Positions 1 to 64,000 of a stretch of 64,000 bases of DNA are shown piece after piece. The notes beneath the pieces were generated by a model, which was not told where the DNA came from, ran no database searches, and worked only from the letters and a program-made list of their open reading frames with translations. Location of the stretch: NCBI GenBank assembly GCA_016218585.1, contig JACRDK010000030.1, positions 24,277 to 88,276 on the forward strand. Reading direction: 5' to 3'. Each line of letters opens with the position of its first letter. Within the stretch, counting starts at the first letter, position 1. Origin of the DNA: Candidatus Doudnabacteria bacterium (GTDB lineage: Bacteria > Patescibacteriota > Doudnabacteria > UBA920). The translations under genes were made by a program, and so were the position numbers.

Positions 1-10
1 ATCTTCAGCT

Positions 11-1105
11 TTGGTAAAAGTTTTAAAAAGCGCAATTCCTTACGTTGCGGTGTTTGTAGTCGGTTTGTTTTTGTACTATTTCTTTTTTAGCAGCGTAAAT
101 TTTTCTTCCCTTTTGAGCTTTAAAAATAATACGCCGGCAACTCCAAAAGAAACCGCGTTGCAACAGTTGGAAAAGCAGGACTTAACCGCCTATAACAAAT
201 GGATTAGCGGTTTCTACTATGACGTTTCCGACGCAAAGGTTTTAGACCCGGAAACCGACAACTCCGGCAACGGCCTTTCTAACTTTCAAAAATATCTGTT
301 AAAACTCAATCCGAAATCTTACGATACTTTAGGTTTGGGTATGGCAGATAGCCAAGCCCTGGCTATGAATATTAGCCCGGTCTCCGGCGGCCAAATAACC
401 GATGCGCAAAAAGACATTATGTCCAAGTATGTTGATATGGAAGTGGTTATGAACCGCTTGGCCTTGTCTAATATGCAGAATCAGGGACGCGTAGCCGGCG
501 CCGCGGTTGGCAACAACACCTACTATAACGGCAGCACAAGCAGCAATAGCAACATTAACAATAATAACTATAACGGCAACTATAACAATAACAGCAATAG
601 CAATAATAACGGTTATAGCATCACCCCAACATCGGGCAGCGATGACATAGAAGTGAATACTTCTGTTGCGGGACGTTTGGAAATTCCGGACTTGAAAATT
701 TCCGTGCCGATTATGTGGACCTCCGACCCAAAAAACTTTGACAAAGATTTGCAATCCGGCGTTGTCCATTATCCGGGCACAGCTATGCCGGGACAGATTG
801 GCACTACTTATATTTCCGGACACTCCAGCAATTATGTTTGGGCGAAAGGAAGTTACAATAAAATTTTCTCCACCTTAGGAGATTTAGCGGACAACACATC
901 CTTTAAGATTACCGTGGTGCATAAAAACGGCAAAGTCGCCATATTCCATTACGTTGTTACTTCCAGGAAAGAATATTCTCCGACCGATCAGGAGCAGTTT
1001 AAAAATACCGGCAAGTCTATTGTGGCTTTGTCGACCTGCTGGCCGGTTGGTTCTACCGCCAAACGCTTAGTGGTTTTTGGCACCTTAACACAAGTAGAAA
1101 AATAA
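11..1105 (+). CDS. Sortase-family transpeptidase (membrane-anchored; Asn-rich low-complexity linker); possibly 5'-partial since the frame is open to position 2
   Basis: N-terminal TM segment IPYVAVFVVGLFLYYFFF. Sortase hallmarks: conserved His in ISGHSSNYVW, catalytic Cys in the TLxTC-type motif ALSTCWP, downstream Arg (AKRLVVFGTL). Asn/Tyr-rich tract NNNNYNGNYNNNSNSNNNGY between anchor and catalytic domain. TTG start at position 11. Confidence 0.7.
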   Translation: MVKVLKSAIPYVAVFVVGLFLYYFFFSSVNFSSLLSFKNNTPATPKETALQQLEKQDLTAYNKWISGFYYDVSDAKVLDPETDNSGNGLSNFQKYLLKLNPKSYDTLGLGMADSQALAMNISPVSGGQITDAQKDIMSKYVDMEVVMNRLALSNMQNQGRVAGAAVGNNTYYNGSTSSNSNINNNNYNGNYNNNSNSNNNGYSITPTSGSDDIEVNTSVAGRLEIPDLKISVPIMWTSDPKNFDKDLQSGVVHYPGTAMPGQIGTTYISGHSSNYVWAKGSYNKIFSTLGDLADNTSFKITVVHKNGKVAIFHYVVTSRKEYSPTDQEQFKNTGKSIVALSTCWPVGSTAKRLVVFGTLTQVEK

Positions 1106-1115
1106 TTTTTTATCT

Positions 1116-1155
1116 CCCTGACATAAATTACGCGGCCGCGTAATTTATGTCAGGG
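1116..1155. repeat. 40-bp perfect palindrome (ccctgacataaattacgc ggcc gcgtaatttatgtcaggg) centred on GCGGCCGC, at the junction between the sortase gene and a GC-rich island
   Basis: Read directly; the reverse complement of the left arm equals the right arm. No U-tract follows on either strand, so it is not a canonical intrinsic terminator. Confidence 0.6.
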
Positions 1156-1306
1156 ATGAGTTGATTTAAATAATATAGAGCGGGCGCGCCCGTGTTTATA
1201 ATCTGATTGTAAAAGGGTATTGTAAACATCGCGTGCTCGGCTCTCGGCCGACACATTCGTCGGCTCAGGCCGAGAACAATACAACAAAAGAAGAGGGGAT
1301 AAGACA

Positions 1307-2668
1307 GTGAATTTTGGACAACTGATTGCGATTCTGATGACCGTTCTGCTAATCGGCGGGGCTTTTCCCGTCGCGGCGCAGAGCCAACCGGTATCCACAC
1401 AAACCGCCCAGCCCCACCCGGGTGTCCGGGTGAGCGTGGAGAAGTTTCCGCTCATTCCGCCGGTACCGGGCCAGCGGCCGATTTATACGATCGGCCAGAT
1501 CGTATTCGCCGCCGAAGAAATATACAAAAGCGGCGTCAACGGCTCGTTTGTGAAGGCTTTTGGCCAGGCCAAGAGCCACGTTGAGCAGGCACAGGCAATC
1601 ATCTCCTTTGCCTCCAAAGAGTTGCTCGCGCAGCTCGAGGAGATGAAGAAGTCACCCGAAGGGCCGTTGCCGGAACCGGAGCAATATCAAGCGCTCAAGG
1701 ACCCGAAAGTGGCTTTGGACTACGCCGCTGTCAAACAATCGTTTGTGCCTTTTTCCGAATGGGGTGAAAGTCCTTTCGGAGAGGAAGTAACGGACTGGAA
1801 AGGTCTCTGTGAGACCTATCAGGATACCATGGCCGCGATGATCCAACGCACTAACTATTCACCTGCAATGAAGGTGGAATGGGCAGACGCGTTGGCTCAT
1901 GTGTGTGCCAACGGCCTTGACGGTCGCTACTCCAAGGTGGTGGATTTGGTTGACTGGCCGCTCTGGCAATGGACTACTGGTCGTACTGTTGGGACATCTC
2001 ATTCTGGAAACAGAATACCTGGTGTCAACGTGATGTACGTCGGTGGCCATGCTTCCGCCCTCTATCTCTACCTGCCCAAGTCGGCTACGGTAGTGATGCA
2101 CGGGTTCAAGTGCAAGGGGAATCCGATTGTTCCTTTCGTCATCGGTTCATTCCAGGTGACGAAGGAGACGACGAGGATTCCTGCCTGTTTGGGGCTTAAT
2201 GGCGATTCAGGCTTTGTCCAAACGGGCAAGACTGTTCGTTTCAGCGCTCACTTTGACAACCCTGCCGGAGTGCCTTTTGACTTCCGCTTCATCCTCACGG
2301 ACAAGCGGACCAGCAAAACCAAAGTGCTTGGTGAAAACCAGCCTGAGGTGACGTTGGAGCAGAAGGAGGCCGGCGAGTACGAGGTAAGTGTAACTGGCGA
2401 ATTCGAAGGGAAGCCAATACCAGCCTTGGGCTGTGTAATGGCTATCACCTTCGTTAAGCCCATTCCGCCGCCTCCGCCGACGTTTGTCACTACCACGCCT
2501 CCGCCGACAAGGCCCGCAATCGTTCCGCCGCCGCCCAAGAAGGGTGGGCACGGATGGATCTGGGTTCTTGTAGCGGCAGGTGCTGGCGCTGGCATTGGTC
2601 TGGCACTGATGGGTGGTGGAATTCGCAAGGATCCGGCAACTGCCGCTGGCACCGGCTGGAGACCGTAA
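1307..2668 (+). CDS. Hypothetical secreted, membrane-anchored protein: signal peptide, about 380-aa unknown domain, Pro-rich stalk (PPPPPTFVTTTPPPTRPAIVPPPP) and C-terminal TM helix; encoded in a roughly 58% GC island
   Basis: Long ORF with GTG start. N-terminal hydrophobic signal LIAILMTVLLIGGAFPVAAQ. C-terminal WIWVLVAAGAGAGIGLALMGG TM segment. Base composition is markedly higher in GC than all flanking genes. The 5' leader (1160-1300) contains several GC hairpins, and a T-tract hairpin follows at about 2680-2735. Confidence 0.6.
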   Translation: MNFGQLIAILMTVLLIGGAFPVAAQSQPVSTQTAQPHPGVRVSVEKFPLIPPVPGQRPIYTIGQIVFAAEEIYKSGVNGSFVKAFGQAKSHVEQAQAIISFASKELLAQLEEMKKSPEGPLPEPEQYQALKDPKVALDYAAVKQSFVPFSEWGESPFGEEVTDWKGLCETYQDTMAAMIQRTNYSPAMKVEWADALAHVCANGLDGRYSKVVDLVDWPLWQWTTGRTVGTSHSGNRIPGVNVMYVGGHASALYLYLPKSATVVMHGFKCKGNPIVPFVIGSFQVTKETTRIPACLGLNGDSGFVQTGKTVRFSAHFDNPAGVPFDFRFILTDKRTSKTKVLGENQPEVTLEQKEAGEYEVSVTGEFEGKPIPALGCVMAITFVKPIPPPPPTFVTTTPPPTRPAIVPPPPKKGGHGWIWVLVAAGAGAGIGLALMGGGIRKDPATAAGTGWRP

Positions 2669-2849
2669 TTCACTGTTCGTAAAAGCATTGGTGGTCGGGG
2701 AGAGGAGCAATCCTCTTTCCGACCTACCATTCATCAATTTTTAACTTTTTGGCTTAATTAAGGCAAGTAGTTAAAAACGGAAGAATAGTAGGTATTAAGA
2801 CAATTAAAAAAATAAACCTCTTATTTATAAGGTAAATCAATAAAAATTA

Positions 2850-2878
2850 TTGACAAACTTATAAAAAAAGTGTATAAT
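2850..2878 (+). promoter_or_regulatory. Consensus sigma-70-type promoter (TTGACA-N17-TATAAT) upstream of the giant surface protein gene
   Basis: ttgaca at 2850-2855, a 17-nt spacer, tataat at 2873-2878, within an extremely AT-rich 250-bp intergenic region. Confidence 0.55.
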
Positions 2879-2957
2879 TATAGGTTAATATAATAATAAG
2901 TAAATTTGTAATAATTAATTGGATAATTTAGAATTAGCTAATTAATAAGGCAAACAT

Positions 2958-5900
2958 ATGAACAACATTTTTTCTAAGTTAAGCATAAAGGTCTCTGGCG
3001 CAATTGGCGTTTCAATTTTTTTGGTTGCCATCGCCGTAATCGGTTTGGCTCCTAGACAAGCCACCATTAGCCGTGCTGATGGTTGCAGTCCGGTTTACAC
3101 CTCGCCGGTTTTTAACCCGTACCCTGTTACCTGGGAAGATTCCGCAGGTTATAACTGTACGGATTTTGCCGTTCTTTCCGGTAATGTCCAAGGCGCAGGT
3201 TTTTGGACTGATAATTTTCAGGCCCAGCCAGGCGACAGTATTAGCATGAGAATTTACGTGCACAACGGCGCGGGCAGCAATTCCGGCGCAGTTATGTACG
3301 GTGTTAATGTTAATACCAATATAGATACCACAACCGGAACCAGCCACGTAATTACTACTACTTTAAGCGCCAGCAATGCCGCTTCTAAAAGCGGTAGTGT
3401 GACTATTAATACTCCGGCCGGCAGCCACTTGGAATTAGTTTCCGGTGATACCAGCTTTGCGGTTGGCGATATGCAGCCGTGCTTTGAGTATTCGAAAGCT
3501 TTTCGGTTTACTTTGAAAGTCGTTGCTGATACTGTTGTTACTCCTCCTCCGGCAGAAACTGTAAGCGGGCAAATTTCCTCTTCTTTGGGAATTTGTAAAG
3601 CCAATGGCTTATACGATGCTAATGTTTCCTGGAATACTAACGCTTCCCAGGCCTTAGTCACTGTTTCCGATCCGAATTTAAACTCCGGCAACTATTACGA
3701 CAATGACAAAGTTTATAGCTACAGCAAAACTAGCAATGAAACCGCAAGTTGGTTAGCTCCTAATACCGCTTACCGTTTTACTTTGTGGTCAATTGACCCA
3801 AGCGGTACAGACCATAGCTTCCGCGACTTAAGCAATAACATTGTTAATGTTAAAGCTGTAAGACTTTATGAAACTTGGGTAACCGCCGGCGCTTCTTGCA
3901 GCCAGGTTACGCCTCCTCCGGCTAATGTTACCGGAACTATTTCCACTTCTCTTGGTATTTGTAAAGCCAATGGTTTATACAATGCCAACGTTTCCTGGAA
4001 TACCAATGCCACTCAAGGTTTGGTTACTGTTTCTGATCCTAACTTAAAATCCGGAGACTACTACGATAACGATAAAATTTATAGCACAGCCGAAACCAGC
4101 AACGAAACTGCTGATTGGTTAGCTCCGTTAACAGCATATCGCTTTACTTTGTGGTCAATTGACCCAAATGGCGTTAGCCACACTTTCCGCGATATGAGCA
4201 ACAATGTTGTAACTTACAAAGTTACCCGTTTGCAGGAATCTTGGGTAACCGCCGGCGCTTCTTGCGACCAGGTTACTCCTCCTCCGGCTAACATTACAGG
4301 AACTATTAATTCTTCTCTTGGCATTTGTAAAGCCAATGGTTTGTACAATGCCAACGTTTCCTGGAATACCAACGCGACTCAGCCGCTTGTTACCGTAAGC
4401 AACCCGCCTGCTAATTCCAATAATAACTACGACAACGATAAATTTTATAGCACCACTAAAACCGGTAATGAAACTGCTGATTGGTTAACCCCAAATACAG
4501 CTTATCGCTTTACTTTGTGGGCTATTGACCCAAATGGCGTAAACCACACTTTCCGTGATTTGAACAATAACGTTGTAACTTACAAAGTTACTCGTTTGCA
4601 GGAAACTTGGGTTACAGCCGGAAATACTTGTATAGATAACCCGCCGACTTATGAAAATGTTGTTTGTAGCGTAAGCCCATCTAACTTAAATGTTGGCCAG
4701 AGCGCTACCTTTACCGCAGACAAAGGCAATGGTACTTATGCTTGGTCTGTTACTGGAGGCTCAGTAACTTCCAGCAATCAAAAAACATTTATTAGCACCT
4801 TCAACAACGCCGGGGCATATATTGCCACCGTGTCCAGCAACGGCAAAACCGCCAGCTGTACTGTTCAGGTAGTTAATGACAATGTTTGTGTAGCAAACAC
4901 CAACTATTATTTAAACGCCACCGCTCCTGCAAAACAAGGAACGGGGTATACTGTAAAATTATCTTGGGGTTTTGATGGTAATCATCAAATTAAATTAACC
5001 CAGGTAAGCTCGGACGGTAGCGAATTAACTTTGGCTACCAGCCCGGACAAAACCGGAAGTTTAAATGTCTTTAATTTACAAGCAGGTAAAACTTATACAT
5101 TTAAAATGTATGATATTGACCCGACTTGTGGAAAGTTTTTAACTTCAACTCAGGTTGTAGTTCAGTCAAATCCGGATCAGTTAGTCTGTACATCCGATAG
5201 CTCTTCCTATAGAGTCGGCGACACCGCTGTCTTTAGAGCCAATGGCGGCAGCGGCAGTTATTCCTGGTCCGGCACCGGCAACCCGGTTTCCGGCACCGGT
5301 TCAGTATTTAATACTTCTTACAACACCGCTGGTAATAAGACTGTTACTGTAACCAGCGCCGACGGGCAAACCGCTCAGTGTAGCACAGTTGTTAATACTG
5401 TTGTTACTGAAAACGGCCAGGTTCGCTTAACCAAAGAAGTAAGAAACATCACCAACAGCGAAACTGCTTTTGCCCACGCGACCTCCGCCAAGCAAAACGA
5501 CACTGTTGAATATCGCATTAAAGTTTGGGCCGGCACTTCCGTAACCTTAACTAATGTTATAGTCAACGACAGCTTTGCTTCCGGTCTTTCTTACATAGAT
5601 AACTCTTTATTTGTAGACGGCACATCTCACGCGGCTGGTTTAACTTCCGGCGGCCTTACCTTTACTTCCGTTGGCCAAACGCCGTTGGTAATTATTTACC
5701 GCGCTAAAGTTACCGCCACTATGGGAACTATTGTAAACACCGCCCAGGCTGTAGCTTCCAACGCTACCAACACTGCTGTTGACCAGGCTTTGGTAAATGT
5801 TGCTTATGTTAATCCGGGACAGCCTTCCTTGTCTATTATTAAACAAGTGAAGAATGTTACCCAGAACACCAACTATGATACTTCGGTTTTGGCTAATAAA

Positions 5901-7289
5901 AATGACGTTGTTAAATACCAGGTCATTATAAAAAATGTCGGCCAAGCTACCGCCAAGAATGTTTTCTTTAACGACAGCAATCCAGCCCAGGTCCAGCCGT
6001 TAACCGGCCTTACTGTCTCCATTGCTTACACCGGCGGCATTCCTGCCGGAGTTGCTTTGGGTGATTTAGCCGCAGGCGCTACCGTGACTATTACTTATCA
6101 GGGAACTGTGAAAGTTGACAGCGGCACTATATTAAACGTAGCCACCGCTTCTTCCGACAACGCAACCAGCCAGAATGCTTCCGCAACAGTAGTTGTTAAT
6201 ACTCAAAACAACAACGGCGGCAACAGCAACTACAACTATTGCGTTAACTATTCCTGCAATACCACAATCAACAACACTACAAACACAACCAACACCACAA
6301 CCACAAATAATAACTACACTTACAACAACTACAGCTACGTTTACATTAACAGCACCGGCAATACTGTACCGGCTAATCAATATAGCCAGTTAAGCATTAC
6401 CAAATCTGTTAGAACTGTAAATAATGGTACTTACCAAAACAGCGTAAACGTAAACAATGGCGATACCGTTGAGTTCGAAATTGTGGTTACTAACTCCGGC
6501 AATCAAAACATAAACAATGTCCGCTTAACCGACAATTTGCCGAGCGGCTTGAATCTGGTAAACGGCAGCGTGCGCGTAGACGGATCTTACGTCTCCAGCA
6601 GCAACCTTTACAGCGGAATGTATTTGGGCAGTTTGTCTACCGGCCAGCAAAAGCGCATTAACTTCCAGGCCACAGTAAACAATTCTAATTCCAGCATTCA
6701 AAATATTGCTATGGTTTCCGGCGACAACGCTTCTTCCGTTCAGGATGATGCCTGGGTGTTTACAAATACGGGTTCTGTCCAGGGCGGCAATGTAAGCCTT
6801 ACTTACAGCAAGCGCGCCATTAACGAAACCAAGAGCCAGGACGCGACTTCTGTAGTTGCCTCCAAGGAAGATTACATTACCTACACCTTAACCGCTTCCA
6901 ACAACGGCAACACTCCGGCCAACAACTTCATTATTACCGATGATTTGTCCCAGGTCTTGCCATATGCCGACATTGTCGACAACGGCGGCGGCAGCGTGAA
7001 CGGAAATGTAATTTCCTTCCCGGGCCTTACTGTTCCGGCTTACGGATCTGTTTCCAGAAGCTTTAAAGTTAGAGTTAAATATTCTTTGGCTGATAACTTG
7101 GCCTATGTTATGACTAATACTTACGGCAACACCTTAAATATTAGAATTAATAACCCGCAGGTTTTGGGAGCCTTTGTTGCTCCGAAGACCGGTGCGGAAA
7201 CCGGCGCCTTTGCTTTCTCCGGATTGTTAACCGCCGCCGCAGCCTTGTTTAAGCGCAGAAAAGAAATTCTAAAGTTAATCTTCACCTAA
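2958..7289 (+). CDS. Giant cell-surface protein (1443 aa): signal anchor, three tandem roughly 120-aa repeats, multiple DUF11-like conserved-repeat domains, Asn/Thr-rich low-complexity region, C-terminal tripartite sorting signal (APKTG/AETG motif, hydrophobic stretch, KRRKE tail)
   Basis: N-terminal TM IGVSIFLVAIAVIGLA. Three near-identical repeats TPPPA..SLGICKANGLY.ANVSWNTNA...AYRFTLWSIDP. DUF11-like units such as VEYRIKVWAGTSVTLTNVIVNDSF, VKYQVIIKNVGQATAKNVFFND and VEFEIVVTNSGNQNINNVRLTDNLP. C-terminus FVAPKTGAETGAFAFSGLLTAAAALFKRRKEILK resembles LPXTG/LAXTG-type cell-wall sorting signals. Confidence 0.85.
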   Translation: MNNIFSKLSIKVSGAIGVSIFLVAIAVIGLAPRQATISRADGCSPVYTSPVFNPYPVTWEDSAGYNCTDFAVLSGNVQGAGFWTDNFQAQPGDSISMRIYVHNGAGSNSGAVMYGVNVNTNIDTTTGTSHVITTTLSASNAASKSGSVTINTPAGSHLELVSGDTSFAVGDMQPCFEYSKAFRFTLKVVADTVVTPPPAETVSGQISSSLGICKANGLYDANVSWNTNASQALVTVSDPNLNSGNYYDNDKVYSYSKTSNETASWLAPNTAYRFTLWSIDPSGTDHSFRDLSNNIVNVKAVRLYETWVTAGASCSQVTPPPANVTGTISTSLGICKANGLYNANVSWNTNATQGLVTVSDPNLKSGDYYDNDKIYSTAETSNETADWLAPLTAYRFTLWSIDPNGVSHTFRDMSNNVVTYKVTRLQESWVTAGASCDQVTPPPANITGTINSSLGICKANGLYNANVSWNTNATQPLVTVSNPPANSNNNYDNDKFYSTTKTGNETADWLTPNTAYRFTLWAIDPNGVNHTFRDLNNNVVTYKVTRLQETWVTAGNTCIDNPPTYENVVCSVSPSNLNVGQSATFTADKGNGTYAWSVTGGSVTSSNQKTFISTFNNAGAYIATVSSNGKTASCTVQVVNDNVCVANTNYYLNATAPAKQGTGYTVKLSWGFDGNHQIKLTQVSSDGSELTLATSPDKTGSLNVFNLQAGKTYTFKMYDIDPTCGKFLTSTQVVVQSNPDQLVCTSDSSSYRVGDTAVFRANGGSGSYSWSGTGNPVSGTGSVFNTSYNTAGNKTVTVTSADGQTAQCSTVVNTVVTENGQVRLTKEVRNITNSETAFAHATSAKQNDTVEYRIKVWAGTSVTLTNVIVNDSFASGLSYIDNSLFVDGTSHAAGLTSGGLTFTSVGQTPLVIIYRAKVTATMGTIVNTAQAVASNATNTAVDQALVNVAYVNPGQPSLSIIKQVKNVTQNTNYDTSVLANKNDVVKYQVIIKNVGQATAKNVFFNDSNPAQVQPLTGLTVSIAYTGGIPAGVALGDLAAGATVTITYQGTVKVDSGTILNVATASSDNATSQNASATVVVNTQNNNGGNSNYNYCVNYSCNTTINNTTNTTNTTTTNNNYTYNNYSYVYINSTGNTVPANQYSQLSITKSVRTVNNGTYQNSVNVNNGDTVEFEIVVTNSGNQNINNVRLTDNLPSGLNLVNGSVRVDGSYVSSSNLYSGMYLGSLSTGQQKRINFQATVNNSNSSIQNIAMVSGDNASSVQDDAWVFTNTGSVQGGNVSLTYSKRAINETKSQDATSVVASKEDYITYTLTASNNGNTPANNFIITDDLSQVLPYADIVDNGGGSVNGNVISFPGLTVPAYGSVSRSFKVRVKYSLADNLAYVMTNTYGNTLNIRINNPQVLGAFVAPKTGAETGAFAFSGLLTAAAALFKRRKEILKLIFT
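3540..4620 (+). repeat. Three tandem roughly 360-bp direct repeats, highly similar at nucleotide level, inside the giant surface protein gene
   Basis: Repeat starts at about 3540, 3900 and 4260 all read gttac(t/g)cctcctccggc...ggaactatt...tctcttgg(t/c)atttgtaaagccaatgg(t/c)ttatacaatgc; the protein units are about 120 aa each. Confidence 0.8.
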
Positions 7290-7299
7290 ACAAAATTGT

Positions 7300-7340
7300 A
7301 AAAACCCCGCCTTTGACTTGCTCAGGGCGGGGTTTTTGTT
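7300..7340 (+). terminator. Rho-independent terminator after the giant surface protein gene
   Basis: aaaaaccccgcc tttgacttgctca gggcggggtttttgttt: a 7-8 bp GC stem followed by a T-run. Confidence 0.8.
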
Positions 7341-7540
7341 TGGGCGCTTGTCAGATGAGTGTAATAACCCTGCCGGTGTCGCCCCGGAATTTTTAGCCTG
7401 CCCGCCGAAGCCTTGGCGAAGTTGGGGGTTGTAAAAATATTCGGGATCCGGAACTTGGCTTAAATACTGGATCCCGGCTCGGGAGCCGGGATGACACCAG
7501 GCTTAGGTTATTGGACTTACGTCTTGCCTGCTTGCATATT
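7341..7540. ncRNA. Candidate structured non-coding RNA of unknown family (GC-rich, multi-hairpin element between a terminator and the next promoter)
   Basis: A roughly 200-nt GC-rich block in an AT-rich intergenic region. Nested helices: cgggatcc...ggatcccg; cccggctc g gagccggg; caggc..gcctg; long-range pairing aataacc/ggttatt and ggtgtc/gacacc enclosing a multi-stem junction. The only ORF (7393-7587 minus) is low-complexity and improbable. No match to SRP RNA, tmRNA, RNase P or tRNA motifs that I could recognise. Confidence 0.35.
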
Positions 7541-7670
7541 TTTTTCCAGATGTTATGATATATACAAATCAAAAAACAAATGAACAAGCGGCAAAATATG
7601 TGCCGTTTTTATTATAAGTAGGATTTTTTTATACCTAGCATCTGTTATCTAATATCTAACATCTAAATTT

Positions 7671-8846
7671 ATGGACAACACATACTTGCAGGAGCTAATA
7701 AACGAAACCAAACTTCGGGGCGGCGGGTTATTGCTTAATTATGAAGATAAGCCGGCTGTGGTTGTTTTAACCGTGGATAAATATAACAGCTTGCTAGAGG
7801 GCCAAGAGTTAGGAATTAAGAATCAAGCGGTTGAAATTCAAACAAGCCCCAAGGCAGAACTAGCCAGTACCCAATCTGTAAAAAAAGTTTTGGTTACCGG
7901 GGGAGCCGGATATATTGGCGGGCATTTGGTTCGGGAGTTAATTAAGCAGAATTATGAAGTGGTGGTTTTAGACAATCTTTCCACCGGCCGCAGGGAGAAT
8001 ATTGATCCGAAGGCAATTTTTGTGGAAGGAGATTTAGCCGATGTAAATTTGCTCCGCGATATTTTTGCCAATAACAACATATCCGCGGTTTTTCATATGG
8101 CCGCCAGCCTGGAAGTGGAAGAGTCTGTTAGGGAACCGGAAAAATATTTTAAAAATAATACCCAAAACACTATCGGACTTTTAGAAGTTATGAAAGAGTT
8201 GGGGATTAACAAAATAATTTTTTCCTCAACCGCCGCGGTTTATGGCGAAAATGCCAAAGTTCCGATTAACGAAAACTCCCCGCTGCATCCCAATAATCCG
8301 TACGGCTCCAGCAAGCTGCTCACCGAAAGGAATATTAAATATTTTTGCGAGTACCTTGGTTTTAAGGCCGTAATTTTCCGCTATTTTAACGCCTGCGGTT
8401 TTGACGAAGAAGCCAATATTTTGCCGACCCACCAGTCTCACTTAATTTACAAAGTTATGCAGGTTGCCAAAGGAGCCGAACCGATTTTAAAAATTTTTGG
8501 CAACGACTACGAAACATTTGACGGTACCTGCATTCGCGATTATGTCCATGTGCTGGATATTGTCTTGCCGCATATTTTGGCTTTGGAAAAGTTAAATGGA
8601 GATTTGAAATTTGAAATTATAAACATTGGCACCGGCACAGGCTTAAGCGTTGCCCAAATTGTCAACGGAGCTTCAGAAATCATCGGCCGCATTATTCCCA
8701 TGGAAACCGCGCCGCGCCGCGCCGGGGACGCGCCGGCAACGGTTGCCGACAACTCCAAACTGGTTAACTTGCTGGGCTATGAGCCTAAATTTAGCAGCCT
8801 AAATAACATACTTACCAGCAGCTGGGAAGTTCTGAAAAAAGATTAA
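7671..8846 (+). CDS. galE: UDP-glucose 4-epimerase / NAD-dependent epimerase-dehydratase with a roughly 70-aa N-terminal extension resembling a Phd/YefM antitoxin fold
   Basis: Rossmann motif VLVTGGAGYIGGHLV, catalytic YGSSKLLTE (YxxxK), C-terminal epimerase domain. N-terminal KPAVVVLTVDKYNSLLEGQEL resembles YefM [20 protein letters not shown]. No in-frame stop or alternative start between extension and epimerase core. Confidence 0.85.
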   Translation: MDNTYLQELINETKLRGGGLLLNYEDKPAVVVLTVDKYNSLLEGQELGIKNQAVEIQTSPKAELASTQSVKKVLVTGGAGYIGGHLVRELIKQNYEVVVLDNLSTGRRENIDPKAIFVEGDLADVNLLRDIFANNNISAVFHMAASLEVEESVREPEKYFKNNTQNTIGLLEVMKELGINKIIFSSTAAVYGENAKVPINENSPLHPNNPYGSSKLLTERNIKYFCEYLGFKAVIFRYFNACGFDEEANILPTHQSHLIYKVMQVAKGAEPILKIFGNDYETFDGTCIRDYVHVLDIVLPHILALEKLNGDLKFEIINIGTGTGLSVAQIVNGASEIIGRIIPMETAPRRAGDAPATVADNSKLVNLLGYEPKFSSLNNILTSSWEVLKKD

Positions 8847-8856
8847 ATTCAAATTA

Positions 8857-8897
8857 AACACCCTTCATAACTATGAGGGGTGTTTAATTTTTTGAAA
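8857..8897 (+). terminator. Rho-independent terminator after galE
   Basis: taaacaccc ttcataactatga ggggtgttta followed by attttttg. Confidence 0.75.
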
Positions 8898-9026
8898 CAA
8901 ATTCACAAGGAAATCGTCATAATAGGAGCAGAGGTTTTTTCTATGTTATAATATATGCAAGGATTTCCTAAAATTTTGGGTAGCTTTGCCCGGGGTTTTA
9001 AGGGCTAGAATAATAAATATAACAAA

Positions 9027-9749
9027 ATGAAAAAACTTTCGGTTATTATACCGGCGTATAATGAAGAACATCGCATAGGCTCCACTTTGGGAGCAATTCA
9101 TAATTATCTTTCCAAGCAAAATTATGAATATGAAATTATCGTTGTTATTGATGGAGCCAAGGACAAGACCGCGGAAGTAGTTTCGGGCATGCAGAGCCAG
9201 ATAAAAAATTTAACGGTTTTAAATAACAAACAAAACCACGGCAAGGGCTGGGTGGTGCGCCAGGGGATGCTTCAGGCTGTTGGCGAGTATAGACTGTTTA
9301 CGGACGCCGACAATTCCACTTCCATTGAGCAAGTAGAAAAGTTTTTTCCGTTTATGAGCCAGGGTTATGATATTGTAATCGGTTCCATAGAAGTTGAGGG
9401 CGCGCAAATAAATGAACACGCCCAGTGGTATAGAAGGTTTTTAGGCCATTGGTCAAAGTTGTTAATTCGCGTGGTTGCCGGAGTCTGGCAAATTCACGAC
9501 ACCCAGCGCGGCTTTAAATTATTTACCGCTAAAGCTGCGGAAAGAATTTTTTTCCAGGCTAAGATTGACCGTTTTGGTTTTGACATAGAAATTCTGGCCG
9601 CTGCCGTAAAGTGCGGCTATAAAATTAAGGAAGTTCCGGTAGTGTGGAATAACGCCGGGGAATCGACAGTTAGTTTAAAAAGTTACCTTGAAGTTTTTAA
9701 AGATTTGCTTCGCGTAAGATGGTACTTATGGACCGGCAAGTATAAATAA
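9027..9749 (+). CDS. Family 2 glycosyltransferase (dolichyl/polyprenyl-phosphate sugar transferase-like)
   Basis: LSVIIPAYNEEHRI at N-terminus, DxD-type motif FTDADNS, typical GT2 (DPM1-like) architecture of about 240 aa. Confidence 0.85.
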   Translation: MKKLSVIIPAYNEEHRIGSTLGAIHNYLSKQNYEYEIIVVIDGAKDKTAEVVSGMQSQIKNLTVLNNKQNHGKGWVVRQGMLQAVGEYRLFTDADNSTSIEQVEKFFPFMSQGYDIVIGSIEVEGAQINEHAQWYRRFLGHWSKLLIRVVAGVWQIHDTQRGFKLFTAKAAERIFFQAKIDRFGFDIEILAAAVKCGYKIKEVPVVWNNAGESTVSLKSYLEVFKDLLRVRWYLWTGKYK

Positions 9750-9753
9750 TTTT

Positions 9754-11640
9754 ATGAAGTTTTTTAGCACACAGCACCAGCATAGTTTCCTTTCAAATTT
9801 GTTAGAAAGTGCGGCAAAGATTTTAAGCTTTGCCGCAGTTTTTGCGTTTATTGCCTCGCCGATTTTTCCCGTAAACTACGCGCTGGCGCAAAAATCCGAA
9901 ACCACTTATATGGTCAAATTAAAAACAGGATTCGGCGAAAACTTGTTAAGCAAAGTCGGCTCAAACATTCGCCACCGTTTTGTTTCCGCCGAGTCGCCGG
10001 TTTTTTATAATATTTATAGTTTTAGTTCCGGTTATTCAGCGGCAGTTTTAACGGACTATTTAAAAAATAAAGCGGAATATTTGGAAGAGCAAAAACCTTT
10101 AGCAGCTTCTTCCGTTTATGTGAACGATCCCGGGTTTTCCACCGATCCGTTAAATATTGATAAACAATGGGCTTTAATAAAGGCGGGTTTTGATAAAGCC
10201 TGGGAAAAAACCACCGGAAGCAAAAGCAATGTTGTGGCGGTAATAGATACAGGAGTAGACGAAACCCACCAGGACTTATCGGCAATTAATTTTGTAAAAG
10301 GTTTTAATTTTATTTCCAACCAGGAAATTGCCACAAGCACCAATTCGGACGACAACGGCCACGGAACATTAGTTACCGGCGTTCTTGGCGCCACCGCAAA
10401 CAACGGTTTGGGAATAATTGGAACCAACTGGCAGATTTCCGTTATGCCTCTTAAAGCGCTTGACGCAAACGGCAAAGGCGAAGCGGCGGATGTGGCCGAA
10501 GCTATTGTTTGGGCCACTGACCACGGCGCGCAGTTTTTAAATATGAGCATTGGCGGCATTGGCTTTGGCCATGACACTACTTTGGCTAACGCCGTTACTT
10601 ACGCCTTTAATAAAAATGTTTTACTGGTGGCGGCCGCCGGAAATGACGTGGCGGCAACAGGCAGCAATTTGGACCAAAGCCCGGTGTTCCCAATTTGCGA
10701 TGATAATAATTTTAATATGGTAATTGGCGTTTCCGCCAGCGATCAAAATGATTTAAAGCCGGACTTTTCCAACTACGGCAGAAATTGCATAGATGTAACA
10801 GCCCCCGGAAAAAGAATTTTGTCCACAATAAATTATGACCCGCTTACAAAAAAAGCATCGCCTAGTTCTTATGCCTATGCTTCCGGAACCTCTTTGGCAG
10901 TGCCTTTTGTGGTCGGCCAAGCCGCTCTAATAAAGGCGCTGTATCCGTTTGCTACTAATATTCAAATACGCGACCGAATAATTACCACTGCAGACCCAAT
11001 TGATAATTTAAATCTTACTCAGTGCGCCGGCGGCCCTTGCCGCGGCCTTTTGGGAACCGGAAGAATTAATGTTTTAAATAGTTTGCAGACCGCGATAGCC
11101 CAGGGGTATGCGGAAGGCGACTTGGTAAAGGAAGAAAGCACCGGGGCAATGTATCAAATAATTGGCGGGCAAAAAAGATTAATTTCCCCATTTGTTTACA
11201 ACCAGCGTTTCAGCGGTTCTAAATTAAAAACTCTTAGCGCCGGGGAATTGGCCTCTTTGCCGGACGGAAGCTATGTTACGCCAAACGACGGCACTCTGGT
11301 AAAGCTGGACTCCGACCCCACGGTATATGTTATTGCCAACGGACAAAAACAGCCCGTGTCGTATCAGGTTTTTTTGCAAAGAAAAATGAATTTTGCCAGC
11401 GTAAACACTTTAAGCTTTTCGGAAGTTAATTCCTGGATTACCGGAAGCTTTTATCCGCCGGAAGAGGGAACCTTGATAAAATCAGATAAAGATAAAACCG
11501 TTTATTGGGTTGTTGGCCAAACCTTGCACCCGATTAACTATGGATTTTTTATGGAGCGGGGTTTGAATGTTTTTCCAATCTTGGTAGTTTCTGAAAAAGA
11601 TATTGTCAGTTTTGCAAAAGGGGAGAGTTATATAAGATAG
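9754..11640 (+). CDS. Secreted subtilisin-like serine protease (peptidase S8) with N-terminal propeptide and three C-terminal roughly 58-aa repeats
   Basis: Catalytic triad motifs VIDTGVDETHQDL (Asp), HGTLVTGVLGA (His), GTSLAVPFVVGQAAL (Ser). Signal peptide. C-terminal repeats GTLVKLDSDPTVYVIANGQKQPVSYQVF... repeated three times. Confidence 0.9.
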   Translation: MKFFSTQHQHSFLSNLLESAAKILSFAAVFAFIASPIFPVNYALAQKSETTYMVKLKTGFGENLLSKVGSNIRHRFVSAESPVFYNIYSFSSGYSAAVLTDYLKNKAEYLEEQKPLAASSVYVNDPGFSTDPLNIDKQWALIKAGFDKAWEKTTGSKSNVVAVIDTGVDETHQDLSAINFVKGFNFISNQEIATSTNSDDNGHGTLVTGVLGATANNGLGIIGTNWQISVMPLKALDANGKGEAADVAEAIVWATDHGAQFLNMSIGGIGFGHDTTLANAVTYAFNKNVLLVAAAGNDVAATGSNLDQSPVFPICDDNNFNMVIGVSASDQNDLKPDFSNYGRNCIDVTAPGKRILSTINYDPLTKKASPSSYAYASGTSLAVPFVVGQAALIKALYPFATNIQIRDRIITTADPIDNLNLTQCAGGPCRGLLGTGRINVLNSLQTAIAQGYAEGDLVKEESTGAMYQIIGGQKRLISPFVYNQRFSGSKLKTLSAGELASLPDGSYVTPNDGTLVKLDSDPTVYVIANGQKQPVSYQVFLQRKMNFASVNTLSFSEVNSWITGSFYPPEEGTLIKSDKDKTVYWVVGQTLHPINYGFFMERGLNVFPILVVSEKDIVSFAKGESYIR

Positions 11641-11712
11641 GGGAAATATTTAGCATATAGCATATAGTATTTAGAATATAGGAGAGAGAATTTAGAATTA
11701 AGAGAGGAGTTT

Positions 11713-13566
11713 ATGAAAAAACAAAAGTACATAAAAATTATTTCCGGACTATTTTTGGTCGTCTTTCCATTTTTGGCAATTGCCCAATCGCCGGACCCAA
11801 ATTTTAATCCAAGCAAGCTTATTGAAGACAAAACTTTTTCCGACACCAAGACTTTTGGCGGCGCTGATGGCATACAAAAATTTTTGGTTGCCAAAAATTC
11901 CGTTCTGGCCAATACCAGCCCGGATTTTTTAGCTAAGCTTAAAGAGCCGCAATCGGTTATGTTAAAAGAAGGTTTGGGAGACCCGCAGCCAAACTTAGGC
12001 CGTTTGCGCACCGCGGCAGAATTAATTTGGGACGCTTCCATTCAGAGCGGCCTTAACCCGCAAGTTATTTTGGTTACCTTAAACAAAGAGCAGGGGTTAA
12101 TAACTTCGGCTAACGATTACGACGCGGCGCGCCTGCAAAAAGCTTTAGATCACGCTATGGGTTTTGATTGTCCGGACTCCAGCGGTTGCGGCAATCTTTT
12201 CCCGGGTTTTTATTTTCAGATTTTTGGCAACTACGATTCGGAAAATAACCGCTATTTAGGCGCGGCAAAATCGTTAATGAAATCTTTTACCACTGTTGGC
12301 GGAAGAGGCCCGGTAGTGGAAGGCGCGGCCGCAAAAGTTGGCCAGGCGATTACTTTAGACAACACTATGGGCGGGTATGAAAATATTATGCCGCAGCAAA
12401 CTTTTATTATTTCCAACAATGCCACGGCCGCGTTGTATCGTTATACCCCGCACGTCTTTAACGGCAACTATAATTTTTGGAAATTTTTTCAAGGCTGGTT
12501 TAAGTATCCAAACGGCACTCTGTTAAAACTTGCCGGCGGCGCGGATTTATACATTATTGAAAATGGCGTTAAGCAGTTGGTGCCGCAATTTGTGGCCCAG
12601 GCCAGGGCGCTAGATGTAAATTCTACCATTACGGTATCGCCAACGGAGTATGACAGCTACACCACAGACAAGCCTTTGGGACCGGTTGATAATACCGTTG
12701 TTCAGGACGCCAGCGGAACAAAGTATGTTTTTATTAGCAACGTCAGGCACCAGGCCTCGGATTTAGTTATTAAACAAAGAGGCTTGGATCCGGCAAAAAC
12801 TTTGAGCATAACCCCGACGGAAGCGGCAATTTTTGACGCCGGTTCGGTCTTGCCGCCTAAAGATGGAACGGTTATTCGCGGCGTTGCAGACCAAAGCGTT
12901 TACTTAGTTGCTAACGGACAAATTAAAATGTTTAGCGCATACACCTTTGCGCAAAATAAAATTAAAGCCAAAGATATTTACACAGTGCCCGACGCGGAAA
13001 TTGCCACCTATAGTAAAAATGGTTTTGTAGCTCCGCTTGACGGCAGCTTGGTAAAGACCGCCTCAAATGGTACGGTTTACTTGGTGGAAAATTCCTTAAA
13101 GCGCCCAATTTTGGCAGACATATTTAAAATTAGAGGGTTTAGCTTTAAAAACGTGAGTGCTATTTCGGAAGATGAAATGAGTTCTTTGCCGATTGGCGCT
13201 TATGCCACGCCGAAGGACAGAACGTTCTTTGCGGTTGATTCCAAAACCGGCCCCTTATATATGTTTAAAGAAGGAACTAAACACAGCATCTCCAGTTTTG
13301 TGGCCAAGCAGCGCGGCATAACTCCGGATTATGTTTTCAGCAACAGCGTGGCAATAGAATGGTATGACGGCATTCCTGTTCCGCCGGCTAACAACACAAT
13401 TATAAAAGGCGATTCCGACCAGACTGTATTCTTGGTTGTTAATGGACAATTAAGGCCGCTCACTTATCAGGCCTTTAAGAATCGCAAAATTACCGCAAAG
13501 AAAATTGTAACTTTGCCTCAAATCGAAGTTGACGCTTACGCCAAAGGCGATACTTTGACCAAGTAG
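11713..13566 (+). CDS. Secreted protein with unknown N-terminal domain and six copies of the same roughly 58-aa repeat found in the upstream S8 protease
   Basis: Signal peptide IISGLFLVVFPFLAIAQS. Repeats begin GTLLKLAGGADLYIIENG, NTVVQDASGTKYVFISN, GTVIRGVADQSVYLVANG, GSLVKTASNGTVYLVENS, RTFFAVDSKTGPLYMFKEG, NTIIKGDSDQTVFLVVNG, each ending in a ...P/PP boundary. Confidence 0.75.
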   Translation: MKKQKYIKIISGLFLVVFPFLAIAQSPDPNFNPSKLIEDKTFSDTKTFGGADGIQKFLVAKNSVLANTSPDFLAKLKEPQSVMLKEGLGDPQPNLGRLRTAAELIWDASIQSGLNPQVILVTLNKEQGLITSANDYDAARLQKALDHAMGFDCPDSSGCGNLFPGFYFQIFGNYDSENNRYLGAAKSLMKSFTTVGGRGPVVEGAAAKVGQAITLDNTMGGYENIMPQQTFIISNNATAALYRYTPHVFNGNYNFWKFFQGWFKYPNGTLLKLAGGADLYIIENGVKQLVPQFVAQARALDVNSTITVSPTEYDSYTTDKPLGPVDNTVVQDASGTKYVFISNVRHQASDLVIKQRGLDPAKTLSITPTEAAIFDAGSVLPPKDGTVIRGVADQSVYLVANGQIKMFSAYTFAQNKIKAKDIYTVPDAEIATYSKNGFVAPLDGSLVKTASNGTVYLVENSLKRPILADIFKIRGFSFKNVSAISEDEMSSLPIGAYATPKDRTFFAVDSKTGPLYMFKEGTKHSISSFVAKQRGITPDYVFSNSVAIEWYDGIPVPPANNTIIKGDSDQTVFLVVNGQLRPLTYQAFKNRKITAKKIVTLPQIEVDAYAKGDTLTK

Positions 13567-13590
13567 ATTAACAAGAGTTGTGAATAAATA

Positions 13591-13624
13591 ACCCCCCCAA
13601 GACAAGTATGTCTTGGGGGGTTTG
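13591..13624 (+). terminator. Rho-independent terminator (12-bp stem) after the repeat-protein gene
   Basis: acccccccaagaca agta tgtcttggggggtttg. Confidence 0.8.
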
Positions 13625-13694
13625 CTTTGACTTTATTGAGGTTTTATAATAAGATTTTGCTACGTTTAGATTTTCAAAAAGGAGGTGTAATCGA

Positions 13695-14282
13695 ATGATT
13701 GCACTGATTAGTGTTACTGACAAAACCGGCATTCAGGAATTTGCCGCCACCCTTTCAGCATTGGGATTCGATCTGGTTTCTACCGGCGGGACAGCAGACA
13801 CTCTTCGCCTCGCCGGGCTTAAAGTAAAAGATGTTTCGGAGCTGACGGGCGTGCCCGCAATGATGGGCGGCAGAGTGAAGACCTTGGATTACCACATTCA
13901 CGCCGGAATCTTGGCGGATCGGGACAATCCGGAGCACATGGCCGATGCCGCAAAGTATGGCATCGAGATGATTGACCTGGTTGTGGTTAACCTCTATGAT
14001 TTTTTGGGTACAGCGGAAGATCCGGATGTTTCTTTGCCGGAACTTACCGAAAGCATCGACATTGGCGGACACACTCTGGTCCGTGCCGCGGCTAAGAACT
14101 GGAAGCATGTCGGTGTGGTGGTTAACCTGCAGGACTACGACCGGATTTCTGAAGAGCTGGTGCAGCGGGGTGGCTGGTTGAGCAGCGGCACCAAGTTAAG
14201 TTTGGCCATTGAGGCCCTCGATGCCGTCGCTTGTTATGACAGGTCTATTCCAGACGTTCTCAGGGACCGTGCCGGCTACTAG
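13695..14282 (+). CDS. purH: Stand-alone IMP cyclohydrolase / MGS-like domain corresponding to the N-terminal half of PurH (AICAR transformylase domain absent); GC-rich, with degenerate conserved motifs, so a possible decaying horizontally acquired fragment
   Basis: ALISVTDKTGIQEFAATLSALGFDLVSTGGTADTL, GRVKTLDYHIHAGILADRDNPEH, VVVNLYDF, IDIGGHTLVRAAAKNWKHVGVVVNLQDY align to the PurH IMPCH domain (actinobacterial-type HAGLLAD). The conserved KTLHP and NLYPF motifs are altered to KTLDY and NLYDF. About 55% GC against about 40% in neighbours. Own promoter-like TTGACT/TATAAT and a strong SD aaggaggtg 7 nt before ATG. Confidence 0.8.
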   Translation: MIALISVTDKTGIQEFAATLSALGFDLVSTGGTADTLRLAGLKVKDVSELTGVPAMMGGRVKTLDYHIHAGILADRDNPEHMADAAKYGIEMIDLVVVNLYDFLGTAEDPDVSLPELTESIDIGGHTLVRAAAKNWKHVGVVVNLQDYDRISEELVQRGGWLSSGTKLSLAIEALDAVACYDRSIPDVLRDRAGY

Positions 14283-14305
14283 CAAATCACAGCAGTCTAT
14301 CTAAC

Positions 14306-14345
14306 AAAGCGGTTCCCGGAAATAGTGTTCGGGAACCGCTTTTGC
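14306..14345 (+). terminator. Rho-independent terminator after the purH-fragment cassette
   Basis: aaagcggttcccg gaaatagtgtt cgggaaccgcttttgc. Confidence 0.8.
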
Positions 14346-14385
14346 TATGTATTAGATTCACTAAAGGTGTGGTAAAATAAATGGT

Positions 14386-15825
14386 ATGAGTACACATATT
14401 AGTAAAAATATTTTTTGGCTGACGGCTTCGCGCTTGTTGGCTTTGGTTTTTTTGTTTGTCGCGTACACGAGGCTATTTCGTTATTTAGGGCCTTACTTTT
14501 CCGGACAGTACCAGTTTGTTTTGTCTTATGTCTTAATTTTTGCGACCATTGTCGACTTTGGCATCCAGCAGTTTATTACAAAAAAAATTAGCGAGGAACC
14601 GCAAAATACAAAAAAATATTTTCAGGATTTCTTCAGCTTTGAAGTTTTGGCCGCGGCAGGGCTGTATATAATTTTGGTGTCTTTGGCTTACTTTAAGGCC
14701 TACGACAGGGAAGTCTTTTACGCAATTTGCGTTGCGGGTTTGGGACTGGTGGCAAATGCCTTAACTTATCCGTACTTAGCGGTAATGGCCGCATTTCAGG
14801 ATATGCGCAAAGTGGCTTTAATAAACTTTTTAAATTCTCTGGTCAATATTGCCGTAATTTTTTCCGCTATAATTTTTCATAAGCATATTGTTTTTTTGGC
14901 CAGCGTGCAGCTGGTTTTTGGCCTGTTAGACTTAATTTTATATAGATTTTTTGTTACTAAACACTTGCCTGAGCCGGAAGTGCTTAAAGCCGTATTTAGC
15001 TTTAACTTAAAACCTATTTGGGAAATTCTGCGGCAGGGCTGGCCATTTGCTTTATTGGTTGGCTTTAGTGCGATATATAACCGCATCGATGTTTTGTTAA
15101 TTACCTTTTTAAAAGGTTTTGAACAAACGGGTTATTATACCGCGGCTTACAAAATTTTTGATCTGTTGGGCTTTTTTCCTTCCGTTGTATCTTATACTTT
15201 ATTTCCTTTCTTTGCCGGCTTAATGTCTAAAAAAGCATTGGGCGAAGTTAAAATTAATTTAGAAAAATATTTAAAGTTAATGATTCTGGCAGCGCTGCCA
15301 ATGGCGGTGGGCGGCAGCGTGCTTTCGGCTAAGTTAATTGCCTTAGTTGCCGGTCCGGAATACGCGCCGGCGGCTTCTGTGTTGGCAATTTTAATTTGGG
15401 CTCCGGCGATTCTGTTTATTTACATTCCCGCTAATTCTTTGGTCATTTCCCAACTGACCAAAAAAGCTTTAATGGTAACAGGGGCTAATGTGGTAATAAA
15501 TACAATCGGCAATTTGCTGCTCTTGCCCCATTACGGAATAAAAGCGGCGGCTATTATGACTGTTGTTTCCGAAGCCTTGCAGGGGATATTTTATTTTTAT
15601 TTCATTAGAAAAAATATTACACACTTCAGCTTTAAAGGTTTGTGGGCAAAACCATTGCTGGCCGCCGCGGTAATGGGAGCTTGTTTGTGGCCGCTAAGGC
15701 AATTGCCCCTGGTTTACACCATACCGGTCGGGGGAGCGGTTTATTTAATCATGTTATTGCTTACCGGATTTGTCGGCAAAGCCGATTTGGCCATGGCAAA
15801 AAATTTAGTTAAGCCGGCAAATTAA
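14386..15825 (+). CDS. Polysaccharide biosynthesis flippase (Wzx / MOP superfamily), multi-pass membrane protein
   Basis: 479 aa with about 12-14 predicted TM helices; N-terminal SRLLALVFLFVAYTRLFRYLGPYFSGQYQFV typical of the Polysacc_synt family. Confidence 0.8.
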   Translation: MSTHISKNIFWLTASRLLALVFLFVAYTRLFRYLGPYFSGQYQFVLSYVLIFATIVDFGIQQFITKKISEEPQNTKKYFQDFFSFEVLAAAGLYIILVSLAYFKAYDREVFYAICVAGLGLVANALTYPYLAVMAAFQDMRKVALINFLNSLVNIAVIFSAIIFHKHIVFLASVQLVFGLLDLILYRFFVTKHLPEPEVLKAVFSFNLKPIWEILRQGWPFALLVGFSAIYNRIDVLLITFLKGFEQTGYYTAAYKIFDLLGFFPSVVSYTLFPFFAGLMSKKALGEVKINLEKYLKLMILAALPMAVGGSVLSAKLIALVAGPEYAPAASVLAILIWAPAILFIYIPANSLVISQLTKKALMVTGANVVINTIGNLLLLPHYGIKAAAIMTVVSEALQGIFYFYFIRKNITHFSFKGLWAKPLLAAAVMGACLWPLRQLPLVYTIPVGGAVYLIMLLLTGFVGKADLAMAKNLVKPAN

Positions 15826-15830
15826 ACTCT

Positions 15831-16286
15831 ATGCAAAAGAAAAATAATTCACAAACTCGCATTCTGGTTTTTGGCACCTTTGACGTTATGCACCCGGGAC
15901 ATATAAATTTTTTTAAACAGGCCAGAAAGCTGGCAAAAAATCCTTACCTAATAGTTTCGGTAGCCAGAGACGCCAATGTAAAAAGAATAAAAGGGAAAAA
16001 GCCTTTTATGAAAGAAAGCCGAAGGCTGGAACATTTGAAAAAAAATAAATTAGTGGATTTGGCGGTATTGGGAGGCAAAAATCAGCACCTGCCACATATT
16101 GTTAAACTTAAGCCCGACTTAATTGCTTTGGGTTATGACCAGAAAGCTTATGTGGATAATTTGCGGGAGGATTTGCTTAAGCTTGGCTTAAAAGTAAGAA
16201 TTAGGCGTATGAAAGCCTACAAACCGAACTTTCATAAGAGCAGCTTGCTTAAATTGAGAAAGCCTAGTAATTATGTTATTCTTTAG
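15831..16286 (+). CDS. Cytidylyltransferase-like nucleotidyltransferase (HxGH-motif family; FAD synthetase / glycerol-3-P cytidylyltransferase-like)
   Basis: ILVFGTFDVMHPGHINFF carries the (H/T)xGH signature; small alpha/beta protein of about 150 aa; located inside a glycan-synthesis cluster. Confidence 0.7.
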   Translation: MQKKNNSQTRILVFGTFDVMHPGHINFFKQARKLAKNPYLIVSVARDANVKRIKGKKPFMKESRRLEHLKKNKLVDLAVLGGKNQHLPHIVKLKPDLIALGYDQKAYVDNLREDLLKLGLKVRIRRMKAYKPNFHKSSLLKLRKPSNYVIL

Positions 16287-16408
16287 ACAGGTGAATTAAA
16301 ATAGACAATATGCCCAGTCTGAAGTGCTGTGGCTAAATATAATAAGTCTTAATTAAAAACAAATAATATAGGAGCATCCCAGTTTTTTTCGGGGATGATG
16401 TACTGCGT

Positions 16409-16648
16409 ATGGACAATATAAAAAATGGCGAAAAAGCCAAATGGAGCAAAAGTTTTTGGCCATTGGCAATAATTGTTATTGTAAGCATGATAGCCGGCGG
16501 TGTAATTTACTCCTTTGCTTACCAAAGCATGCTAAATGACGATATTAGTTCCATGCAATTTTTAATCCATCGTGATCGCCAGGAAAAACCAACTACAACC
16601 CCCGCCGCCAAGTCTGATGTAATGACAGCAAAGAAACCTGCCAAATAA
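16409..16648 (+). CDS. Small hypothetical single-pass membrane protein
   Basis: 79-aa ORF with one TM segment (PLAIIVIVSMIAGGVIYSF); preceded by a hairpin (catccc...ggggatg) abutting the start codon. Confidence 0.4.
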   Translation: MDNIKNGEKAKWSKSFWPLAIIVIVSMIAGGVIYSFAYQSMLNDDISSMQFLIHRDRQEKPTTTPAAKSDVMTAKKPAK

Positions 16649-16656
16649 ACTACCTT

Positions 16657-16700
16657 ATCCGCCCCGCCCTTTACTTTAAAAGAGCGGGGCGGATTTAATT
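16657..16700 (+). terminator. Rho-independent terminator
   Basis: atccgccccgccc tttactttaaaag agcggggcggatttaatt. Confidence 0.8.
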
Positions 16701-16737
16701 TGGTTAACCGGCAAGTTTTAGATATAATATAAGTAGT

Positions 16738-17823
16738 ATGACTATTGGAATTGAAGCAGAGCGAGCCAATAATCCCTTTAAAACCGGCGTGGAGCATTAT
16801 GCCAAACAGTTAATTCTCCACTTAGCCGAGTTAGATAAGGAAAATAATTATATTCTGTATTTGCGCACCAGACCCGAAACCTGGTTTTTTGAGTTGCCTA
16901 AAAACTTTACGGTAAAAGTTTTGCCTTTTCCTCTGTTTTGGACGCAGCTCCGGCTGAGTTGGGAAATGTTTTGGCACCCCGTTGATGTATTATTTATTCC
17001 CGCTTCCGCTATGCCGTTAATCCATCCAAAAAATTCCATTACCACAATTCATGATTTAGCCTGGAAGTTTTACCCGGAAAGTTTTACCTGGTTTAATAGA
17101 AATTTTTTGGAATTTTCCACCAGATTTGCGGTTAAAACCGCCAAGAACATTATTGCCGTTTCTCAGAGCACAAAGAACGATCTGGTAAAATTTTATAAAA
17201 TTCCGCCTGAGAAGATAACCGTAGTTTTGCACGGTTATGAAGAAAGCAAACATCACGAAGTATTTAGCGGAGAAGGCGAGATAAAAAATTTGCCGGAAAA
17301 GTACGTTTTGTTTCTATCCACGCTGCAGCCGAGAAAAAATTTGGAAGGATTAATAGATGCCTTTGCGCTGCTTAAGCAGGAACACCCGGAATTGCCGCAC
17401 AAGCTGGTTGTGGTTGGGCGGCCGGGGTGGAAGTTTGAAAGCATTCTGGATAAAATTAACCGGCACAAAGATTTCGTCGTTTATTTAAATTATTTGTCGG
17501 ACAGTGATCGCCTGGAAGTTTTAGCTAAAGCGGAGATTTTGGTCCAGCCTTCTTTTTACGAGGGCTTTGGCATGCAGATACTGGAAGCTTTTTCTCTCCG
17601 TGTTCCTGTGGCAACATCTAATGTTTCAAGCATGCCGGAAGTTGCCGCCGAGGCCGCTATGTATTTTGATCCGCATAATCCAAAGGATATAAAAAATTCC
17701 CTGAAAATGATGTTGATGGATAAAAGCCTTCGGGATTCGCTGATTGCCAAAGGAAGCGAAAGGCTAAAAGGTTTTAGCTGGAGGAAATGCGCCCAGGAAA
17801 CCCTTGCTGTTTTAAAAAAATAA
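16738..17823 (+). CDS. Family 4 (GT-B) glycosyltransferase
   Basis: EGFGMQILEAFSLRVPVATSNVSSMPEV, a classic GT4 EX7E-region motif; about 360 aa. Confidence 0.85.
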   Translation: MTIGIEAERANNPFKTGVEHYAKQLILHLAELDKENNYILYLRTRPETWFFELPKNFTVKVLPFPLFWTQLRLSWEMFWHPVDVLFIPASAMPLIHPKNSITTIHDLAWKFYPESFTWFNRNFLEFSTRFAVKTAKNIIAVSQSTKNDLVKFYKIPPEKITVVLHGYEESKHHEVFSGEGEIKNLPEKYVLFLSTLQPRKNLEGLIDAFALLKQEHPELPHKLVVVGRPGWKFESILDKINRHKDFVVYLNYLSDSDRLEVLAKAEILVQPSFYEGFGMQILEAFSLRVPVATSNVSSMPEVAAEAAMYFDPHNPKDIKNSLKMMLMDKSLRDSLIAKGSERLKGFSWRKCAQETLAVLKK

Positions 17824-17834
17824 TTACATAAAAA

Positions 17835-19418
17835 ATGAACGAAGAATTTTTAAAAAGATTAAAAGCCTTGCCCAGGCTTAAGCTGTTAATAATTGTTTTT
17901 GTCGTGTGGCAGTATGTAAGTATTTTGGGAATGGCAATTCTAAATTGGTCTACGGCTTTAGTTTGGTTAAATTTGGGTTTGCTGTTAGCTTTTATTTTAC
18001 TTGCGCCAATTTATGAATCTTTGCTGCTGTTAGTTTTATCTATTCCTTTTTTTGTGGCAGTGCCTAACTCGAAATTTGACGCCCTGTCTATGTGGCGAAT
18101 TTTATATTTAGCCTTATTTGCGGTTTGGTTGGTGCGCGAGAAAAAATTAAAAATCCAGGGGATTATTTTTTTACCCTGGGACAAATATCTTGCCTGGTTT
18201 GCTTCGCTAGGCTTGGTGCTGGCTTTAATTTTTGGCAGCTTCCGCCTGGAAGCGGTAAAACAGGTTCTGTTTTGGCTGAATATTTATTTTTTGTATATCG
18301 TTTTAATTAATACCTTAAAAAGCAAACAGCAAATTTTTGAATTTATCCGCTACGCAATTTGGTCGCTGGCAATTATTGTGACCTTGGGGTTCACGCAGCT
18401 GTTCGGCACTTTTTTAACCAACCTAGATGTGTTTTGGGTGTATTGGGCGAATAATATTACCAAGCTATATTATGGCCAAAATTTTTCTTTAGTAGCTTTG
18501 TATTCTAATTCCTGGTTTTCTTATTATGGCGGCAGGGATTTAAGAATGTTCTCCATTATGCCGGACTCCCAGTCCTTCGCTTATATTTGTATTATTGCCC
18601 TGTGTATGGGAACCGCCTTAACCCGCAGCGTCTTTACGCATATTAAAAAATGGCTGTGGTCCGGCATTCGCTTTGCCGGGTTAGCCTTAATTCTTTCCGG
18701 CACCAGAGCCGTCTGGGTGGGGATGGCATTGCCATTTTTGGCTGTTGTTGCGGCTTATGCCAAAGGCATTCAAAAACACCTGGTAAAAAAATATATGTGG
18801 CCGTTTGCCATAATTTTCATCCTGTTTATTATTTCCCCATTTATTAACAAAGCTTTGGGATATTTGCGGGTTGAAAGATTTCAGGAAAATTTTCTGGAGC
18901 GCGCCCAAAGCATTTATAACATTAACGAAACTTCAAATCGCGGCAGAATTGAAATGTGGCAAAATAGTTCGCTGTTCTTTTTAACCCACCCCTGGGGTGT
19001 AGGCTTTAGTAATTTTATTGTGTCATTTAACGAAGTGCAGGATGGCCAAAATTATAACCAGGTCGGCGAAAAATTGAACACCGCTTATAATTTACCGGCT
19101 AAATATATTTCCGCGCATAGTTTGTATCTGCAAATTTTAGTGGAAACCGGAATTGTCGGGTTTTTAATTTTTGCCGCATTTTGGACTTCGGTATTGCAGT
19201 ATCTCTGGCGTTTTATACGCCATTATGAAAAGACTGAAGATTTTTTGGTGTATTTTGTGGCCCAGGCCTTCTTAATGGTGTTGTGGATTTTAGCTTCCGC
19301 AGTTTTTGACATAACTTTATTAAATGACAAAGTGTTAATGTATTTTTTAATTAACCTAGGGCTAGCCGGCTTAATTGTTAAACGCTATCAGGAATACAAA
19401 GAAGAAGGCGAAGTCTAA
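17835..19418 (+). CDS. O-antigen ligase / polymerase-like (Wzy_C-type) polytopic membrane protein
   Basis: 527 aa with about 10-12 TM helices and a large loop containing GTRAVWVGMALPFLAV, similar to the O-antigen ligase family. Confidence 0.6.
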   Translation: MNEEFLKRLKALPRLKLLIIVFVVWQYVSILGMAILNWSTALVWLNLGLLLAFILLAPIYESLLLLVLSIPFFVAVPNSKFDALSMWRILYLALFAVWLVREKKLKIQGIIFLPWDKYLAWFASLGLVLALIFGSFRLEAVKQVLFWLNIYFLYIVLINTLKSKQQIFEFIRYAIWSLAIIVTLGFTQLFGTFLTNLDVFWVYWANNITKLYYGQNFSLVALYSNSWFSYYGGRDLRMFSIMPDSQSFAYICIIALCMGTALTRSVFTHIKKWLWSGIRFAGLALILSGTRAVWVGMALPFLAVVAAYAKGIQKHLVKKYMWPFAIIFILFIISPFINKALGYLRVERFQENFLERAQSIYNINETSNRGRIEMWQNSSLFFLTHPWGVGFSNFIVSFNEVQDGQNYNQVGEKLNTAYNLPAKYISAHSLYLQILVETGIVGFLIFAAFWTSVLQYLWRFIRHYEKTEDFLVYFVAQAFLMVLWILASAVFDITLLNDKVLMYFLINLGLAGLIVKRYQEYKEEGEV

Positions 19419-19438
19419 TCTTTAATATCTATCAGAGA

Positions 19439-20425
19439 ATGCCAAAAGTTGTTATTGTTCAGGTAATATATAATACAAAGAAATTTATTGAGCCGGTGTT
19501 CGGCGCAATTTTTAACCAAACGCACAAAAATTTTGAAGTTGTGGCTGTAATTTCCGGCAACGATGACGGCGGTAAAGAATTGCTCATGCAAAAGTTTCCG
19601 CAGGTAAAGATAATCGATCCCGGCTATAATATAGGTTTTGCCAAGGGCCATAATTTGGTTTTTTCCCAATTTAGCGCGGACTTCTATCAGTTGGTAAATC
19701 CGGATTTTATTATGGAACCGGATTATGTTGAACAGATATTAAAAGTTTTTCAAGATGAAAAAATTGGAGCGGCAACCGGAAAACTGTACCAATTTAAAGA
19801 TTTAAGATTTAAGATTGAAGATTTTAGAAGCAATAAAATTTTAGACACAACTGGGGTCACTATTGGCAAATCAGGAAGAGCAAGGGATAGGGGGCAGCAC
19901 GAAGAAGACAGGGGGCAATATGATAAGAGTACAAATATACAAGCTGTCTCAGCGGCCGGCGCAATGTATCGCGCCTCCGCCCTACAAGCTACAAGCTACA
20001 AGCTACAAACTAGAGTAGAATTTTTTGACGAAGACTTCCATTCTTATTGGGAAGATGTGGATTTGGCCTGGCGGATGAGCAATGCCGGTTGGCAGTGCAA
20101 GTTTGCGCCCTTGGCTGTTGGTTATCATGGCAGGGGAGCAGGGTCTTCCAAAAACGGTTATATGGATGTTGCGGGGTTTGTTAAACACCACAAGACATTG
20201 TCGCCAAGGATCAGGCAGTTAAATTATCAAAACCACATTTTAATGTATGTAAAAAACAGTCCGTGGTTTTATCCGCAGTTTTTTGTCAGGGAATTTTTTA
20301 TGCTTGGCTATATTTTACTTTTTGAAATTAGCACATTAAAAGTTTTGCCGCAGATGCTCCGGCTGCTGCCAAGAATTTGGGAAAAAAGAAAGCTAATAAT
20401 TGATTCCACTCATTCACGGCCGTGA
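19439..20425 (+). CDS. Family 2 glycosyltransferase
   Basis: N-terminal VVIVQVIYNTKKFIEPVFGAIFNQTHKNFEVVAV and D..D motifs; contains an in-frame (tacaagc)x3 microsatellite at about 19983-20006. Confidence 0.8.
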   Translation: MPKVVIVQVIYNTKKFIEPVFGAIFNQTHKNFEVVAVISGNDDGGKELLMQKFPQVKIIDPGYNIGFAKGHNLVFSQFSADFYQLVNPDFIMEPDYVEQILKVFQDEKIGAATGKLYQFKDLRFKIEDFRSNKILDTTGVTIGKSGRARDRGQHEEDRGQYDKSTNIQAVSAAGAMYRASALQATSYKLQTRVEFFDEDFHSYWEDVDLAWRMSNAGWQCKFAPLAVGYHGRGAGSSKNGYMDVAGFVKHHKTLSPRIRQLNYQNHILMYVKNSPWFYPQFFVREFFMLGYILLFEISTLKVLPQMLRLLPRIWEKRKLIIDSTHSRP

Positions 20426-20436
20426 ATGAGTGGAAT
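20401..20436. repeat. 36-bp perfect palindrome gattccactcattcacgg/ccgtgaatgagtggaatc overlapping the stop codon of the GT2 gene
   Basis: Read directly; the reverse complement of the left arm equals the right arm; the TGA stop at 20423-20425 lies inside it. Confidence 0.7.
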
Positions 20437-20457
20437 CAGGGTTAAAAGTTATAAATT

Positions 20458-21363
20458 ATGGATTTATCAATTGTAATTTTATCTTATCGGTCAAAAAAAG
20501 ATTTAGAACGGCTTTTGCCTTCTGTTTTTGCATCGCAGACCAAATATTCATTTGAAGTTATTGTTGTTGATAACGGCTCAAACGACGGAACGTATGAGTG
20601 GGTGCAAGCATATAGCAACCAGCATCTAGCATATAGTATCAAGCTAATTCGAAATACAAACACGGGGTTTTCAGCGGGTAATAACTTAGGGATTAAGCAG
20701 GCTAGCGGAAAATACATTCTGTTGCTTAACCCGGATACTGAAATAGAGAGCAATACTTTTGAGGTTATGCTGGATTTTATGGAAAGCCATCCCGATGTTG
20801 GCATAAGCGGTTGTAAAGTATTAAAGCCTGACGGCAGTTTGGATTTAGCCTGCCGCAGAAAATTTCCAAATCCATGGAATAGTTTTAAAAGATTATTTTT
20901 ACTTTCCAATTCAGACTATAATTTAACCGGGAAAGATGTAAATCAAGAAATGGAAATTGATTCGGTAATGGGAGCATTTTTGTTAATTCGGAATTTTGGA
21001 AAATCAGAAAATCAGAGAGTTGGAGAGACGGACTTCCGACTTCCGAGTGGTGATTATCTAGATGAAGAGTTCTTTATGTATGGCGAGGATTTAGATTTAT
21101 GCTGGCGCTGCAAGGAGGCTGGCTGGAAAGTTTGGTATTATCCAAAAACTTCCATTACCCACTATAAGGGCTCGTCTTCCGCTAAAATTGCCTTTCGCGC
21201 CTTAAAGTGGTTTCATGACGCGATGTGGATTTTTTATCGCAAGCACTATAAAAATAAATATCCTTTTTTCTTCAATTGGCTGGTCTTTTTGGGGATTTAC
21301 GCAAGGCTTGGGGTGTTGTGGGCAATAAACTCTTTAAAAAGCAAACCGCGGGTAAGCAGCTAA
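20458..21363 (+). CDS. Family 2 glycosyltransferase
   Basis: LSIVILSYRSKKDLERLL...VIVVDNGSNDGT, a typical GT2 N-terminus; DxD. Confidence 0.85.
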   Translation: MDLSIVILSYRSKKDLERLLPSVFASQTKYSFEVIVVDNGSNDGTYEWVQAYSNQHLAYSIKLIRNTNTGFSAGNNLGIKQASGKYILLLNPDTEIESNTFEVMLDFMESHPDVGISGCKVLKPDGSLDLACRRKFPNPWNSFKRLFLLSNSDYNLTGKDVNQEMEIDSVMGAFLLIRNFGKSENQRVGETDFRLPSGDYLDEEFFMYGEDLDLCWRCKEAGWKVWYYPKTSITHYKGSSSAKIAFRALKWFHDAMWIFYRKHYKNKYPFFFNWLVFLGIYARLGVLWAINSLKSKPRVSS

Positions 21364-21421
21364 TTTCACATTTTAGGCAAAACTTTGTTATAATAATAGA
21401 ACTAAAAATTATCAAAATATA

Positions 21422-22693
21422 ATGGATTTACAAGAAAATCAAACAGAAGAAAAACAGCAGCTCGCAGGACATAAAGCGGCAGGGCTTGCTTTGCGCTGGT
21501 TAATTATTTTATTGGTTGTTTGCGGAGCGTACTTTTCCGGTTTTCAGAGCGGCAAAAAGGGTTTTAGCTTTGACCCAAAAGAATTTAAAGTTATTAATCA
21601 GAGCGAAGCTCCGGCCACGGTAGACTACAGTTTGCTATGGAAAGCGCTGGACGTGGTTCAGGCAAAATATATTGAAAAGAATTCCATAAATCAGCAGAAA
21701 GTTTTATATGGTGCAATTAAAGGGGCGGTGGAATCTTTGGGAGATCCTTACACAACTTTCTTTGAGCCAAAAACTTTGGAGAGTTTTAAAACAGACTTGA
21801 AAGGAAGTTTTGGCGGCATAGGCGCGGAGGTGGGGAAGAAAGATAACAATATTGTGATTGTCGCCCCGCTCGACGACACTCCGGCAAAAAAAGCCGGGCT
21901 GCAGGCTAAAGATATAATTGTTTCGGTGGATGGGCAGTCTACCGCTGACTGGTCGGTAGACCAGGCGGTAGATAAAATTCGCGGAGAAAAAGGCACGGCT
22001 GTTACCTTAAGCATTTATCGGCAAGGCAAAGACAAGCCTTTTGATGTAAAAATCGTCCGCGATATTATTGCGGTAAAAAGCGTAAAGCTTAGTTACAAAG
22101 AAACCGAAGTTAACGGGCAAAAGAAGACCGTGGCCGTTATTACCTTAAGCCGTTTTGGCGATGATACTTTAAATTTATTTACAAAAGCGGTCAATGAAAT
22201 TTTAAGCAAGAATGTCTCCGGCATTGTTTTGGATTTAAGAAATGATCCGGGCGGATATTTGCAAACCGCGGTAGACGTTGCTTCCAGCTGGTTAAATTCC
22301 GGCGACCTAGTGGTTTCCGAAGCTAAGAGCGACGGCACTTCCAACAAATACAATGCTGAAGGGAATAATCGGCTTAAAGGAATTAAAACTGTTGTCTTAA
22401 TTAATGGCGGTTCCGCCTCTGCCGCGGAAATTTTATCCGGCGCGCTCCACGACCATAATATTGCGAAACTTATTGGAGAAAAATCTTTTGGTAAGGGAAG
22501 CGTGCAGGAATTGGTGGACTTGCCCGGCGGCAGCGCTGTTAAGGTTACAGTGGCCAAGTGGATTACCCCAGGCGGCAAGAATTTGAACCATGACGGCTTA
22601 GAACCGGATATCCCGGTTAAACTTACGGACGAAGATTTTACCGCCGGCAAAGACCCGCAAATGGACAAAGCGGTGGAAGAGTTAAGTAAATAA
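21422..22693 (+). CDS. ctpA: Carboxyl-terminal processing protease (S41 family) with PDZ domain
   Basis: PDZ segment (GLQAKDIIVSVDGQS), catalytic region NGGSASAAEI...GKGSVQE, N-terminal TM anchor. Confidence 0.9.
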   Translation: MDLQENQTEEKQQLAGHKAAGLALRWLIILLVVCGAYFSGFQSGKKGFSFDPKEFKVINQSEAPATVDYSLLWKALDVVQAKYIEKNSINQQKVLYGAIKGAVESLGDPYTTFFEPKTLESFKTDLKGSFGGIGAEVGKKDNNIVIVAPLDDTPAKKAGLQAKDIIVSVDGQSTADWSVDQAVDKIRGEKGTAVTLSIYRQGKDKPFDVKIVRDIIAVKSVKLSYKETEVNGQKKTVAVITLSRFGDDTLNLFTKAVNEILSKNVSGIVLDLRNDPGGYLQTAVDVASSWLNSGDLVVSEAKSDGTSNKYNAEGNNRLKGIKTVVLINGGSASAAEILSGALHDHNIAKLIGEKSFGKGSVQELVDLPGGSAVKVTVAKWITPGGKNLNHDGLEPDIPVKLTDEDFTAGKDPQMDKAVEELSK

Positions 22694-22833
22694 ATTTCTA
22701 ATTACCTAATTTACCTAAGTGCTCTAAAAAAACCCAAAAGTTATGGCTAAGCACAGAAGTATGCCAGTATTGAGTATTAAATTATTAGATATTATTTAGG
22801 TTAATTAGAAATTAGAATAATTAGAAATTATCA

Positions 22834-24630
22834 ATGCCAAATATCACAGCGCAAGAATTAAGAAATAAATACCTTAATTTCTTCAAATCAAAAAACCATA
22901 CCATCATTCCTTCGGCGTCTTTGGTGCCAGAAAATGATTCCAGCGTGCTGTTTACAACCGCAGGAATGCATCCACTGGTTCCATATCTTTTAGGACAACA
23001 GCATCCGGGCGGAACCCGTGTAACCGACGTGCAAAAATGCATACGCACCGGCGACATTGAAGAAGTTGGCGACAACACCCATTTAACATTCTTTGAAATG
23101 TTGGGCAATTGGAGTTTTGGCGACTACTTTAAAAAAGAAGCGATTACCTGGAGCTTTGAATTTTTAACCGGCAAAGAAAATTTAAACATTCCGCTTGAAC
23201 GTTTGGCGGTATCAGTTTTTGCCGGAGACAATGATGCTCCGCGCGACGAAGAAGCCGCGGCAATTTGGAAATCTTTAGGCGTGGCGGAAGATCGCATTGC
23301 TTATTTGCCAAAAGCAGATAACTGGTGGATTGCCGGCACAACCGGACCATGCGGGCCGGATACAGAAATGTTTTATTGGATAGACGACGGGACTCCGGCG
23401 CCAAAAAATTTCCAGGAAACCAAGGAAGATAAGCGTTGGGTGGAAATCTGGAATGACGTGTTTATGCAATTTGAAAAGCATGAAGACGGCACGCTTACCC
23501 CTTTGCCAAAACCAAATGTGGATACCGGAATGGGCTTAGACAGAACTTTGGCAGTTTTAAACGGCCAAACCTCGGTTTATGACACTGAACTATTCAAACC
23601 AATGTTTGATGTTTTAGCGATGGACCAGGAAATAATGACTAATGACGAAGTTAAAAAAGCCAGAATTATTTTGGACCATATTCGCGCCGCGGTATTTATT
23701 GTGAGCGACGGAGTTGAGCCTTCAAATAAAGATCGCGGGTATGTTCTAAGAAGGCTTCTAAGGCGCGCGATGGTAATGGGCAGGCTTTTAAATTTAAAAC
23801 TCCACTGGCTTAAAGCTTTGGTTGGCCAGGTTATTTTTGCCTATGCTGAAAGTTATCCGGACCTAACCGCAAAGTCAGAACAAATTTTTGCAACAATTGA
23901 AGGTGAGCAAAAGAAGTTTGAAAGCACATTGGAAAAGGGATTAAAACAATTGGAGTCAAGAATCAAGAGTCAGGAATCAGGAATTAGTGGCACGGATGCC
24001 TTCGATTTGTATCAAACCTATGGTTTTCCGAAAGAGTTAACCAAAGAGCTGGCTGTTCAATCGGGGCAAGTTTTTGATGCGGAAAAAGAAAAAGAGTATG
24101 AAACGGAATTCAAAAAGCATCAGGAACTTTCCCGTACGGCTTCTGCCGGACAGTTTAAGGGCGGGCTAGCGAGCCACTCTGACAAGATTGTGCGCTTGCA
24201 TACCGCCACCCACTTAATGAACGCGGCTTTGAGAAAAGTTTTAGGAACAGACGTTTGGCAAAAGGGGAGTAACATTACCGAAGAGCGCACCAGGTTTGAT
24301 TTTACCCACAATCAGAAAATGACAGACGAAGAAAAGAAGCAAGTGGAAGATTTGGTTAATGGCTGGGTGCAGCGCGATTTAACCGTCAAAAAAGAAATTA
24401 TGCCTTACGAAGAAGCCCGCAAGCTTGAAGCCATTGGCGTGTTCGGAGAAAAGTATGCGGAAACCGTTTCTGTTTATACGGTGTTTGACCCCAATACAAA
24501 TGAAGTTGTTTCCCGCGAATTTTGCGGCGGTCCGCATGTTGAACATACCGGGGTAATCGGCAAATTTAAAATCCAAAAGGAAGAAGCTTCTTCCGCCGGG
24601 GTTCGAAGGATCAAAGCGGTGATAGAATAG
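22834..24630 (+). CDS. alaS: Alanine--tRNA ligase, short form lacking the C-terminal C-Ala domain
   Basis: N-terminal class II core FFKSKNHTIIPSASLVP...FTTAGMHPLVPY, WSFGDYFK, editing-domain HTATHLMNAAL and CGGPHVEHTG motifs; ends ...GVRRIKAVIE. Confidence 0.9.
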   Translation: MPNITAQELRNKYLNFFKSKNHTIIPSASLVPENDSSVLFTTAGMHPLVPYLLGQQHPGGTRVTDVQKCIRTGDIEEVGDNTHLTFFEMLGNWSFGDYFKKEAITWSFEFLTGKENLNIPLERLAVSVFAGDNDAPRDEEAAAIWKSLGVAEDRIAYLPKADNWWIAGTTGPCGPDTEMFYWIDDGTPAPKNFQETKEDKRWVEIWNDVFMQFEKHEDGTLTPLPKPNVDTGMGLDRTLAVLNGQTSVYDTELFKPMFDVLAMDQEIMTNDEVKKARIILDHIRAAVFIVSDGVEPSNKDRGYVLRRLLRRAMVMGRLLNLKLHWLKALVGQVIFAYAESYPDLTAKSEQIFATIEGEQKKFESTLEKGLKQLESRIKSQESGISGTDAFDLYQTYGFPKELTKELAVQSGQVFDAEKEKEYETEFKKHQELSRTASAGQFKGGLASHSDKIVRLHTATHLMNAALRKVLGTDVWQKGSNITEERTRFDFTHNQKMTDEEKKQVEDLVNGWVQRDLTVKKEIMPYEEARKLEAIGVFGEKYAETVSVYTVFDPNTNEVVSREFCGGPHVEHTGVIGKFKIQKEEASSAGVRRIKAVIE

Positions 24631-24677
24631 CTTCTAGTTAGTTGGGGGTAGTTTGTAGTTAGTAGAAGGGAGCCAAA

Positions 24678-25043
24678 ATGCAAATCAAAAGTTATAAAGA
24701 CTTAATTGTCTGGCAAAAATCAATGGATTTGGTAGTGGATATATATAAAATTTCTGAAAAGTTTCCTAAGGAAGAACTGTATGGGCTTACTTCGCAAATT
24801 CGAAGATGTGCAGTTTCAATCCCGTCAAATATCGCCGAAGGAAACAGAAGAGGTAGTAAAAAAGATTTTAGTCATTTCTTAACAGTTTCGTTTGGTTCGG
24901 GGTCTGAACTAGAAACGCAGATAGAAATTGTAAAGCGTTTACCATTTGGAAGTAATCTAGATTTTACAAAGATTGACGCATTATTATTAGAAATAATGAA
25001 AATGCTAAATAAGTTAATTGCAAGCCTACAACCTACTAACTAA
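24678..25043 (+). CDS. Four-helix-bundle protein of the 23S-rRNA intervening-sequence (TIGR02436-like) family, flanked by imperfect inverted repeats
   Basis: YKDLIVWQKSMDLVVDIYKISEKFPKEELYGLTSQIRRCAVSIPSNIAEG matches the four-helix-bundle family. The left flank gtagtttgtagttagtag (about 24646-24664) is inverted relative to the right flank ctactaactaattactac (about 25033-25052). Confidence 0.8.
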   Translation: MQIKSYKDLIVWQKSMDLVVDIYKISEKFPKEELYGLTSQIRRCAVSIPSNIAEGNRRGSKKDFSHFLTVSFGSGSELETQIEIVKRLPFGSNLDFTKIDALLLEIMKMLNKLIASLQPTN

Positions 25044-25060
25044 TTACTACAACCTAGCAA

Positions 25061-26293
25061 ATGAAACTTGAATTTTACAATTGCCCTAAGCCGGAAGAAA
25101 TGCCATCGGTTGGCAACCTCTCCCCATCCCTCTCCCTGCCTACCGGGCAGGCAGGCTCAAAAGGAGAGGGGGCTTTGGTACTGCCGGAGGCTCCGGAGTT
25201 TGTTAAGTATGTTCCGGATTTTGCGCAAATGGAAAAATTGGCGCAGGAATATAAAGACATAAAAAATATTTTAGTCATTGGCCATGGCGGGAGTATTACC
25301 AGTTTTTACGGAATTTATGGGGCGCTAAAAGAGTATGCTACCAAGAAAGCTTATTTTTTAAGCACCGTAGACGCGGATTATATTTATGAGCTTAAAAAAA
25401 CTTTAAGCCCGCAGGATACTTTGGTTATTGCCATTAGCAAGTCCGGCGAGACAATGACGCAAATAGAAATGCTTGCGCAGTTTTTGGAATTTCCGCTTCT
25501 GTTTATTACCGGCAAAAGCAGCCCGCTCCGCGCTATGGCGGATAAATTAAAAGCAAAAATTATAATGCATCCGCCAATCGGCGGACGCTATACTGCCATG
25601 ACAGAGGTTGGCTTGCTTCCCGCGGCGATTGTTGGCCTAGACGTAAAGAATTTGTACGAAGGCGCGAAGCTGTTTTATTATCGCTACGACAAAGATAATT
25701 TGGCTTTTAAAGCAGCCTCTGTATTATATAAGCTGGAAGCGCAAGGTTATGTAGATGTCTTTATGCCTTTTTATACTTCTAGGGTTTTTCCGCTTAGCAA
25801 TGTAATTGTCCAGCTGTGCCATGAAAGCTTTGGCAAGAACGGCAAAGGCCAAACTTATTTTGCCCACGAAGCCCCGGAAAGCCAGCATCATACTAACCAA
25901 AGGTTTTTTGGCGGCATAAAAAATATTTGCGGTTTCTTTACTTCTGTGGATAATTTTGACCACAAATTGGTCTCCGTATTTCCGCCTCAGCTGCATAGCG
26001 TACAGTTAAAAGGCCATGCGCTTTTTGACGTAAATAAAATTCCTCTCCAGGCGGCAATGGAGTATGAATTGCTCGGCACAATGGAAGACGCCCGCATTCA
26101 GGGCATTCCAATGCTTCATATGTCGCTTGCCTCGGTTACCCCGTTTGAAATTGGCGGACTTCTGGCTTTTTGGCAGCTTTATGCGGTTTATGCGTCAGTT
26201 TTGCGCGGCGTTGACCCTTTTGACCAGCCTCAAGTGGAAAGCAGTAAAAAAATTAGCTTTAATAAGAGGTTGGCTTTTAAAGGGTTGCTATAA
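25061..26293 (+). CDS. pgi: Glucose-6-phosphate isomerase, short (about 410 aa) form
   Basis: ILVIGHGGSITSF (GxGGS region) and C-terminal VDPFDQPQVESSKK (the PGI FDQxGVE signature). The N-terminal 45 aa is non-conserved and partly GC-rich. Confidence 0.8.
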   Translation: MKLEFYNCPKPEEMPSVGNLSPSLSLPTGQAGSKGEGALVLPEAPEFVKYVPDFAQMEKLAQEYKDIKNILVIGHGGSITSFYGIYGALKEYATKKAYFLSTVDADYIYELKKTLSPQDTLVIAISKSGETMTQIEMLAQFLEFPLLFITGKSSPLRAMADKLKAKIIMHPPIGGRYTAMTEVGLLPAAIVGLDVKNLYEGAKLFYYRYDKDNLAFKAASVLYKLEAQGYVDVFMPFYTSRVFPLSNVIVQLCHESFGKNGKGQTYFAHEAPESQHHTNQRFFGGIKNICGFFTSVDNFDHKLVSVFPPQLHSVQLKGHALFDVNKIPLQAAMEYELLGTMEDARIQGIPMLHMSLASVTPFEIGGLLAFWQLYAVYASVLRGVDPFDQPQVESSKKISFNKRLAFKGLL

Positions 26294-26451
26294 TTCAAAC
26301 TTTTTGTTTTGATTTAAGACTGTTTTGGAAATTGGGTCTTAGAAATTGTTTAGGTAAATTAGAAATTAGCATAATTTGGTTAATTTAATAGTAGGTTGAT
26401 AAATATCACTTTTTGGCTTAGAATGCCATTGTAACAGTCTATCGTTATTTA

Positions 26452-28131
26452 ATGTCCACCCCCAGCGTTTATATAAATTTAGAGGACGATGTCTCAAAAA
26501 TCGTTACCCGCCTCAAACATCAGTCTGCCAAGCAGATAGTTTTGGTTTGTCCAAAACGTTGTTTCCTTTTTAATGACAGCATAAATCTACGGCTGCTTAA
26601 AAAGCAGACCGATATGCTGGGCAAGGAAATTTTTATTTTAACAATGGACGAACGGGGACAGTTATATGCCAAAGAAGCCGGGTTTGGCTTAAAGTTTTTA
26701 CCAAAGAGCCATGGCTCTTCTGCCTTTTCCGATGTAAAAATTTCCAAAAAACAGCCATTAACCCAGCAGGAGCCGGAAGAAGCCGAAACAAAGGCTAATC
26801 CGATTACTGAAGTTGTTGGCGAGATAAAACATTTTGCCCAAAATATTTTACCGGAGAAACAACCGGTAAAACGTTCGGCTATTGTAAAATCTCCGGTTCC
26901 AAAAGTTGCAACTTTAGATAGAATTTTTGAAAATGAAGATTTTGCCCAAAATACAGATCCAAAAGCTGCTAAAAGCAAAGTATATAAAAGTTTGGTTGGC
27001 TTGTTGGTAATTTCCGTGATGGTTATTTTAGTTGTTTACTTTTTAGTTTTACCAAAGGCCACCGTTGTGGTTTATCCCAAAAGCGAACCTGTAACAAGGG
27101 ATATGGAAATTAGCCTAAGCAGCAACATAAAAGAACTGGACCCAAGCAAATTAGTCTTGCCGGCAACGGCAGTTTCAGAGACGGTAAATGTCAGCCACAA
27201 GTACGAAAGCCAAGGGAAAAAGCAAATGGGAAATAAGGCTTCGGGTATGGTAAAAATTTACAATTTTACCAAGTTGCCGATTAATTTAAAAACTTCAACC
27301 ACAATTTTAACAGTGGGCAGCAAGACTTATAGCCTGGTTAATGACGTGTCGGGCATAAAGCCAACTTCATACTCCAATGCAAAAACTAAGGAAATAGACC
27401 AATCAAGTTTGGGAGAGCCGGTGGAAATTGTGGCAACAAGCGGCGGCGATGATTTTAACTTACCGGCCGGCACCCGCGTTGAAATTACTAACCAGGTTTT
27501 TGGCAGCAACCCCCAGCTGCTTTATGCAAAAACTGAAACTGAAATTAGCGGCGGCACTACCAGGTACTTGTCGGTAATTTCCCAGGATGATGTGGATAAA
27601 AGCAAGGAAGAATTGCTGGCGGAAGCAATGGATGATATAAAAACTAAATTGGCAGGCTCAGGACAGAGCTTGGCCGATAAATCTTATACCTTGGAGGTTT
27701 TACAATTTACCACGGACAACCAGGTCGGGACCGAAACCCCAAGTTTCCAGGCATCTATGCAAATAAAAGTTACCGGGCTGGCTTATGCCACCAAGGATTT
27801 AAAGGATTTAATTACCCAAAGAATCGGCCAAACTTTGGCTTCAAACAAGAGTTTGGTGTACAAAGACCCGGAAAGCACCACTGTTAAAATAAAGAGCTAT
27901 GACGCAACCGCTCAGTTGGCTGTTTTAAACGTTCATTTTGAAGGCCAGGCTGTCTTTAATATTGAATTGCCATACTTAGCTCCGGAACTGGTAGGGAAGA
28001 GTAAAACCGAGGTTTATGAGATCTTAAAATCCAAAGCGGAAATAGACCGGGTAGATATGACTTTGGCTCCGTCTTGGCAAAAGAAATTTCCATATTTGGC
28101 AAGTAAAATTAAAGTAACTGTCGGAGAATAG
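26452..28131 (+). CDS. Hypothetical bitopic membrane protein (cytoplasmic N-domain, one TM, about 360-aa extracytoplasmic domain)
   Basis: 559-aa ORF with normal local codon usage; TM LVGLLVISVMVILVVYFLVL at about residue 180; no recognisable catalytic motifs. Confidence 0.6.
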   Translation: MSTPSVYINLEDDVSKIVTRLKHQSAKQIVLVCPKRCFLFNDSINLRLLKKQTDMLGKEIFILTMDERGQLYAKEAGFGLKFLPKSHGSSAFSDVKISKKQPLTQQEPEEAETKANPITEVVGEIKHFAQNILPEKQPVKRSAIVKSPVPKVATLDRIFENEDFAQNTDPKAAKSKVYKSLVGLLVISVMVILVVYFLVLPKATVVVYPKSEPVTRDMEISLSSNIKELDPSKLVLPATAVSETVNVSHKYESQGKKQMGNKASGMVKIYNFTKLPINLKTSTTILTVGSKTYSLVNDVSGIKPTSYSNAKTKEIDQSSLGEPVEIVATSGGDDFNLPAGTRVEITNQVFGSNPQLLYAKTETEISGGTTRYLSVISQDDVDKSKEELLAEAMDDIKTKLAGSGQSLADKSYTLEVLQFTTDNQVGTETPSFQASMQIKVTGLAYATKDLKDLITQRIGQTLASNKSLVYKDPESTTVKIKSYDATAQLAVLNVHFEGQAVFNIELPYLAPELVGKSKTEVYEILKSKAEIDRVDMTLAPSWQKKFPYLASKIKVTVGE

Positions 28132-28258
28132 GATTTTTACAACTAAAACCCCTTGTTTAAGCCATTTTTAAGTATTTAAATAACGGCTATATTTTTTAGT
28201 TGACACAGGGCCAAACCTTGTGTTAAAATAGCCGAAGATAAGTTAAATAATTAGTTAT

Positions 28259-28513
28259 TTGTCTACCAGTAATCAAGACTTTGGGAAGTCTGGAAAAAAC
28301 AATAAGGAAGTCATTGAACTCGAGGGCAAAGTGATAGAGAATTTGCCTAACGCTATTTTTCGCGTCCAATTGGACTCAGGCCAGGTTGTCACAGGACATT
28401 TGGCCGGAAAAATGAGAGTTAATATGATTCGTGTACTGCCGGGAGACCGTGTTGTCATCGAAATGACCCCTTATGACCTTACAAAAGGCCGGATTACCAG
28501 GAGAATGCGTTAA
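28259..28513 (+). CDS. infA: Translation initiation factor IF-1 (start codon uncertain; TTG per ORF track)
   Basis: [69 protein letters not shown] is the S1-like IF-1 fold sequence. Confidence 0.85.
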
Positions 28514-28619
28514 CCGCAGAAAATGCGGAATCTAACGCGGAAATTCGCAGAAAAATTAATAAATTTGTTGCAGTCTTTCCGCGGTCTTCCGCGTTAAGTT
28601 CAGCACCATTCAGCAATAT

Positions 28620-28733
28620 ATGAAAGTAAGAGCAAGCGTAAAACCAATGTGCAAAAAGTGTAAAGTGGTTCGCCGTTTTGGCAGAATTTACATTATTTGC
28701 GAAAACCCAAAGCATAAACAGAGACAGGGATAA
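28620..28733 (+). CDS. rpmJ: 50S ribosomal protein L36 (37 aa; absent from the ORF track because it is under 60 aa)
   Basis: Manual translation from ATG at 28620 gives [37 protein letters not shown], stop TAA at 28731-28733; canonical L36 with a C-x2-C...C zinc ribbon. Confidence 0.85.
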
Positions 28734-28829
28734 TAATTTTAACACTTGGTGAAAGTTATTAAGTTATCCAGCTCATCAAGTTTGTGCGTATTAACTTTAT
28801 AAACTTTATAAATTTTAAGAACTATTTTT

Positions 28830-29219
28830 ATGGCTCGTATCGCAGGAATTAACATACCAAACGAAAAACGCATCGAAGCGTCTTTGCCTTACATTTACGG
28901 AGTCGGCTTAAGCCTTTCCAAAAAAATTCTGGCCGCTGCAAAAGTTGATCCGAACAAGCGCACCAAAGATTTAAGCGAAGCAGAACTCGGACGCATTCGC
29001 GAATTTATTGAAAAGAGCTTCAAAGTCGAAGGTGAATTAAGACAGCAGGTTCTGTTAAACATCAAGCGCTTAAAAGAAATCGGCGCTTATCGCGGTATTC
29101 GCCACATTAGAGGTTTACCGGTAAGAGGACAGAGAACCAAGACCAATTCCCGCACCCGCCGCGGCAACGTTCGTAAGACCGCCGGATCCGGACGCAAGAA
29201 CGCATCGGAAAAGACCTAA
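28830..29219 (+). CDS. rpsM: 30S ribosomal protein S13
   Basis: [26 protein letters not shown]...[18 protein letters not shown]. Confidence 0.95.
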
Positions 29220-29253
29220 AGCTTTAGCAATTTCAATTTTAATTTAATTTTCA

Positions 29254-29718
29254 ATGCCCGAAGAAATTTTAACCAAAACTGAAGACCAAGCAGCAGCCTC
29301 GGATAAAACCGAAGGTCTTGCTGATATGTCCGCAAAAATTAAGACCAGCAAGAAAAAGAAAGCCAAGGCGAAGATTACCAAAGGAAAAATTTTCATTAAC
29401 TCGACTTACAACAATACAATTGTTGTGCTTACCGATTTAATTGGAAATGTTTTAATTTGGAGCAGCGCAGGAAAAATTGGTTTTAAGGGTTCTAAAAAAT
29501 CCACTCCATACGCCGGCCAGAGAACTATGGAAGACGTTTTGGCCAGATTAAAAGAACGCGGCGTTTCCGAAGTTGATGTTTTAATTAAAGGCATTGGCTC
29601 CGGCAGAGAATCCGCAGTCAGAGCTCTTCAGGGAAGCGGTTTGAATGTGCTTACTATAAAAGACAAGACCCCAATTCCTCATGGCGGAGTAAGGCCAAAG
29701 AAACCGAGAAGAGTATAA
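29254..29718 (+). CDS. rpsK: 30S ribosomal protein S11 (about 25-aa N-terminal extension)
   Basis: KGKIFINSTYNNTIVVLTDLIGNVLIWSSAGKIGFKGSKKSTPYAGQ. Confidence 0.95.
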   Translation: MPEEILTKTEDQAAASDKTEGLADMSAKIKTSKKKKAKAKITKGKIFINSTYNNTIVVLTDLIGNVLIWSSAGKIGFKGSKKSTPYAGQRTMEDVLARLKERGVSEVDVLIKGIGSGRESAVRALQGSGLNVLTIKDKTPIPHGGVRPKKPRRV

Positions 29719-29800
29719 ACTTCCAAGATTTAGGGTTTAAGATTGCAAATTTACCGCATAATAAATCTTAATTCATTATTCATAATTCTTAATTCTATTT

Positions 29801-30409
29801 ATGAGATATACAGGACCAAAAGCCAAAAAAGCCAGACGCCTTGGAATGGCATTCACTGCCAAAGATGCCAAGATTCTTCAAAAAAGAAACTTTGCTCCGG
29901 GACAGCACGGCCAAAACCGCGTTAGACTTTCTGAATACGGACTTCAGCTTCGCGAGAAGCAAAAAGCCAAAATTTCCTATGGCGTTTTGGAAAAGCAGTT
30001 TGAAAACTATTTCAAAAAAGCATTAAAGCAAGCCGGCGTTACCGGTGACAATTTGTTGAAAATGCTGGAAACCAGACTGGATAACATTGTTTACAGAATG
30101 GGTTTTGCGGAAACCAGAGCGCAGGCCAGACAGCTCGTCAACCATGGTTTTTTTGAAGTTAACGGTAAAAAAGTTGACATTCCTTCCTATCAGGTAAAAG
30201 TAGGCGATACAGTTGCCATAAGAGCGGTAAAGCAGAAGAAAGCCTATCTCGATAAGATTAAAGACAAATTAAAAGCTTTTCAGTCATTGGACTGGATTCA
30301 GGTTAATCCAAGCAGCTTCTCCGGCAAAGTTTTAAGTTCTCCGGTGGTAGACAGCTTAGGCACACAGATTAACACCCAGTTAATTGTTGAACACTACAGC
30401 CGCACTTAA
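29801..30409 (+). CDS. rpsD: 30S ribosomal protein S4
   Basis: MRYTGPKAKKARRLG...LETRLDNIVYRMGFAETRAQARQLVNHGFFEVNGKKVDIPSYQVKVGD. Confidence 0.95.
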   Translation: MRYTGPKAKKARRLGMAFTAKDAKILQKRNFAPGQHGQNRVRLSEYGLQLREKQKAKISYGVLEKQFENYFKKALKQAGVTGDNLLKMLETRLDNIVYRMGFAETRAQARQLVNHGFFEVNGKKVDIPSYQVKVGDTVAIRAVKQKKAYLDKIKDKLKAFQSLDWIQVNPSSFSGKVLSSPVVDSLGTQINTQLIVEHYSRT

Positions 30410-30517
30410 TTAGTCGGCAAATTAAAACAAAAATTTAAAAATTTATTTAATAATTTTTTCGGATCATTCGCCGCGAGGCGAATAAAGTCCGCATTTAATC
30501 CTTGGAGGTTAAATTTT

Positions 30518-31459
30518 ATGGAAGCAATCTCTCTGCCAAATCGTGCTAAAGTTACAGATTTAGGCAATAACAAATATAGCCTAACATTAGAGCCTCTTTA
30601 TCCTGGTTATGGTGTTACCATTGGCAACGCTATGCGCAGGGTCTTGTTGTCTTCTATGCCGGGTGCCGCGGTTACTTCGGTTAAGATTAAATTTGTTGAC
30701 CACGAATTTTCAACTATCCCGAATGTTAAGGAAGATGTTATCCAAATTATTTTGGCTTTAAAACAGCTTCGCGTTAAAAGCTTTAGCGCTGAGCCGGTAA
30801 AATTGAGCGTAAAAGTTAAGGGTGAAAAGGTTGTTACCGCCGCTGATATTAAAGAAACCGACCAGGTCCAGGTAATTAACAAAGACCTCCACATTGCTAC
30901 CTTAGACAACAAAAATTCCGAATTCGATATGGAATTAACAGTTGAACAAGGCCGCGGTTATGTTCCGGTAGAAGCTCGCGAAAATTTGAAGCCGGAAGTC
31001 GGAGTAATTGCCATAGACGCAATTTTTACCCCGGTAAAATCCGTTCACTTTGATGTTTCTAACGTCCGCGTTGGTCAGTTAACCAACTTTGATAAGCTGG
31101 AAATTGTAATGGAAACCGACGGCAGCTTAGGCGGCCAGGAAGCAGTAGATATTTCCGCTCATATTTTGGTAGACCACTTTGCAATGATGTTCTCCAACGA
31201 ATTTACCAAAGAAGAAGCGGTAATTGCTCCGGAAATCCCAAGCATGGATGATTCTATGGAAGCTGAAGAAGCAGTTGCTTCAGGCGAAGAAAACGAAATC
31301 CAGGCCTCCACTCTTTCCACCCGCGCCAAGAACGCGCTGGTAAAAAATGATATAACCACTATGGCCGCTTTGGAAGCATTGTCCAACGAACAGATTAACA
31401 CTATGGCGGGTTTGGGCGATAAAACTATTAAAGAAATTCTTGAATTTTTGAAAAGATAA
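30518..31459 (+). CDS. rpoA: DNA-directed RNA polymerase alpha subunit
   Basis: LEPLYPGYGVTIGNAMRRVLLSSMPGAAVTSVKI; C-terminal alpha-CTD (LSTRAKNALVKNDITTMAAL). Confidence 0.95.
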   Translation: MEAISLPNRAKVTDLGNNKYSLTLEPLYPGYGVTIGNAMRRVLLSSMPGAAVTSVKIKFVDHEFSTIPNVKEDVIQIILALKQLRVKSFSAEPVKLSVKVKGEKVVTAADIKETDQVQVINKDLHIATLDNKNSEFDMELTVEQGRGYVPVEARENLKPEVGVIAIDAIFTPVKSVHFDVSNVRVGQLTNFDKLEIVMETDGSLGGQEAVDISAHILVDHFAMMFSNEFTKEEAVIAPEIPSMDDSMEAEEAVASGEENEIQASTLSTRAKNALVKNDITTMAALEALSNEQINTMAGLGDKTIKEILEFLKR

Positions 31460-31477
31460 TTAGAAGTTTTTAATTTT

Positions 31478-31822
31478 ATGAGGCATCAAAAGAAGAAAAA
31501 AATCGGCAAAGGAATGGATCACAGAAGAAAGCTGCTTAGAACATTGGCTTCCTCTCTGATTTTGTATGAAAAAATCGAAACCTCTTACGCCAACGCGCGT
31601 GGAGCTAAAAGCTATGTGGAAAAGGCAATTACCAGAGCCAAAGAAAACACATTGCATAACCACAGAATTTTGCTGAGCCTTCTTTCCCCGATGGCCGTTA
31701 AAAAAGCCCTGGAAGTTGTCGGACCGAAGTATAAAGAAAGAAAAGGCGGCTATACCAGACTTACTAAGTTAAACAATCCGAAAGCCGGAGCCTCTAAAGC
31801 CTTATTAGAATTAGTCGACTAA
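31478..31822 (+). CDS. rplQ: 50S ribosomal protein L17
   Basis: MRHQKKKKIGKGMDHRRKLLRTLASSLILYEKIETSYANARGAKSYVEKAIT. Confidence 0.95.
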   Translation: MRHQKKKKIGKGMDHRRKLLRTLASSLILYEKIETSYANARGAKSYVEKAITRAKENTLHNHRILLSLLSPMAVKKALEVVGPKYKERKGGYTRLTKLNNPKAGASKALLELVD

Positions 31823-31846
31823 ATTTACGGGAGTTAACATAATTTT

Positions 31847-32254
31847 ATGAAATCTCAAACACTCACATTACCAAAGAAAGTCCAGCGCAAATGGCACGAA
31901 GTTGATTTGTCCAAGAAACCCTTGGGCAGAGCAGCTACCGAAATTGCTAATTTTTTGCGCGGCAAACACAAGAGAGATTTTGTCCCTCACGTGGATATGG
32001 GCGACTATGTTGTTGCTATTAACGCCGACAACCTGCAGCTTTCCGGACGCAAAGTCCAGCAAAAACTTTATTTCCGCCACTCCGGTTACCTGGGAGGCAT
32101 AAAGCAGACAGCGCTGAAAGATTTAATCCAAACCAATCCAGAAGAAGTTGTTAAAAAAGCAGTCTTTAGCATGATCGACGACCTAAAATTCCGCAAGAAG
32201 ATTATGTCCCGTTTGAAAATTGTTAAAGGTTCTAAACACGAATATAAAGTTTAA
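31847..32254 (+). CDS. rplM: 50S ribosomal protein L13
   Basis: KWHEVDLSKKPLGRAATEIANFLRGKHKRDFVPHVDMGDYVVAINAD. Confidence 0.95.
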   Translation: MKSQTLTLPKKVQRKWHEVDLSKKPLGRAATEIANFLRGKHKRDFVPHVDMGDYVVAINADNLQLSGRKVQQKLYFRHSGYLGGIKQTALKDLIQTNPEEVVKKAVFSMIDDLKFRKKIMSRLKIVKGSKHEYKV

Positions 32255-32268
32255 TTAATATCAGATTC

Positions 32269-32823
32269 ATGCCTACTAAGTCTACAACACCCAAAACAGC
32301 TACCAAGGCTGTAAAAAAGCCAAAAGCACCGGTTCATAAAAAACCGGCAGCAGTTGCTGAAAAAGCAGTTGCCGAAGAAGTCGTAACAACAGCACCGGCT
32401 GTTTTAGAGCTGGGCGAAAAGAAACATTTGGCCAAAGGTAAATATATTTTTGCCACCGGCAGAAGAAAGACCGCCATTGCCAATGTTCGCTTGTTCGAAG
32501 GAAAAGGGGACAGTATGGCTAACAAAAAGCCAGTTGAACAGTATTTCGGCTACGCTTTCTTTAATGAAGAAATTAAGAAACCATTTGAAGTTACAGGTTT
32601 GCTGAATAACTACCACTACGTTTCTCATTTAAACGGCGGCGGTATGCACTCTCAGGCCCAAGCTTTAAGACATGGAATTTCCATTGCTTTGAGCAAGTTG
32701 TCTGAAGAAGTCCGCAAAGTGTTAAAGAAGAATGGTTTGCTTACCCGCGATGACCGTAAAAAAGAAAGAAAGAAGCCAGGCTTGAAAAGAGCCCGCCGCT
32801 CCCCACAGTGGGCAAAACGTTAA
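32269..32823 (+). CDS. rpsI: 30S ribosomal protein S9 with about 55-aa Lys/Ala-rich N-terminal extension
   Basis: YFATGRRKTAIANVRL...GGGMHSQAQALRHGISIAL...RDDRKKERKKPGLKRARRSPQWAKR. Confidence 0.95.
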   Translation: MPTKSTTPKTATKAVKKPKAPVHKKPAAVAEKAVAEEVVTTAPAVLELGEKKHLAKGKYIFATGRRKTAIANVRLFEGKGDSMANKKPVEQYFGYAFFNEEIKKPFEVTGLLNNYHYVSHLNGGGMHSQAQALRHGISIALSKLSEEVRKVLKKNGLLTRDDRKKERKKPGLKRARRSPQWAKR

Positions 32824-32876
32824 TTTTGACCACCCTGAGCAGAGTCGAATGGATGGGCAAAACGTTAATCTACATT

Positions 32877-32908
32877 CAAAACCACCCGAGAAATCGGGTG
32901 GTTTTTTG
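32877..32908 (+). terminator. Rho-independent terminator closing the ribosomal-protein/rpoA operon
   Basis: aaaaccacccga gaaa tcgggtggttttttgg. Confidence 0.85.
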
Positions 32909-32992
32909 GCTTTACATTACTAGTTTTTAGTGATATCATTTAATGTCTTTCAAGATGTAAGCTTGAATGACCGTTTGGACAAGGAGTGGTAA

Positions 32993-33343
32993 ATGAAGAC
33001 TTGGCATATCGCGTTTTTTGTAATAGCCGCTTCGGTTGCTGTGCTTCTCTACTATCATCAACCGATGCATGCCAGACCCGTCAACCAAGAAGTTGCGGAA
33101 GAGCTCCGATCGCTGAACACTGGGGATCTTCTCGTCGACAATGTCGGGGAAGTTTCTGCTGTTATGGGTCATGTCGGCCACGACATGATTGAACTGCGGA
33201 ACACCCGCGATACTCGTTATGAGATGAACGTCGACACTCTGGCGATGTTGCCGGAGAGGATACAGATTGTCCGCCGGGGCACCGCCAGCTATGAAAACTG
33301 CGCCGCGGCCTATATCAAGAAGGAGCGGTGCAAAATCCAGTAG
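32993..33343 (+). CDS. Hypothetical small protein (116 aa) with N-terminal signal/TM segment, in a GC-rich cassette
   Basis: ORF with about 53% GC against an AT-rich background. Upstream TTTACA-N17-TATCAT promoter-like element and SD aaggag 8 nt before ATG. N-terminal IAFFVIAASVAVLLYY hydrophobic segment. Followed by a 9-bp GC-stem terminator. Confidence 0.5.
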   Translation: MKTWHIAFFVIAASVAVLLYYHQPMHARPVNQEVAEELRSLNTGDLLVDNVGEVSAVMGHVGHDMIELRNTRDTRYEMNVDTLAMLPERIQIVRRGTASYENCAAAYIKKERCKIQ

Positions 33344-33373
33344 TCCGGCGCTTTACGCCAGCTGTCTCGCTTT

Positions 33374-33415
33374 AACACCCCCTTTGCCGCAAGGCTCTGG
33401 GGGTGTTACTTTTTG
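33374..33415 (+). terminator. Rho-independent terminator after the GC-rich small ORF
   Basis: aacaccccc tttgccgcaaggctct gggggtgtt actttttg. Confidence 0.8.
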
Positions 33416-33475
33416 CTCAAATTTGAGTATGATATAATGTAGATAATAATTAAAAAACTAAAAACAACAAAATCT

Positions 33476-34246
33476 ATGGAAAATGTCTTGCCAAAATGGC
33501 TGGTTACAGGCTTGGGCGGTTTGCTTATCGCCTTTGTCGCTTTACTAGTCATCCAACAGTCTTACAATGTTAAGACTTTAGTCAAAAATCAAAAGCCAAC
33601 CAATACCATCTCAGTTTCCGCTGAGGGTAAAATAAAAGCAGTGCCGGATTTGGCCACTGTAAGCATTGGTGTTATGTCGCAGGGCGCAACAGCCGCTGCG
33701 GTTAAAGATTCCAACAATGGAAAAATCAACAAAATTATAGACTTTATAAAAGCGCAAGGAATACCAGCCGAAGACATTACCACTTCCCAGTTCAGCTTTT
33801 ATCCGCAGCAGGATTGGCAGAACGGCAAGGGGACTATTATTGGCTACCAAAGCGACCAGACTGTTTCTGTAAAAGTAAAAGGCGTAGATAAAACCCAGGA
33901 CGTTTTAGAAAAAGTTTTGGATGGCGCGGTAAATAACGGCGCAAACCAAATCCAGGGTGTTTCTTTCAGCTTTGAGAAGCCGGAAGATGTGCAGCAGGAA
34001 GCCAGAAAACAGGCTATAGACAACGCAAAAACCAAAGCTCAAGGATTGGCTCAGGAAGCCGGCTTAACTCTTGGAAAAGTTGTGAGCATTTCCGAAACCA
34101 ACTCCGCTATGGGTTCTCCTGTTATGTATAATGCGGTTGCCAGCGGCTTAGGCGGCGGCGGAATGGACAAATCCATTGCTCCTAATGTTGAACCTGGAAG
34201 CCAGGACATTACTGAAAGCATGACTGTGGTGTTTGAAGTCAAATAA
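33476..34246 (+). CDS. SIMPL-domain (DUF541) periplasmic / immunogenic protein family
   Basis: N-terminal TM; KIKAVPDLATVSIGVMSQGATAAAVKDSNNGKINKIIDFIKAQGIPAEDITTSQFSFYPQ and the C-terminal region are typical of the SIMPL family. Confidence 0.8.
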   Translation: MENVLPKWLVTGLGGLLIAFVALLVIQQSYNVKTLVKNQKPTNTISVSAEGKIKAVPDLATVSIGVMSQGATAAAVKDSNNGKINKIIDFIKAQGIPAEDITTSQFSFYPQQDWQNGKGTIIGYQSDQTVSVKVKGVDKTQDVLEKVLDGAVNNGANQIQGVSFSFEKPEDVQQEARKQAIDNAKTKAQGLAQEAGLTLGKVVSISETNSAMGSPVMYNAVASGLGGGGMDKSIAPNVEPGSQDITESMTVVFEVK

Positions 34247-34287
34247 AAAACAGATTTACAGATACCTACAGATAAAAACTACCACCC

Positions 34288-34650
34288 TTTTGGGGTGGTA
34301 GTTTTTATTGCGCCAAGCAAACTCATAAGCCGAATTCTGTTTTAAAATAATCATCTATCTTGTCCCGATGTTGCCATCGGGATCGAGCAGCCTACCAAAT
34401 TTGGCCTTGCACTCAAGTAAGGATTTGGCCGTTTCACTCCCGCATTGCTGCGGGAACAGTCCAGCTCTTTTTTGCAAAAGGGTTGGACTACTTAGCCTTT
34501 CGGCATCAGTCGTTTCTGTTCGCACCTCTAGGATTACTCCCGACGGGAATTACCCGCTACCATTCTTGATAACTCTATAGAGGTTATCAAATAAGTGTTC
34601 GGACTTTCCTCCCCGCCCTTTGGATTGCATTAAAGACAATTTTGAATGCG
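34288..34650 (-). ncRNA. rnpB: RNase P RNA (bacterial type), minus strand; exact ends approximate
   Basis: The reverse complement contains the universally conserved P4 strand GGGCGGGGAGGAAAGUCCGAAC, GGGAGUGAAACGGCC, GCAAGGCCAAAU...GGUAGGCUGCUCGAUCC and the 3' P4 partner ACAGAAUUCGGCUUAU, in canonical order. GC-rich relative to its surroundings. The track ORFs at 34360-34580 lie within it and are non-coding artefacts. Confidence 0.8.
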
Positions 34651-34941
34651 CTTGCGTAAGTGCCCCCACGAGCTACCATATTGCTTAAGCTTAATTTCTC
34701 TTATTAGCGCATCCTTTTTATTAGCGTACGCTTCGTAATAAACTAATTTAAACGGAGCGTAAGCTTTTGTCGCTGTTTCTTTAGAAGCATTATGTTGAGA
34801 AAATCTTGCTTTTAAATCACCGGTTTGACCGATGTAAATAAAATCAGACTTTATACTCTTAATTATGTAAACATAATGCATATGCAATCCAAAGAGCGGG
34901 GCGATTATTCGGTTTGCTTGGAGCAACCAGTATAATAGCAT
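34630..34941 (-). CDS. GIY-YIG nuclease-domain small protein
   Basis: YVYIIKSIKSDFIYIGQTGDLKARFSQHN (GIY..YIG..R..H.N core); 103 aa; its 3' end abuts or overlaps the 5' end of rnpB on the same strand. Confidence 0.7.
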   Translation of the reverse strand: MLLYWLLQANRIIAPLFGLHMHYVYIIKSIKSDFIYIGQTGDLKARFSQHNASKETATKAYAPFKLVYYEAYANKKDALIREIKLKQYGSSWGHLRKRIQNCL

Positions 34942-35016
34942 TATTTGACATTAATGTCAATATATAGTGTAATATAACCCTTTTTCTTAAGAAAAAGACG
35001 TGGTATAATAAGGAGT

Positions 35017-36450
35017 ATGAAAAAGACCGAACTTCTTTTTAACTTAATTTCCATTCCGGTGGACGCTATTTCCTTGCTTTGTGCGGGAATTGCGTCTTTT
35101 TATTTGCGCCAAAAAACCACCACCATTGTCGGGCCAATTATTTACCAATTGGAAATAAACAGTTTCCTGTCCGTGGTCTACAAAATAATTTTGTTTTTAA
35201 TTATCCTGTTTGCGCTGCTTGGTTTGTATAACTTAAAGGGCACCCGCAAATTTATTTCTGAGTTGGGCAGGATTGTCGTCGGCGAGTCGCTCGGGCTTTT
35301 GCTAGTTATATTATTATTCTTTTTTAATCAAAATATTTTCCCATCCAGGTTCATAATTTTGGCTACTTGGGGTTTAGGGATAGTTTTTGTTATTTGCGGC
35401 CGTTTAATTTTAAAACTTTTCCAGACATTTTTGTTTGCTAAAAATATCGGCCTGCATAAATTAATTGTTATAAAAGGCGGCGTGGAGCAGCCGGTTATTG
35501 AGAGCGTTTATAAAAACAGGCGCAATGGCTACGAAATTGTAGCCGAATTGCCGGTCAATGAAAAACTTTTGGAAAAACTGGAAGAGTTTTACAACCGCGG
35601 ACAAATAGACGAAATTCTCCAAACTAACGCCGGATTGGGTGACGCTGATAATTTAAAATTGGTTCAGTTTGCCCGCGGCAAAGGGCTAAAGTTTAGTTTT
35701 GTTCCAAATTTGTTCGAGGTGCAGCGCAACATTATTGAAACAGAAAGCGTGAATGGCTTGCCGGTAATTAGTTTAAAAAATACCCCGTTGGACGGCTGGG
35801 GAAAAGTTATAAAAAGAATTTTGGATGTTGTTGTGAGTTTTGTTTGCCTGTTGTTAACCTCGCCGCTTTTTTTAATAATTACAATTGCAATTAAACTTGA
35901 TTCCAAAGGCAAAGCAATATACTCCGCCTTGCGCGGAGGCCGCGGAAAAGATTTTCGGTTTTACAAATTCCGCAGCATGTATCAGCACTTAAGCGTTGGA
36001 AAAGAATATGGCGGGGAAAACGCGGAAAAAATCAGGCAGGAGCTGTGGCATAAAAATGACCGCGGCGGGGAAAATGGCCCGTTCTTAAAAATTAAGGACG
36101 ACCCCAGGGTTACTAAAGTTGGGAAGTTTTTGCGCCGCAGCAAGTTAGACGAAATTCCGCAGTTTTGGAATGTATTAAAAGGGGATATGAGCATGGTTGG
36201 TCCCAGGGCTCATGTTTTGGACGAAGTTGAACGTTATAGGAACCGCTATCCAAGAATGTTTAGCATTAAGCCGGGAATTTTTGGGCTTTCCCAAATTGCC
36301 CAGGTATCCTGGCCGGACTTGCCGTTTGAAGAAGAAATTCGCCTAAATACTTTTTACATAGAAAATTGGTCCGTCTGGCTGGACATAAAAATTTTGGCAA
36401 AGACTTTTTGGCTGTTATTTTTTGCCAAAAAACCAAAAACCGATTATTAA
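35017..36450 (+). CDS. Polyprenyl-phosphate sugar phosphotransferase (initiating glycosyltransferase, WbaP/WcaJ-like)
   Basis: N-terminal TM bundle, CoA-binding-like central region, C-terminal bacterial sugar transferase domain (MSMVGPRAHVLDE..., PGIFGLSQIAQVSWPDLPFEEEIRLN...YIENWSVWLDIKIL). Confidence 0.85.
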   Translation: MKKTELLFNLISIPVDAISLLCAGIASFYLRQKTTTIVGPIIYQLEINSFLSVVYKIILFLIILFALLGLYNLKGTRKFISELGRIVVGESLGLLLVILLFFFNQNIFPSRFIILATWGLGIVFVICGRLILKLFQTFLFAKNIGLHKLIVIKGGVEQPVIESVYKNRRNGYEIVAELPVNEKLLEKLEEFYNRGQIDEILQTNAGLGDADNLKLVQFARGKGLKFSFVPNLFEVQRNIIETESVNGLPVISLKNTPLDGWGKVIKRILDVVVSFVCLLLTSPLFLIITIAIKLDSKGKAIYSALRGGRGKDFRFYKFRSMYQHLSVGKEYGGENAEKIRQELWHKNDRGGENGPFLKIKDDPRVTKVGKFLRRSKLDEIPQFWNVLKGDMSMVGPRAHVLDEVERYRNRYPRMFSIKPGIFGLSQIAQVSWPDLPFEEEIRLNTFYIENWSVWLDIKILAKTFWLLFFAKKPKTDY

Positions 36451-36459
36451 ATTTTAAAC

Positions 36460-37617
36460 ATGAATGTTGCCTTAGCTCATGATAGTTTAACGCAGTTGGG
36501 GGGTGCTGAGCGCGTGCTGGATGCTTTGCACGAAGTTTATCCAGACTCTCCGGTTTTTGTTTTAGTGATGGACAAAAAGCTTAAGCAAAAATATCAGGCC
36601 TGGGATATTCGCACTTCGTGGCTGCAGGTTATTTATAATTTTTTGCCAAAACTGCAGTATTTGTTGCCGTTAATTCCTTTGGCTGTTTCCTCTTTAGATT
36701 TTAGCGGCTACGACGTGGTAATTTCTTCCAGCTCAGGGTTTATTAAAAATATAAAAACCCCCAAAAATAGCATTCATATAAATTATTGCCATACTCCTAC
36801 CAGATTTTTGTGGAGCGAACCGGAATATGTTGACCAGGAAGTGCCAAAAATTTTAAGGCCGCTGGCAAAATTATTTTTAGCCTGGATGAAAAAATGGGAC
36901 TTTAAGGGCGCGCAAAGAGTAAATTATTTTTTAGCCAATTCCAAAGAAGTGCAAAAAAGAATTACTCAATATTATAAACGCGGAAGCGAAGTAATTTATC
37001 CATTTGTTGATACAGCTTTCTGGAAGCCAAGTAAGTGGCGTCATTCTGAGGGATTGCAGCCGACCGAAGAATCCCAAAATGGAAATCCAACGAATCTCGT
37101 TCAAAATGCCGCAGCAGGCAAAAGCAACTATTTTTTGTTAGCCGGACGGCTGCAAGCGCACAAAATGAATGAATTGATAATAAATATTTTTAATAAACTA
37201 AAACTGCCGCTCCATGTAGTTGGAACCGGCAGGCAGGAAGAATATTTAAAATCAATTGCCGGCCCCAATATTACTTTTTTAGGCCGGGTTACCGATGAGC
37301 AGTTAAGAAGTGAATACAGCTCGGCATTGGCTTTTATTTACCCCCAGGTGGAAGATTTTGGCCTTATGCCGCTGGAAGCTGCCGCTTGTGGGACCGCAAC
37401 GATTGCTTACGGCAAAGGTGGCGCGCTTGAGACAGTTATGCAGAATGCCACAGGAGAGTTTTTTTATTCATATAATCCGGAAGAGATTTCCAAACTAATA
37501 ATTTCCTTTAATCCGGAAAAATATTCTCAAGAAGTCTTCCGCCGCCAGGCAGAAAAATTTAGTAAGGATAAATTTAAAAGCGAAATTGTAAATTTTATTA
37601 ATTCTTTAAATTTATAA
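36460..37617 (+). CDS. Family 4 glycosyltransferase
   Basis: FIYPQVEDFGLMPLEAAACGTATIAYGKGGALETV. Confidence 0.85.
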   Translation: MNVALAHDSLTQLGGAERVLDALHEVYPDSPVFVLVMDKKLKQKYQAWDIRTSWLQVIYNFLPKLQYLLPLIPLAVSSLDFSGYDVVISSSSGFIKNIKTPKNSIHINYCHTPTRFLWSEPEYVDQEVPKILRPLAKLFLAWMKKWDFKGAQRVNYFLANSKEVQKRITQYYKRGSEVIYPFVDTAFWKPSKWRHSEGLQPTEESQNGNPTNLVQNAAAGKSNYFLLAGRLQAHKMNELIINIFNKLKLPLHVVGTGRQEEYLKSIAGPNITFLGRVTDEQLRSEYSSALAFIYPQVEDFGLMPLEAAACGTATIAYGKGGALETVMQNATGEFFYSYNPEEISKLIISFNPEKYSQEVFRRQAEKFSKDKFKSEIVNFINSLNL

Positions 37618-37618
37618 T

Positions 37619-38311
37619 ATGGAACTTAAAAATAAAGTAATTGTTATAACTGGTTCTAGTAAAGGCTTAGGTAAGGGTTTGGCTAAGGCATTTATTCAAC
37701 ATGGTTCCATTGTTGTTTTAAATGGCAGAAATAAAACCGAGTTAGATTCAGCCGCTAAAGAGCTTAATTGCTTTGCGCTAGTTGGTGATGTCTCCAAAGA
37801 GCAGGAGCTTGAAAGTTTAAAAGATAAAGTGTTAGAGAAATATGGAAAAATTGACGTATGGATTAACAATGCGGGCTTTTGGATTCCGCGTTCTACGGTG
37901 GAAGATACTGACTGGGCCGGGGTTGCTCACAAATTGTTTGAGGTTAATTTTTTCGGAACAGTTTTTGGCTCTAAAGTTGCCCTAACACAAATGAGGCGTC
38001 AAGGTTCCGGCGTTATTATAAATATTTTATCAACTGGGGCATTGGATGGCAGAGAAAAATCTTCGGCTTATCGTTCAAGTAAATTTGCTGCTGCTGGCTT
38101 TACCAAGTGTTTAAGGAGAGAGCTTGCTGGCAGCGGAATATCAGCGCTTTCAATTTATCCCGGTGGAATGAAAACTAATTTATTTGATGCAGAGATTCCA
38201 GAAGACTTTGATAAATATATGGAAGTCGATTTTGTAGCAGACAAGATTCTAAATAATCTTTTGAGTGACAAATCGGAAGAAGAATTAATTATTGCCAGGC
38301 CAAATAGATAA
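37619..38311 (+). CDS. Short-chain dehydrogenase/reductase (SDR) family oxidoreductase
   Basis: KVIVITGSSKGLGKGLAKAF (TGxxxGxG), NNAG, catalytic YRSSKFAAAGF (YxxxK). Confidence 0.85.
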   Translation: MELKNKVIVITGSSKGLGKGLAKAFIQHGSIVVLNGRNKTELDSAAKELNCFALVGDVSKEQELESLKDKVLEKYGKIDVWINNAGFWIPRSTVEDTDWAGVAHKLFEVNFFGTVFGSKVALTQMRRQGSGVIINILSTGALDGREKSSAYRSSKFAAAGFTKCLRRELAGSGISALSIYPGGMKTNLFDAEIPEDFDKYMEVDFVADKILNNLLSDKSEEELIIARPNR

Positions 38312-38317
38312 TTTATT

Positions 38318-39439
38318 ATGAAAATCGCGATTGATTTAAGAAGCTTGTCCAGCGGCAGCATATCGGGCGTAGAAAATTACTGTATAAACCTGGTAGACAG
38401 CCTGCTAAAACTGGATAAGGAAAACCAATACATACTATTTTACAATGCTTTTTCCAAAAAACTTTTGGGTGATTTTCACTTTGTAAATTCGCAAGTTAAA
38501 CACTCCAAGCTGCCAAATAAAGTTTTAAACTTGCTATTTAAAACAGGCATGATTAATGTGGAAAAATTGGCAGGGGAGTTTGACTTGTTTTTTATGCCAA
38601 ACTTAAATCAGTACAACATTTTGCCCGGCGCCAAGCTGGCAATAACCGTGCACGACCTGTCCCCGGTAATCACCCCGGAATTTTATGATGCGAAAAGGCG
38701 GCTCTGGCATAAATTTTTAAATTATAAAAAAGCATTTAACCGCGCCGATAAATTATTCGCGGTTTCCGAATACACCAAGAATGATCTTATAAAAGTTTTT
38801 GGCATAAATGAGGAAAAAATTAAAGTAATCTACCCTGGGCTAGACCACGGCTTATTTAACGAAAATATATCCGAAGAAAAACAAAGACAGGTTCGCAACG
38901 AATACGGCTTGCCGGGAAATTTCTTTTTGTTTTTAAGCACCGTTGAACCAAGGAAAAACCTTGCCGGATTAATTAAAGCGTTTGAGCAGGTTAAAAGCCC
39001 TGCCTCTTTGGTTGTGGCCGGGCGCTTGGGGTGGAAATACAGAAAAGATTTTGAGTTAATTAAACACAGCAAAAAAAGTGCAAAAATTAAGTATATTGGC
39101 TATATTAAAGAGAGCGACAAGCCGGCGCTAATAAAGTTAAGCAAGGCTTTGGTCTACCCGAGTTTCTACGAAGGGTTTGGCTTCCAACCCTTAGAAGCAA
39201 TGGCCATAGGCACTCCGGTTGTAGCTAGCCAGGTCACCTCTTTGCCCGAAGTTAGCAACGGCGCGGCTTTTTTGGTTAATCCATATAATGTTGGCGATTT
39301 AACTGCGGCTTTAGAAGCTGTCTCTGAAAACGAAAGTCTAAGGCAGTCTTTAATTTCAAAAGGCCTGGACAGAGCCCAAAAGTTTACTTGGCAAAAAGCG
39401 GCCGCAGAGGTTTTGGAAAATTTTAAATCTATAAAATAA
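38318..39439 (+). CDS. Family 4 glycosyltransferase
   Basis: EGFGFQPLEAMAIGTPVVASQVTSLPEV. Confidence 0.85.
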   Translation: MKIAIDLRSLSSGSISGVENYCINLVDSLLKLDKENQYILFYNAFSKKLLGDFHFVNSQVKHSKLPNKVLNLLFKTGMINVEKLAGEFDLFFMPNLNQYNILPGAKLAITVHDLSPVITPEFYDAKRRLWHKFLNYKKAFNRADKLFAVSEYTKNDLIKVFGINEEKIKVIYPGLDHGLFNENISEEKQRQVRNEYGLPGNFFLFLSTVEPRKNLAGLIKAFEQVKSPASLVVAGRLGWKYRKDFELIKHSKKSAKIKYIGYIKESDKPALIKLSKALVYPSFYEGFGFQPLEAMAIGTPVVASQVTSLPEVSNGAAFLVNPYNVGDLTAALEAVSENESLRQSLISKGLDRAQKFTWQKAAAEVLENFKSIK

Positions 39440-40566
39440 TGGCGAAAAGAATTGGTCTAGACATTAGAATATTTGGCAGCATGAATGGCGGAATTGGCCG
39501 CTATGCTTTTGAATTATTTACCAGAATTTTGGAGCTGGATAAAGAGAATCGCTACTTTTTATTTTACAACAAGAAAAATGTTGACTTTAAAGATTTGGAA
39601 AGTTTTAAGAAATTTCCAAACGCCGAGCCGGTGGAAACTTCGGTGCGCCATTACTCAATAGCCGAACAAAGTTTATTTGTAAAAACATTGAATGATTTAA
39701 ATTTAGATTTGGTTCATTTTCCAAATTTTAATGTCCCGTTTTTTTATAAAAAACCTTATGTGGTAACTATTCACGATATGGTTCACCATAAAATCAGCGG
39801 CAATAAAAAAAGCCATTTATTGCATTTTTATGCCTATAAAAAAATTATAGAAAACGCGGCAATAAAAGCTAAAAAAATTATTACCATTTCGGATTTTTCC
39901 AAGCAGGAAATAATTAAGTATTTAAACGCGGACCCGCAAAAAATAAGCGTTATTTATGAAGGAACGTCATTGGGGACTAATGTGGAAGAGTCTTTTGTGG
40001 CGGAAGTAAAAAAACGCTATTTGCTTAGCCGTCCTTATTTTTTGTTTGTCGGAGTTTTAGAGAGAAAAAAGAATATTATAAATTTAACCAGAGGGTTTGA
40101 TTATTTTTTACAGAAATATAAATTAAACGTTGATCTGGTTATTGCGGGAAAAATAGACAAACACTATCCGGAAATTAAGCATAAAGCAATGGACATTAAG
40201 CATCAAAACCATTTGGTTTTTACCGGCTACGTGGATGACGACGAACTGCGCGCTCTATATAAAGGGGCATATGCCTATGCCTCGGCTTCGCTGCATGAGG
40301 GTTTTGGTTTGCCCGGAGTGGAAGCCTTGTCTTTTGGCTTGCCCTTGCTTGTCTCCAACTTGCCGGTTTTTAATGAAGTTTATGACAACGCGGCTCTTTA
40401 CTTTAATCCGCTTGACCCAAAAGATATTGGTGAAAAAATGAATTTGCTTGTAAGAGACAATCAATTTTATTCCCAGGTTCAGGAAAAAAGCCATTCAAGA
40501 AGTTTGTTCTTTGACTGGAACAAAACCGCGCGCGAAACTTTGGCAATTTATAAACAAAATTTATGA
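39439..40566 (+). CDS. Family 4 glycosyltransferase
   Basis: EGFGLPGVEALSFGLPLLVSNLPVFNEV. Confidence 0.85.
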   Translation: MAKRIGLDIRIFGSMNGGIGRYAFELFTRILELDKENRYFLFYNKKNVDFKDLESFKKFPNAEPVETSVRHYSIAEQSLFVKTLNDLNLDLVHFPNFNVPFFYKKPYVVTIHDMVHHKISGNKKSHLLHFYAYKKIIENAAIKAKKIITISDFSKQEIIKYLNADPQKISVIYEGTSLGTNVEESFVAEVKKRYLLSRPYFLFVGVLERKKNIINLTRGFDYFLQKYKLNVDLVIAGKIDKHYPEIKHKAMDIKHQNHLVFTGYVDDDELRALYKGAYAYASASLHEGFGLPGVEALSFGLPLLVSNLPVFNEVYDNAALYFNPLDPKDIGEKMNLLVRDNQFYSQVQEKSHSRSLFFDWNKTARETLAIYKQNL

Positions 40567-41669
40567 GAATATTGTTGGTTGGCGGCGGCAGCGGCGGGCC
40601 GGTTTCACCGCTTCTGGCGGTCGCCGAAAAAATTAAATTAACGCACAGCCAGGCAAAATTTTTGCTGGTCGGCACTAAGACTGGCCCGGAAAAGGGGATG
40701 GCGGAAAACTACCGCATCCCGTTTTTGGCAATTCATAGCGGTAAGCTGCGGCGCTATTTTTCCTGGCAAAATTTTCTTTCCCCGGTTTTTATTATTGCCG
40801 GATTTTTCCAGTCCATAAAAATAATAAAAGATTTTAAGCCCGATTGTGTTTTTGGGGCCGGCAGTTTTGTCCAGGTGCCAATGGTTTGGGCGGCTTGGTT
40901 TTTGCGCGTGCCGGTTGTTATCCATCAACAGGATGTTTTTCCCAGCTTGGCAAATAAGCTTTGCCAATTGGCCGCAAGTAAAATTACCGTAACATTTTCC
41001 TCAAGCCTGTCCGCCTTTGCCAGCAACTTAGGGTTTTTTTATAAAAAAAAGCAGGACAAAGTAGTTCTTACCGGCAATCCATTTCGGCAGGAATTAGACC
41101 AGGGCTTAAAACTTCAAGCTTTAAAAGAGTTTAACTTAAAACCCGATATGCCAACCCTGCTGGTTTTAGGCGGAGGCACGGGAGCGGAATTCTTTACCAA
41201 GCTAATGTCGGAAGCTATGCCTATTTTGGGAAAAACCGCCCAGGTTATTCATTCTACCGGCAAGGGGAAAATGCCCAAAGAAAATTTTGAAAACTATTAT
41301 AAAACTGAATTTCTAAACTCAGGCCAGCTGGCTAACGCCTACGCGGCCGCGGATATTGTGCTTTCCCGGGCAGGGCTCGCGACTATTACCGAGTTGTCAT
41401 TTTTGGAAAAATTAAGTATAATTGTCCCCATGCCGCAGAGCCATCAGGAAATAAACGGAGCATATTTGTTAGGCAAAGAAGCGGCTATAGTTTTGCCCCA
41501 GGAAAAAATAAATGCGCGGAATTTTACTAATTTAATACGCAAATTAATTTTTGACGTAGAAGCGCAGAAGTTTTTTCAGAAAAATATGGGCAAACTAATG
41601 CCAAAAGAAGGCGCAAAAAAAATTGCGGAGATTATAATTAAAATTGCGGAAACTAACAATGCAGATTAA
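40563..41669 (+). CDS. murG: Undecaprenyldiphospho-muramoylpentapeptide beta-N-acetylglucosaminyltransferase
   Basis: MRILLVGGGSGGPVSPLLAVAEKI (the G-loop of MurG); a roughly 370-aa GT28 architecture; overlaps the upstream GT4 stop by 4 nt. Confidence 0.85.
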   Translation: MRILLVGGGSGGPVSPLLAVAEKIKLTHSQAKFLLVGTKTGPEKGMAENYRIPFLAIHSGKLRRYFSWQNFLSPVFIIAGFFQSIKIIKDFKPDCVFGAGSFVQVPMVWAAWFLRVPVVIHQQDVFPSLANKLCQLAASKITVTFSSSLSAFASNLGFFYKKKQDKVVLTGNPFRQELDQGLKLQALKEFNLKPDMPTLLVLGGGTGAEFFTKLMSEAMPILGKTAQVIHSTGKGKMPKENFENYYKTEFLNSGQLANAYAAADIVLSRAGLATITELSFLEKLSIIVPMPQSHQEINGAYLLGKEAAIVLPQEKINARNFTNLIRKLIFDVEAQKFFQKNMGKLMPKEGAKKIAEIIIKIAETNNAD

Positions 41670-42588
41670 TACAGCAAAACCGACTTTAGGACTGGCTTTT
41701 TCCGGCAGCGGCAACCGCAGTTCGTTTTATGTTGGATTTTTGGAAGTATTGGATGAGCACAGCATCACGGTTGACCATATTGCAGCCTGCAGCGGAGGGG
41801 CACTGGCAGCCGCGGCTTATGCTTGCGGCACATTGCCGGAATTTAAAGAGAAAATATTTAGCCTTACCAGAGATTCTTTGAAAAGCTATTTGGTTAGAAC
41901 GTCCAATAATGGGGGATTGTATAATATAGATTTATTTGAAGAGCTTATGAGGGAGTTCACCAAAGGCCAAAATTTTGAAGATGTCCGCCCATTAATGTCG
42001 TTCGTGGCTATTGATATTGAAACCGGAGAGAAAGTGGTTTTGTGCATGGGTGACATAGCAAAAGCCGCCAGGATTTCCTGCACCTTACCCGGGGTATTTG
42101 AACCGGTAAAGTGGGGAGGAAAAACTTTGGTAGACGGCGGTCTTCTCACAATGGTTCCCGGTTTTGCTTTAAAACGGGCTGGAGTGGATGTAAGTGTTGG
42201 AATAAATATGCGAGGCACTAAACATATTTTTACCGAATCGCAAATTAACGCAAAAAAAGTTTTAAACTTTTTCAAAAAAATATTGTTTATAAACGAACTG
42301 GAAGAACTGTTTGGAAATTTGTTAAAATTAGAAGAATTGGACTTTGAAAAAAACCCAAATTTTTTCCAGGTAGTGGGCAAGAGCTTGGATTTAGCCATTA
42401 AGGCAAATAAAAATCCAAAACCGGAAGACGAAGAATGCACGCTGGTAATTGAGCCAAAACTTCCAAGGCTAAAACAAAGCGAATTTAGCCCGGAAGCGGT
42501 TAAATATTATTATGAAATGGGGCGTGAAGTAGCGCTGCAGTATGTGCCAAAAATTAACGAATTATTAAAGGTAGGGGTAAAACAATGA
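41644..42588 (+). CDS. Patatin-like phospholipase
   Basis: GLAFSGSGNRSSFYVGFLEVL (oxyanion G-G-x-R/K), ACSGGALAAAAYA (GxSxG nucleophile), VDGGLL (catalytic Asp, DGG). Overlaps murG by 26 nt and murC by 4 nt. Confidence 0.8.
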   Translation: MRKLTMQINTAKPTLGLAFSGSGNRSSFYVGFLEVLDEHSITVDHIAACSGGALAAAAYACGTLPEFKEKIFSLTRDSLKSYLVRTSNNGGLYNIDLFEELMREFTKGQNFEDVRPLMSFVAIDIETGEKVVLCMGDIAKAARISCTLPGVFEPVKWGGKTLVDGGLLTMVPGFALKRAGVDVSVGINMRGTKHIFTESQINAKKVLNFFKKILFINELEELFGNLLKLEELDFEKNPNFFQVVGKSLDLAIKANKNPKPEDEECTLVIEPKLPRLKQSEFSPEAVKYYYEMGREVALQYVPKINELLKVGVKQ

Positions 42589-44054
42589 ACGAACTTATAA
42601 ATTTGGAAGAAATTTTACAGCCCGGAGGAAAAATTTATTTTGTGGGAATTGGCGGCATTGCAATGTCTGCCGTTGCCGGTATGGCTGCCAAGCTTGGGTT
42701 TGAAGTGGCGGGGTCAGACAGTAAAGAGCTTTACTCGCCCTCAAAGGAGATTTTGGCCGAGCATAAAATAAATTGTTTTCTTGGTTATAAAGCGGAGCAG
42801 GTTGCGGAGGCAAAAGCTAATGTTTATGTTTTGTCGGCCGGGGAGAATGAAAATAATCCGGAAGTGGACTACATAATAAAAAACAATTTGCCTCGGGTGT
42901 CCTTTGCCGAGCTGCTCTATTTTTTTAGCAAAGACAGCTTAAGAGTTGTTGTTGCAGGCACGCACGGCAAATCCACCACTACCGGCCTGTTAGGGCATTT
43001 ATTTAAAAATTTGGACAACAGTTCCTTTTTAGCCGGAGGAGTTTTGCAAAATTACCAAAGCAATTTTTATTTGGGAGACGGCCACTATTTTGTTTTTGAG
43101 GGAGATGAATACAAGGCTCAGTTCGACGATCCGAGCCCGAAGTTCCATTATTACAAACCGGATATTTTAGTGCTTACCAATTTGGAGTATGACCACCCGG
43201 ATTTGTTCCCGAACTTTGAAAGTTTGCAAAGCGAGTTTAGGCTGCTAATTGAAAAAATGCCGGAAGACGGGCTGATTGTTTATAATGCGGATGACGCCGA
43301 ACTAAGCAAACTCGTTCACGAGTCCAATATTTCTACTGTGAGTTTTGGCATAGATAATGAGGCGGATGTAAAAACAGAGCAGATTCAGTTTGGCTCCGAT
43401 TTTACAACTATTGAAGTGCTAAATAAATTTTCAAAAAATGTCGCCACGCATTTAATGGGGCAAACCGAGCAGTATAAAATTCAGCTCCCAGGTAAAATAA
43501 ATGTTTATAATGCCTTGGCGGGAATTGCCCTGCTGCGTTCTTTAGGTTTTGCCCAGGAGCAAATTGCGTTGGAACTTTTAAGCTACCTAGGAATTAAAAG
43601 AAGATTTGAAGTCGTTTCTAAAAAGGGCGGCATTACCATTATTGACGACTACGCGCACCACCCAACCGCGGTAAGCGAAACGCTAAAAGCCGCTAAATTA
43701 AAGTACCCTGATTCTAAAATTTGGGCTGTATTTGAGCCTCACACCTTTAGCCGCACCAAAGCAACAATAAACGAGCTGGCGGCAAGTTTTGACCAGGCAA
43801 ATGAAGTGCTGTTGTCCGAAATTTATCCGGCCAGAGAAAAAGCCAGTACGGGCGGAATAACTTCCGGAGATGTAATAAATGCAATTAAGGAGCATAATAC
43901 AAAACACAAAATACATAATACAATAAGGCATGTTGCCGACAAAGAGCAGGCACTAAATATTTTGCGAGAAGAATTAAAATCCGGAGATGTTGTCATTATT
44001 ATGGCCGTTGGCGCCTTTAACCGCCTGGCCTATGAATTAAAGGAGATTATATGA
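42585..44054 (+). CDS. murC: UDP-N-acetylmuramate--L-alanine ligase (MurC; Mpl-type ligase not excluded)
   Basis: IYFVGIGGIAMSAVAGMAAKLGFEVAGSD, GTHGKSTTTGLL (P-loop), YNADDAEL; position between murG and murB. Confidence 0.8.
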   Translation: MNELINLEEILQPGGKIYFVGIGGIAMSAVAGMAAKLGFEVAGSDSKELYSPSKEILAEHKINCFLGYKAEQVAEAKANVYVLSAGENENNPEVDYIIKNNLPRVSFAELLYFFSKDSLRVVVAGTHGKSTTTGLLGHLFKNLDNSSFLAGGVLQNYQSNFYLGDGHYFVFEGDEYKAQFDDPSPKFHYYKPDILVLTNLEYDHPDLFPNFESLQSEFRLLIEKMPEDGLIVYNADDAELSKLVHESNISTVSFGIDNEADVKTEQIQFGSDFTTIEVLNKFSKNVATHLMGQTEQYKIQLPGKINVYNALAGIALLRSLGFAQEQIALELLSYLGIKRRFEVVSKKGGITIIDDYAHHPTAVSETLKAAKLKYPDSKIWAVFEPHTFSRTKATINELAASFDQANEVLLSEIYPAREKASTGGITSGDVINAIKEHNTKHKIHNTIRHVADKEQALNILREELKSGDVVIIMAVGAFNRLAYELKEII

Positions 44055-44542
44055 ACGAATTTGGTGGAACCATAAATGAAGAAAATATCAAAAACAATAA
44101 GCCAGCAAATAGAGCTGAGGAGCTGTATTCGGAGATGTTTACTGGAGAAGAGGATAAATTCCTCAAAAGCTACAAAACTTTAAGCAGAGAAGTTCCAGAA
44201 AAAATACAAAATGATAAACTAAAATATAATAGATTATCAAATGCGATATCCATTTTTGAGGAAAAATATTCTCACGACAAAGAAAAAACAATTAGAGATT
44301 TTGAAGATCATCTTTCAATAGAGTTAAGCGGGTTACTTACCTCAACCCCTGCTGGCAAGAGAGATAGTGATTATTTTAAATTAGTTGAAGTTATAAAATC
44401 AATAATTGATTCAACAAAAGACTTTAATGAGTTTGGCCTTAATGATTCCGACCATCTCTCTAAGGCAAAAGAAGAACTTAAAAGGCATCTGGAGGATATT
44501 GATAGAGATTTGAATCTGATAAACAAAAAGCAAAATAAATAA
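44051..44542 (+). CDS. Hypothetical acidic coiled-coil protein inserted between murC and murB (translationally coupled on both sides)
   Basis: 163-aa ORF, Lys/Glu/Asp-rich, no recognisable motif; ATGA overlap with murC and its stop immediately precedes the murB ATG. Confidence 0.5.
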   Translation: MNEFGGTINEENIKNNKPANRAEELYSEMFTGEEDKFLKSYKTLSREVPEKIQNDKLKYNRLSNAISIFEEKYSHDKEKTIRDFEDHLSIELSGLLTSTPAGKRDSDYFKLVEVIKSIIDSTKDFNEFGLNDSDHLSKAKEELKRHLEDIDRDLNLINKKQNK

Positions 44543-45601
44543 ATGCAAATCCAGGAAAATGTTATTTTAGCCCCATATACAACATTTAAAATTGGCGGAC
44601 CGGCCAGGTATTTTTGCATTGTAAAAGACCAGTTCGACGCCCTGGAAGCCTATGAATTTGCAAAAGAAAAAAAGTTGAAAACTTTTGTGTTAGGCGGCGG
44701 CAGTAATTTGCTTATTAGCGACGAAGGTTTTGACGGTTTGGTAATAAAAGTAGTTAATAAAGGCATTGAGGTGCTCAAAGAAGACGAATCTCGCGTTTTA
44801 TTGCGCGTAGCAAGCGGCGAAGTTTGGGACGAAGTGGTGCGTTTTGCCGTTACCAATAATTGGTGGGGAATAGAAAACTTGTCCCATATTCCGGGTTCCA
44901 GCGGAGCCATTGCCGTGCAGAATGTTGGAGCTTACGGACAGGAAGCCAGCAGGGTAATTGAATCTGTTACGGTTTTTAATAAAGACACCCACCAAATAAT
45001 TTCCATTAATAATCAGGATTGCAAATTTGCATATCGTAAAAGTATTTTTAACAGCGAGGAAAAAGGAAAGTATATTATTTTTAATATAGATTTTAACTTA
45101 TCAAAAATACCGGCTCCGGTTTTATCGTATCGCGATTTAAGCCAAAAATTTACAAACAGCATTCCTTCCTTGTCGGAAATTAGGAGCGCAGTTATAGAAA
45201 TTAGAAATAAAAAATTCCCGTTTCCGGTGGAAGCAAAAAATGGCAATGCCGGATCGTTTTTTAAAAATCCAATTTTAGAAGGCAGAAGTTATCAGGAGTT
45301 AAAAAATAAATTAGCCAATTCGTTTGGCGCCTCGGCCGTGGAAGCTTTGGAAAAAAAGAAATTTGAGGAAGGGAACGTAATTAAAGTCCCCGCAGCTTAT
45401 TTAATAGATATTTGCGGACTTAAAGAACTTAAAAATGGCGGCGCGGCAATAAATAAAAATCAGCCTCTGGTTATTATTAACCACAGCGGCAAAGCTACGG
45501 CAAAAGACGTGCTTGGCCTTGCGGAAAAAGTTAAAGAAGAGGTTTATTCTAAAACCGGAATAAGTTTATTTTTTGAACCGGAGTTAATAGGCTTTAACTA
45601 A
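44543..45601 (+). CDS. murB: UDP-N-acetylenolpyruvoylglucosamine reductase
   Basis: ILAPYTTFKIGGPARYF, FAD-binding PCMH domain (FVLGGGSNLLISDEGFDGLVIK), C-terminal MurB domain. Confidence 0.9.
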   Translation: MQIQENVILAPYTTFKIGGPARYFCIVKDQFDALEAYEFAKEKKLKTFVLGGGSNLLISDEGFDGLVIKVVNKGIEVLKEDESRVLLRVASGEVWDEVVRFAVTNNWWGIENLSHIPGSSGAIAVQNVGAYGQEASRVIESVTVFNKDTHQIISINNQDCKFAYRKSIFNSEEKGKYIIFNIDFNLSKIPAPVLSYRDLSQKFTNSIPSLSEIRSAVIEIRNKKFPFPVEAKNGNAGSFFKNPILEGRSYQELKNKLANSFGASAVEALEKKKFEEGNVIKVPAAYLIDICGLKELKNGGAAINKNQPLVIINHSGKATAKDVLGLAEKVKEEVYSKTGISLFFEPELIGFN

Positions 45602-45705
45602 AGGGGTATTTATTTTAGTCCTTATAAATAGGTTATTTAACCCCAGGGCAATTATTATCTCATGCTATAATAAAGAAGTAGATATTTAAGCAAAAAACTA
45701 AAATT

Positions 45706-46026
45706 ATGAAATTCAACCTAAAGGCCACCAATACCACCGCCACGCCGGCAATTAAAAATTTTATTGACGAAAAACTCCAGTCAATAGAAAAATTTATTAA
45801 ATCGGAAGACAAGATTAGGGTAGAAATTGAAGTTGATAAAAAAAGAAGCAAAGAGCCGCCATTTCGCGCGGAAATTGATATTCAGCCAAAAGGACACTAC
45901 GCGGAAGCCAGGGGTATGGACGTTTATGCGGCATTTGACCTTGTTTTGCCAAAAATCAAGGAACAGCTTACCAGAAACAAGGACAAGCAGGTAAGTATGC
46001 GCCGAAGACGCGCTAAGGTTATGTAG
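45706..46026 (+). CDS. hpf: Ribosome hibernation-promoting factor / RaiA family
   Basis: [31 protein letters not shown]...[43 protein letters not shown]. Confidence 0.85.
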
Positions 46027-46045
46027 TTGAACAAAAATTGATATT

Positions 46046-46084
46046 TCTGTCCGCCAGTTAACATTTGACTGGCGGGCTTTTCAG
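46046..46084 (+). terminator. Rho-independent terminator after hpf
   Basis: ctgtccgccagt taacatttg actggcgggcttttcag. Confidence 0.75.
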
Positions 46085-46162
46085 ATTCGTGGATTTTTGG
46101 TATAATTTAACCACTGTTTTGTGGGGAAATTCAAGAATTTTAGCATAAAAGAAAGGATATTA

Positions 46163-48901
46163 ATGTCATTTTTAACCAAACTTTTTACCGGAGAAACCAG
46201 TCCTTTAGAGAAGTATGCCAAAGAATTGCAGGAAGCAAACTCCTATAAAGAAGAAATTGCTGCGCTTACCCAGGATCAGATTAAGGCAGAAATTGAAAAA
46301 TTTAAGCAAGAACTTAAAAAGCTTGAGTCTGATAAAGAAGTTTTTGCTCATTTAACAAAAATTTCACCGCGGGTATTTGCAATAACCAGAGAAGCATCTA
46401 AAAGAAGCATTGGCCAATTCCATTACGACGTACAAATGGTTGGCGGCTTTGCTTTGGCCAGCAGCAAAATTGCTGAAATGAAAACCGGTGAAGGTAAAAC
46501 CCTTACCGCGACTTTGCCATTAGTGCTTTATGCCTTAGCAGGACGCGGCGCTCATTTGGTTACAGTTAACGATTATTTGGCCAGGTGGCAGGCTTCTTTA
46601 ATGGGGCCAATTTATAAGTACTTAGGCATGTCCGTAGCTTCCATTCAGCATGAAGCGTCTTTTATGTTTGACGACGGCTACCAGCCGGAAGCGGAAGAAA
46701 TAGAAAGGCTGGAAGGGGAGACGCAAGGATTGGTGCTGGACGTAAAACATATGCGCCCCATATCCAGGCGCGAAGCTTATGCCGCGGATATTACTTACGG
46801 CACGAACAACGAATTTGGTTTTGATTATTTGCGCGACAATATGGTGCAGAGCGTTCAGCAGCTGGTGCAGCGCGAATTATTTTTCTCTATTGTGGACGAA
46901 GTCGACAGTATTTTAATTGACGAGGCCAGAACCCCGTTAATTATTTCTATGCCGGACTCAGAGCCAACCAGCAAATATTATGAATTTGCTAAATTAGTTG
47001 ACCGCCTGCAGGAAGAAACAGATTACACGGTAGATGAAAAACATAAAGCCGCCTCTTTAACCGACGCCGGCATAAACAAAATTGAAGGTATTTTAAAAGT
47101 GCCTAATATTTATGACACCTCCAAGGGCGTAACCACTATTCACCACATTGAGCAGGCTTTGCGCGCCAGGACTTTGTTTAAAAAAGATCGCGACTACGTG
47201 GTTAGCGAAGGTGAAATTATTATTGTAGATGAATTTACCGGCAGATTAATGTTTGGCCGTCGTTATAGCGAAGGTTTGCACCAGGCAATAGAAGCTAAAG
47301 AAAATGTGCAAATTCAGCAGGAAAGCAAAACCTTAGCCACAATTACCTTCCAAAACTTATTCCGTTTGTATAAAAAACTTTCCGGTATGACCGGTACCGC
47401 TAAAACGGAAGAAGAGGAATTCTTTAAAATTTATCAGCTTACTGTAGAACAGATTCCAACCAATAAGCCAAATGTCAGGCAAGATTTGTCCGACGCGGTT
47501 TATAAAACGGAAACCGCCAAATTTAAAGCTATTGCCCAGGAAGTAAAGGCTCGCTACAAAAAAGGCCAGCCAGTGTTAATTGGTACAGTTAGTATTGCTA
47601 AAAATGAAATTTTGGCAGACTTCTTAAAACAGGAAGGCTTGCCCTTTGAAATTTTAAACGCCAAAAACCACGAACGTGAAGCGCATATTATTTCCCAAGC
47701 AGGACGCCCGGGGCAAATAACGCTTGCCACCAACATTGCCGGACGCGGGGTAGACATTTTGCTTGGCGGCAACCCGGTAGACCAGGAAGAGGCCGCAAAA
47801 GTCAGGGAAGCCGGCGGTTTGCATATTTTAGGAACAGAGCGCCATGAGTCGCGCCGTATAGACAACCAGTTGCGCGGACGCGCCGGACGCCAAGGCGACC
47901 CCGGAAGTTCTCAGTTCTTTGTGTCTATGGAAGACGACCTAATGAGGCTATTCGGCGGCGACCGGATGAAGAGCTTAATGAATACTTTGGGTTTGCCCGA
48001 TGACCAGCCGGTAGAAGCTAAAATGGTTTCCAGAAGCATTGAACAGGCGCAAAAGAAGATTGAAGGATTGAACTTTGATACCAGAAAACATGTTTTGGAA
48101 TTTGACGATGTTTTAAACCATCAACGCAATATAATTTATAAAAAGCGCCGCGGTTTTTTGGTTGGCACCGAAGAGAGCAAGAAGACAGATTTGAAACAGG
48201 AAATTCTAGGGATGGCCAAGGACGAACTGGTTGAAGTCGCTGAATTTAACTTAAACCAGTTAGACGAGCACGGAGGGAAAAAAGAAGACTGGGCGAATTT
48301 GTTTAAGACTGTTGGCACAATGGTGCCGGTTGATCAAAAATTGATAGATAAGGTTAAGGAAGCCGCTAAGGACGCGGCAGACAGAGAATTTGCGGTTGCC
48401 GATACCTTCTACAAAGCGGTAGAAGAAAACTGGGAAGCCAAAGAAAAAGAAATGGGCAAAGAAGTGTTTGAGGGAGCACAGAGATTTGTTGCCCTGCAAT
48501 CTTTAGACAATCTTTGGATGGAACATTTGGACACAATGGATCATTTGCGCGACAGCGTCCGCCTTCGCGGTTATGGGCAACGCGATCCGTTGGTGGAATA
48601 TAAAAAAGAAGGCTATGTAATGTTCCAGAATTTGGTAAAGGAAATGAATAAACAAATTGTTTATACCATTTTCCATATTACCGTTCAGGTAAACCAGCAG
48701 CCAAACCAGCAAAAACCGCTTAAGGATTTGGTAACCAGTTCAGCGAGTGGCTCAATGCAAACCGGCGGGCAAACAGATCCAAAATACGAAGGCGTAGGCC
48801 GCAACGACCCCTGCCCATGTGGAGCGATAAATCCTGAAACAGGCAAGCCATATAAGTTCAAGCGTTGTGGGATGATAAACGCTAGCTACCATAAAAAATA
48901 G
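46163..48901 (+). CDS. secA: Preprotein translocase ATPase SecA (start placed at MSFLTKLF; the ORF track gives an upstream ATG at 46121)
   Basis: MSFLTKLFTGE... N-terminus typical of SecA, DEAD-like motor (MKTGEGKTLTATLP, VDEVDSILIDEARTPLIIS), C-terminal Zn finger CPCGAINPETGKPYKFKRCG. Confidence 0.95.
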   Translation: MSFLTKLFTGETSPLEKYAKELQEANSYKEEIAALTQDQIKAEIEKFKQELKKLESDKEVFAHLTKISPRVFAITREASKRSIGQFHYDVQMVGGFALASSKIAEMKTGEGKTLTATLPLVLYALAGRGAHLVTVNDYLARWQASLMGPIYKYLGMSVASIQHEASFMFDDGYQPEAEEIERLEGETQGLVLDVKHMRPISRREAYAADITYGTNNEFGFDYLRDNMVQSVQQLVQRELFFSIVDEVDSILIDEARTPLIISMPDSEPTSKYYEFAKLVDRLQEETDYTVDEKHKAASLTDAGINKIEGILKVPNIYDTSKGVTTIHHIEQALRARTLFKKDRDYVVSEGEIIIVDEFTGRLMFGRRYSEGLHQAIEAKENVQIQQESKTLATITFQNLFRLYKKLSGMTGTAKTEEEEFFKIYQLTVEQIPTNKPNVRQDLSDAVYKTETAKFKAIAQEVKARYKKGQPVLIGTVSIAKNEILADFLKQEGLPFEILNAKNHEREAHIISQAGRPGQITLATNIAGRGVDILLGGNPVDQEEAAKVREAGGLHILGTERHESRRIDNQLRGRAGRQGDPGSSQFFVSMEDDLMRLFGGDRMKSLMNTLGLPDDQPVEAKMVSRSIEQAQKKIEGLNFDTRKHVLEFDDVLNHQRNIIYKKRRGFLVGTEESKKTDLKQEILGMAKDELVEVAEFNLNQLDEHGGKKEDWANLFKTVGTMVPVDQKLIDKVKEAAKDAADREFAVADTFYKAVEENWEAKEKEMGKEVFEGAQRFVALQSLDNLWMEHLDTMDHLRDSVRLRGYGQRDPLVEYKKEGYVMFQNLVKEMNKQIVYTIFHITVQVNQQPNQQKPLKDLVTSSASGSMQTGGQTDPKYEGVGRNDPCPCGAINPETGKPYKFKRCGMINASYHKK

Positions 48902-49035
48902 AGTGAAATCGGCCGGAGCTTTAGCGAAGGTGGACGGCAGCGGAAAAAAGTTTAAGAAATGCCACGGGAAGTAGGAGACAGGTAAAATGGTAAAATGAAA
49001 GAGAGGTCAGACGACTGTCCAACCTCCCCAGTTTT

Positions 49036-49215
49036 CTACCGATGTTCGGTTATGGCGACACACGTGTGTTCACCTATGAGTTTCGAGTAATACATCGCCG
49101 TTACCCGTAACTCCGCGTGTTTGCCGCAAAATTGCGACATCGCTTCGGCGAGAGTTTTACCGCTCCATCTAACTTCCCACACGCCATTACCGTAGTCCTT
49201 CTCGATATAATCCAT
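49036..49215 (-). CDS. Hypothetical 59-aa protein encoded on the minus strand inside a GC-rich cassette with a perfect sigma-70 consensus promoter
   Basis: Manual translation: MDYIEKDYGNGVWEVRWSGKTLAEAMSQFCGKHAELRVTAMYYSKLIGEHTCVAITEHR. Upstream on the minus strand: TTGACA-N17-TATAAT and SD aaaggag 7 nt before ATG. About 55% GC. Preferred over the overlapping + strand track ORF 49117-49359. Confidence 0.45.
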   Translation of the reverse strand: MDYIEKDYGNGVWEVRWSGKTLAEAMSQFCGKHAELRVTAMYYSKLIGEHTCVAITEHR

Positions 49216-49334
49216 TTCCCGCTCCTTTTAGATTTTCATATAATTATAGCATATAATTATAAATCTGTCAATATGAGGGAAAAGCCCCTTAAAAAATGGG
49301 TAAATCGTGTGTTTAAGGAAAAAATGGAAAAAAT

Positions 49335-49886
49335 ATGCAATTTAATGAAGATAAGCTAATTGAAATAGCAAAACCCTACTTTAATAGAGCCAGGGCAGGT
49401 GATTGGAATCATGCTGTTAGAGTGGTAAAATGGGTAAAAGAACTTGGAAAAGGCAGGGCAGACTTGGATACTTTGGTTACCGCCGCCTATCTTCATGATG
49501 TTGGTTGGTCGAGCGTTGCCCCCAAAGATAAGCTGAACTTAGATGAAATGTTGTTGCTGGAAAATCAGGCAAATAAAAATTCGAGTATAAAAGTAAAAGA
49601 AGTGCTAGGGCAATGTGCTTTTGCGAGCATAGATATTAATTCTGTAATTAGGCTAATTGGAGCGGCTGATAAACACTCATCTGAAAAGGAAGACGAAGCC
49701 ATTATTGTTGATGCTGATAGTTTAAGCAAATTATGCATAGAACATCTTCAAGAAAAGTATCAAAAAAACAGCTTCATAAAAGTGCTAAAACTGTGGGATG
49801 ATGAACTAAAAACCAGAGTAAAGACAGAAAAGGCCAAAGAGTTGTTTCCAAAATTGCTAATTGATTTGAAAGGTAAGTTAATTTAA
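49335..49886 (+). CDS. HD-domain metal-dependent phosphohydrolase
   Basis: NHAVRVVKWVKELGK...LVTAAYLHDVGW (H...HD motif); 183 aa. Confidence 0.8.
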   Translation: MQFNEDKLIEIAKPYFNRARAGDWNHAVRVVKWVKELGKGRADLDTLVTAAYLHDVGWSSVAPKDKLNLDEMLLLENQANKNSSIKVKEVLGQCAFASIDINSVIRLIGAADKHSSEKEDEAIIVDADSLSKLCIEHLQEKYQKNSFIKVLKLWDDELKTRVKTEKAKELFPKLLIDLKGKLI

Positions 49887-49933
49887 TATCGTATAAGCCT
49901 AATATGAAAGTTTTTTGACTTCGAGTCATAAAT

Positions 49934-50329
49934 ATGTCAAATGTAATGGAAAAAATAGGTAATGCAGACAATTTAATAAAAGAAGCTAAATCAATTATTG
50001 ATTTGAGGTATAAAAAAGGTGCGCATTCAGTGGGTGCAGCCTTAAGAACAAAATCGGGAAAGATTTACACAGGCATAAGCATAAAAGGTTTAAAGTTGGA
50101 TTTGTGCTCAGAATGGACTGCAATAGGCAGAGCATTTGTTGAAGGAGAAACGGAAATTGAATCTATCGTTGCGGTTCACAGAAAAGAAGATGGAACTTTT
50201 GAATTTTTCCCGCCTTGCGGATTATGCAGAGAGCTGTTAACTAAATATTGTCCCGATGCTTTGGTCATATTTTCAGAAAATGAATTTAAAAAAGCATCAG
50301 ACTTATTGCCGTCAGCCTGGAAAAGATAA
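49934..50329 (+). CDS. cdd: Cytidine deaminase (small tetrameric CDA-type zinc deaminase)
   Basis: CSEWTAIG (the C/H-A-E motif equivalent) and PPCGLCRELL (PCxxC zinc ligands); 131 aa. Confidence 0.75.
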   Translation: MSNVMEKIGNADNLIKEAKSIIDLRYKKGAHSVGAALRTKSGKIYTGISIKGLKLDLCSEWTAIGRAFVEGETEIESIVAVHRKEDGTFEFFPPCGLCRELLTKYCPDALVIFSENEFKKASDLLPSAWKR

Positions 50330-50331
50330 AT

Positions 50332-50979
50332 ATGAATAACATACCAGTTGAACAACTAGCAAAAAAGATATGGGAGTATCATCATCTTAATCACAAACTT
50401 TCAAAGGCAGATTGCATACTAGTTTTGGGGAGTCATGATATTAGGGTTGCTGTTCGGGCCGCAGAATTATTTTTAGAAGGGTATGCGCCATTAATGGTAT
50501 TTTCTGGAGGTTATGGACGACTAACTCAAGGTTTGTGGAATGAACCGGAAGCAATTGTTTTCTCAAAGATTGCTATTGAAATGGGGGTGCCAAAAGATCA
50601 AATAATTATTGAGGATAAATCTACAAACACGGGAGAGAATATAGTATTTACAAAAAAGTTGTTAGAAGAGAAAGGCATAAATCCCAAAACAATCATCTTG
50701 GTTCAAAAGCCGTATATGGAGCGAAGAGCTTACGCAACGTTTAAGAAATTTTGGCCGGAAAAAGATTGCATTGCAACTTCCCAGCAAGTTTCGTTTGATG
50801 ATTATCCGACAAAAGATATTAGTAAGGATGATTTAATTAGCATTTTGGTTGGCGATTTACAGCGAATCAAAACGTATCCGGAAAAAGGTTTTCAAATTCA
50901 TCAGGAAATTCCGGATGACGTATGGAGTGCATATGAACTATTAGTTAAAGCAGGTTACAATAAATACTTAACAAATTAA
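50332..50979 (+). CDS. DUF218 / YdcF-SanA family protein
   Basis: CILVLGSHDIRVAVRAAELFLEGYAPLMVFSGGYG... matches the YdcF-like Rossmann fold family. Confidence 0.7.
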   Translation: MNNIPVEQLAKKIWEYHHLNHKLSKADCILVLGSHDIRVAVRAAELFLEGYAPLMVFSGGYGRLTQGLWNEPEAIVFSKIAIEMGVPKDQIIIEDKSTNTGENIVFTKKLLEEKGINPKTIILVQKPYMERRAYATFKKFWPEKDCIATSQQVSFDDYPTKDISKDDLISILVGDLQRIKTYPEKGFQIHQEIPDDVWSAYELLVKAGYNKYLTN

Positions 50980-50999
50980 TTAATTTATAAAGGAAAAAT

Positions 51000-51299
51000 A
51001 TGGGAAACGATTATTTGAAGAGAGAACCAAGCAAAACAGAAAAAATGATTTACGAGCTTGTAATGGCGCAGAACTCTATGGAAAAGGGTTTGTGGTCTAC
51101 TTCCAGCTTAGTTATGGTTTTAGCAATTTTAACCAAGCAAGATCCAAAAGCTATTGCTGAATTAATGGTAAATGGCGACGAAAAATTAAGAGAATTTAGC
51201 GGGAAAATTAACGAAGAAATTAAAAAGTTAGAAGAAGAAAAGCATAAAGGCCACGATCACGCTAAAGAAGAAAAACCAGCCGAAGAAGCCAAGGCCTAA
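51000..51299 (+). CDS. Hypothetical small protein (Lys/Glu-rich C-terminus)
   Basis: 99-aa ORF, no motif recognised. Confidence 0.45.
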   Translation: MGNDYLKREPSKTEKMIYELVMAQNSMEKGLWSTSSLVMVLAILTKQDPKAIAELMVNGDEKLREFSGKINEEIKKLEEEKHKGHDHAKEEKPAEEAKA

Positions 51300-51313
51300 C
51301 CAAAAATTAAACC

Positions 51314-51401
51314 CACTATATTACTATATTGTAATATAGTGAAAATAAAAAAATTCACAACAAAATTAACAGGCACTCTATTACTCCAGTGTAATAGACT
51401 G
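51314..51401. promoter_or_regulatory. Pair of related palindromic operator-like sites (CAC-T[A/C]TATTAC-N6-GTAATA[T/G]A[G/C]-TG), centres 60 bp apart, immediately upstream of the NUDIX gene
   Basis: Site 1 at 51314-51341 cactatattac tatatt gtaatatagtg is perfect. Site 2 at 51374-51401 cactctattac tccagt gtaatagactg has one mismatch. Both are 11-6-11 inverted repeats. Confidence 0.55.
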
Positions 51402-51411
51402 ATAAGAAAAT

Positions 51412-51840
51412 ATGGAGCAAGGAAATCAGCAAAGACCAATAGTCGGTATAGGCGTGATGCTTTTTAAAGATGGAAAAATTTTATTGGGTAAAAGAAAGGG
51501 TCATGTTGGTTTTGGCACGTATGGCTGGCCAGGTGGCAAGCAAGAGTTTAAGGAATCTTTTGCAGCTTGTGCCAAGCGAGAGGTTATGGAAGAAGCCGGA
51601 ATCGAAATTAGCGATATAAAATTTTTAAGGCTGATGAACTACATTTCTGAAAACGGAACTCATTTTTGCGATATTCAATTAACTGCTCAATGGTTTTCCG
51701 GAGAGCCTAAAACATTAGAATCAGACAAATGCGAAGGCTGGCAATGGTATAATATAAATAATTTACCCGAGCCGATGTTTGAACCGACGATAACCGCCAT
51801 CGAAGCGTATAAAACAGGAAAAAACTTTTTTGACAACTAA
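51412..51840 (+). CDS. NUDIX hydrolase
   Basis: Nudix box GWPGGKQEFKESFAACAKREVMEEAGIEI (Gx5Ex7REUxEExGU). Confidence 0.85.
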   Translation: MEQGNQQRPIVGIGVMLFKDGKILLGKRKGHVGFGTYGWPGGKQEFKESFAACAKREVMEEAGIEISDIKFLRLMNYISENGTHFCDIQLTAQWFSGEPKTLESDKCEGWQWYNINNLPEPMFEPTITAIEAYKTGKNFFDN

Positions 51841-51842
51841 TT

Positions 51843-52421
51843 ATGAAATACATAATTTTTTCAGGGACAACAGGCTCGGGAAAAGATACTATAATTAACA
51901 GGTTGCATGAAGATTTAAAAAACCTTCAAATTGAGCCAGTTAAAAGAGCTTGGTATTATACAACAAGAAAGGTTGACCGAAAGGGTGAAAACCCTAATAG
52001 GAAAGACAAAATTAGCGATGAGGAATTCAATGAAAAAGTATCAAAGGGTGAAATTATTTTAGATCATAAAAATTCAAATTATCAAGTTGGTTATCCGTCA
52101 GAAATTCTAAACGAAAAGTCAGGAATTATTATATTTAATATAGCTGTGTGGGCGGCAAAGCAACTTCAGGATTATGCTTTACAAAATGATGGACGTGCCG
52201 TAACTATTTTTTTAGATGCTCCTAAGGAACAGCGGATTGGTAGAATTAAACATCGGGATGGGTTGAGCGCTGACGAGTCCGTGATTTTTAAGGTTGAAAA
52301 CGATATAACAAAATCTGAACATGCAACAGGATATAATTTAGTAGTTCAAAATAAAGATGGCGATTTGGAAAAAAATTACGAGATTATTTTAAGTAAGGTT
52401 AAAGAATTTTTAAATGCTTAA
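51843..52421 (+). CDS. Guanylate-kinase-like P-loop nucleoside monophosphate kinase (paralog 1)
   Basis: P-loop FSGTTGSGKDT; YTTRKVDRKGENPNRKDKISDEEFNEKVSKGEIILDH...NYQVGYP parallels the guanylate kinase TTR.pR.gE..G.dY.F.s.eeF...GeflE.a...gn.YGT region. Confidence 0.65.
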   Translation: MKYIIFSGTTGSGKDTIINRLHEDLKNLQIEPVKRAWYYTTRKVDRKGENPNRKDKISDEEFNEKVSKGEIILDHKNSNYQVGYPSEILNEKSGIIIFNIAVWAAKQLQDYALQNDGRAVTIFLDAPKEQRIGRIKHRDGLSADESVIFKVENDITKSEHATGYNLVVQNKDGDLEKNYEIILSKVKEFLNA

Positions 52422-52959
52422 ATTTATTACCGGAAATAAAACAAAGTTTAATGAGGTGCAAGCGGCTCTCGCGCCTATTAAGGTTGAACAAATTAATATA
52501 GATTTACACGAAATTCAAGAAGTTGATCCTAAAAAGATAATTGAACACAAGCTAAAAGAAGCCTTTAATCATTATAAGGGCGAATTTATTATAGATGACA
52601 GCTCTTTATTTTTAAGCTGTTTTAATTACAAGCTTCCCGGCCCGTTGATAAAATGGTTTAATGATTCTATTGGCACAAAAAAGATTTATGAAATGTGCAA
52701 AAAAATGGGTGACCAAAAAGCCAGAGCCACAACCTTTATTGGGTACGCAAAAAGTCCTAAAGAAATTGAATTTTTTGAAGGAACGATGAATGGCAAAATT
52801 ATAAAACCAAAAGGTAAATATAATTTTGGCTACGACCCGATTTTTGTGCCAAACGGCAAAAAAGAAACCCTCTCGCAAATGAAAGCGTCTGGAAATTTTT
52901 TTAGTAGCCCCCGCGGGTTAGCGGTATTAAAGTTGAAAAAATATTTAAGTGTTAAATAG
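52414..52959 (+). CDS. rdgB: Ham1/RdgB-family non-canonical purine NTP pyrophosphatase (ITPase)
   Basis: FGYDPIFVPNGKKETLSQMKASGNFFSSPRGLAVLKL matches the ITPase C-terminal signature (FGYDP.F.P.G...T.AEM....K...SHRG.A); N-terminal ITGNKTKF. Confidence 0.8.
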   Translation: MLKFITGNKTKFNEVQAALAPIKVEQINIDLHEIQEVDPKKIIEHKLKEAFNHYKGEFIIDDSSLFLSCFNYKLPGPLIKWFNDSIGTKKIYEMCKKMGDQKARATTFIGYAKSPKEIEFFEGTMNGKIIKPKGKYNFGYDPIFVPNGKKETLSQMKASGNFFSSPRGLAVLKLKKYLSVK

Positions 52960-52962
52960 AAT

Positions 52963-53562
52963 ATGAAGATTATTATTATTTGTGGTCCTACAGCCTCGGG
53001 CAAAGATTCTGTAATAGATGAAATGTATAGGGAACTAAATCAAGAGTATCCTGGAAAAGTATCACAGGCAACTTACTTTAAAACAAGGGCTGCCAGACCA
53101 CAGGAGAAAATAGACAAATATTTTATTTCTGAAGAAGAGTTTGAGAAAAAAAGAGGTTCAGGGGAAATTCCAGATGAATTTTGGGGAGAGGTAAGTAATT
53201 ATCGCGTGGGGTATTCAATTAATGAGTTTACAAAATCAGAAATTGTTTTAGTAAATATTGATGACAAAAAAGCTAGAAATTTAAAAGAAGTTGCCCAACA
53301 AAGCAACAACGAAGTTCTTTCTATATTTTTACATGCCCCGGAGGAAGTAAGAAAACAAAGATTTATGTCCCGTGAAGGATGGCTAATTTACGAACCTGCT
53401 GAATATAGGTTAAGTCATGATGTCACAGACCCTAATCCTGAAAATCACAAAGATTTTGATCTGATTGTGGAAAATAAAGAAGGTGCGTTGGCGGAAACAA
53501 TGAAGGAAATTATGCCCGCGGTAAAAGAGTTTGTTGAATCAAATAAAACAATTAAAAATTGA
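52963..53562 (+). CDS. Guanylate-kinase-like P-loop nucleoside monophosphate kinase (paralog 2)
   Basis: P-loop CGPTASGKDS; FKTRAARPQEKIDKYFISEEEFEKKRGSGEIPDEFWGEVSNYRVGYS; divergent paralog of 51843-52421. Confidence 0.65.
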   Translation: MKIIIICGPTASGKDSVIDEMYRELNQEYPGKVSQATYFKTRAARPQEKIDKYFISEEEFEKKRGSGEIPDEFWGEVSNYRVGYSINEFTKSEIVLVNIDDKKARNLKEVAQQSNNEVLSIFLHAPEEVRKQRFMSREGWLIYEPAEYRLSHDVTDPNPENHKDFDLIVENKEGALAETMKEIMPAVKEFVESNKTIKN

Positions 53563-53567
53563 GATAA

Positions 53568-56168
53568 ATGAAATCAGTTAGACTTTCAAGCCATATAAAG
53601 CCCGAACGATACCGATTGTTTATTAAACCAGATTTAAAGAGGTTTATTTTTGAGGGTGAAGAAACGATTTATCTTAATATTGAAAAACCGGTAAATGAGA
53701 TTACACTTCATACTAAAGAGCTTAAAATTTTGCAGGCAAAATTTAGAATCAAAAATTATGAATTAAGAATTAAGAATAGGGACATACGGTACAACGAGCA
53801 GAATCAAACCGTAACATTTAAGTTAAAACAAACAGTTAAAGCGGGGAAAGGGGAGTTGTCTTTAAAGTTTACCGGCATTTTAAACGATAAAATGAGAGGT
53901 TTTTACAGAAGCCAGTATAAGTCCAAAAACCAGCAAAAACACCTTGCTACAACGCAATTTGAGGCCACAGATGCACGCAGGGCTTTCCCATGCTTTGACG
54001 AGCCCAGCGCCAAGGCTATTTTTGACGTCACCTTAATGGTTCCAAAAAAGTTAGCTGTGGTTTCCAACACAATTGAATCTGAAGTTTTAGAGCACCAAGG
54101 TGAATATAAAACCGTTAAGTTCGCGCCAACGCCAAAAATGTCTACCTATTTATTAGCGTTCATTGTTGGCGACTTGGAATATATTGAAGGCAGAACGCGG
54201 AACAGCGCGGAAAAGGCCGGCAGCGCGGAACAGCGCGGAAAAAATACAAATTCCGGTACGCTAGTTAGAGTCTTTACCACGCCGGGCAAAAAGCACCAGG
54301 CAAAATTCGCGCTCGACACCGCAATCCGCTGCTTGGAATTTTATAACAGCTATTTTGATATTCCATATCCGCTGCCGGTTTTGGATTTAATTGCCATTCC
54401 GGATTTTAACAGCGCCGCTATGGAAAATTGGGGCGCGATAACTTACCGCGAGTCAGCCTTGCTGATTGACGAAAAGAATTCATCTCTGTCTTCTAAACAG
54501 TGGGTGGCAATTGTAATTGCCCACGAAATTGCGCACCAATGGTTTGGCAATTTGGTAACAATGGAGTGGTGGACGCATTTGTGGCTAAACGAAGGCTTTG
54601 CTTCCTATATGGAATATTTATGCACCGACAAATTATTCCCGCAATGGAATATGTGGGAGCAATATGTGGCGCAAAGATTCAACACCGCGCTGGAACTGGA
54701 CTCGCTTACCAACACCCATCCAATTGAAGTTGAGGTTCACCACCCGGAGGAGATTAGCGAAATTTTTGACGCGGTGTCTTATGCTAAAGGTTCGGTAGTT
54801 ATCCGCATGCTGGCAGAATATTTGGGCGAGAAAACTTTTCGCGACGGTTTAAGATATTATTTAAAAAAACATTCCTACCAAAATGCTTCAACCATACATT
54901 TGTGGGAAGCGTTTGAAAAAGTTTCCGGAAAACCGGTAAAAAAGTTAATGCTTAATTGGACTTCCGCGCCCGGATATCCGCTAGTTCGAGTTGTGGAAAA
55001 AGAAAAGCAGTTAGTATTAATGCAGTCTCGCTTTTATTCCAGCGCGATTTCCAAAGCATCGTCTACAGACAAAACCATTTGGCAAATTCCTGTTACCATT
55101 AAAAACGGCAAAAAAATTTCCAAACATTTATTGGGGGCGAAGTCAATTAAAATTCCTAAAACCTCCAAAACCTGGATTAAATTAAACGCCGGGGAAACTT
55201 CGTTTTTTAGAACCGATTATCCGGCGCAAATGCTTGGCGCTTTGAGCAATGGGTTGCCCCAGCTTTCAGCCATAGACAGGCTTGGCGTGGTAAGGGATGC
55301 GTTTACTTTGTCCGAGTCGGGAGATTTACCCGCCACGCAAGCTTTGGAGTTGGTTAAACATTTTAAAAATGAAAAAGACTACAATGCCTGGCTAATGATT
55401 TGTTTTGGCCTTGGGAACATTGGCGGCCTGGCCCGCAACTTAAAATCTTACCCGCTCTATGAAAAGTTCGCTTTAGGAATAATTCAAAATATTTTGCAGA
55501 CGGTCGGGGTCAAAGAGGCAAAAGGCGAAACCGGCGCCCAGGTGCTTTTGCGCAGCTTAATTTTGCAGCAAGCGGTAAAATGGGGCGATAAAAAAACAGT
55601 TGCCTGGGCTTTGGCGCAATTTAACAAAAACTCTCCGGTCCCCGTAAATTTGCGTTCTGTTGTTTATTTTGCCGCCGCCCAGTTTGGTTCAAGCAAGGAG
55701 CATGCAAAGTTAGTTAAAATGTACACCCAAGAGGAGATGCAGGAAGAAAAAGACCGAATAGGCAGAAGCCTGGCGCATTTTAAAAATCCGGAATTATTAA
55801 AAAAGACTTTGGCCTTTGCTTTAAGCAAACAGGTAAGAGACCAGGACGCGCCGTTTATTATTGCCGCGGTTTTCCGCAACTGGGCAGGAAGCGCCATTGC
55901 CTTGGATTTTGTTAAAAAGCATTGGGGTGAGCTGCTTAAGCGCTACGCTTCTGGCTTGAGCATGATTTCCAGAATAATCGGCACAATGGATAATTTTTAC
56001 TCGGAAGAAAAAGCAAAAGAAATAGAAAAGTTTTTTAAAGCACATAAAGCTCCAGGAGCGAAGCGTTCTATTAAACAAACCTTGGAAAAAATTCGCTCAC
56101 AGGCGGCCTGGCTTAAGCGCGACGGCAAACCATTGGACAACTGGTTATTAAAACAAAATGAAAAATAA
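53568..56168 (+). CDS. pepN: Aminopeptidase N (M1 family zinc metallopeptidase)
   Basis: GAMEN exopeptidase motif (AAMENWGAITY), HEIAHQWFGNLVTMEWWTHLWLNEGFASY (HExxH-x18-E), ERAP1-like C-terminal domain. Confidence 0.9.
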   Translation: MKSVRLSSHIKPERYRLFIKPDLKRFIFEGEETIYLNIEKPVNEITLHTKELKILQAKFRIKNYELRIKNRDIRYNEQNQTVTFKLKQTVKAGKGELSLKFTGILNDKMRGFYRSQYKSKNQQKHLATTQFEATDARRAFPCFDEPSAKAIFDVTLMVPKKLAVVSNTIESEVLEHQGEYKTVKFAPTPKMSTYLLAFIVGDLEYIEGRTRNSAEKAGSAEQRGKNTNSGTLVRVFTTPGKKHQAKFALDTAIRCLEFYNSYFDIPYPLPVLDLIAIPDFNSAAMENWGAITYRESALLIDEKNSSLSSKQWVAIVIAHEIAHQWFGNLVTMEWWTHLWLNEGFASYMEYLCTDKLFPQWNMWEQYVAQRFNTALELDSLTNTHPIEVEVHHPEEISEIFDAVSYAKGSVVIRMLAEYLGEKTFRDGLRYYLKKHSYQNASTIHLWEAFEKVSGKPVKKLMLNWTSAPGYPLVRVVEKEKQLVLMQSRFYSSAISKASSTDKTIWQIPVTIKNGKKISKHLLGAKSIKIPKTSKTWIKLNAGETSFFRTDYPAQMLGALSNGLPQLSAIDRLGVVRDAFTLSESGDLPATQALELVKHFKNEKDYNAWLMICFGLGNIGGLARNLKSYPLYEKFALGIIQNILQTVGVKEAKGETGAQVLLRSLILQQAVKWGDKKTVAWALAQFNKNSPVPVNLRSVVYFAAAQFGSSKEHAKLVKMYTQEEMQEEKDRIGRSLAHFKNPELLKKTLAFALSKQVRDQDAPFIIAAVFRNWAGSAIALDFVKKHWGELLKRYASGLSMISRIIGTMDNFYSEEKAKEIEKFFKAHKAPGAKRSIKQTLEKIRSQAAWLKRDGKPLDNWLLKQNEK

Positions 56169-56748
56169 GCTTACAATTTTTTTGCTGGTAATTTTTGGGG
56201 TTTTGCCGTCACTGGCTAAAGCCCAGGTTTCTGCCGCGGACTCAGACGGAGACGGTTTAACCGACGCGCAGGAAACAAATATTTATCACACCAATCCCCA
56301 AAATCCGGACACTGATAATGACGGTTTTTTAGACGGAGATGAAATAAAATATAATTACGATCCAAATAAAAATTCCGAAGACAAATTACAAAAGAAAATT
56401 TTTATAGCATTAGCCGATCAAAGCCTGAGCTATCGCCTCGGCGATTACATTGTTGGCAGCATAAAAATTTCCAGCGGTTTGCCGGCCACGCCGACGCCAA
56501 CGGGAAGTTTTGAAATTGAATCTAAGAAGCCTTTGGTGGATTACATTGGAGCTGATTACAATTTTAAAAACACCCGCTGGAATATGCTGTTTAAAAAACA
56601 CTCGCCTTTGAATTACTACATTCACGGGGCTTTTTGGCATAACAATTTTGGCCAGCCAATGAGCCATGGGTGCATTAATGTTTCTTATAAAGACATTGAG
56701 CCGCTGTATAACTGGGCGGATGTCGGAACTCAGGTAATCATCCAGTAA
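56158..56748 (+). CDS. L,D-transpeptidase (YkuD domain) with N-terminal thrombospondin-type-3-like Asp-rich calcium-binding repeats
   Basis: Catalytic HGAFWHNNFGQPMSHGCINVSYKD (H...SHGC); N-terminal DSDGDGLTDAQETNIYHTNPQNPDTDNDGFLDGDE. Confidence 0.85.
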   Translation: MKNKLTIFLLVIFGVLPSLAKAQVSAADSDGDGLTDAQETNIYHTNPQNPDTDNDGFLDGDEIKYNYDPNKNSEDKLQKKIFIALADQSLSYRLGDYIVGSIKISSGLPATPTPTGSFEIESKKPLVDYIGADYNFKNTRWNMLFKKHSPLNYYIHGAFWHNNFGQPMSHGCINVSYKDIEPLYNWADVGTQVIIQ

Positions 56749-56752
56749 TTAA

Positions 56753-57448
56753 ATGAATATTCAATTTAAAATTTTTAAAAACTTTCCCGAAGTTCGCTGC
56801 GGCTTGTCGCAAAAAGTAGACGGCAGTATGGGTTTGTCGTCCCAAAAAATGTCCGGCAATTTTAAAACCTTTTTTCGCAAGCAGGGGATTAGCCCCGACC
56901 AGGTTGTCCGCGCGGGGTTGGAGCATAAAGACCGGGTTGCTAAATCGGGCCCGGATAGCGCGGGAAAAACCATACCTCACTGCGACGCCCTTCATACAAC
57001 AGAAAAGAATCTTTGCCTTAGCGTAACCGTTGCCGATTGTTATCCAATTTATTTTTTTAATCCCGAAAACGGAAAAGTCGCCATTGCACACAGCGGTTGG
57101 AAAGGCTGCGTAAGCGGATTATTGCCGGCTTTGGTTAAAACTTTATCAACCAATCCGGAAAGGCTGCTTGTAGGAGTTGGCCCGGGAATCGGACCGTGTC
57201 ATTTTGAAATTCAAAATGATATTTTGTCGGAGTTTAATAACTTTTCCAGCGCGGTTAGTTTTAAAGACGGAAAAATATTTGTTGATTTGCCAAAAATTAT
57301 TAGAATTCAGTTAGAAAAAGCCGGCGTCTTGGCCGAAAATATTGAATTTTTTAACGAATGCACTGCTTGCTTGCCCGGAAGCTATTTTTCCTATCGCCGG
57401 GACAAACCAAAAGAGCTGGAAACCATGGTGGCATATATTTATCTTTAA
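56753..57448 (+). CDS. pgeF: Peptidoglycan editing factor PgeF / YfiH (DUF152, Cu-oxidase_4) family
   Basis: CDALHTTEKNLCLSVTVADCYPIYFF...VAIAHSGWKG (ADCxP and HxGWRG-like motifs), C-terminal Cys (ECTACLPGSYFSYRR). Confidence 0.85.
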   Translation: MNIQFKIFKNFPEVRCGLSQKVDGSMGLSSQKMSGNFKTFFRKQGISPDQVVRAGLEHKDRVAKSGPDSAGKTIPHCDALHTTEKNLCLSVTVADCYPIYFFNPENGKVAIAHSGWKGCVSGLLPALVKTLSTNPERLLVGVGPGIGPCHFEIQNDILSEFNNFSSAVSFKDGKIFVDLPKIIRIQLEKAGVLAENIEFFNECTACLPGSYFSYRRDKPKELETMVAYIYL

Positions 57449-57490
57449 TTTTTTGTTAAAATTAAATCAAAGTAATTTGATTTTAAAGCT

Positions 57491-59194
57491 ATGGTAGTTA
57501 ATAGAGAATCAGGGATTCTTTCCGGCTTAAAAGATGAACTCTCAGAAGCAAGTCGAAAGAGCAGGGAAGAGCTCCGGTCTAAAAAACAAAATATTGTTGG
57601 AGAACGCATGCAAGAGCTTGTCGAGGCGCAAAAAAACATGAATGCGCTGCTTGTTAAAATTTATGAAAAAGTATGCGGGAACACCGGCTCTAATAGCTCA
57701 GAAATTCTAATGGAACTAGCCAAAGAGCAAAAAGATAATGTTGCGGCTCTGGGTCCGGGAGCTTCAATCGCCCTTGAAAATGCGCTATTAGAATATTCCA
57801 AGCTACACGACAAGGTCGGGTTTTATTATAGGCAATATGAACAAAAGCCGGAAGAGCTTTTTGAAAAATGTTTTGGCAAAAAACCGGAGGGGAAGGTGCA
57901 ATTAATTTTAGGACCAATGACAATATGTTTTCGTTGTTTTAATGAGCAAGACTACATTTTTGCCTATACAAACTACAAACACGAAGACACAAGCATCAAC
58001 GATGTTGAAAAAGCTAAAAAAAGCCAAGGGGCAGCTTTCCCAACATGTAAAGTTAGTGATTTATCAAATTGTGTAATTATAGAAAAAGCGAGTAATAATT
58101 TTGGATTTGTTGACAAAATAAAACAAAATAAAATTGAAATTAAAAAAGGGTCAAAAACTAGGGTTGAATTTTCAGACTTAAATCTAAACGGGACAGTTTT
58201 TTGGTATGTTGAAGGCGAGATAATGTACCAACTAACTTTTCAAACAAAAAAAGGCAGGGTTAGCGGTGTAAATCTTTATGATCCAAAAAATGACAATTTT
58301 ATTTTTTTGGATAAGCAAATTGATTCGTCGCCCGACGAACGCATAGTTTTTCCGGCCGAGAAGTATAGGGAAACAGAGTACCTTGATATAGAATTTGATG
58401 ACAGAGGTTTTTCAATTGTTGATCATAGCAGGAAAAAGCAACTTTTAAACTATGAGGTTTTAAGCGGAAGAAAAATTGTTGTAAAGGATGAGTCGCTTTC
58501 AAAAAGGGTGAGAAGGCATGAAGAGCAGCATCAGTTTAATAAACTTTTTGTGCCTAAAGAACATTCAGAAATACCCCCAAGCTTAATTAAGAGCCTGAGC
58601 AAAACCGCGTTGATAAATATGGACAGGGCTGAAGCTCAAAGAGCAAAGGTTAAAATTATAGAAGCCTTAGTTAGGCATTACAGGAGAATGTACGTAGATT
58701 TTAGAGCGAGAGATGAAATAATTGCTTATTATAGGGATGGTAGTGATATTAAGGCTATTGAAGATCTGTTAAAAAATAGTTCATTATATGACTACAAATC
58801 TGCAGATATTACGTTAGAAAGTGGAAAAAAAATTCCAATACAGCAATGGTTGGAAAATTTACTTAAAAATGATTTAGGCGCCGGTCGGCTTGCCCGGTAC
58901 ACTGAGTATAGCAAGGACAAAAAGGATTTTGCTAAAAGAAGTAGCTTGAATTTTTACGCAGGTCATTTATTTTTTGAGCGGGAAATTAAAGACTCTCTTC
59001 AGTCAATTTTTGTTTCAGACTACAATCGGTCAATTGATGAGTGGTTAGAACAAATCAAAAATTTAGAAAAACTTGGCTATGGTCGCCAGCAAATTGTTGC
59101 TTTTTGTAACATGTTGCCTGCGAGAGCTTGGAAATCTTTTGTTTTGAGACTTAGCCGTCATGGGCAAAAGGCAAAGAAAGAGCAGGTAGCCTAA
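57491..59194 (+). CDS. Large hypothetical cytoplasmic protein (567 aa), no recognisable domain
   Basis: Long ORF with local codon usage and no TM segments. An isolated HEEQH (HExxH-like) pentad at about residue 350 is of doubtful significance. Confidence 0.55.
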   Translation: MVVNRESGILSGLKDELSEASRKSREELRSKKQNIVGERMQELVEAQKNMNALLVKIYEKVCGNTGSNSSEILMELAKEQKDNVAALGPGASIALENALLEYSKLHDKVGFYYRQYEQKPEELFEKCFGKKPEGKVQLILGPMTICFRCFNEQDYIFAYTNYKHEDTSINDVEKAKKSQGAAFPTCKVSDLSNCVIIEKASNNFGFVDKIKQNKIEIKKGSKTRVEFSDLNLNGTVFWYVEGEIMYQLTFQTKKGRVSGVNLYDPKNDNFIFLDKQIDSSPDERIVFPAEKYRETEYLDIEFDDRGFSIVDHSRKKQLLNYEVLSGRKIVVKDESLSKRVRRHEEQHQFNKLFVPKEHSEIPPSLIKSLSKTALINMDRAEAQRAKVKIIEALVRHYRRMYVDFRARDEIIAYYRDGSDIKAIEDLLKNSSLYDYKSADITLESGKKIPIQQWLENLLKNDLGAGRLARYTEYSKDKKDFAKRSSLNFYAGHLFFEREIKDSLQSIFVSDYNRSIDEWLEQIKNLEKLGYGRQQIVAFCNMLPARAWKSFVLRLSRHGQKAKKEQVA

Positions 59195-59270
59195 TATTGC
59201 CAAAAGCTCAGATTTTGCTATAATACTCCAAGCAGGTTTTTTTAGCCTATTTTTTATTGAAATTTAACAC

Positions 59271-60764
59271 ATGCACCCAAAATTAAAACTCTTTGGTTCC
59301 TTGGTGGCAATATTGCTTATTGCCGCAGCAGCGGTTTGGATTATTCTGCCAAGTGGCAGCAAAATTGACTTTAATAAGATTAAAATCCCTTATAGCCAGA
59401 CCTTTAAGGTTCATTTAGGTTTGGATTTACAGGGCGGAAGCCATTTGGTTTATCAGGCTGACTTTAAGGATATTAAGCAGCAGGACCAGGCAGACGCATT
59501 AAATTCTGTTCGCGACACCATAGAACGCCGCGTAAACAGCTTTGGCGTAAGCGAACCGCTGGTACAGGTTGCCGGATCCGACAGAATTATAGTTGAGCTT
59601 CCCGGTATTAAAGATATTAACCAGGCTATTGATCAGATCGGCCAAACTCCGTTTATGGAGTTTAAAACCGAAAATCCAAATGCTAATCAGCTTACCCCGG
59701 ACAAAAACGGCAATGTAACCGTTGACGCTTCTAAAGCCTGGTTGCCAACCGGACTCTCCGGCAAGCAGTTAAAAAAGGCCACTGTGGACTTTGAGCAGGG
59801 CAAGAGCTTGTCCAGCCAGGTTGTTGTTCGCTTGGAATTTAATGACGAAGGCAGAAAACTTTTCTCTGATATAACCTCGGCTAACATTGGCAAACCAATT
59901 GCAATTTTTCTGGACGGCCAAATTCTAAGCGCCCCAACAGTTCAAACCGCAATTACCGACGGTGTGGCTATTATTACCGGAGACTTTACCGTAGACCAAG
60001 CTAAAGCTTTGGCTACCAGGTTAAACAGCGGCGCTTTGCCTGTGCCGATTAGCTTAATTTCCCAGCAAAATGTTGGCGCGACATTGGGCAAAGAATCTGT
60101 GCAAAAGTCAGTGGTTGCCGGATTAATTGGCTTGTTGATGATTGCTTTTTTTATGATTGCTTACTATCGCTTTCCGGGCTTTTTGGCCACTATTGCCTTG
60201 TTAATTTACGCAGTTGTGTCCTTTGCAGTATTTAAAATTGGTATTTCATTTACCGCATTAGCTTTGGTGGGCGCATTTTTCTTCCTTGGCCTTACGGTAA
60301 GTTCCTGGTTTGGAATTTTAGCCTTCTTTAGTTACATTTTGTTAATCTTCTTAAAAGGGCTTTCCCCGGTCACTTTAACTTTAGCGGGCATTGCCGGATT
60401 TATTTTGTCCATTGGTATGGCTGTTGACGCCAACATTTTAATCTTTGAAAGATTAAAAGAAGAAATCCGCGCCGGCAAAGAAATTCACAAAGCCGTTGAG
60501 GATGGTTTTGCCAGAGCCTGGCTGTCTATTCGCGATTCTAACGTCTCCAGCTTAATTACCACAGTCATTCTTTATATTTTCGGCACGCCGTCAATTAAAG
60601 GTTTTGCCGTTACTTTGGGCGTTGGTATTTTAATTTCCATGTTTACCGCCATTACTGTTACCAGAACCTTCTTAAAAGTTTTTGTGGGCAACAATATTTT
60701 AACCCACCCTTGGTTATTTGGCGTAAGCAAAATTAAGACGTCTATTTCCTCTCAAGATAAATAA
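59271..60764 (+). CDS. secD: Protein-export membrane protein SecD
   Basis: LGLDLQGGSHLVYQADF (SecD periplasmic P1 head motif), C-terminal 6-TM RND-like domain. Confidence 0.9.
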   Translation: MHPKLKLFGSLVAILLIAAAAVWIILPSGSKIDFNKIKIPYSQTFKVHLGLDLQGGSHLVYQADFKDIKQQDQADALNSVRDTIERRVNSFGVSEPLVQVAGSDRIIVELPGIKDINQAIDQIGQTPFMEFKTENPNANQLTPDKNGNVTVDASKAWLPTGLSGKQLKKATVDFEQGKSLSSQVVVRLEFNDEGRKLFSDITSANIGKPIAIFLDGQILSAPTVQTAITDGVAIITGDFTVDQAKALATRLNSGALPVPISLISQQNVGATLGKESVQKSVVAGLIGLLMIAFFMIAYYRFPGFLATIALLIYAVVSFAVFKIGISFTALALVGAFFFLGLTVSSWFGILAFFSYILLIFLKGLSPVTLTLAGIAGFILSIGMAVDANILIFERLKEEIRAGKEIHKAVEDGFARAWLSIRDSNVSSLITTVILYIFGTPSIKGFAVTLGVGILISMFTAITVTRTFLKVFVGNNILTHPWLFGVSKIKTSISSQDK

Positions 60765-60777
60765 ACTTATCATTAAG

Positions 60778-60871
60778 ATACAAATATACAAATATACAAA
60801 TGCACAAATGATACAAATAATTACTAATGTCATTATTTGTAGGTATTAGTTCCATCCGTTTATTTGTAGAT
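60778..60871. repeat. Short repeat array in the secD-secF spacer: five direct (A/G)(T/C)ACAAAT units at 8-9-bp spacing followed by two inverted copies (TTATTTGTAG)
   Basis: gatacaaat atacaaat atacaaat gcacaaat gatacaaat ... cattatttgtagg ... gtttatttgtaga, read directly. Confidence 0.7.
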
Positions 60872-60895
60872 TAGTATAGCGTATTAGCACTCTTT

Positions 60896-61789
60896 ATGTT
60901 CAACACTTTAAAATATTATAAACTTTGGTTTGCAATCTCAGGAATTATTTTGCTTTTTGGCGTAATTTCTCTTTCCGTATACGGCTTGCGTTTAGGAATA
61001 GACTTTAAGGGCGGGACTTTTGTAGAGCTGCAATTTAACCAGCCGGTAGATCAGGCTAAAATTAAAACTGTTATTGACGAGCAGGGGATTAAAAACTACC
61101 AGTTGCAGGCTGCGGAAAATAACAGCCTAATTATCAAGACAGAAAATTTGGCAAAAGATAAACATGACAAACTTTTGTCGGAAATCCAAAAACAGGTTGG
61201 CGAGTTTAAAGAAACCCGCTTAGACTCTATTGGGCCGGTAATTGGCAAGGAATTGAAGCAGAATGCCATTTACCAGTTAATTCTTGTCTCTTTAGGCATT
61301 GTAATTTACCTGGGCTATGCCTTTAGAAAAGTTGCCAAGCCGGTTACTTCCTGGCGCTTTGGTTGGTCAGCAATTATTGCATTATTACACGACTTATTGT
61401 TCGTTTTGGGCTTCTTCTCGATTTTAGGACACTTTAGAGGCGTAGAAGTAGACAGCTTGTTTGTTACCGCCATGCTTACTGTTTTGGGCTTCTCAGTCCA
61501 CGATACAATTGTAGTCTTTGACCGTATTAGGGAAAACTTAAAACTTTATCCCGGCCAGAGCATAGAATACGTGGTAAATCACAGCATTTCTCAAACAATT
61601 GTCCGCTCTCTTAACACCAGCTTAACTGTTTTATTTGTTCTTTTGAGCTTATTGCTATTCGGCGGAGAAACAATTCGTTATTTTGTCTTAGCCTTGTTTG
61701 TGGGTATTATTGTAGGAACTTATTCCTCCATATTTATTGCCAGCCCGGTATTAGTTCAGTGGCAAAAGTGGAAAACTAAAAAAGCCTAA
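60896..61789 (+). CDS. secF: Protein-export membrane protein SecF
   Basis: LGIDFKGGTFVELQF (SecF N-terminal signature), 6-TM domain. Confidence 0.9.
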   Translation: MFNTLKYYKLWFAISGIILLFGVISLSVYGLRLGIDFKGGTFVELQFNQPVDQAKIKTVIDEQGIKNYQLQAAENNSLIIKTENLAKDKHDKLLSEIQKQVGEFKETRLDSIGPVIGKELKQNAIYQLILVSLGIVIYLGYAFRKVAKPVTSWRFGWSAIIALLHDLLFVLGFFSILGHFRGVEVDSLFVTAMLTVLGFSVHDTIVVFDRIRENLKLYPGQSIEYVVNHSISQTIVRSLNTSLTVLFVLLSLLLFGGETIRYFVLALFVGIIVGTYSSIFIASPVLVQWQKWKTKKA

Positions 61790-61793
61790 ATTT

Positions 61794-61827
61794 AAAAACC
61801 TCCCTTAATTAAGGGAGGTTTTTTTAT
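61794..61827 (+). terminator. Rho-independent terminator after secF
   Basis: aaaaacctccctta atta agggaggttttttta. Confidence 0.85.
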
Positions 61828-61896
61828 CACAAGTTATTTGACATCTACTATTCTTTATGCTATACTGAAAAAGTTAAAAACAACTCTTGAAAACAT

Positions 61897-62979
61897 ATGG
61901 GAATTTTAGACACAATAATCCATACCAAACAGACAGAGTCTCTTAATCAATTCAAGCCTTCAGAAATTGTGAAGGAAGTTTTGGAATTGCTTAAAGATCG
62001 CGATCGCCAAATTCTTAGCCATCGCTATGGTTTGGAAGGCAATGAAACTAAAACTTTGGCTTCAATTGGCCAGGAACAGAATCTTACCCGTGAAAGAGTT
62101 AGGCAAATTGAAAAAGATTTAATCCGCCACTTAAAGAAAACCAGCCTGCAAAAGGAAAATTTTTCCTCGGCAAAAGACTTTTTAATAAACATCATTACTG
62201 AACACGGCCGCATTATTGCCGAAGAAAATTTGCTAATGCATTTAAACATTTCTGACCCAAAGGAAAAGAACGCTTTGGTGTTTATTTTGCATTTAATTGA
62301 AGAATTAGACAACTTTATTCACGACAACTATAAGAAAAGCTGGGTTGGCGTGCTGTTTAAGCACGATTTGCTGCATGGTTTTATTTCCGAAAGCAAAAAA
62401 ATTATCAGCGGCAAGAATAGCCCGCTGGACGCAGCTGAATTTTTGGAAAACTTTAAGCAAACTCAATTCTACGACGAGAATAAGGCCGAATTGAGCGATA
62501 AAATTATTTTAAATTATTTAGAGCTCACGGTTGAAATTGAAAAAAATGTTTTTGGCCAGTGGGGTTTGGCTGTGTGGAAAGAAGTTAAGCCAAAAGATGT
62601 CGGCGACAAGGCTTATTTGGTTATGAAGCATCATAAAAAACCCGAGCATTATTCAGCTATTACGGAAATGATTAACAAAGCCAAGTTTGACGACCGCACC
62701 GCTTACAAAGAAACCGTACATAATGAACTTATTAAAGACCAACGCTTTATTTTAATTGGCCGAGGTATTTATGCTCTTTCTGAATGGGGTTATAAGCCGG
62801 GCGTTGTTGCCGATGTTATTGTTGAGATTTTAAAACAATCTCCCCAGCCGATGACTAAAGAAAAAATTATTGAAGAAGTTTTAAAGCGCAGAGTAGTTAA
62901 AAAGAACACAATTTTAGTCGGGCTTTCCAACAAAAAAATCTTTAAGAAAGTCGGCAAAAACGCATACGCTTTAGTATAA
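61897..62979 (+). CDS. Protein with N-terminal sigma-70 region-4-like helix-turn-helix fused to a roughly 270-aa uncharacterised domain
   Basis: LELLKDRDRQILSHRYGLEGNETKTLASIGQEQNLTRERVRQIEKDLIRHLKK matches the sigma-70 region 4 consensus (L..RE..VL..RYGL......TL.EIG....VTRERIRQIE.KALRKL). No sigma region 2 is present. Confidence 0.6.
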   Translation: MGILDTIIHTKQTESLNQFKPSEIVKEVLELLKDRDRQILSHRYGLEGNETKTLASIGQEQNLTRERVRQIEKDLIRHLKKTSLQKENFSSAKDFLINIITEHGRIIAEENLLMHLNISDPKEKNALVFILHLIEELDNFIHDNYKKSWVGVLFKHDLLHGFISESKKIISGKNSPLDAAEFLENFKQTQFYDENKAELSDKIILNYLELTVEIEKNVFGQWGLAVWKEVKPKDVGDKAYLVMKHHKKPEHYSAITEMINKAKFDDRTAYKETVHNELIKDQRFILIGRGIYALSEWGYKPGVVADVIVEILKQSPQPMTKEKIIEEVLKRRVVKKNTILVGLSNKKIFKKVGKNAYALV

Positions 62980-63024
62980 TTTTTTTTAATTTTTAGTTTA
63001 CTAACAAAACAAAAAGCCAAAAAA

Positions 63025-64000
63025 TGGAAGTAATAGTCAACCTTGTTCCAAATTTTGCAGTAATTTTTCAAATAGCCTTCCTCTTTATAACTAAAGGCGG
63101 GTGGGTGCTTTTTGTAATTGGTTTAATATATATGCTATGGCGCATGTACTATACGGAAATTCGCCATCAATATGTCCACAACCAGGAATGGATTTTTTTA
63201 AGCATCAAAGTCCCGCGGGAAAATTTAGTTAGCACAATGGCCGTAGACACTATTTTTACCCATATGCATGCCTTACATTCCAGCAAAACTTTTGCGGAAA
63301 CCTATATGGAAGGCCATGATCAGCTCTGGTATAGTTTGGAAATAGTAAGCTTGGGTGGAAAAATTAGCTTTGTTTTGCGCATCCCAAAGAACGCTAAAAA
63401 TTTAGTGGAAGCGGCGTTTTACTCTCATTACCCGCAGGCCGAGATTAATGTAGTTAACGACTATTTGGAAAATGTCCATTATGATCCGGAAACTTCCACG
63501 GATATAGATGTATTTGGCACGGAATGGAAACTGGAAGAAGATGACGTTTTTCCTCTGAAAACTTTTCGCGATTTTGAACATCCGGCCGCCGAAGAAACCA
63601 TTATCGACCCGCTGGCAAATTTATTCGAGAGTTTGACCAAAATAGAACCTCACGAACTTTTTGCCATACAAATAATTATTCAACCATTGGGCGACAACGA
63701 ATGGAAGCCCAGAGCGGAACGAAAAGTCAAAGAATTAATTGGCGAAGAGTTGCCGCACACGGTAGGCTTTTTGGATATTTTGTTGGCGCCATTTAATTGG
63801 TTTGCAAAATTTAGCTACAAAGATGCCTTGCTTGGTGGCGGCCACGGACACGGCCATGAAGAAGAAAAGGCTCAAAAAAATAACTGGATGAGCCTTACGG
63901 AAACCGAAAAAGAGCGGGTGACATTAGTGGAAAAGAAAATGAGCAAGCCAGGGTATAGAACCAAAATCCGTTTCTTGTATATTGCCCCTAAAAATAATTT
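63025..64000 (+). CDS. Hypothetical membrane-associated protein, 3'-partial (runs off the window end)
   Basis: ATG at 63025, open frame to the end of the window; N-terminal hydrophobic hairpin AVIFQIAFLFITKGGWVLFVIGLIYMLW; no recognisable catalytic motif. Confidence 0.5.

Follow-up and report, generated by a model that had tools for sequence, protein, structure and literature searches.

In the class A housekeeping system of S. aureus, a membrane-anchored Cys transpeptidase (SrtA) with a His/Cys/Arg triad on a beta-barrel acts on several unrelated substrates that share one three-part LPXTG signal. Other natural variants have been described. The sortase SrtB of Clostridioides difficile uses [SP]PxTG substrates (SPKTG, PPKTG), in which a small residue replaces Leu (PMC4371152), and class E sortases, for example Streptomyces SrtE1, use LAXTG (PMC5148588). 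Engineered variants of S. aureus SrtA (F40 and cW11) accept APxTG (PMC9126251, PMC8248031, PMC11638967). In the searched literature the only sortases with APxTG as a target were engineered ones, and no natural sortase target of this form was found.

Candidatus Doudnabacteria are uncultivated, ultra-small bacteria of the CPR/Patescibacteria. The whole stretch of DNA analysed here (64,000 nucleotides, hereafter the window) begins within a sortase gene, which is followed on the same strand by the gene of a 1443-aa surface protein ending in an APKTG-containing signal. The comparison of related sequences indicates that these two proteins are probably a sortase and its cognate substrate, with anchoring of the 1443-aa protein to the wall and Ala at motif position 1 as a lineage-wide specificity. 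The features of the sortase gene are the following:

2..1105, plus strand: sortase gene, 3' part only, encoding residues 83-449 of 449; frame open from base 2.
8..88, plus strand: N-terminal membrane-anchor helix (P0001 residues 85-111), hydrophobic AIPYVAVFVVGLFLYYFFF, AlphaFold2 pLDDT 87-90.
143..490, plus strand: conserved helical ectodomain (residues 130-245) containing DPETDNSGNGLSNFQKYLLKLNP, pLDDT > 90.
491..652, plus strand: Asn/Tyr-rich disordered linker, pLDDT < 50 for residues 252-292.
653..1102, plus strand: catalytic beta-barrel domain, from the triad, pLDDT > 90 and Foldseek.
821-823, 1037-1039 and 1064-1066, plus strand: codons of the triad residues H356, C428 and R437.

The first 82 codons of the sortase gene lie upstream of the left edge of the window, and the product encoded within it matches, over residues 83-449 and at 100% identity, P0001, a 449-aa NCBI protein entitled 'MAG: sortase [Candidatus Doudnabacteria bacterium]'. 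Because the frame runs past the window edge, the TTG start (base 11) and the 364-aa length taken from the truncated ORF in a previous sequence-only reading are artefacts, and the true protein has 449 aa. The assignment to the sortase family made in that reading was upheld by Pfam PF04203 (Sortase; E = 1e-20, 74.2 bits vs a cutoff of 26.6), by TIGR01076 (42.9 bits vs a cutoff of 39.35) and by the catalytic residues. The Cys, His and Arg expected of a TLxTC-type enzyme were located as H356 (ISGHSS), C428 (ALSTCWP) and R437 (AKRLVVFG), and the three are invariant across 115 sortase orthologues. The enzyme is also predicted to adopt the eight-stranded sortase beta-barrel fold: residues 300-449 were modelled by AlphaFold2 with pLDDT > 90, and the predicted catalytic domain gave 101 PDB matches in Foldseek at E <= 0.001 (best 2.7e-12), all sortases among the 50 matches listed. 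Class C and class A sortases were matched with E values of 1e-12 to 1e-10 and rmsd of 2.3-3.1 A.

The proposed HMM check did not refute the sortase assignment, since the generic models PF04203 and TIGR01076 were passed; none of the NCBIfam class A-F sortase models (NF0337xx) reached its cutoff with the window enzyme. The best class-specific model was class C (57.9 bits vs 160), and the other scores were 50.8 vs 140 for SrtD, 49.8 vs 165 for class D, 41.7 vs 160 for class E and 21.7 vs 166 for class F, with neither class A nor class B among the NCBIfam matches listed. The window sortase family is about 20-28% identical to solved sortases. The window enzyme differs from those of class A in being 449 aa long and in having a cytoplasmic head of 84 aa as well as a conserved helical ectodomain and a linker of low complexity. 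Ectodomain columns that are invariant among the orthologues include W149, Y154, D168, S170, N172 and G173, and a Pfam search of this region returned no family at E up to 5.

The region downstream of the sortase gene, as far as the sorting signal, contains the following features:

1307..2668, plus strand: intervening 453-aa ORF, from ORF call and domain search.
2850..2878, plus strand: sigma-70-type promoter, TTGACA-17 nt-TATAAT, 12/12 matches, by consensus match only.
2958..7289, plus strand: 1443-aa surface protein, from the ORF and domain matches.
3573..4621, plus strand: tandem repeat, 2.9 copies of 366 nt (122 aa), residues 206-555; Tandem Repeats Finder, 79% matches, score 1178.
6198..6362, plus strand: low-complexity spacer rich in Asn, Thr and Tyr, residues 1081-1135, separating DUF11-type domains, by direct reading.

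The 1443-aa protein consists, in this order, of an N-terminal signal/membrane segment (hydrophobic, GAIGVSIFLVAIAVIGLA), an N-terminal domain, the repeats, PKD-like and DUF11/CLIPPER domains and the sorting signal, an architecture that recurs in at least 30 loci. DUF11 was matched in 4 stretches (82.1 bits vs a cutoff of 24.6), together with DUF7507 (37 bits vs 27), TIGR01451 (86.2 bits) and bMG10 and PKD domains. From these matches the protein is predicted to be a secreted, adhesin-like PKD/DUF11 (CLIPPER) stalk protein. CLIPPER (DUF11) and CLIPPER_2 (DUF7507) are stalk domains of fibrillar adhesins (PMC12617251), whose layout it shares (four DUF11, DUF7507, PKD-like domains, signal peptide and sorting signal). 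The sortase-motif patterns used in that survey (LP.T[GAND], NP.TG, LP.GA, LA.TG, NPQTN and IP.TG; PMC12617251) would miss its AP.TG. The Asn/Tyr-rich tracts previously noticed in both proteins correspond to nt 491-652 in the sortase linker and to nt 6198-6362 in the large protein.

The distance of about 1.8 kb between the two genes was correctly perceived (the gap is 1.85 kb), but it holds the 453-aa ORF. The product of this ORF has a signal peptide, a PKD-like region (22.4 bits vs a cutoff of 23.5), a stretch rich in proline and, at the C-terminus, a membrane helix, and the xPxTG motif is absent from it. Its homologues lie directly downstream of the sortase only in L001 and L009, and its presence at the sortase locus is optional. 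The predicted promoter precedes the start codon of the large gene by about 80 nt. The large gene thus appears to have its own promoter and may not be co-transcribed with the sortase gene. Linkage between sortase and substrate was found in all 19 informative loci: among genome loci anchored on the sortase, a homologue of the large protein was present in all 13 that include any DNA downstream, starting about 60-3500 bp downstream of the sortase on the same strand, and among metagenome loci anchored on the tail, an orthologous sortase was found upstream in all 6 with sufficient DNA on that side. Each locus carries a single substrate-type gene. The linkage is not universal, as a penicillin-binding protein, and no sortase, is encoded upstream of the APKTG protein P0149, and two more substrates (L024 and L034) are unlinked to a sortase. 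Cell-wall genes (MurG, Mur ligase and MurB) and SecA are also encoded in the window.

The C-terminus of the 1443-aa protein reads ...FVAPKTGAETGAFAFSGLLTAAAALFKRRKEILKLIFT, and its parts are the following:

7173..7286, plus strand: sorting signal with FV, APKTG, hydrophobic stretch, KRRK, EILK and LIFT, from the tail score and conservation in 120 tails.
7179-7193, plus strand: APKTG.
7194-7250, plus strand: hydrophobic stretch AETGAFAFSGLLTAAAALF.
7251-7262, plus strand: KRRK.
7275-7286, plus strand: LIFT.

The architecture of motif, hydrophobic segment and basic tail recognised in the sequence-only reading is therefore present, as APKTG, 19 hydrophobic amino acids and KRRK, and the Gly is followed by 31 residues; the final four residues, LIFT, had been missed, and these are conserved. 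With TIGR01167 (LPXTG_anchor, cutoff 15.9), the isolated tail scored 23.4 bits and the whole protein 14.8 bits, and 31 of 34 related isolated tails were matched. Another curated position-1 variant, the NPXTG anchor of Ruminococcus (NCBIfam NF033846), belongs to a different lineage and has Asn where the window tail has Ala; its model gave 21.1 bits with this tail, below the cutoff of 23.5.

APKTG was kept in 36 of the 38 close homologues with the C-terminus present, even at 33-36% identity over the queried C-terminal region. A tail profile searched against 1.84 billion cluster representatives gave 173 matches at E <= 1e-3; about 50 of the 150 matches listed were repeat-translation artefacts, and tail-profile matches pooled with the close-homologue tails made up 120 tails judged real. 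AP[KT]TG was retained in about 110 of these 120 tails, a conservation that is well beyond chance, with Pro invariant at position 2. Ala occupied position 1 in 116 tails and Pro in 4, with no Leu, counts that come from a profile built on APKTG tails and so biased to Ala at this position, although a Leu variant would lose only a few bits in a search whose matches span 36-71 bits. Of the two motifs first proposed, APKTG and AETG, only the former is conserved, and the place of AETG reads ADTN, GPSA or GNT in other tails. The signal retains the Pro, Thr and Gly of the class A/LPXTG signal, and it differs in never having Leu at position 1 and in adding a conserved aromatic/aliphatic pair before the motif and, beyond the basic cluster, a conserved L-I-F-[TSN] end. 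Similarity to class E, which had been suggested from LAXTG, is limited to a lineage-wide deviation from LPXTG that involves Ala: in class E this residue replaces Pro at position 2, whereas in Doudnabacteria it occupies position 1 and Pro is kept. The comparison was not borne out, the class E model being also far from its cutoff, and a class E system was rejected for the window pair.

The same tail was found on proteins of other kinds, as in the class A system, where several unrelated substrates share one signal. It occurs on NPFGDWTGVNN-repeat proteins (P0271, P0283, P0290, P0296, P0301 and others), on the PKD-like protein P0202 and on small Ser/Thr-rich proteins, including P0239 and P0255 from one Patescibacteria MAG. 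A survey of 462 kb of related DNA, a sample biased towards sortase-substrate loci, revealed no LPXTG-type tail, although LPXTG substrates or a second sortase may lie elsewhere in the genome. Every candidate substrate found in the lineage uses APxTG, with no different motif, and the second outcome named beforehand as refuting the reading was therefore not obtained either. The proposal that the pair defines the recognition motif of the sortase gains support from the APxTG shared by other substrates and the conserved linkage to the sortase, and APxTG would be that motif.

The residues at positions -2/-1 before the motif are FV, FI, FT or YV in 92 of the 120 tails, and this strong conservation bears on whether the partner sortase is Ala-specific at all. 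It might instead accept small residues of any kind (A, S or P) at position 1, or take the upstream [FY]-[VIT] as the true hydrophobic contact, and 'APxTG' would then overstate a new specificity. The 4 tails with Pro at position 1, SPxTG as the second commonest form among the motif copies carried by sortase linkers, and the [SP]PxTG substrates of C. difficile SrtB (PMC4371152) are in line with such a relaxed enzyme. The likeness to SrtB extends to Lys as the typical residue at position 3 and to the occurrence of PPKTG tails and SPxTG linker copies in the Doudnabacteria set, but SrtB is a class B enzyme without Ala among its motifs, and no class B match was listed for the window enzyme. We consider an enzyme without preference for Ala improbable, as 116 Ala and no Leu in 120 tails point to real selection at position 1, whatever else aids binding.

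A still smaller probability is given to a pilus-type (class C-like) polymerising sortase, with the large protein as a pilus subunit or as a tip adhesin joined to subunits. Class C provided the best class-specific HMM, but with a score far under the cutoff, and the class C pilin sortases (2xwg, 5k9a/6bwe, 2w1k and 3tbe), which are the closest solved structures among the matches listed, are nearly equalled by class A structures. The arrangement of a dedicated sortase beside one substrate is reminiscent of pilus loci, and many orthologues have a lid-like linker element before the catalytic domain; however, there is one substrate-like gene per locus and not several pilin genes, the 1443 aa of the substrate are far above the size of a shaft pilin, and the YPK and PKN pilin-motif strings are absent from it. 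A class C pilin system was rejected for the pair on the absence of these strings and the single substrate-type gene. In addition, the same signal on unlinked proteins of very different architecture fits a general, housekeeping-type anchoring enzyme. That the C-terminus is a mere membrane anchor or the target of another system, with APKTG as the end of a structural domain and the sortase acting elsewhere, is very improbable, for although the preceding segment NTYGNTVxIRINxPQVLGAF is conserved along with the motif in the main family and TIGR01167 falls slightly under its cutoff on the whole protein, this model matches nearly all isolated tails, about 12 of the 120 tails have the motif, spacing, hydrophobic stretch and basic tail without the NTYGNTV module, synteny is kept in every informative locus, and no exosortase-, archaeosortase- or rhombosortase-type gene was found among the genes annotated in the window.

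The preferred reading, a sortase with its cognate APKTG substrate, combines the computed family membership, triad, fold, three-part signal, motif conservation, unrelated carriers and gene linkage. The 1443-aa protein would be exported by the Sec pathway and retained in the membrane through the hydrophobic segment near its C-terminus and the KRRK stop-transfer tail. The neighbouring membrane-anchored sortase would recognise the APKTG pentapeptide, the wider recognition context probably being [FY]-[VIT]-A-P-x-T-G-[AGSV]-[DN], cut between Thr and Gly via Cys428 to give an acyl-enzyme and transfer the protein to an amine of a peptidoglycan precursor, with a fibrillar adhesin-like stalk of PKD/CLIPPER domains covalently bound to the cell wall as the outcome. 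Cleavage between Thr and Gly, the acceptor nucleophile and attachment to the wall, as opposed to polymerisation or release, are what we infer from this combination. Ala for Leu at position 1 would be a specificity of the whole sortase family in the lineage and no quirk of a single protein.

The sortases themselves carry a related motif. [AS]PxTG is present in the own linker of 42 of the 115 orthologues, a linker that is otherwise unconserved and of low complexity, and it precedes the first barrel strand of the catalytic domain by 16-25 residues. These copies often share the flanks of the substrate signal (YVAPKTGADL in P0016 and FVAPKTGADT in substrates), and the copy at the end of the window linker, ITPTSGSD (nt 620-643, plus strand; TPTSG at 623-637), is degenerate. 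In class C sortases the active site is occupied by a lid, a DP[FWY] segment on the N-terminal side of the barrel, which lies at roughly the same place as the linker element. The linker element copies the substrate motif instead of DP[FWY]; if it docks into the active site and gates it as a pseudo-substrate, it could be a counterpart of the class C lid that mimics the substrate. It is tentatively suggested, with more doubt than confidence, that the family carries its own recognition motif in cis, as a tethered pseudo-substrate or as a self-processing site. In the case of self-processing, cleavage would release the catalytic domain, now with Gly at its N-terminus, and the membrane-bound helical ectodomain would stay attached to the wall. 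Either function, if true, would be a regulatory principle not found described for natural sortases.

The engineered SrtA enzymes, obtained by directed evolution of the beta6/beta7 loop, recognise the same peptide (APKTG or APATG), whereas the Doudnabacteria family is natural. As APxTG was associated only with engineered sortases in the searched literature, the Doudnabacteria motif would be a new natural variant, inferred by comparison, and the altered APKTG tag is the rule in this lineage, with more than 100 related tails.

An ORF listing of window positions 1-9000 has revealed three consecutive genes on the forward strand:

11-1105, + strand: 3' part of the sortase gene as listed, 364 aa, TTG start
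1307-2668, + strand: intervening ORF, 453 aa
2958-7289, + strand: gene of the big surface protein, 1443 aa

The reading frame of the first ORF is open from base 2, and its product matches at 100% identity the residues 83-449 of an NCBI protein of 449 aa (P0001, 'MAG: sortase [Candidatus Doudnabacteria bacterium]') encoded on a contig of 105,775 bp, so that the window start falls within a gene for a sortase from a CPR/Patescibacteria genome. The enzyme, taken for a 364-aa protein in the sequence-only reading, is therefore 449 aa long and cut by the window edge. The same reading correctly placed the sortase upstream, leaving a gap of about 1.8 kb between both genes, and this gap holds the 453-aa ORF. 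The product of this ORF carries a signal peptide and a PPPPP-rich stretch, matches PKD below threshold and has a membrane helix at its C-terminus, without sorting motif. The gene is optional, with homologues at the same place only in two of the related loci (L001 and L009), and different C-terminally anchored proteins replace it in L022 and L025. A sigma-70 consensus matching at 12 of 12 positions (TTGACA, 17 nt, TATAAT; 2850-2878) precedes the big gene by about 80 nt, and this gene may be transcribed independently. Terminator-like hairpins are found past the sortase stop codon (1180-1193) and past the big gene (7317-7331 and 7586-7608).

The enzyme matched the Pfam Sortase family (PF04203, E = 1e-20, 74.2 bits) and passed the generic NCBIfam sortase model (TIGR01076, 42.9 versus a cutoff of 39.35). 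The profile check proposed earlier is thus answered positively for the generic models and negatively for the class-specific ones, all of which scored far under their cutoffs (class C, 57.9 versus 160; SrtD, 50.8 versus 140; class D, 49.8 versus 165; class E, 41.7 versus 160; class F, 21.7 versus 166), and the class A and class B models were absent from the NCBIfam matches listed for the enzyme. The catalytic residues H356, C428 (ALSTCWP) and R437 are unchanged throughout an alignment of 115 orthologues that are 50-65% identical. Sortases occupied all the best 50 Foldseek matches listed against the PDB, class C structures (A. oris SrtC1 2xwg, C. diphtheriae 5k9a/6bwe, pneumococcal SrtC3 2w1k, GBS SrtC1 3tbe) being nearly tied by fold with class A structures (S. 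pyogenes 7t8z, S. mutans 4tqx) at E values of 1e-12 to 1e-10. The PDB matches by sequence alone were weak (E about 1e-5), and no class was assigned. The enzyme is a genuine sortase, outside the curated classes.

Regions predicted by AlphaFold2 in the 449-aa sortase (mean pLDDT 77)
N-terminal to 85: disordered cytoplasmic head
85-111: membrane helix
130-245 (window 143-490): helical ectodomain, confidently predicted
252-292: Asn/Tyr-rich disordered linker
300-449: beta-barrel, pLDDT above 90

The helical ectodomain gave no Pfam match at E values up to 5; its conservation is similar to that of the catalytic domain, with many invariant residues, and it contains the motif DPExDNSGNGLSNFQKYLLNLNPKSYDT, which resembles a calcium-binding loop. 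At its cytoplasmic N-terminus (residues 1-25 of the full enzyme, upstream of the window) the family carries a conserved KKYPxxTxEVAKMLG segment, predicted to be helical at residues 15-21; a conserved cytoplasmic N-terminal segment is unusual for sortases.

The 1443-aa protein consists of an N-terminal hydrophobic export segment, an N-terminal region without family (no Pfam match for the first 316 residues at E values up to 5), 2.9 copies of a 122-aa repeat, PKD-like and DUF11/DUF7507 domains (DUF11, 82.1 bits over four stretches; TIGR01451, 86.2 bits), an Asn/Thr/Tyr-rich spacer and the tail FVAPKTG-AETGAFAFSGLLTAAAALF-KRRK-EILK-LIFT. This spacer and the sortase linker bear out the Asn/Tyr-rich tracts described earlier in both proteins. 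DUF11 and DUF7507, recently renamed CLIPPER and CLIPPER_2, have been described as stalk domains that are stabilised by isopeptide bonds in fibrillar adhesins (PMC12617251). No pilin motif was found in the 1443-aa protein. The LPXTG anchor model TIGR01167 (cutoff 15.9) scored 23.4 bits on the isolated tail versus 14.8 bits within the whole protein. In two related loci (L001, 12922-17519; L014, 12589-15179) the big gene is broken into two overlapping ORFs; a frameshift, an error of assembly or decay to a pseudogene could account for this.

When the last 373 residues of the big protein served as query, 49 proteins were recovered by homology. Among the 38 close homologues with a C-terminus, 36 read APKTG, one APQTG and one PPKTG, in a set that takes in a subfamily with no more than 33-36% identity across the queried part; the same query also recovered four distant homologues, which read LPKTG, LPNTG, LPSTG and LPVTG. 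The two motifs proposed from the sequence, APKTG and AETG, had different outcomes: APKTG is the conserved one, and AETG was rejected because it is present only in the closest relatives, with ADTN, GPSA, GNT and others elsewhere. The observation of a sortase beside a giant surface protein with a sorting signal is confirmed by the PF04203 match, the invariant catalytic residues and the conservation of this tail across relatives.

A tail profile of 38 positions, built from 34 tails, gave 173 matches at E <= 1e-3 among 1.84 billion cluster representatives. About 50 of the 150 matches listed were discarded, since they appear to be translated DNA repeats (ISIHAPRTGSD, FQSTLPARGAT and FNPRSPHGER units); such repeat-type proteins (P0188, P0196, P0204, P0205 and others) pollute any APxTG motif search. 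The matches judged real and the close-homologue tails form a set of 120.

Sorting motifs in the set of 120 tails
APKTG: 95
APTTG: 12
APRTG: 3
PPKTG: 3
APQTG: 2
APHTG, APATG, APPTG, APETG and PPVTG: 1 each

Ala occupies the first motif position in 116 tails and Pro in the other four, and Leu is never found there; the profile favours Ala at this position because it was built from APKTG tails, a Leu variant costing only a few bits versus a match range of 36-71 bits. The motif is directly preceded by FV, FI, FT or YV in 92 of the 120 tails and mostly followed by A/G/S/V and then D/N, with a median of 32 residues after its Gly. Beyond the basic cluster, 88 of these tails, including those of unrelated protein families, finish in an L-I-F-[TSN]-like end (EILKLIFT in the window, 7263-7286); LPXTG signals are not known to have such a conserved C-terminal end. 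The comparison with class E sortases and their LAXTG motif made in the sequence-only reading does not apply, because a different motif position is changed and the class E model scores far below its cutoff.

Linkage of both genes was analyzed from either side. Through the sortase, 14 genome loci were retrieved, all from Doudnabacteria MAGs, several of them deposited as 'Saccharibacteria'. A homologue of the big protein lies downstream on the same strand, about 60-3500 bp away, in 13 of the 13 loci with downstream DNA, and it ends in F[VIT]APKTG in all seven loci with a complete gene. Independently, 19 metagenome loci were retrieved by the tail alone (query, a 10-tail alignment), and an orthologous sortase was found upstream in the six with enough upstream DNA (L016, L017, L018, L022, L026, L030). 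The linkage is not universal: one APKTG protein (P0149) has the same downstream context with a class A penicillin-binding protein upstream, and in L024 and L034 the substrate genes have no linkage to a sortase.

Of the 120 tails, about a dozen lack the preceding NTYGNTV module of the main family, so the sorting signal is independent of protein family. A second substrate family of the lineage (P0271, P0283, P0290, P0296, P0301, P0306, P0253 and P0255), with one DUF11-like domain, is built of a signal peptide, up to about 15 short NPFG[DT]W[TS]GVNN repeats (for example NPFGDWTGVNN) and a Y[FY]VAP[KT]TGVN tail, and its gene is unlinked to the sortase. The repeats of P0271 (L034, 5237-6454) have no Pfam match on record. 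The genes downstream of P0271 are syntenic with window positions 35-44 kb (44-59% identical), which places this contig in the same lineage as the window. Other tail bearers are P0202, which is PKD-like; P0239, a small protein with a membrane segment at its N-terminus, from the Patescibacteria MAG that also encodes P0255; and P0292, which reads APETG. Lineage substrates with a differing motif were sought, as earlier proposed: no further xPxTG tails were found in the 64-kb window and no LPXTG-type tails were detected across 462 kb of related DNA, and unrelated proteins share the APxTG-type tail.

A substrate-like motif is also present in the sortases themselves. The linkers of 42 of the 115 orthologues contain [AS]PxTG (31 APxTG and 11 SPxTG), and two others read VPQTG and PPLTG. 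The motif lies 16-25 residues ahead of a conserved Gly at the start of the barrel, usually followed by A/S/V and D/N and often preceded by Y/F and V/T, as in substrates; examples are YVAPKTGADL (P0016), AVAPKTGADL (P0023), YVAPKTGVNL (P0084) and YTAPKTGANS (P0104). Composition-preserving shuffles (2000 trials) gave a mean of 1.1 motif-containing linkers and a maximum of 6, versus 42 observed, a count inflated by kinship. The linker around the motif is not conserved and cannot be aligned among orthologues, many others of which retain remnants such as VNTGANL or VQTGADL, and the copy in the window enzyme is degenerate (ITPTSGSD, 620-643). In the AlphaFold2 model of the orthologue P0016, residues 268-276 (the APKTG region) have a pLDDT of about 50-60 (block means of 52-54, flanks below 50) and form one beta-bridge at G273, no more than a hint that the motif docks in the active site. 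The model of the window enzyme places the decayed motif at the edge of the disordered region, with nothing like the P0016 signal. The linker motif may be a tethered cis pseudo-substrate, acting as a lid, or a self-processing or self-cleavage site.

The beta6/beta7 loop of S. aureus SrtA reads motif position 1 and is changed in the engineered variant F40. The equivalent loop is here PTDQxQFxNTGKS, with Q414 invariant and D411, F415 and N417 near-invariant among the 115 orthologues, and by analogy it is the obvious candidate to read the Ala at position 1.

The window also encodes MurG, a Mur ligase, MurB, SecA and a large glycan-synthesis cluster, so that both the Sec pathway and a precursor of peptidoglycan are available. 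The big protein would be exported by Sec and retained by its hydrophobic stretch and KRRK tail; once the sortase had recognised [FY][VIT]-APxTG, its Cys428 would attack between Thr and Gly and pass the protein to a peptidoglycan amine. Family, triad, fold, signal architecture, motif conservation, family independence and linkage were computed in this analysis; for the cleavage site, the acceptor and the product fate we infer from the S. aureus SrtA paradigm. The interpretation given in the sequence-only reading is supported with the corrections above, and it is probable that both proteins form a cognate sortase-substrate pair using APxTG.

Downstream of the substrate gene, a block (7671-13566) of genes for an NAD-dependent epimerase, a glycosyltransferase of family GT2, a subtilase-type (S8) protein of about 620 aa and an unassigned protein of 617 aa keeps the same gene order in L021, L022, L025, L028, L030 and L035 and runs on into the glycan-synthesis cluster, which suggests a conserved cell-surface biogenesis region. 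Leaving aside ORFs nested within longer ones, every ORF of at least 150 aa is on the forward strand of the 64-kb window, the cumulative GC skew climbs nearly uninterrupted over its length, and it contains no tRNA genes. Its G+C content is about 0.34-0.48, the first 4 kb being richer (0.46-0.48) versus most of the remainder (0.34-0.46).

Natural deviations from LPXTG are known, such as NPQTN in class B and LPXTA in class D. Others are LAXTG in class E (PMC5148588), NPXTG in Ruminococcus (NCBIfam NF033846) and the [SP]PxTG used by C. difficile SrtB (PMC4371152), which is the nearest natural motif to the APxTG of the Doudnabacteria tails. In sortase context, 'APKTG' or 'APxTG' was found in the text of 7.7 million PMC papers and of bioRxiv only for the engineered SrtA variants F40 and cW11, and NCBIfam release 20 lacks a dedicated model for the Doudnabacteria tail. 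As APxTG is found in the searched literature only for engineered SrtA and natural deviations are otherwise known, APxTG appears to be a new natural, lineage-wide sorting-motif variant of a known sortase system, and the kind of system is not new. Until now, enzymes specific for APxTG have come only from the directed evolution of S. aureus SrtA, with ligation at the native APATG site of histone H3 as one application (PMC9126251, PMC11638967); a natural APxTG-specific enzyme family could supply orthogonal ligases for protein engineering.

Over half of the CPR/Patescibacteria genomes have a sortase gene (PMC6744442), and no description of a sorting motif for them was found in the literature searched. 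For one lineage, the present results predict the signal concretely, as [FY]-[VIT]-A-P-x-T-G followed by a hydrophobic stretch, a basic tail and L-I-F-[TSN]. The sorting-motif patterns of a recent survey leave out AP.TG (PMC12617251). Pattern-based searches would overlook this signal, and the LPXTG HMM is at its detection edge in whole proteins, so that the surface proteomes of these ultra-small bacteria are under-annotated. Some cultivated relatives live attached to other microbes, and the substrates, being giant and adhesin-like, are obvious candidates for host attachment.

Follow-up and report, generated by a model that had tools for sequence, protein, structure and literature searches.

The 64-kb window analysed here, by which we mean the whole stretch of DNA, comes from Candidatus Doudnabacteria, an ultra-small bacterium of the CPR; it has a GC content of 41.1% and carries four dispersed genes that are richer in GC. 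These are ORF1 (HY918_05245, GTG start, 453 aa, 1307..2668, plus strand), ORF2 (195 aa, 13695..14282, plus strand), ORF3 (HY918_05385, 116 aa, 32993..33343, plus strand) and ORF4 (59 aa, 49036..49215, minus strand), with lengths and coordinates as given in the original prediction, which had been made from the sequence alone. That prediction placed the surrounding segments at roughly 53-60% GC, a range that holds for segment 1 (54.9%, 1150-2740); the other three are lower, at 51.3% (13591-14345), 49.9% (32877-33415) and 48.6% (48902-49230).

Composition and transcription signals of the four genes

Coding GC is 56.4% in ORF1, 54.1% in ORF2, 52.7% in ORF3 and 49.4% in ORF4. Against size-matched sliding windows, only segments 1-3 stand out clearly (z = 4.1, 2.5 and 2.0), segment 4 being weaker (z = 1.4). 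At third codon positions the four ORFs take ranks 1-4 among 56 ORFs (GC3 0.626, 0.607, 0.624 and 0.583 for ORF1 to ORF4), the background being 0.405 ± 0.067 with a maximum of 0.51. They share one codon usage, distinct from that of ribosomal-protein genes and of the bulk genes alike, as had been anticipated for their neighbours: codon fractions in the four ORFs versus the background are 0.29 vs 0.03 for CTC, 0.40 vs 0.08 for ATC, 0.67 vs 0.28 for AAG and 0.03 vs 0.34 for TTA. GC1, GC2 and the content of Gly, Ala, Arg and Pro are elevated as well. Ribosomal-protein genes prefer C-ending two-fold codons and shun GAG (0.05), CGG (0.00) and CTC (0.05), which the four cassettes use at 0.50, 0.32 and 0.29; translational selection for high expression was ruled out on this ground. 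In ORF2, ORF3 and ORF4 the GC rise extends over coding sequence and terminator stem, with an abrupt drop at the AT-rich promoters. Contrary to what had been supposed, the surroundings are not uniformly AT-rich, since a peak of 57-61% GC lies within secA (47621-48060), a non-coding GC-rich stretch occupies 7290-7560, and 49.3-53.6 kb forms a notably AT-rich block.

Each of the four ORFs is predicted to be its own transcription unit. Strong hairpins stand on both sides (-22 to -32 kcal/mol, z = -4 to -9 vs shuffles), which bears out the proposed bracketing by terminators, and the promoters and strong Shine-Dalgarno (SD) sequences proposed for three of the genes were likewise recovered: promoter-like sites score 9/12 for ORF2, 10/12 with TG for ORF3 and 12/12 with TG for ORF4, and the SDs AGGAGG, AAGGAG and AGGAG lie 6-9 nt ahead of the respective ATG. 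The four ORFs are confirmed as real compositional and codon-usage outliers and as autonomous units. Each cassette would comprise a promoter, an SD, a coding sequence and a terminator, placed at an intergenic terminator/promoter junction.

In a metagenome-assembled genome, short patches of high GC classically raise the suspicion of chimeric assembly or binning, in which fragments of a GC-richer organism are spliced into a CPR contig. Here, however, Logan contigs from an independent assembler (run SRR12113407) match the window at 100% identity over 32342-36114 and 46816-49295 and span both ORF3 junctions and both ORF4 junctions, and several unrelated samples and assemblies contain the ORF1 and ORF2 junctions as well. 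The GC-rich tract, moreover, starts at the start codon and is framed by native-looking promoters and terminators. An exact-protein look-up of ORF1, ORF2 and the protein P0001 gave no contig on record; the exact ORF4 protein was found again on Logan contig L002. Chimeric assembly is unlikely, and we regard it as exceedingly improbable.

A probable surface protein and a stand-alone IMP cyclohydrolase

ORF1 lies between a sortase gene and a giant adhesin. The upstream boundary of its unit is a near-perfect hairpin directly after the sortase gene (1113..1159, plus strand; ~21 pairs, with a 19-bp perfect core and GCGGCCGC at its centre; -32.3 kcal/mol, z = -9.4), followed by a GC-rich leader hairpin (1236..1275, plus strand; fold z = -2.3). 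The leader, taken as the 100 nt before the start codon, is GC-elevated (0.45-0.59) in the window and in the relatives L048, L051 and L054, and aligns poorly between lineages; relatives here and below are metagenomic contigs, the taxonomy of most being inferred from synteny alone. A terminator-like hairpin (2689..2729, plus strand; 18 pairs, -31 kcal/mol, z = -7.1) closes the unit, and the spacer downstream of it is very AT-rich (GC 0.14-0.23).

The protein carries a signal peptide at its start and a membrane helix at its C-terminus; between them lie a conserved domain of ~290 aa (N-terminal, motifs DWPLWQWTTGR and CxGNPxxPF), an Ig/PKD-like domain and a Pro-rich stalk. Its PKD match is weak and below the Pfam cutoff; the structure model (pLDDT 57) has a confident Ig-like domain at residues 290-390, and its matches are Ig/FN3-like, for the C-terminal domain alone. 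ORF1 is probably a cell-surface protein. Its N-terminus is signal-like, RK follows the hydrophobic C-terminal helix, and a sortase gene is adjacent. No LPXTG-like motif was found in its sequence; the giant protein beside it has APKTGAE, a helix and KRRK.

Homologues of ORF1 are few, with 5 among 5.8 billion clustered proteins and ~13 among 1.8 billion representatives, and the sole one with a source name is from Doudnabacteria; IMG/VR held no relatives and PHROG no significant match. All homologues with readable context adjoin a sortase and/or sit upstream of a giant surface protein. The order sortase, ORF1 homologue, giant CLIPPER/DUF11 protein is seen in L048-L050, and in L051-L053 the sortase is followed by a homologue at the contig end. 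At 35-50% amino acid identity, the homologues retain the codon preferences of ORF1 and a GC of 0.536-0.544 (GC3 0.555-0.60) beside neighbours of ~0.40, so that the gene is GC-rich in 4/4 lineages examined. Shared four-fold sites hold the same base in 0.17-0.41 of cases, which is near random, and synonymous sites are therefore saturated. ORF1 diverges faster than the adjoining sortase, whose composition is native; the giant adhesin, which served as a control, diverges equally fast (37% identity) yet has native GC. GC-richness as a by-product of fast evolution was ruled out by this comparison. ORF1 would thus represent a clade-restricted surface protein held at the sortase/giant-adhesin site since before the sampled lineages split, and it defines an uncharacterised surface-protein family beside a sortase gene.

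ORF2 is preceded by a two-way terminator hairpin (13593..13620; 12 pairs) after a 617-aa DUF7454 gene, with a hairpin at the equivalent position in 5/5 lineages. Its promoter, 5' UTR and SD span 13627..13694 on the plus strand (TTGACT, 17 nt, TAAGAT; SD AGGAGG at 13680-13685), the UTR carrying the 12-mer TTTAGATTTTCA at 13665-13676, and the promoter sequence is conserved along with the cassette in relatives. A terminator hairpin with a T-run follows (14306..14342, plus strand; 15 pairs, -24.7 kcal/mol, z = -6.1). The NCBI model, HY918_05275, begins 22 codons downstream of the start used here.

The protein is an MGS-like IMPCH domain (PF02142, 4.7e-19, above the Pfam cutoff; human ATIC 1P4R, E 1.1e-46) and covers positions 7-195 of 510 in NCBIfam purH (E 2.5e-67). 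It lacks the AICAR transformylase domain: a stop codon and the terminator come after residue 195, and only positions 1-59 of 311 in PF01808 are matched. Four orthologues are 191-203 aa long. K62, Y101, D122 and K134 align with Lys66, Tyr104, Asp125 and Lys137 of human ATIC, which we take to be the catalytic residues. The gene had been described as a purH 5' half with mutated core motifs; all four catalytic residues are kept, the differences fall on residues beside the motifs (HP->DY, P->D, P->H), and the fragment is not degenerate. Judged by its sequence, ORF2 is an intact stand-alone IMP cyclohydrolase of the 'PurJ' type with its catalytic residues kept.

In PurJ, the IMPCH domain of PurH has a gene to itself (PMC6486802). 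ORF2 agrees with PurJ in comprising, at ~195 aa, the MGS-like IMPCH domain and the first 59 linker positions, in its catalytic Lys, Tyr, Asp and Lys, and in having many homologues of ~200 aa across diverse phyla; a solved homologue, ForH (PDB 6NKO, 216 aa), is a short chain too. It differs in the motif-adjacent residues and in its setting, a cluster for cell-envelope glycan and polysaccharide synthesis, with no purV, purP or other purine-synthesis gene among the ORFs scanned in the 64-kb window.

In a neighbour-joining tree ORF2 and four short genes form a five-gene Doudnabacteria clade, and all four orthologues follow the same 617-aa gene (78-83% identical). Across the 5/5 lineages, ORF2 has a GC of 0.516-0.568 and a GC3 of 0.59-0.65 between flanks of 0.32-0.43, synonymous sites are saturated between relatives, and the layout of hairpin, promoter, SD, coding sequence and terminator is kept at every locus. 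The gene diverges faster than its native-composition flanks, the 617-aa gene and a flippase. Between L142 and L139, DNA identity is 97.5% as far as the flanking gene's stop codon and only 77% across the cyclohydrolase, and the identity matrices of cassette and flank are decoupled. A recombination breakpoint lies at the upstream edge of ORF2, and the cassette has therefore been exchanged among relatives. Divergent alleles of O-antigen and capsule loci are swapped in this manner, by recombination in conserved flanks; ORF2 resembles them in its polysaccharide cluster, in the sharp drop of identity at the flank and in nearby genes that are present or absent depending on the relative. Unlike those loci, the unit swapped here is one cytoplasmic-type enzyme gene, GC-richer than the genome, whereas enterobacterial loci of this type are typically AT-richer.

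The cyclohydrolase protein itself needs no GC-richness, because the GC of the family follows that of the genome within ~0.04 in 17 of 18 other loci, the exception being Saccharibacteria L040; protein-level constraint was ruled out, with homologues encoded at 41-72% GC following their genomes. The pattern of the Doudnabacteria cassettes is shared by a Saccharibacteria contig, down to an IMP cyclohydrolase that is GC-rich.

Outside the clade, ORF2 is ~50-56% identical to genes of many phyla, with no preferred donor. An ancient transfer into the clade is plausible, because other CPR IMP cyclohydrolases stand elsewhere in the tree and because purine synthesis is generally considered absent from CPR bacteria. 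Phage origin was considered on account of a match to phrog_30501 and rejected, since tblastn against phage records gave hits of 52% identity or less; the annotated ones are ordinary full-length purH, and some of the records bear bacterial names. ORF2 probably entered the clade once, from non-CPR bacteria, and would have remained at one locus and been swapped between lineages via homologous recombination in the conserved flank.

Two orphan genes at intergenic junctions

ORF3 sits between rpsI and a SIMPL gene. The rpsI terminator hairpin upstream of it (32878..32905, plus strand; 12 pairs) is ancestral: L056 has no ORF3, yet a hairpin stands at the corresponding position there. The promoter and SD follow at 32911..32992 (plus strand; TTTACA, 17 nt, TATCAT, with TG; SD AAGGAG at 32981-32986), and a terminator hairpin with a T-run ends the unit (33373..33408, plus strand; -24.7 kcal/mol, z = -4.9). 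After it comes the conserved SIMPL promoter, as identified by comparison with L057. The GC1/GC2/GC3 pattern of ORF3 is of coding type; its N-terminus is a predicted membrane helix or signal anchor, and the structure model (pLDDT 47) is confident for helix 4-21 alone. The homologue search returned the self-match only, Pfam, PHROG and NCBIfam gave no match, IMG/VR held no relatives, and the gene was not found at 80 related loci.

In 10 relatives rpsI is followed by SIMPL after ~100-260 bp. They include the closest pair, L057 and L058, whose rpsI and SIMPL are 82-83% identical to those of the window and lie ~100 bp apart without ORF3. Eight other relatives carry unrelated inserts at this junction, and these other variable inserts are AT-rich. 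ORF3 would accordingly be an insert gained recently and in this lineage alone, at a junction whose content differs from one relative to another. A direct repeat at the 3' end of rpsI was rejected as an insertion scar, given that L056 has the repeat without ORF3.

ORF4 is convergent with secA, and its terminator hairpin lies between the two genes (49000..49029, minus strand; 13 pairs). Its promoter, 5' UTR and SD occupy 49216..49271 on the minus strand (TTGACA, 17 nt, TG-TATAAT, 12/12; SD AGGAG at 49222-49226), and the UTR contains the 12-mer of ORF2 at 49227-49238, in opposite orientation. Searches of Pfam, PHROG and NCBIfam gave no family match, IMG/VR held no relatives and no homologue was found; no membrane segment is predicted.

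Apart from this one 12-mer, the cassette flanks have no common repeat, and we found no integrase or recombinase among the ORFs scanned and no tRNA gene in the window. The cassettes resemble integron cassettes as single-gene units between imperfect hairpins and differ from them in having their own promoters, in being dispersed rather than arrayed, and in hairpins that are ordinary and terminator-like, with T-runs; integron-type cassettes or shared boundary repeats were rejected for want of anything beyond the 12-mer and of an integrase in the window. Genomic islets are alike in their deviant GC and codon usage, their intergenic junctions, the lack of ORF3 in close relatives and the history of ORF2 unlike that of its flank. 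Against this likeness, the cassettes are single genes with no integrase, tRNA gene or direct-repeat boundary, and their GC exceeds that of the host genome, while mobile DNA usually has more AT than its host.

Origin and persistence of the GC-rich composition

The original prediction read the cassettes as four independent, recent acquisitions from a high-GC source, for example the actinobacterial host of an episymbiont, whose drift to the composition of the recipient is unfinished. Lawrence and Ochman are said to have set out this amelioration framework for compositionally atypical acquired genes. Outlying GC3 and codon usage, the absence of ORF3 from the nearest relatives and a history of ORF2 that differs from its flanks agree with such a reading, as do an Actinomycetes label on one of the better ORF2 hits (P0003) and the GC1/GC2/GC3 of ORF2, 0.61/0.40/0.61, which by the Muto-Osawa relationships resembles that of a ~55% GC genome at equilibrium. 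Simple amelioration does not, however, predict that two of the four cassettes are syntenic and equally atypical in diverged relatives. For ORF1 and ORF2, the two largest cassettes, the closest homologues lie in Doudnabacteria-type contigs (those of ORF2 identified by synteny), at the same loci in 4-5 diverged lineages, which is the outcome that the original prediction had itself named as refuting it. Their outlier composition is not a sign of recent arrival, because the orthologues are just as GC-rich in every relative and synonymous sites are saturated. We found no Actinobacterial, other high-GC or phage donor for the four ORFs: the nearest relatives of ORF2 are Doudnabacteria rather than Actinobacteria, and no high-GC lineage yielded a homologue of ORF1, ORF3 or ORF4. 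Their codon usage is nearer to genomes of ~52-57% GC than to a 70% GC actinobacterial locus. Recent import is largely refuted for ORF1 and ORF2, and as an account of all four genes we find it distinctly improbable.

We lean, by a narrow preference, towards the four ORFs being separate accessory cassettes of different ages that circulate in the Doudnabacteria gene pool, and not one class of recent imports. In Patescibacteria, most detected incoming transfers come from other Patescibacteria (PMC12455944).

The GC-rich codon usage of the cassettes may be kept by repeated allele replacement from a GC-richer reservoir and/or by GC-favouring recombination, that is, biased gene conversion, recent arrival being too simple an account. 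Some relatives are GC-richer, with loci of 50-52% GC, but the cassettes were not seen in these, and no GC-rich lineage carrying them was found. In the ORF2 cassette, third-position changes, polarised by parsimony in a small sample, number 27 AT->GC versus 31 GC->AT; because they are near balance, there is no strong ongoing AT drift. Over all codon positions of the same small sample, however, 58 GC->AT changes against 39 AT->GC would fit a slow decay from a very GC-rich ancestor.

GC-biased gene conversion has been proposed for bacteria (PMC4450053). Frequent allelic exchange would fix AT->GC changes whatever the codon optimality, raising GC at all positions and speeding protein divergence. The breakpoint and decoupled divergence at ORF2, a general GC shift that takes in codons avoided by ribosomal-protein genes, the rise in GC1, GC2 and Gly, Ala, Arg and Pro, and the faster divergence of ORF1 than of the sortase and of ORF2 than of the 617-aa gene and flippase are all in keeping with it. 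Yet polarised third positions have no AT->GC excess (27 vs 31; 19 vs 26), and AT-richness persists in the promoter and 5' UTR that accompany the ORF2 cassette. The other inserts at the recombining rpsI/SIMPL junction are AT-rich, so neither recombination nor insertion is enough by itself to raise the GC of DNA, and the GC3 effect reported in bacteria amounts to a few percent, well short of 20 points. As the explanation, gene conversion is rather unlikely.

In ORF2-ORF4 the GC rise for the most part ends at the start codon, which also fits selection on the coding sequence or mRNA, with rare GC-rich codons tuning expression through mRNA stability or structure, slow translation or particular tRNAs. 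The match of the rise to coding sequence and terminator stem, codon preferences retained by orthologues past synonymous saturation and near-stationary third-position substitutions speak for such selection, which we nevertheless judge improbable: the window holds no tRNA genes, no obvious link joins a surface protein, an enzyme and two orphans, and the usage differs from the 'highly expressed' pattern of ribosomal-protein genes. That Doudnabacteria, and perhaps other CPR, actively hold a few single-gene cassettes, each with promoter and terminator, ~20 GC3 points above the genome over the long term, via biased gene conversion or mRNA/codon selection, is a possibility we put forward tentatively.

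Atypical GC is routinely taken to mean that a gene arrived recently by horizontal transfer, and for CPR episymbionts it is also read as a possible clue to the host. ORF1 and ORF2 look foreign though they are old, syntenic and clade-restricted, and here the usual reading of GC fails; transfers and hosts that are called from composition in CPR genomes should therefore be checked against relatives. With ORF2, a stand-alone IMP cyclohydrolase that is conserved and recombining is found in organisms believed to have no purine synthesis. Should a GC-favouring force, whether linked to recombination or selective, be at work, Doudnabacteria would offer a compact natural system in which to study it, and gene-specific base composition would be a stable inherited trait in reduced genomes rather than a fading foreign mark.

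Composition and layout of the GC-rich genes

Four single genes in the window stand apart in composition: ORF1 (453 aa, 1307..2668, plus strand), a probable surface protein; ORF2 (195 aa, 13695..14282, plus strand), a predicted IMP cyclohydrolase; and the orphans ORF3 (116 aa, 32993..33343, plus strand) and ORF4 (59 aa, 49036..49215, minus strand). The window belongs to a metagenome-assembled genome of Candidatus Doudnabacteria (CPR/Patescibacteria); protein searches matched ORF1 to HY918_05245 and ORF3 to HY918_05385 at 100% identity, and ORF2 to HY918_05275 at 99%, all on a 105.8-kb contig. Against a window GC of 41.1%, the segments carrying ORF1-4 reach 54.9%, 51.3%, 49.9% and 48.6%, and the signal is sharpest gene by gene: third-codon-position GC (GC3) of 0.626, 0.607, 0.624 and 0.583 places them as the top four among 56 ORFs, the rest of which lie at 0.405 +/- 0.067 (maximum 0.51). 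The GC-rich segments of the original prediction are therefore real. The surrounding genome is not "uniformly AT-rich" as it had stated, since GC peaks inside secA, a non-coding tract at 7290-7560 is GC-rich and a block at 49.3-53.6 kb is AT-rich. This block (49335-53562; GC 0.31-0.39, GC3 0.25-0.36, down to -2.3 sd) is well AT-richer than the remainder, holds genes of nucleotide-salvage type (HD domain, dCMP-deaminase-like, DUF218, NUDIX, two guanylate-kinase-like and Ham1) and represents compositional heterogeneity opposite in direction to the GC-rich genes.

Codon usage of all four ORFs departs from that of their neighbours in the same direction, as had been proposed, with CTC (0.29 versus 0.03 in the background), ATC (0.40 versus 0.08), AAG (0.67 versus 0.28) and CGG (0.32 versus 0.07) raised and TTA lowered (0.03 versus 0.34). 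Native genes are themselves unusual, combining four-fold sites of about 50% GC with strongly A/T-ending two-fold codons (AAA 0.72, TTT 0.85; ATT is 0.70 of all Ile codons), so the contrast falls mostly outside four-fold sites, on Leu, Ile, Arg and two-fold codons. The usage of the four ORFs is nearer to genomes of 52-57% GC than to the host genome or to a 70% GC actinobacterium.

Each of these single-gene units, or cassettes, lies between strong hairpins (-22 to -32 kcal/mol on both sides, z = -4 to -9), and ORF2, ORF3 and ORF4 are preceded by sigma-70-like promoters, perfect for ORF4 (TTGACA-17-TGnTATAAT), and by Shine-Dalgarno (SD) sequences 6-9 nt from the ATG. This spacing, together with GC1 > GC2 < GC3 in the annotated frame, supports ORF3 and ORF4 as real coding sequences. 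The 100 nt ahead of ORF2, ORF3 and ORF4 have 30-36% GC and the sequence past the terminators 14-40%; the GC-rich tract essentially coincides with the transcript. Directly 3' of the sortase gene, at 1113-1159, a near-perfect hairpin (~21 pairs, 19-bp perfect core) is centred on a NotI site (GCGGCCGC), far stronger than a usual terminator and without a T-run. Two copies of the 12-mer TTTAGATTTTCA exist in the 64 kb (13665-13676 and 49227-49238), both between the -10 box and SD, of ORF2 and ORF4, in opposite gene-relative orientation, which may reflect chance or a shared operator. Chimeric assembly is an unlikely source of the units: Logan contigs of run SRR12113407, an independent assembly by a different assembler, match 32342-36114 and 46816-49295 at 100% and cross both edges of ORF3 and ORF4, and other samples reproduce the ORF1 and ORF2 junctions.

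Gene content is otherwise CPR-typical, with a sortase, a 1443-aa DUF11 surface protein and a cell-envelope glycan cluster, alongside the S13-S11-S4-RpoA-L17-L13-S9 ribosomal operon, Mur enzymes, SecA, SecDF and nucleotide-salvage genes; no tRNA genes were found in the 64-kb window. Upstream of rpsM, 28754-28862 matches the Rfam alpha operon ribosome binding site (RF00140, 40.3 bits, threshold 38). At 24678-25043 a very AT-rich gene encodes a 121-aa "23S rRNA intervening sequence protein" that weakly matches bAvd, the accessory factor in diversity-generating retroelements; no reverse transcriptase turned up in the window. A GIY-YIG nuclease gene stands alone at 34630-34941 (minus strand).

A stand-alone IMP cyclohydrolase and its relatives

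ORF2 comprises an MGS-like domain and ends after the linker, and its K62, Y101, D122 and K134 correspond in alignment to the catalytic residues of human ATIC (K66, Y104, D125 and K137). It had been described as a purH half with mutated core motifs; all four catalytic residues are kept and only motif-adjacent residues differ. ORF2 is thus no broken purH and is predicted to be a stand-alone IMP cyclohydrolase in complete form, the type called PurJ (PMC6486802).

Best matches outside its own clade reach ~50-56% identity and span many phyla, while a neighbour-joining tree clusters ORF2 with four short genes, each directly 3' of an orthologue (78-83% identical) of the 617-aa DUF7454 gene; around one of them, on contig L135, 20 kb are collinear with the window. 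The five copies have GC of 0.516-0.568 and GC3 of 0.59-0.65 versus 0.32-0.43 in their flanks, and all five loci show the same order of hairpin, TTGACT-17-TA(A/G)(A/G)AT promoter, AGGAGG, coding sequence and terminator. The protein family has no need for GC-richness, because in 17 of the 18 other loci compared the gene lies within about 0.04 of its genome's GC, over a range of 41-72%. The clear exception is an uncultured Saccharibacteria contig, L040 (gene 54.5%, background 42.6%). This 43% GC contig carries four single genes of 52-58% GC (GC3 0.59-0.78; 1487-2242, 9989-10603, 12866-13198 and 17167-17568), the stand-alone cyclohydrolase among them, a pattern like that of the window in a different class of CPR bacteria.

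Within the clade, the cyclohydrolase has not diverged in step with its flanks. Over the final 241 aa of the flanking gene, contigs L142 and L139 are 99% identical, against 76% in the cyclohydrolase; their DNA is 97.5% identical up to the flanking gene's stop codon and 77% across the cassette. Between L139 and L141 the downstream gene is 93% identical and the cyclohydrolase 55%. Neighbouring content varies too: in L142 a methyltransferase gene (761-1501) separates the cyclohydrolase from the 617-aa gene, and in L135 (10690-12051, minus strand), L139 and L141 a secreted protein of 453 aa is encoded on the reverse strand between cyclohydrolase and flippase; both are absent from the window. The pattern is that of allelic replacement by recombination among Doudnabacteria, and ORF2 is an old gene exchanged in this way.

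Histories of ORF1, ORF3 and ORF4

ORF1 consists of a signal-like N-terminus, a conserved ~290-aa domain with invariant DWPLWQWTTG and C-x-GNP motifs, an Ig/PKD-like domain, a proline-rich stalk and a C-terminal membrane helix. Its relatives number 5 in a collection of 5.8 billion proteins and 13 in an exhaustive search of 1.8 billion representatives, and the sole named one across both belongs to Candidatus Doudnabacteria. A sortase gene followed by an ORF1 homologue recurs in two other lineages (P0124 and P0125, three contigs each); the former has the homologue upstream of a giant CLIPPER/DUF11 protein, and the contigs of the latter stop at the homologue. The closest homologue (50% identity, contig L054, without the sortase) lies just 5' of a partial 304-aa gene that we take to be the N-terminus of the giant protein. 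At 35-50% protein identity, the homologues keep a GC of 0.536-0.544 and a GC3 of 0.555-0.60 versus neighbours near 0.40, with codon preferences common to all. Shared four-fold sites carry the same base in only 17-41% of cases, near random, so this composition is not an inherited sequence remnant. ORF1 is an old, clade-restricted gene.

The tract at 7290-7560, 3' of the giant surface-protein gene (non-coding, ~52-55% GC), consists of a terminator and ~220 nt whose fold is more stable than that of shuffled sequences (z = -4.1); an Rfam search found no family at threshold. The equivalent position in the relative L048 holds a GC-rich 118-aa orphan ORF (16811-17167, GC3 0.60) without detectable similarity. 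The tract may encode a small RNA or be the remnant of a fifth cassette.

Protein and family searches found no homologue or family match for ORF3 or ORF4. The junction around ORF3 was compared through a metagenome scan with RpsI that yielded 80 related loci. The closest two, L057 and L058 (RpsI 82%, SIMPL 83%), and seven others have rpsI, a ~100 bp AT-rich spacer and then the SIMPL gene, without ORF3. Eight lineages (L061, L063, L066, L067, L088, L101, L103 and L117) have unrelated insertions of 0.8-3.5 kb at this point, none GC-enriched relative to its own contig and most AT-richer than their genomes; the junction is a gene-gain hotspot in the clade. Because the nearest relatives lack ORF3 and other lineages hold unrelated inserts, ORF3 is a gene gained in its own lineage, at a junction of variable content, and a recent insert. 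Its terminator occupies the position of the ancestral rpsI terminator in L057, with the SIMPL promoter next. A second copy of the final 15 nt of rpsI (GGGCAAAACGTTAAT) lies 34 nt further downstream (32811-32859), a duplication that predates the ORF3 insertion, since L056, whose rpsI-SIMPL spacer is 260 bp, has the same extra copy (8630-8690).

Persistence of the GC-richness

The original prediction took the cassettes for independent acquisitions of foreign, high-GC DNA, for example from a high-GC host. The GC and codon outliers are real and ORF3 fits a recent insert, but ORF1 and ORF2 are old, and the four are a mixed set rather than fresh imports of this kind. Flanking genes show 62-84% protein identity and near-saturation at four-fold sites (0.30-0.46 same base), so neutral drift should have worn away much of a foreign compositional signal. 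Two explanations for its persistence were rejected: translational selection, as ribosomal-protein genes avoid GAG, CGG and CTC, and fast evolution alone, as the giant adhesin is equally diverged yet has native GC.

Biased gene conversion could keep the cassettes GC-rich. Polarised cyclohydrolase substitutions are balanced at third positions (27 AT->GC versus 31 GC->AT); counted across all positions, GC->AT changes are modestly in excess (39 AT->GC versus 58 GC->AT), with the flank control balanced (156 AT->GC versus 147 GC->AT). These counts argue against rapid decay and lend an AT->GC drive no support. Selection on the transcript could likewise maintain the composition. We favour a reading in which the cassettes circulate inside the Doudnabacteria accessory gene pool. 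Their GC-richness could equally be kept through repeated replacement from a GC-richer source; as relatives of about 50-52% GC are present among the RpsI loci, a GC-richer CPR reservoir is conceivable.

Follow-up and report, generated by a model that had tools for sequence, protein, structure and literature searches.

How does a gene that is far richer in GC than its surroundings come to lie in a surface-protein locus of Candidatus Doudnabacteria bacterium, and what might its product do there? The stretch of DNA analysed here (64,000 nt of one contig, hereafter the window) encodes a 453-aa membrane-anchored surface protein, whose family is labelled X, and the gene lies between a sortase and its putative substrate, as the original prediction had placed it. 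That prediction also took the protein architecture as typical of high-GC Gram-positive bacteria and raised the possibility that the gene derives from a host. The attachment of CPR/Patescibacteria to partner cells is mostly unknown beyond the type IV pili of Saccharibacteria.

Architecture and anchoring of X

The X gene starts at 1307, as originally called, and its coding sequence ends at 2668; the proposed end at 2740 takes in a 3' hairpin (2689-2729). The signal peptide, Pro-rich stalk and C-terminal transmembrane (TM) helix that had been described are real, according to the ORF call, the Pro count of the stalk and a Kyte-Doolittle scan, which finds two hydrophobic segments only (aa 1-26 and aa 416-439). 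The product is 100% identical to the NCBI entry 'hypothetical protein HY918_05245 [Candidatus Doudnabacteria bacterium]' and has the following parts:

1307..2668, + strand: X coding sequence, GTG start, 453 aa, predicted type I membrane protein, GC 56.4%
1307..1378, + strand: signal peptide, aa 1-24, MNFGQLIAILMTVLLIGGAFPVAA/QS, with the hydropathy peak at aa 1-26 (...PVAA/QS)
1412..2182, + strand: head domain, aa ~36-292, with an N-terminal strand, about seven helices and a beta-sheet
2183..2461, + strand: PKD/Ig-like beta-sandwich, aa 293-385, between C294 and C376
2459..2545, + strand: polyproline stalk, aa 385-413, 14 Pro in 29 residues
2552..2665, + strand: Gly/Ala-rich TM helix, aa 416-439 (WIWVLVAAGAGAGIGLALMGGG), and short tail (GGGIRKDPATAAGTGWRP), without LPXTG or APKTG

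A comparably hydrophobic N-terminus is found at the start of all homologs, and Pro-rich linkers in nearly all of them, within a length range of 360-660 aa. One family member, P0005, has no TM segment. The head domain contains three residues that are invariant across the family (P156, W220 and C269) and the conserved motifs WGxxPFGxP, DWPLWQWTTG and HGxxC(R/K)GNPxVPF. X is a real protein, as these motifs, the AF2 model (pLDDT 78) and the PKD-like sandwich indicate.

Scans of X and all 14 family members against Pfam, NCBIfam and PHROGs gave a single sub-threshold match, to the PKD domain PF00801 (22.4 bits, E=1.2e-4, aa 297-364; Pfam gathering threshold 23.5), a model that matches 1 of the 14 members. 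The predicted beta-sandwich of X can be superposed on solved PKD domains, which have an Ig-like fold, although a PKD module would cover only about 20% of X and its score falls just below the gathering threshold. For the head domain (aa ~36-292), Pfam, NCBIfam, PHROGs, PDB and the viral models gave no matching family and no known fold was matched, and a PDB sequence-profile search with X returned nothing below E=0.1. The thioester of internal thioester domain (TED) adhesins is formed by a conserved Cys and a conserved Gln, and this candidate was rejected for X: C269 is invariant, but the partner Gln is not kept, Q221 (in WQW) giving way to E, R, S or W in P0008, P0009 and P0011-P0014, and TED Pfam models matched no member of the family.

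Neither AP(K/R)TG nor LPXTG precedes the TM helix in any of 13 X homologs, and the LPXTG cell-wall anchor model TIGR01167 does not match X (for the neighbouring adhesin it gives a weak match, E=0.035). Since X is devoid of the APKTG sorting signal borne by the adjacent adhesin, it is predicted to be TM-anchored rather than sortase-anchored and, judged by its sequence, it is not a sortase substrate, unlike the adhesins, which carry AP(K/R)TG.

A conserved sortase, X and adhesin locus

The neighbours of X in the window are a sortase gene and, behind a promoter of its own, the gene of a fibrillar adhesin whose stalk domain type, CLIPPER, is known from such adhesins (PMC12617251):

11..1105, + strand: sortase gene, TM helix, linker of about 200 aa and catalytic domain; PF04203, E=1e-20
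2850..2878, + strand: adhesin promoter, perfect sigma-70 match, TTGACA-17-TATAAT, 12/12
2958..7289, + strand: CLIPPER/DUF11 fibrillar adhesin, 1443 aa, C-terminus ...VAPKTGAETGAFAFSGLLTAAAALFKRRKE, APKTG sorting signal

The sortase ORF starts at the window edge and its N-terminus is probably cut off. It scores 42.9 bits against TIGR01076 (cut-off 39.35); among class-level models class C is best, but far below cut-off. The adhesin matches PF01345 (4.8e-23), PF24346 and TIGR01451, and is presumed from its sequence to be the sortase substrate; the AP(K/R)TG signal is kept in the adhesins of the window, L001 and L018 (L numbers denote related loci). The perfect sigma-70 match shows that the adhesin gene is served by a promoter of its own, and in L001 and L008, too, the adhesin genes are preceded by TTGACA-17-TATAAT or TACAAT promoters.

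The order sortase-X is kept in nine loci (the window, L001-3, L004-7/L017, L010, L013, L014, L018, L019 and L020), with the sortase directly upstream of X, and in six of them (the window, L001, L013, L018, L019 and L020) a CLIPPER/DUF11-type adhesin gene comes next. Identity between the window sortase and those preceding five X orthologs is 49-63%. Upstream, rml sugar genes and a reverse-strand CAP gene are found wherever the contig extends that far. The P0008/P0009 branch of X lies elsewhere, at a locus where no sortase is in view, so that the linkage between X and sortase is not absolute.

Leader, ribosome-binding site and 3' hairpin

The intergenic leader between the sortase and X is rich in hairpins, as the original prediction had it; there are three, including cgggcgcgcccg and ctcggcc...ggccgag, but the leader is 201 nt long (1106-1306) and not 160 nt. 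Its elements and the hairpin downstream of X are:

1115..1156, no strand assigned: perfect 42-nt palindrome centred on GCGGCCGC, just past the sortase stop; 21-nt arms, 100% complementary, MFE -32.3 kcal/mol
1182..1271, + strand: structured 5' leader of two hairpins, 1182-1238 and then the GC-rich 1239-1271
1293..1299, + strand: Shine-Dalgarno-like GAGGGGA, read from the sequence, within A-rich, unpaired letters and 7 nt ahead of the GTG
2689..2729, + strand: GC-rich 3' hairpin, GGTCGGGGAGAGGAG-CAAT-CCTCTTTCCGACC, with a moderately T-rich tail; -31.3 kcal/mol for 2669-2745

The palindrome is probably a terminator or attenuator hairpin, and palindromes with the same core and different arms occur at the same place in L004 (7464-7499) and L019 (120-159). 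A reading of the flanking palindromes as integron attC sites was rejected, because their core sites, on inspection, depart from RYYYAAC/GTTRRRY, an integrase is missing and the gene order does not vary. In the hairpin at 1182-1238 a GC clamp (GGGCGCGC...GCGUGCUC) surrounds an AU-rich hairpin, and the segment 1177-1306 has an MFE of -43.4 kcal/mol (z = -2.79 against dinucleotide shuffles). In all eight ortholog leaders tested, the predicted fold has 2-3 hairpins ahead of a purine-rich stretch that stays unpaired (z -1.5 to -5.2), and GGAGG-type sites stand at the same distance from the start in X orthologs. The leaders of L004 and L019 can be aligned with five compensated pairs, though their proteins belong to different subfamilies, and a covariance model built from the two finds only these two; the MAFFT alignment of the leaders is poor, no leader element is common to the whole family, and a conserved leader RNA is confined to one sub-clade. 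Rfam 15 gave nothing better than E=0.16 at 1-3200 of the window, and across 12 related loci no match reached gathering score. The 3' hairpin is probably the terminator of a monocistronic unit.

Distribution of the family

X has five matches among 5.8 billion clustered proteins, and an exhaustive HMMER scan of 1.84 billion representatives found 13 cluster representatives; no homolog outside Doudnabacteria-type loci was found in either set, and profile searches for further members returned those already known. Where a homolog could be assigned a source, this was Doudnabacteria or an unnamed metagenome contig, and all those with names are Doudnabacteria. With this distribution and the nine-locus synteny, the proposed link from architecture to a high-GC Gram-positive, host-derived protein is not supported. 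Homologs found only in close relatives with matching composition had been named as the result that would speak against it; they are indeed confined to close relatives, but the composition is unmatched, every ortholog being GC-rich. The best reading is that X is a vertically inherited, Doudnabacteria-specific family, not one borrowed from a host.

Composition, codon usage and predicted mRNA structure

The GC content of the X coding sequence (56.4%; GC1 0.60, GC2 0.47, GC3 0.63) compares with 41.1% for the window and 43-45% for the flanking genes, and lies 3.9 sd above the other 45 long window ORFs (GC3 z=3.1). The original figure of 58% was right in calling the gene GC-rich and slightly high for the whole coding sequence, although the highest 200-nt windows of X reach 60-62%. 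Directly after the 3' hairpin GC falls from 62% to 20-25%, and the adjoining adhesin gene has 45%. All 13 X family genes have about 52-57% GC (52.4-56.6%), while the adjacent sortases have 40-50%. The GC-richness of X is a conserved trait of the gene family and not a mark of foreign origin.

With the amino acids of X and the codon usage of its genome, a GC3 of 0.457 would be expected, against 0.626 observed. The favoured codons are AAG, GAG, GTG, ACG and CTC/CTG, whereas TTA is removed; ATC makes up 0.48 of Ile codons in X and 0.07 in genome codon usage, and in five orthologs from AT-rich genomes the shares are 0.35-0.48 versus 0.04-0.08 for Ile ATC and 0.67-0.81 versus 0.22-0.38 for Lys AAG. 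No ribosomal-protein or tRNA genes are present in the 64,000-nt window.

The X coding sequence is also predicted to fold more stably than its composition requires. In dinucleotide shuffles the mean z is -2.07 (17 segments) against +0.28 to -1.42 for three neighbouring genes, and for orthologs -0.96 to -1.57 against +0.33 to -0.80. Synonymous shuffling across the whole gene gives z -8.75 for X and -2.1 to -7.05 for orthologs; with local 50-codon synonymous shuffling none of the 46 window genes is as extreme as X (z -7.28). The median excess is -5.07 kcal/mol per 150 nt for the X family (n=13) versus -1.27 for other genes (n=84; Mann-Whitney p=5e-8), and a comparison of the two strands gives more structure on the sense than on the antisense strand for 9 of 10 genes. 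The trait is neither uniform nor exclusive: in L001 and L010 some neighbours have a local-shuffle z at least as extreme as that of X (-2.2 and -2.0), and some genes outside the family are also strongly structured (the L020 CAP gene, -4.5; the L018 epimerase, -4.4; both neighbours in L011). The orthologs are too diverged for covariation of the coding-sequence structure to be read, and the near-identical contigs (L001/L002; L004/L005/L017), with 0-2 base differences, too alike.

Alternative explanations of the GC-richness

Recent acquisition from a high-GC Gram-positive organism, possibly the host, would make the GC content un-ameliorated donor composition, and the strongly atypical GC and codon usage and the sharp edges of the GC-rich block, which coincide with the limits of the transcription unit, could be read this way. 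A recently transferred gene was nevertheless rejected: X occupies the same slot in nine loci across diverged Doudnabacteria, where sortases are 49-63% and X proteins 22-48% identical, it has no homolog beyond such loci in either protein collection, and at this divergence synonymous sites are saturated, yet GC3 is 0.54-0.70 in every locus. No integrase, tRNA gene or repeat flanks X in the window, and the other GC-rich window ORF carries no structure signal (z only -0.84 with local synonymous shuffling). Since every X ortholog is GC-rich, recent transfer drops out and a conserved compositional anomaly remains; this explanation is largely refuted and has a very small probability. Repeated replacement of the GC-rich unit at the sortase slot, swapped among Doudnabacteria or carried by a mobile element or phage, fares a little differently and is improbable. 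The unit is compact with hairpins or palindromes at its bounds, all three genes tested on contig L011 have about 55% GC and are hyper-structured, the next gene in L010 (collagen-like) also has 57% GC, and X-protein and sortase identities are uncorrelated over six pairs, although this last point is uninformative because the sortase identities span only 49-63%. Against replacement, mobility genes adjoin the unit at no locus, tblastn of X against 50,697 phage records gave no match, slot and orientation are identical in nine loci, and in L013, a locus of 48.5% GC, the structure excess of X is still present (z -4.65).

The causes acting within a vertically inherited gene differ in how much of the signal they cover. 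GC-biased gene conversion supposes that X, fast-evolving and often recombining, has had its GC lifted by repair bias, with the RNA structure as a by-product, and it is unlikely, though several observations agree with it: X evolves much faster than the adjacent sortase, GC is up at all three codon positions and in nearly all two-fold codon families, the rise does not follow an 'optimal codon' pattern, and gene conversion is frequent in the GC-rich adhesin genes (P1/MgPa) of AT-rich Mycoplasma genomes, which counts for this rival. However, native X folds better than shuffled versions in which GC, dinucleotides, codon usage and protein sequence are kept, the larger excess on the sense strand is left unexplained, the adhesin next door is equally surface-exposed at only 45% GC, and the window contains no donor repeats or paralogs (blastn, word size 7, of 1101-2800 against the window gave self-matches and palindromes). 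The same search also disposed of X as a target of a diversity-generating retroelement, a template repeat with A-specific mismatches being absent from the window. Translational selection on a very highly expressed gene whose preferred codons happen to end in G or C is a slight prospect; the C-ending Ile, Phe and Asn codons favoured in X are usual for G34 tRNAs and the ribosome-binding sites are strong, but AAG, GAG, GTG, ACG and CTC/CTG are equally up, which is a general GC shift and not a tRNA-matched set, and the structure excess persists against synonymous shuffles that keep codon usage. Constraint by an overlapping antisense gene or non-coding RNA is most improbable. Long antisense ORFs do exist at 2207..2737 (176 aa) and 2248..2730 (160 aa), but their positions differ among X orthologs and they lie mostly in the frame where stops would stand opposite sense TTA, CTA and TCA; X has few of the first two, so that the antisense ORFs are ordinary shadow ORFs; moreover, structure is stronger on the sense strand, and no Rfam family was found on either strand.

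Proposed role and significance

Starting from what was observed (the gene and its architecture, restricted distribution, synteny, GC/codon anomaly and excess predicted structure), we infer a role for the protein and a purpose for the RNA structure. The favoured explanation, held with reasonable though not strong confidence, is that X is a vertically inherited accessory or anchor protein of the sortase/adhesin system whose transcript has been selected to be GC-rich and highly structured. X is a fixed part of a conserved surface locus made up of the rml genes, the reverse-strand CAP gene, the sortase, X and the CLIPPER/DUF11 adhesin with APKTG. It would sit in the membrane beside the sortase, with the stalk holding the head domain outside the wall, and may work together with sortase and adhesin there, whether as an accessory or anchor factor associated with the sortase or as a further attachment protein tethered to the membrane. 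The best-supported cause of the GC-richness is selection acting on the transcript, to stabilise it or to control its translation, and this pressure might also drag the amino-acid composition towards Gly, Ala, Pro and Val.

A more far-reaching version, which we put forward tentatively and consider rather unlikely, is that the transcript itself has been under selection throughout Doudnabacteria history as an mRNA (or bifunctional RNA) that is rich in GC, hyper-structured and probably very long-lived, while the protein diverged to 22% identity. If so, in ultra-small, ribosome-poor episymbiont cells a rarely transcribed X could keep supplying protein of the attachment apparatus, and X would be a gene-specific, lineage-wide case of RNA folding driving codon usage and even amino-acid composition.

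The analysis defines a conserved Doudnabacteria surface module composed of sortase, X and CLIPPER fibrillar adhesin, in which X, a family restricted to the phylum, lacking annotation and bearing an unmatched head domain, is a concrete target for localisation and interaction studies. X holds GC, codon usage and RNA folding far from genome equilibrium across deep divergence, which warns against equating compositional outliers with horizontal transfer and makes it a test case for mRNA-structure selection in reduced genomes.

Comparison with known systems

The P1 adhesin gene of Mycoplasma pneumoniae has about 53% GC in a genome of 40%, an enrichment linked to RepMP repeats and gene conversion. 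Like P1, which is an attachment protein, X is membrane-anchored and Pro-rich, and its gene lies more than 10 GC points above a reduced, AT-rich genome; it differs in having no repeats or paralogs in the window, and to our knowledge no RNA-structure excess has been reported for P1. Stem-loops at the 5' end stabilise the mRNAs of genes for abundant envelope or crystal proteins, such as the ompA 5' UTR, the Lactobacillus slpA leader and the Bacillus thuringiensis cry3A STAB-SD. The predicted X transcript is similar in its long hairpin leader, exposed strong Shine-Dalgarno sequence, 3' hairpin and monocistronic surface-protein gene, but in those systems the signal is confined to the UTR, whereas in X the GC shift and the surplus of structure run through the whole coding sequence, and no leader sequence is shared by the family as a whole.

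The basal pilin FctB of Streptococcus pyogenes is composed of an Ig-like domain followed by a proline-rich, wall-spanning tail and is encoded in a sortase/adhesin locus (PMC7900414), so that X shares with it the Ig-like domain, the proline-rich stalk and the type of locus. FctB, however, ends in LPXTG, and sortase links it to the wall, while X ends in a TM helix without a sorting motif and has an extra head domain of 250 aa. The acceptor lysine of the last FctB strand has no conserved counterpart in X, and the idea of a basal pilin-like acceptor lysine was rejected, as K386 is missing from P0002, P0005, P0008 and P0013.

SafA (sortase-associated factor A) of Actinobacteria is a TM-anchored protein of 52 aa encoded directly downstream of the sortase; its sortase linkage is conserved across the phylum, its function depends on an aromatic FPW motif, and it binds sortase and blocks its cleavage by signal peptidase (PMC9282373). 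X is much larger (360-660 aa), with a large extracellular head, Ig domain and stalk, shares no sequence similarity with SafA, lacks the FPW motif and actinobacterial homologs, and in the P0008/P0009 branch is not beside a sortase. The likeness lies in the gene directly downstream of the sortase, a linkage kept in nine loci, and in a TM-anchored product whose DWPLWQW motif contains an invariant Trp and whose TM helix, rich in Gly and Ala, lends itself to helix packing.

The X gene and its neighbours

The ORF of X, the 453-aa surface protein, is real and its product is identical to an NCBI entry from a Candidatus Doudnabacteria MAG whose sole annotation is "hypothetical protein". The predicted layout (secretion signal, proline-rich stalk and membrane anchor) was borne out; a hydropathy scan found exactly two hydrophobic segments (aa 1-26 and 416-439). 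X also lies, as proposed, between a sortase gene and that of its putative substrate, a 1443-aa CLIPPER/DUF11 protein (the adhesin) with a terminal APKTG sorting signal.

Features of the locus (window coordinates) and of X (residues)
1-1105: sortase ORF, TTG start at base 11
201-nt intergenic X leader: three hairpins, 1115-1156, 1182-1238 and 1239-1271; fold z = -2.8
1307..2668, + strand: X CDS, GTG start, 453 aa
aa 1-26: signal peptide, cleavage between ...PVAA and QS (hydropathy scan)
aa ~36-292: head domain, with N-terminal strand, ~7 helices and sheet (AlphaFold model)
aa 385-413: polyproline stalk, 14 prolines
aa 416-439: TM anchor
2689-2729: strong hairpin ending the X unit
2850-2878: perfect sigma-70 promoter of the adhesin gene, TTGACA-17-TATAAT
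2958-7289: adhesin gene

The window sortase (364 aa) is 60-130 aa shorter than its orthologs (403-494 aa), and the real start of the protein is almost certainly to the left of the window. Fibrillar adhesins use CLIPPER/DUF11 as a stalk domain (PMC12617251); in the adhesin, three copies of a ~122-aa tandem repeat, with the motif SLGICKANGLY at aa 209, 331 and 453, precede the CLIPPER/DUF11 repeats. Its non-canonical sorting signal, AP(K/R)TG, which has a conserved ...LIFT tail after it, is common to the L001 and L018 adhesins. Further downstream (7671-8846) is an NAD-dependent epimerase with a ~70-aa N-terminal extension (MDNTYLQELINETKLRGGGLLLNYEDKPAVVVLTVDKYNSLL...) that has no Pfam match and by eye looks like a Phd/YefM-type antitoxin; in L018 an epimerase occupies the same downstream position.

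Distribution and origin

Five X family proteins were retrieved from a collection of 5.8 billion clusters and 13 from 1.84 billion representatives searched exhaustively with HMMER; profile searches added no further members. The original idea of a host-derived gene was wrong and fails its own test, the search for homologs: the named members are Doudnabacteria, no actinobacterial or other Gram-positive homolog was detectable by similarity in either collection, and X directly follows a sortase gene in nine loci (window, L001-3, L004-7/L017, L010, L013, L014, L018, L019 and L020) among the 11 lineages, window included, with genomic context. No phage match to X was found. Longer contigs share the order rml sugar-nucleotide genes, DUF5656-like gene, CAP-domain gene (opposite strand), sortase, X and CLIPPER/DUF11-type adhesin. 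P0014, from the most divergent subfamily (~21% identity), is also flanked by sortase and adhesin; P0008 and P0009, of the same subfamily, are at a different locus (contigs L011 and L021), each preceded by a perfect (12/12) sigma-70 promoter and adjoining a GC-rich coiled-coil membrane protein gene. Between lineages, sortase identity is 49-63% and X identity just 22-48%, and X is thus an old, fast-evolving, vertically held part of the locus.

Composition and predicted mRNA structure

The reported GC-richness is genuine: the X CDS has 56.4% GC (GC3 0.63) in a window of 41.1%, +3.9 sd relative to the other 45 long ORFs, and the GC-rich block has sharp edges matching the limits of the X transcription unit. 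All family genes examined have 52.4-56.6% GC (GC3 0.54-0.70), compared with 40-45% for the adjoining sortases in AT-rich genomes and ~50% in two GC-richer ones. The GC3 of X is 0.626, against 0.457 expected from its amino acids and the genome codon usage, the shift being mostly in AT-rich codon families and repeated in orthologs of four other AT-rich loci.

Codon fractions in X and in the other window genes
Ile ATC: 0.48 and 0.07
Lys AAG: 0.74 and 0.27
Leu TTA: 0 and 0.34
Thr ACG: 0.35 and 0.09

In the protein, Gly, Pro, Ala and Val are increased and Lys, Asn, Ile and Leu reduced. Because the X proteins are so diverged, their synonymous sites must be at equilibrium, so that the GC anomaly reflects a sustained force and not a residual donor signature.

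Four controls concurred in predicting more secondary structure than usual for the X mRNA. After dinucleotide shuffling (150-nt windows), X had a mean z of -2.07, negative in 17/17 windows, against -0.85 for the sortase, -1.42 for the adhesin and +0.28 for an epimerase; seven orthologs gave -0.96 to -1.57 and their neighbours +0.33 to -0.80. Gene-wide synonymous shuffling, which keeps protein and codon usage, gave -8.75 for X, -2.1 to -7.05 for orthologs and +0.6 to -3.3 for sortases. Shuffling within 50-codon blocks, which keeps local composition, left X the most extreme among 46 window genes (z -7.28; runner-up -3.5). The only other GC-rich window ORF (13695-14282, 54% GC) scored just -0.84, so GC alone is not the source of the predicted signal. 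Over all loci, the median excess was -5.07 kcal/mol per 150 nt in 13 family genes and -1.27 in 84 others (Mann-Whitney p = 5e-8), and in 9/10 genes it was greater on the sense strand than on the reverse complement, a bias that favours an origin in RNA over one in DNA or in an antisense product. The L001 and L010 orthologs are no clear outliers in the 50-codon-block test, and a few genes unrelated to the family are likewise predicted to be strongly structured.

ORF 13695-14282 (GC3 0.61) encodes an MGS-like domain and just the first ~60 residues of an AICARFT/IMPCHase (PurH) domain, which makes it a truncated or split purH-like gene. In L010, the CLIPPER adhesin is replaced after X by a 238-aa collagen-repeat (GxP) protein with signal peptide and C-terminal TM helix (3622-4338), whose gene has 57% GC yet no excess structure (z -0.48). 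On the 4.2-kb contig L011, all three tested genes have ~55% GC and are strongly over-structured (z -5.3 to -7.9).

Leaders, promoters and palindromes

The leader hairpins are real, three in number, and both strings quoted for them are present. All ortholog leaders tested (8/8) have two or three predicted hairpins, after which a purine-rich stretch containing a strong ribosome-binding site is left unpaired. The unit thus predicted (5' hairpins, exposed Shine-Dalgarno site, structured body, 3' hairpin) has the layout of the stabilised mRNAs of abundant envelope proteins. Although their X proteins belong to separate subfamilies, the leaders of L004 (7868-8003) and L019 (216-364) are alignable over ~120 nt, have a common GCGGCCGCCAGGUCGCA hairpin and five compensated base pairs (such as GGGGUUCAAACCCC vs AAGGUUCAAUUCCUU), and constitute a candidate sub-clade-specific leader RNA; no other leader matched their covariance model, and no X leader matched Rfam. 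Since most sortase-locus leaders have no good sigma-70 promoter, X may be transcribed by read-through from the sortase gene or from a weak or alternative promoter.

Perfect 36-42-nt palindromes stand right after the sortase stop in the window (1115-1156, 42 nt), L004 (7464-7499) and L019 (120-159), with wholly different arms and always GCGGCCGC at the centre; this motif was not found in the available sequence of the L001, L010, L013, L014, L018 and L020 loci. GCGGCCGC occurs five times in the window (1.3 expected), and may mark either a terminator hairpin with a preferred apex or a site where a protein binds. The interval between the probable X terminator and the adhesin promoter contains an imperfect, AT-rich palindrome of 72 nt (2722-2793) whose 36-nt arms are 81% complementary. 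The adhesin genes of the window, L001 and L008 have sigma-70 promoters at or near the consensus (TATAAT replaced by TACAAT in L008), with similar flanks (TTGACAAA...). Upstream of the P0008 gene (L011 1547-1680), four successive GC-rich hairpins with CCAATG in or near the loop (1566, 1587, 1612, 1644) look like an array of putative binding sites.

Possible explanations

The literature searched yielded no description, for CPR bacteria, of a conserved and gene-specific combination of high GC, codon usage unlike that of the genome and excess mRNA folding, and this is the interesting part of the case. It seems reasonably probable that X is a surface protein of the sortase locus, inherited vertically, and that selection keeps its transcript GC-rich and structured. 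GC-biased gene conversion, acting on a surface gene that evolves fast, explains the GC but not the shuffle-controlled, strand-biased structure, and is unlikely. Exchange of a cassette among Doudnabacteria or through a mobile element is more doubtful, given a fixed slot and no mobility genes, and translational selection on the codons is less probable again, the shift being a general move to GC and not tRNA-specific. Recent horizontal transfer from a host, with no Gram-positive homolog detected in the two collections, and an antisense gene, with the excess on the sense strand, are both highly improbable.

The X protein and its relation to known systems

An AlphaFold model of X was built with 14 family sequences (pLDDT 78), in which the stalk, the Gly/Ala-rich TM helix and the short tail are all of low confidence. 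In the head domain, P156, W220 and C269 are invariant throughout the family; the domain also carries the motifs WGxxPFGxP, DWPLWQWTTG and HGxxC(R/K)GNPxVPF, and had no match in Pfam, NCBIfam, PHROGs, PDB sequences, PDB folds or BFVD. The family is unannotated and phylum-restricted. Architecture varies: P0005 (L004 8001-9242) ends before any TM helix and is perhaps secreted, while P0002, P0006 and P0011 have 115-200 additional residues, inserted in each of them between stalk region and TM helix, and long N-terminal extensions are present in P0006 and P0011 as well. Several tails end in a beta-strand-like ...(V/I)xFSxG or ...GFKVRF motif.

Because X lacks the AP(K/R)TG signal common to the adhesins of three lineages, it is apparently anchored by its TM helix and not a sortase substrate. 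At the membrane it would work together with both the sortase and the CLIPPER adhesin, its role being that of an accessory or anchor factor, or else of a second attachment protein that is tethered.

SafA, a membrane protein of 52 aa whose gene directly follows that of the housekeeping sortase in Actinobacteria, shields this enzyme from signal peptidase (PMC9282373), and FctB is a basal pilin that combines an Ig-like domain with a proline-rich tail (PMC7900414). X resembles SafA in the position of its gene and basal pilins such as FctB in architecture, but has the defining sequence features of neither. Both its plan (head, Ig domain, proline stalk and membrane anchor) and its setting in a sortase/adhesin locus are familiar.
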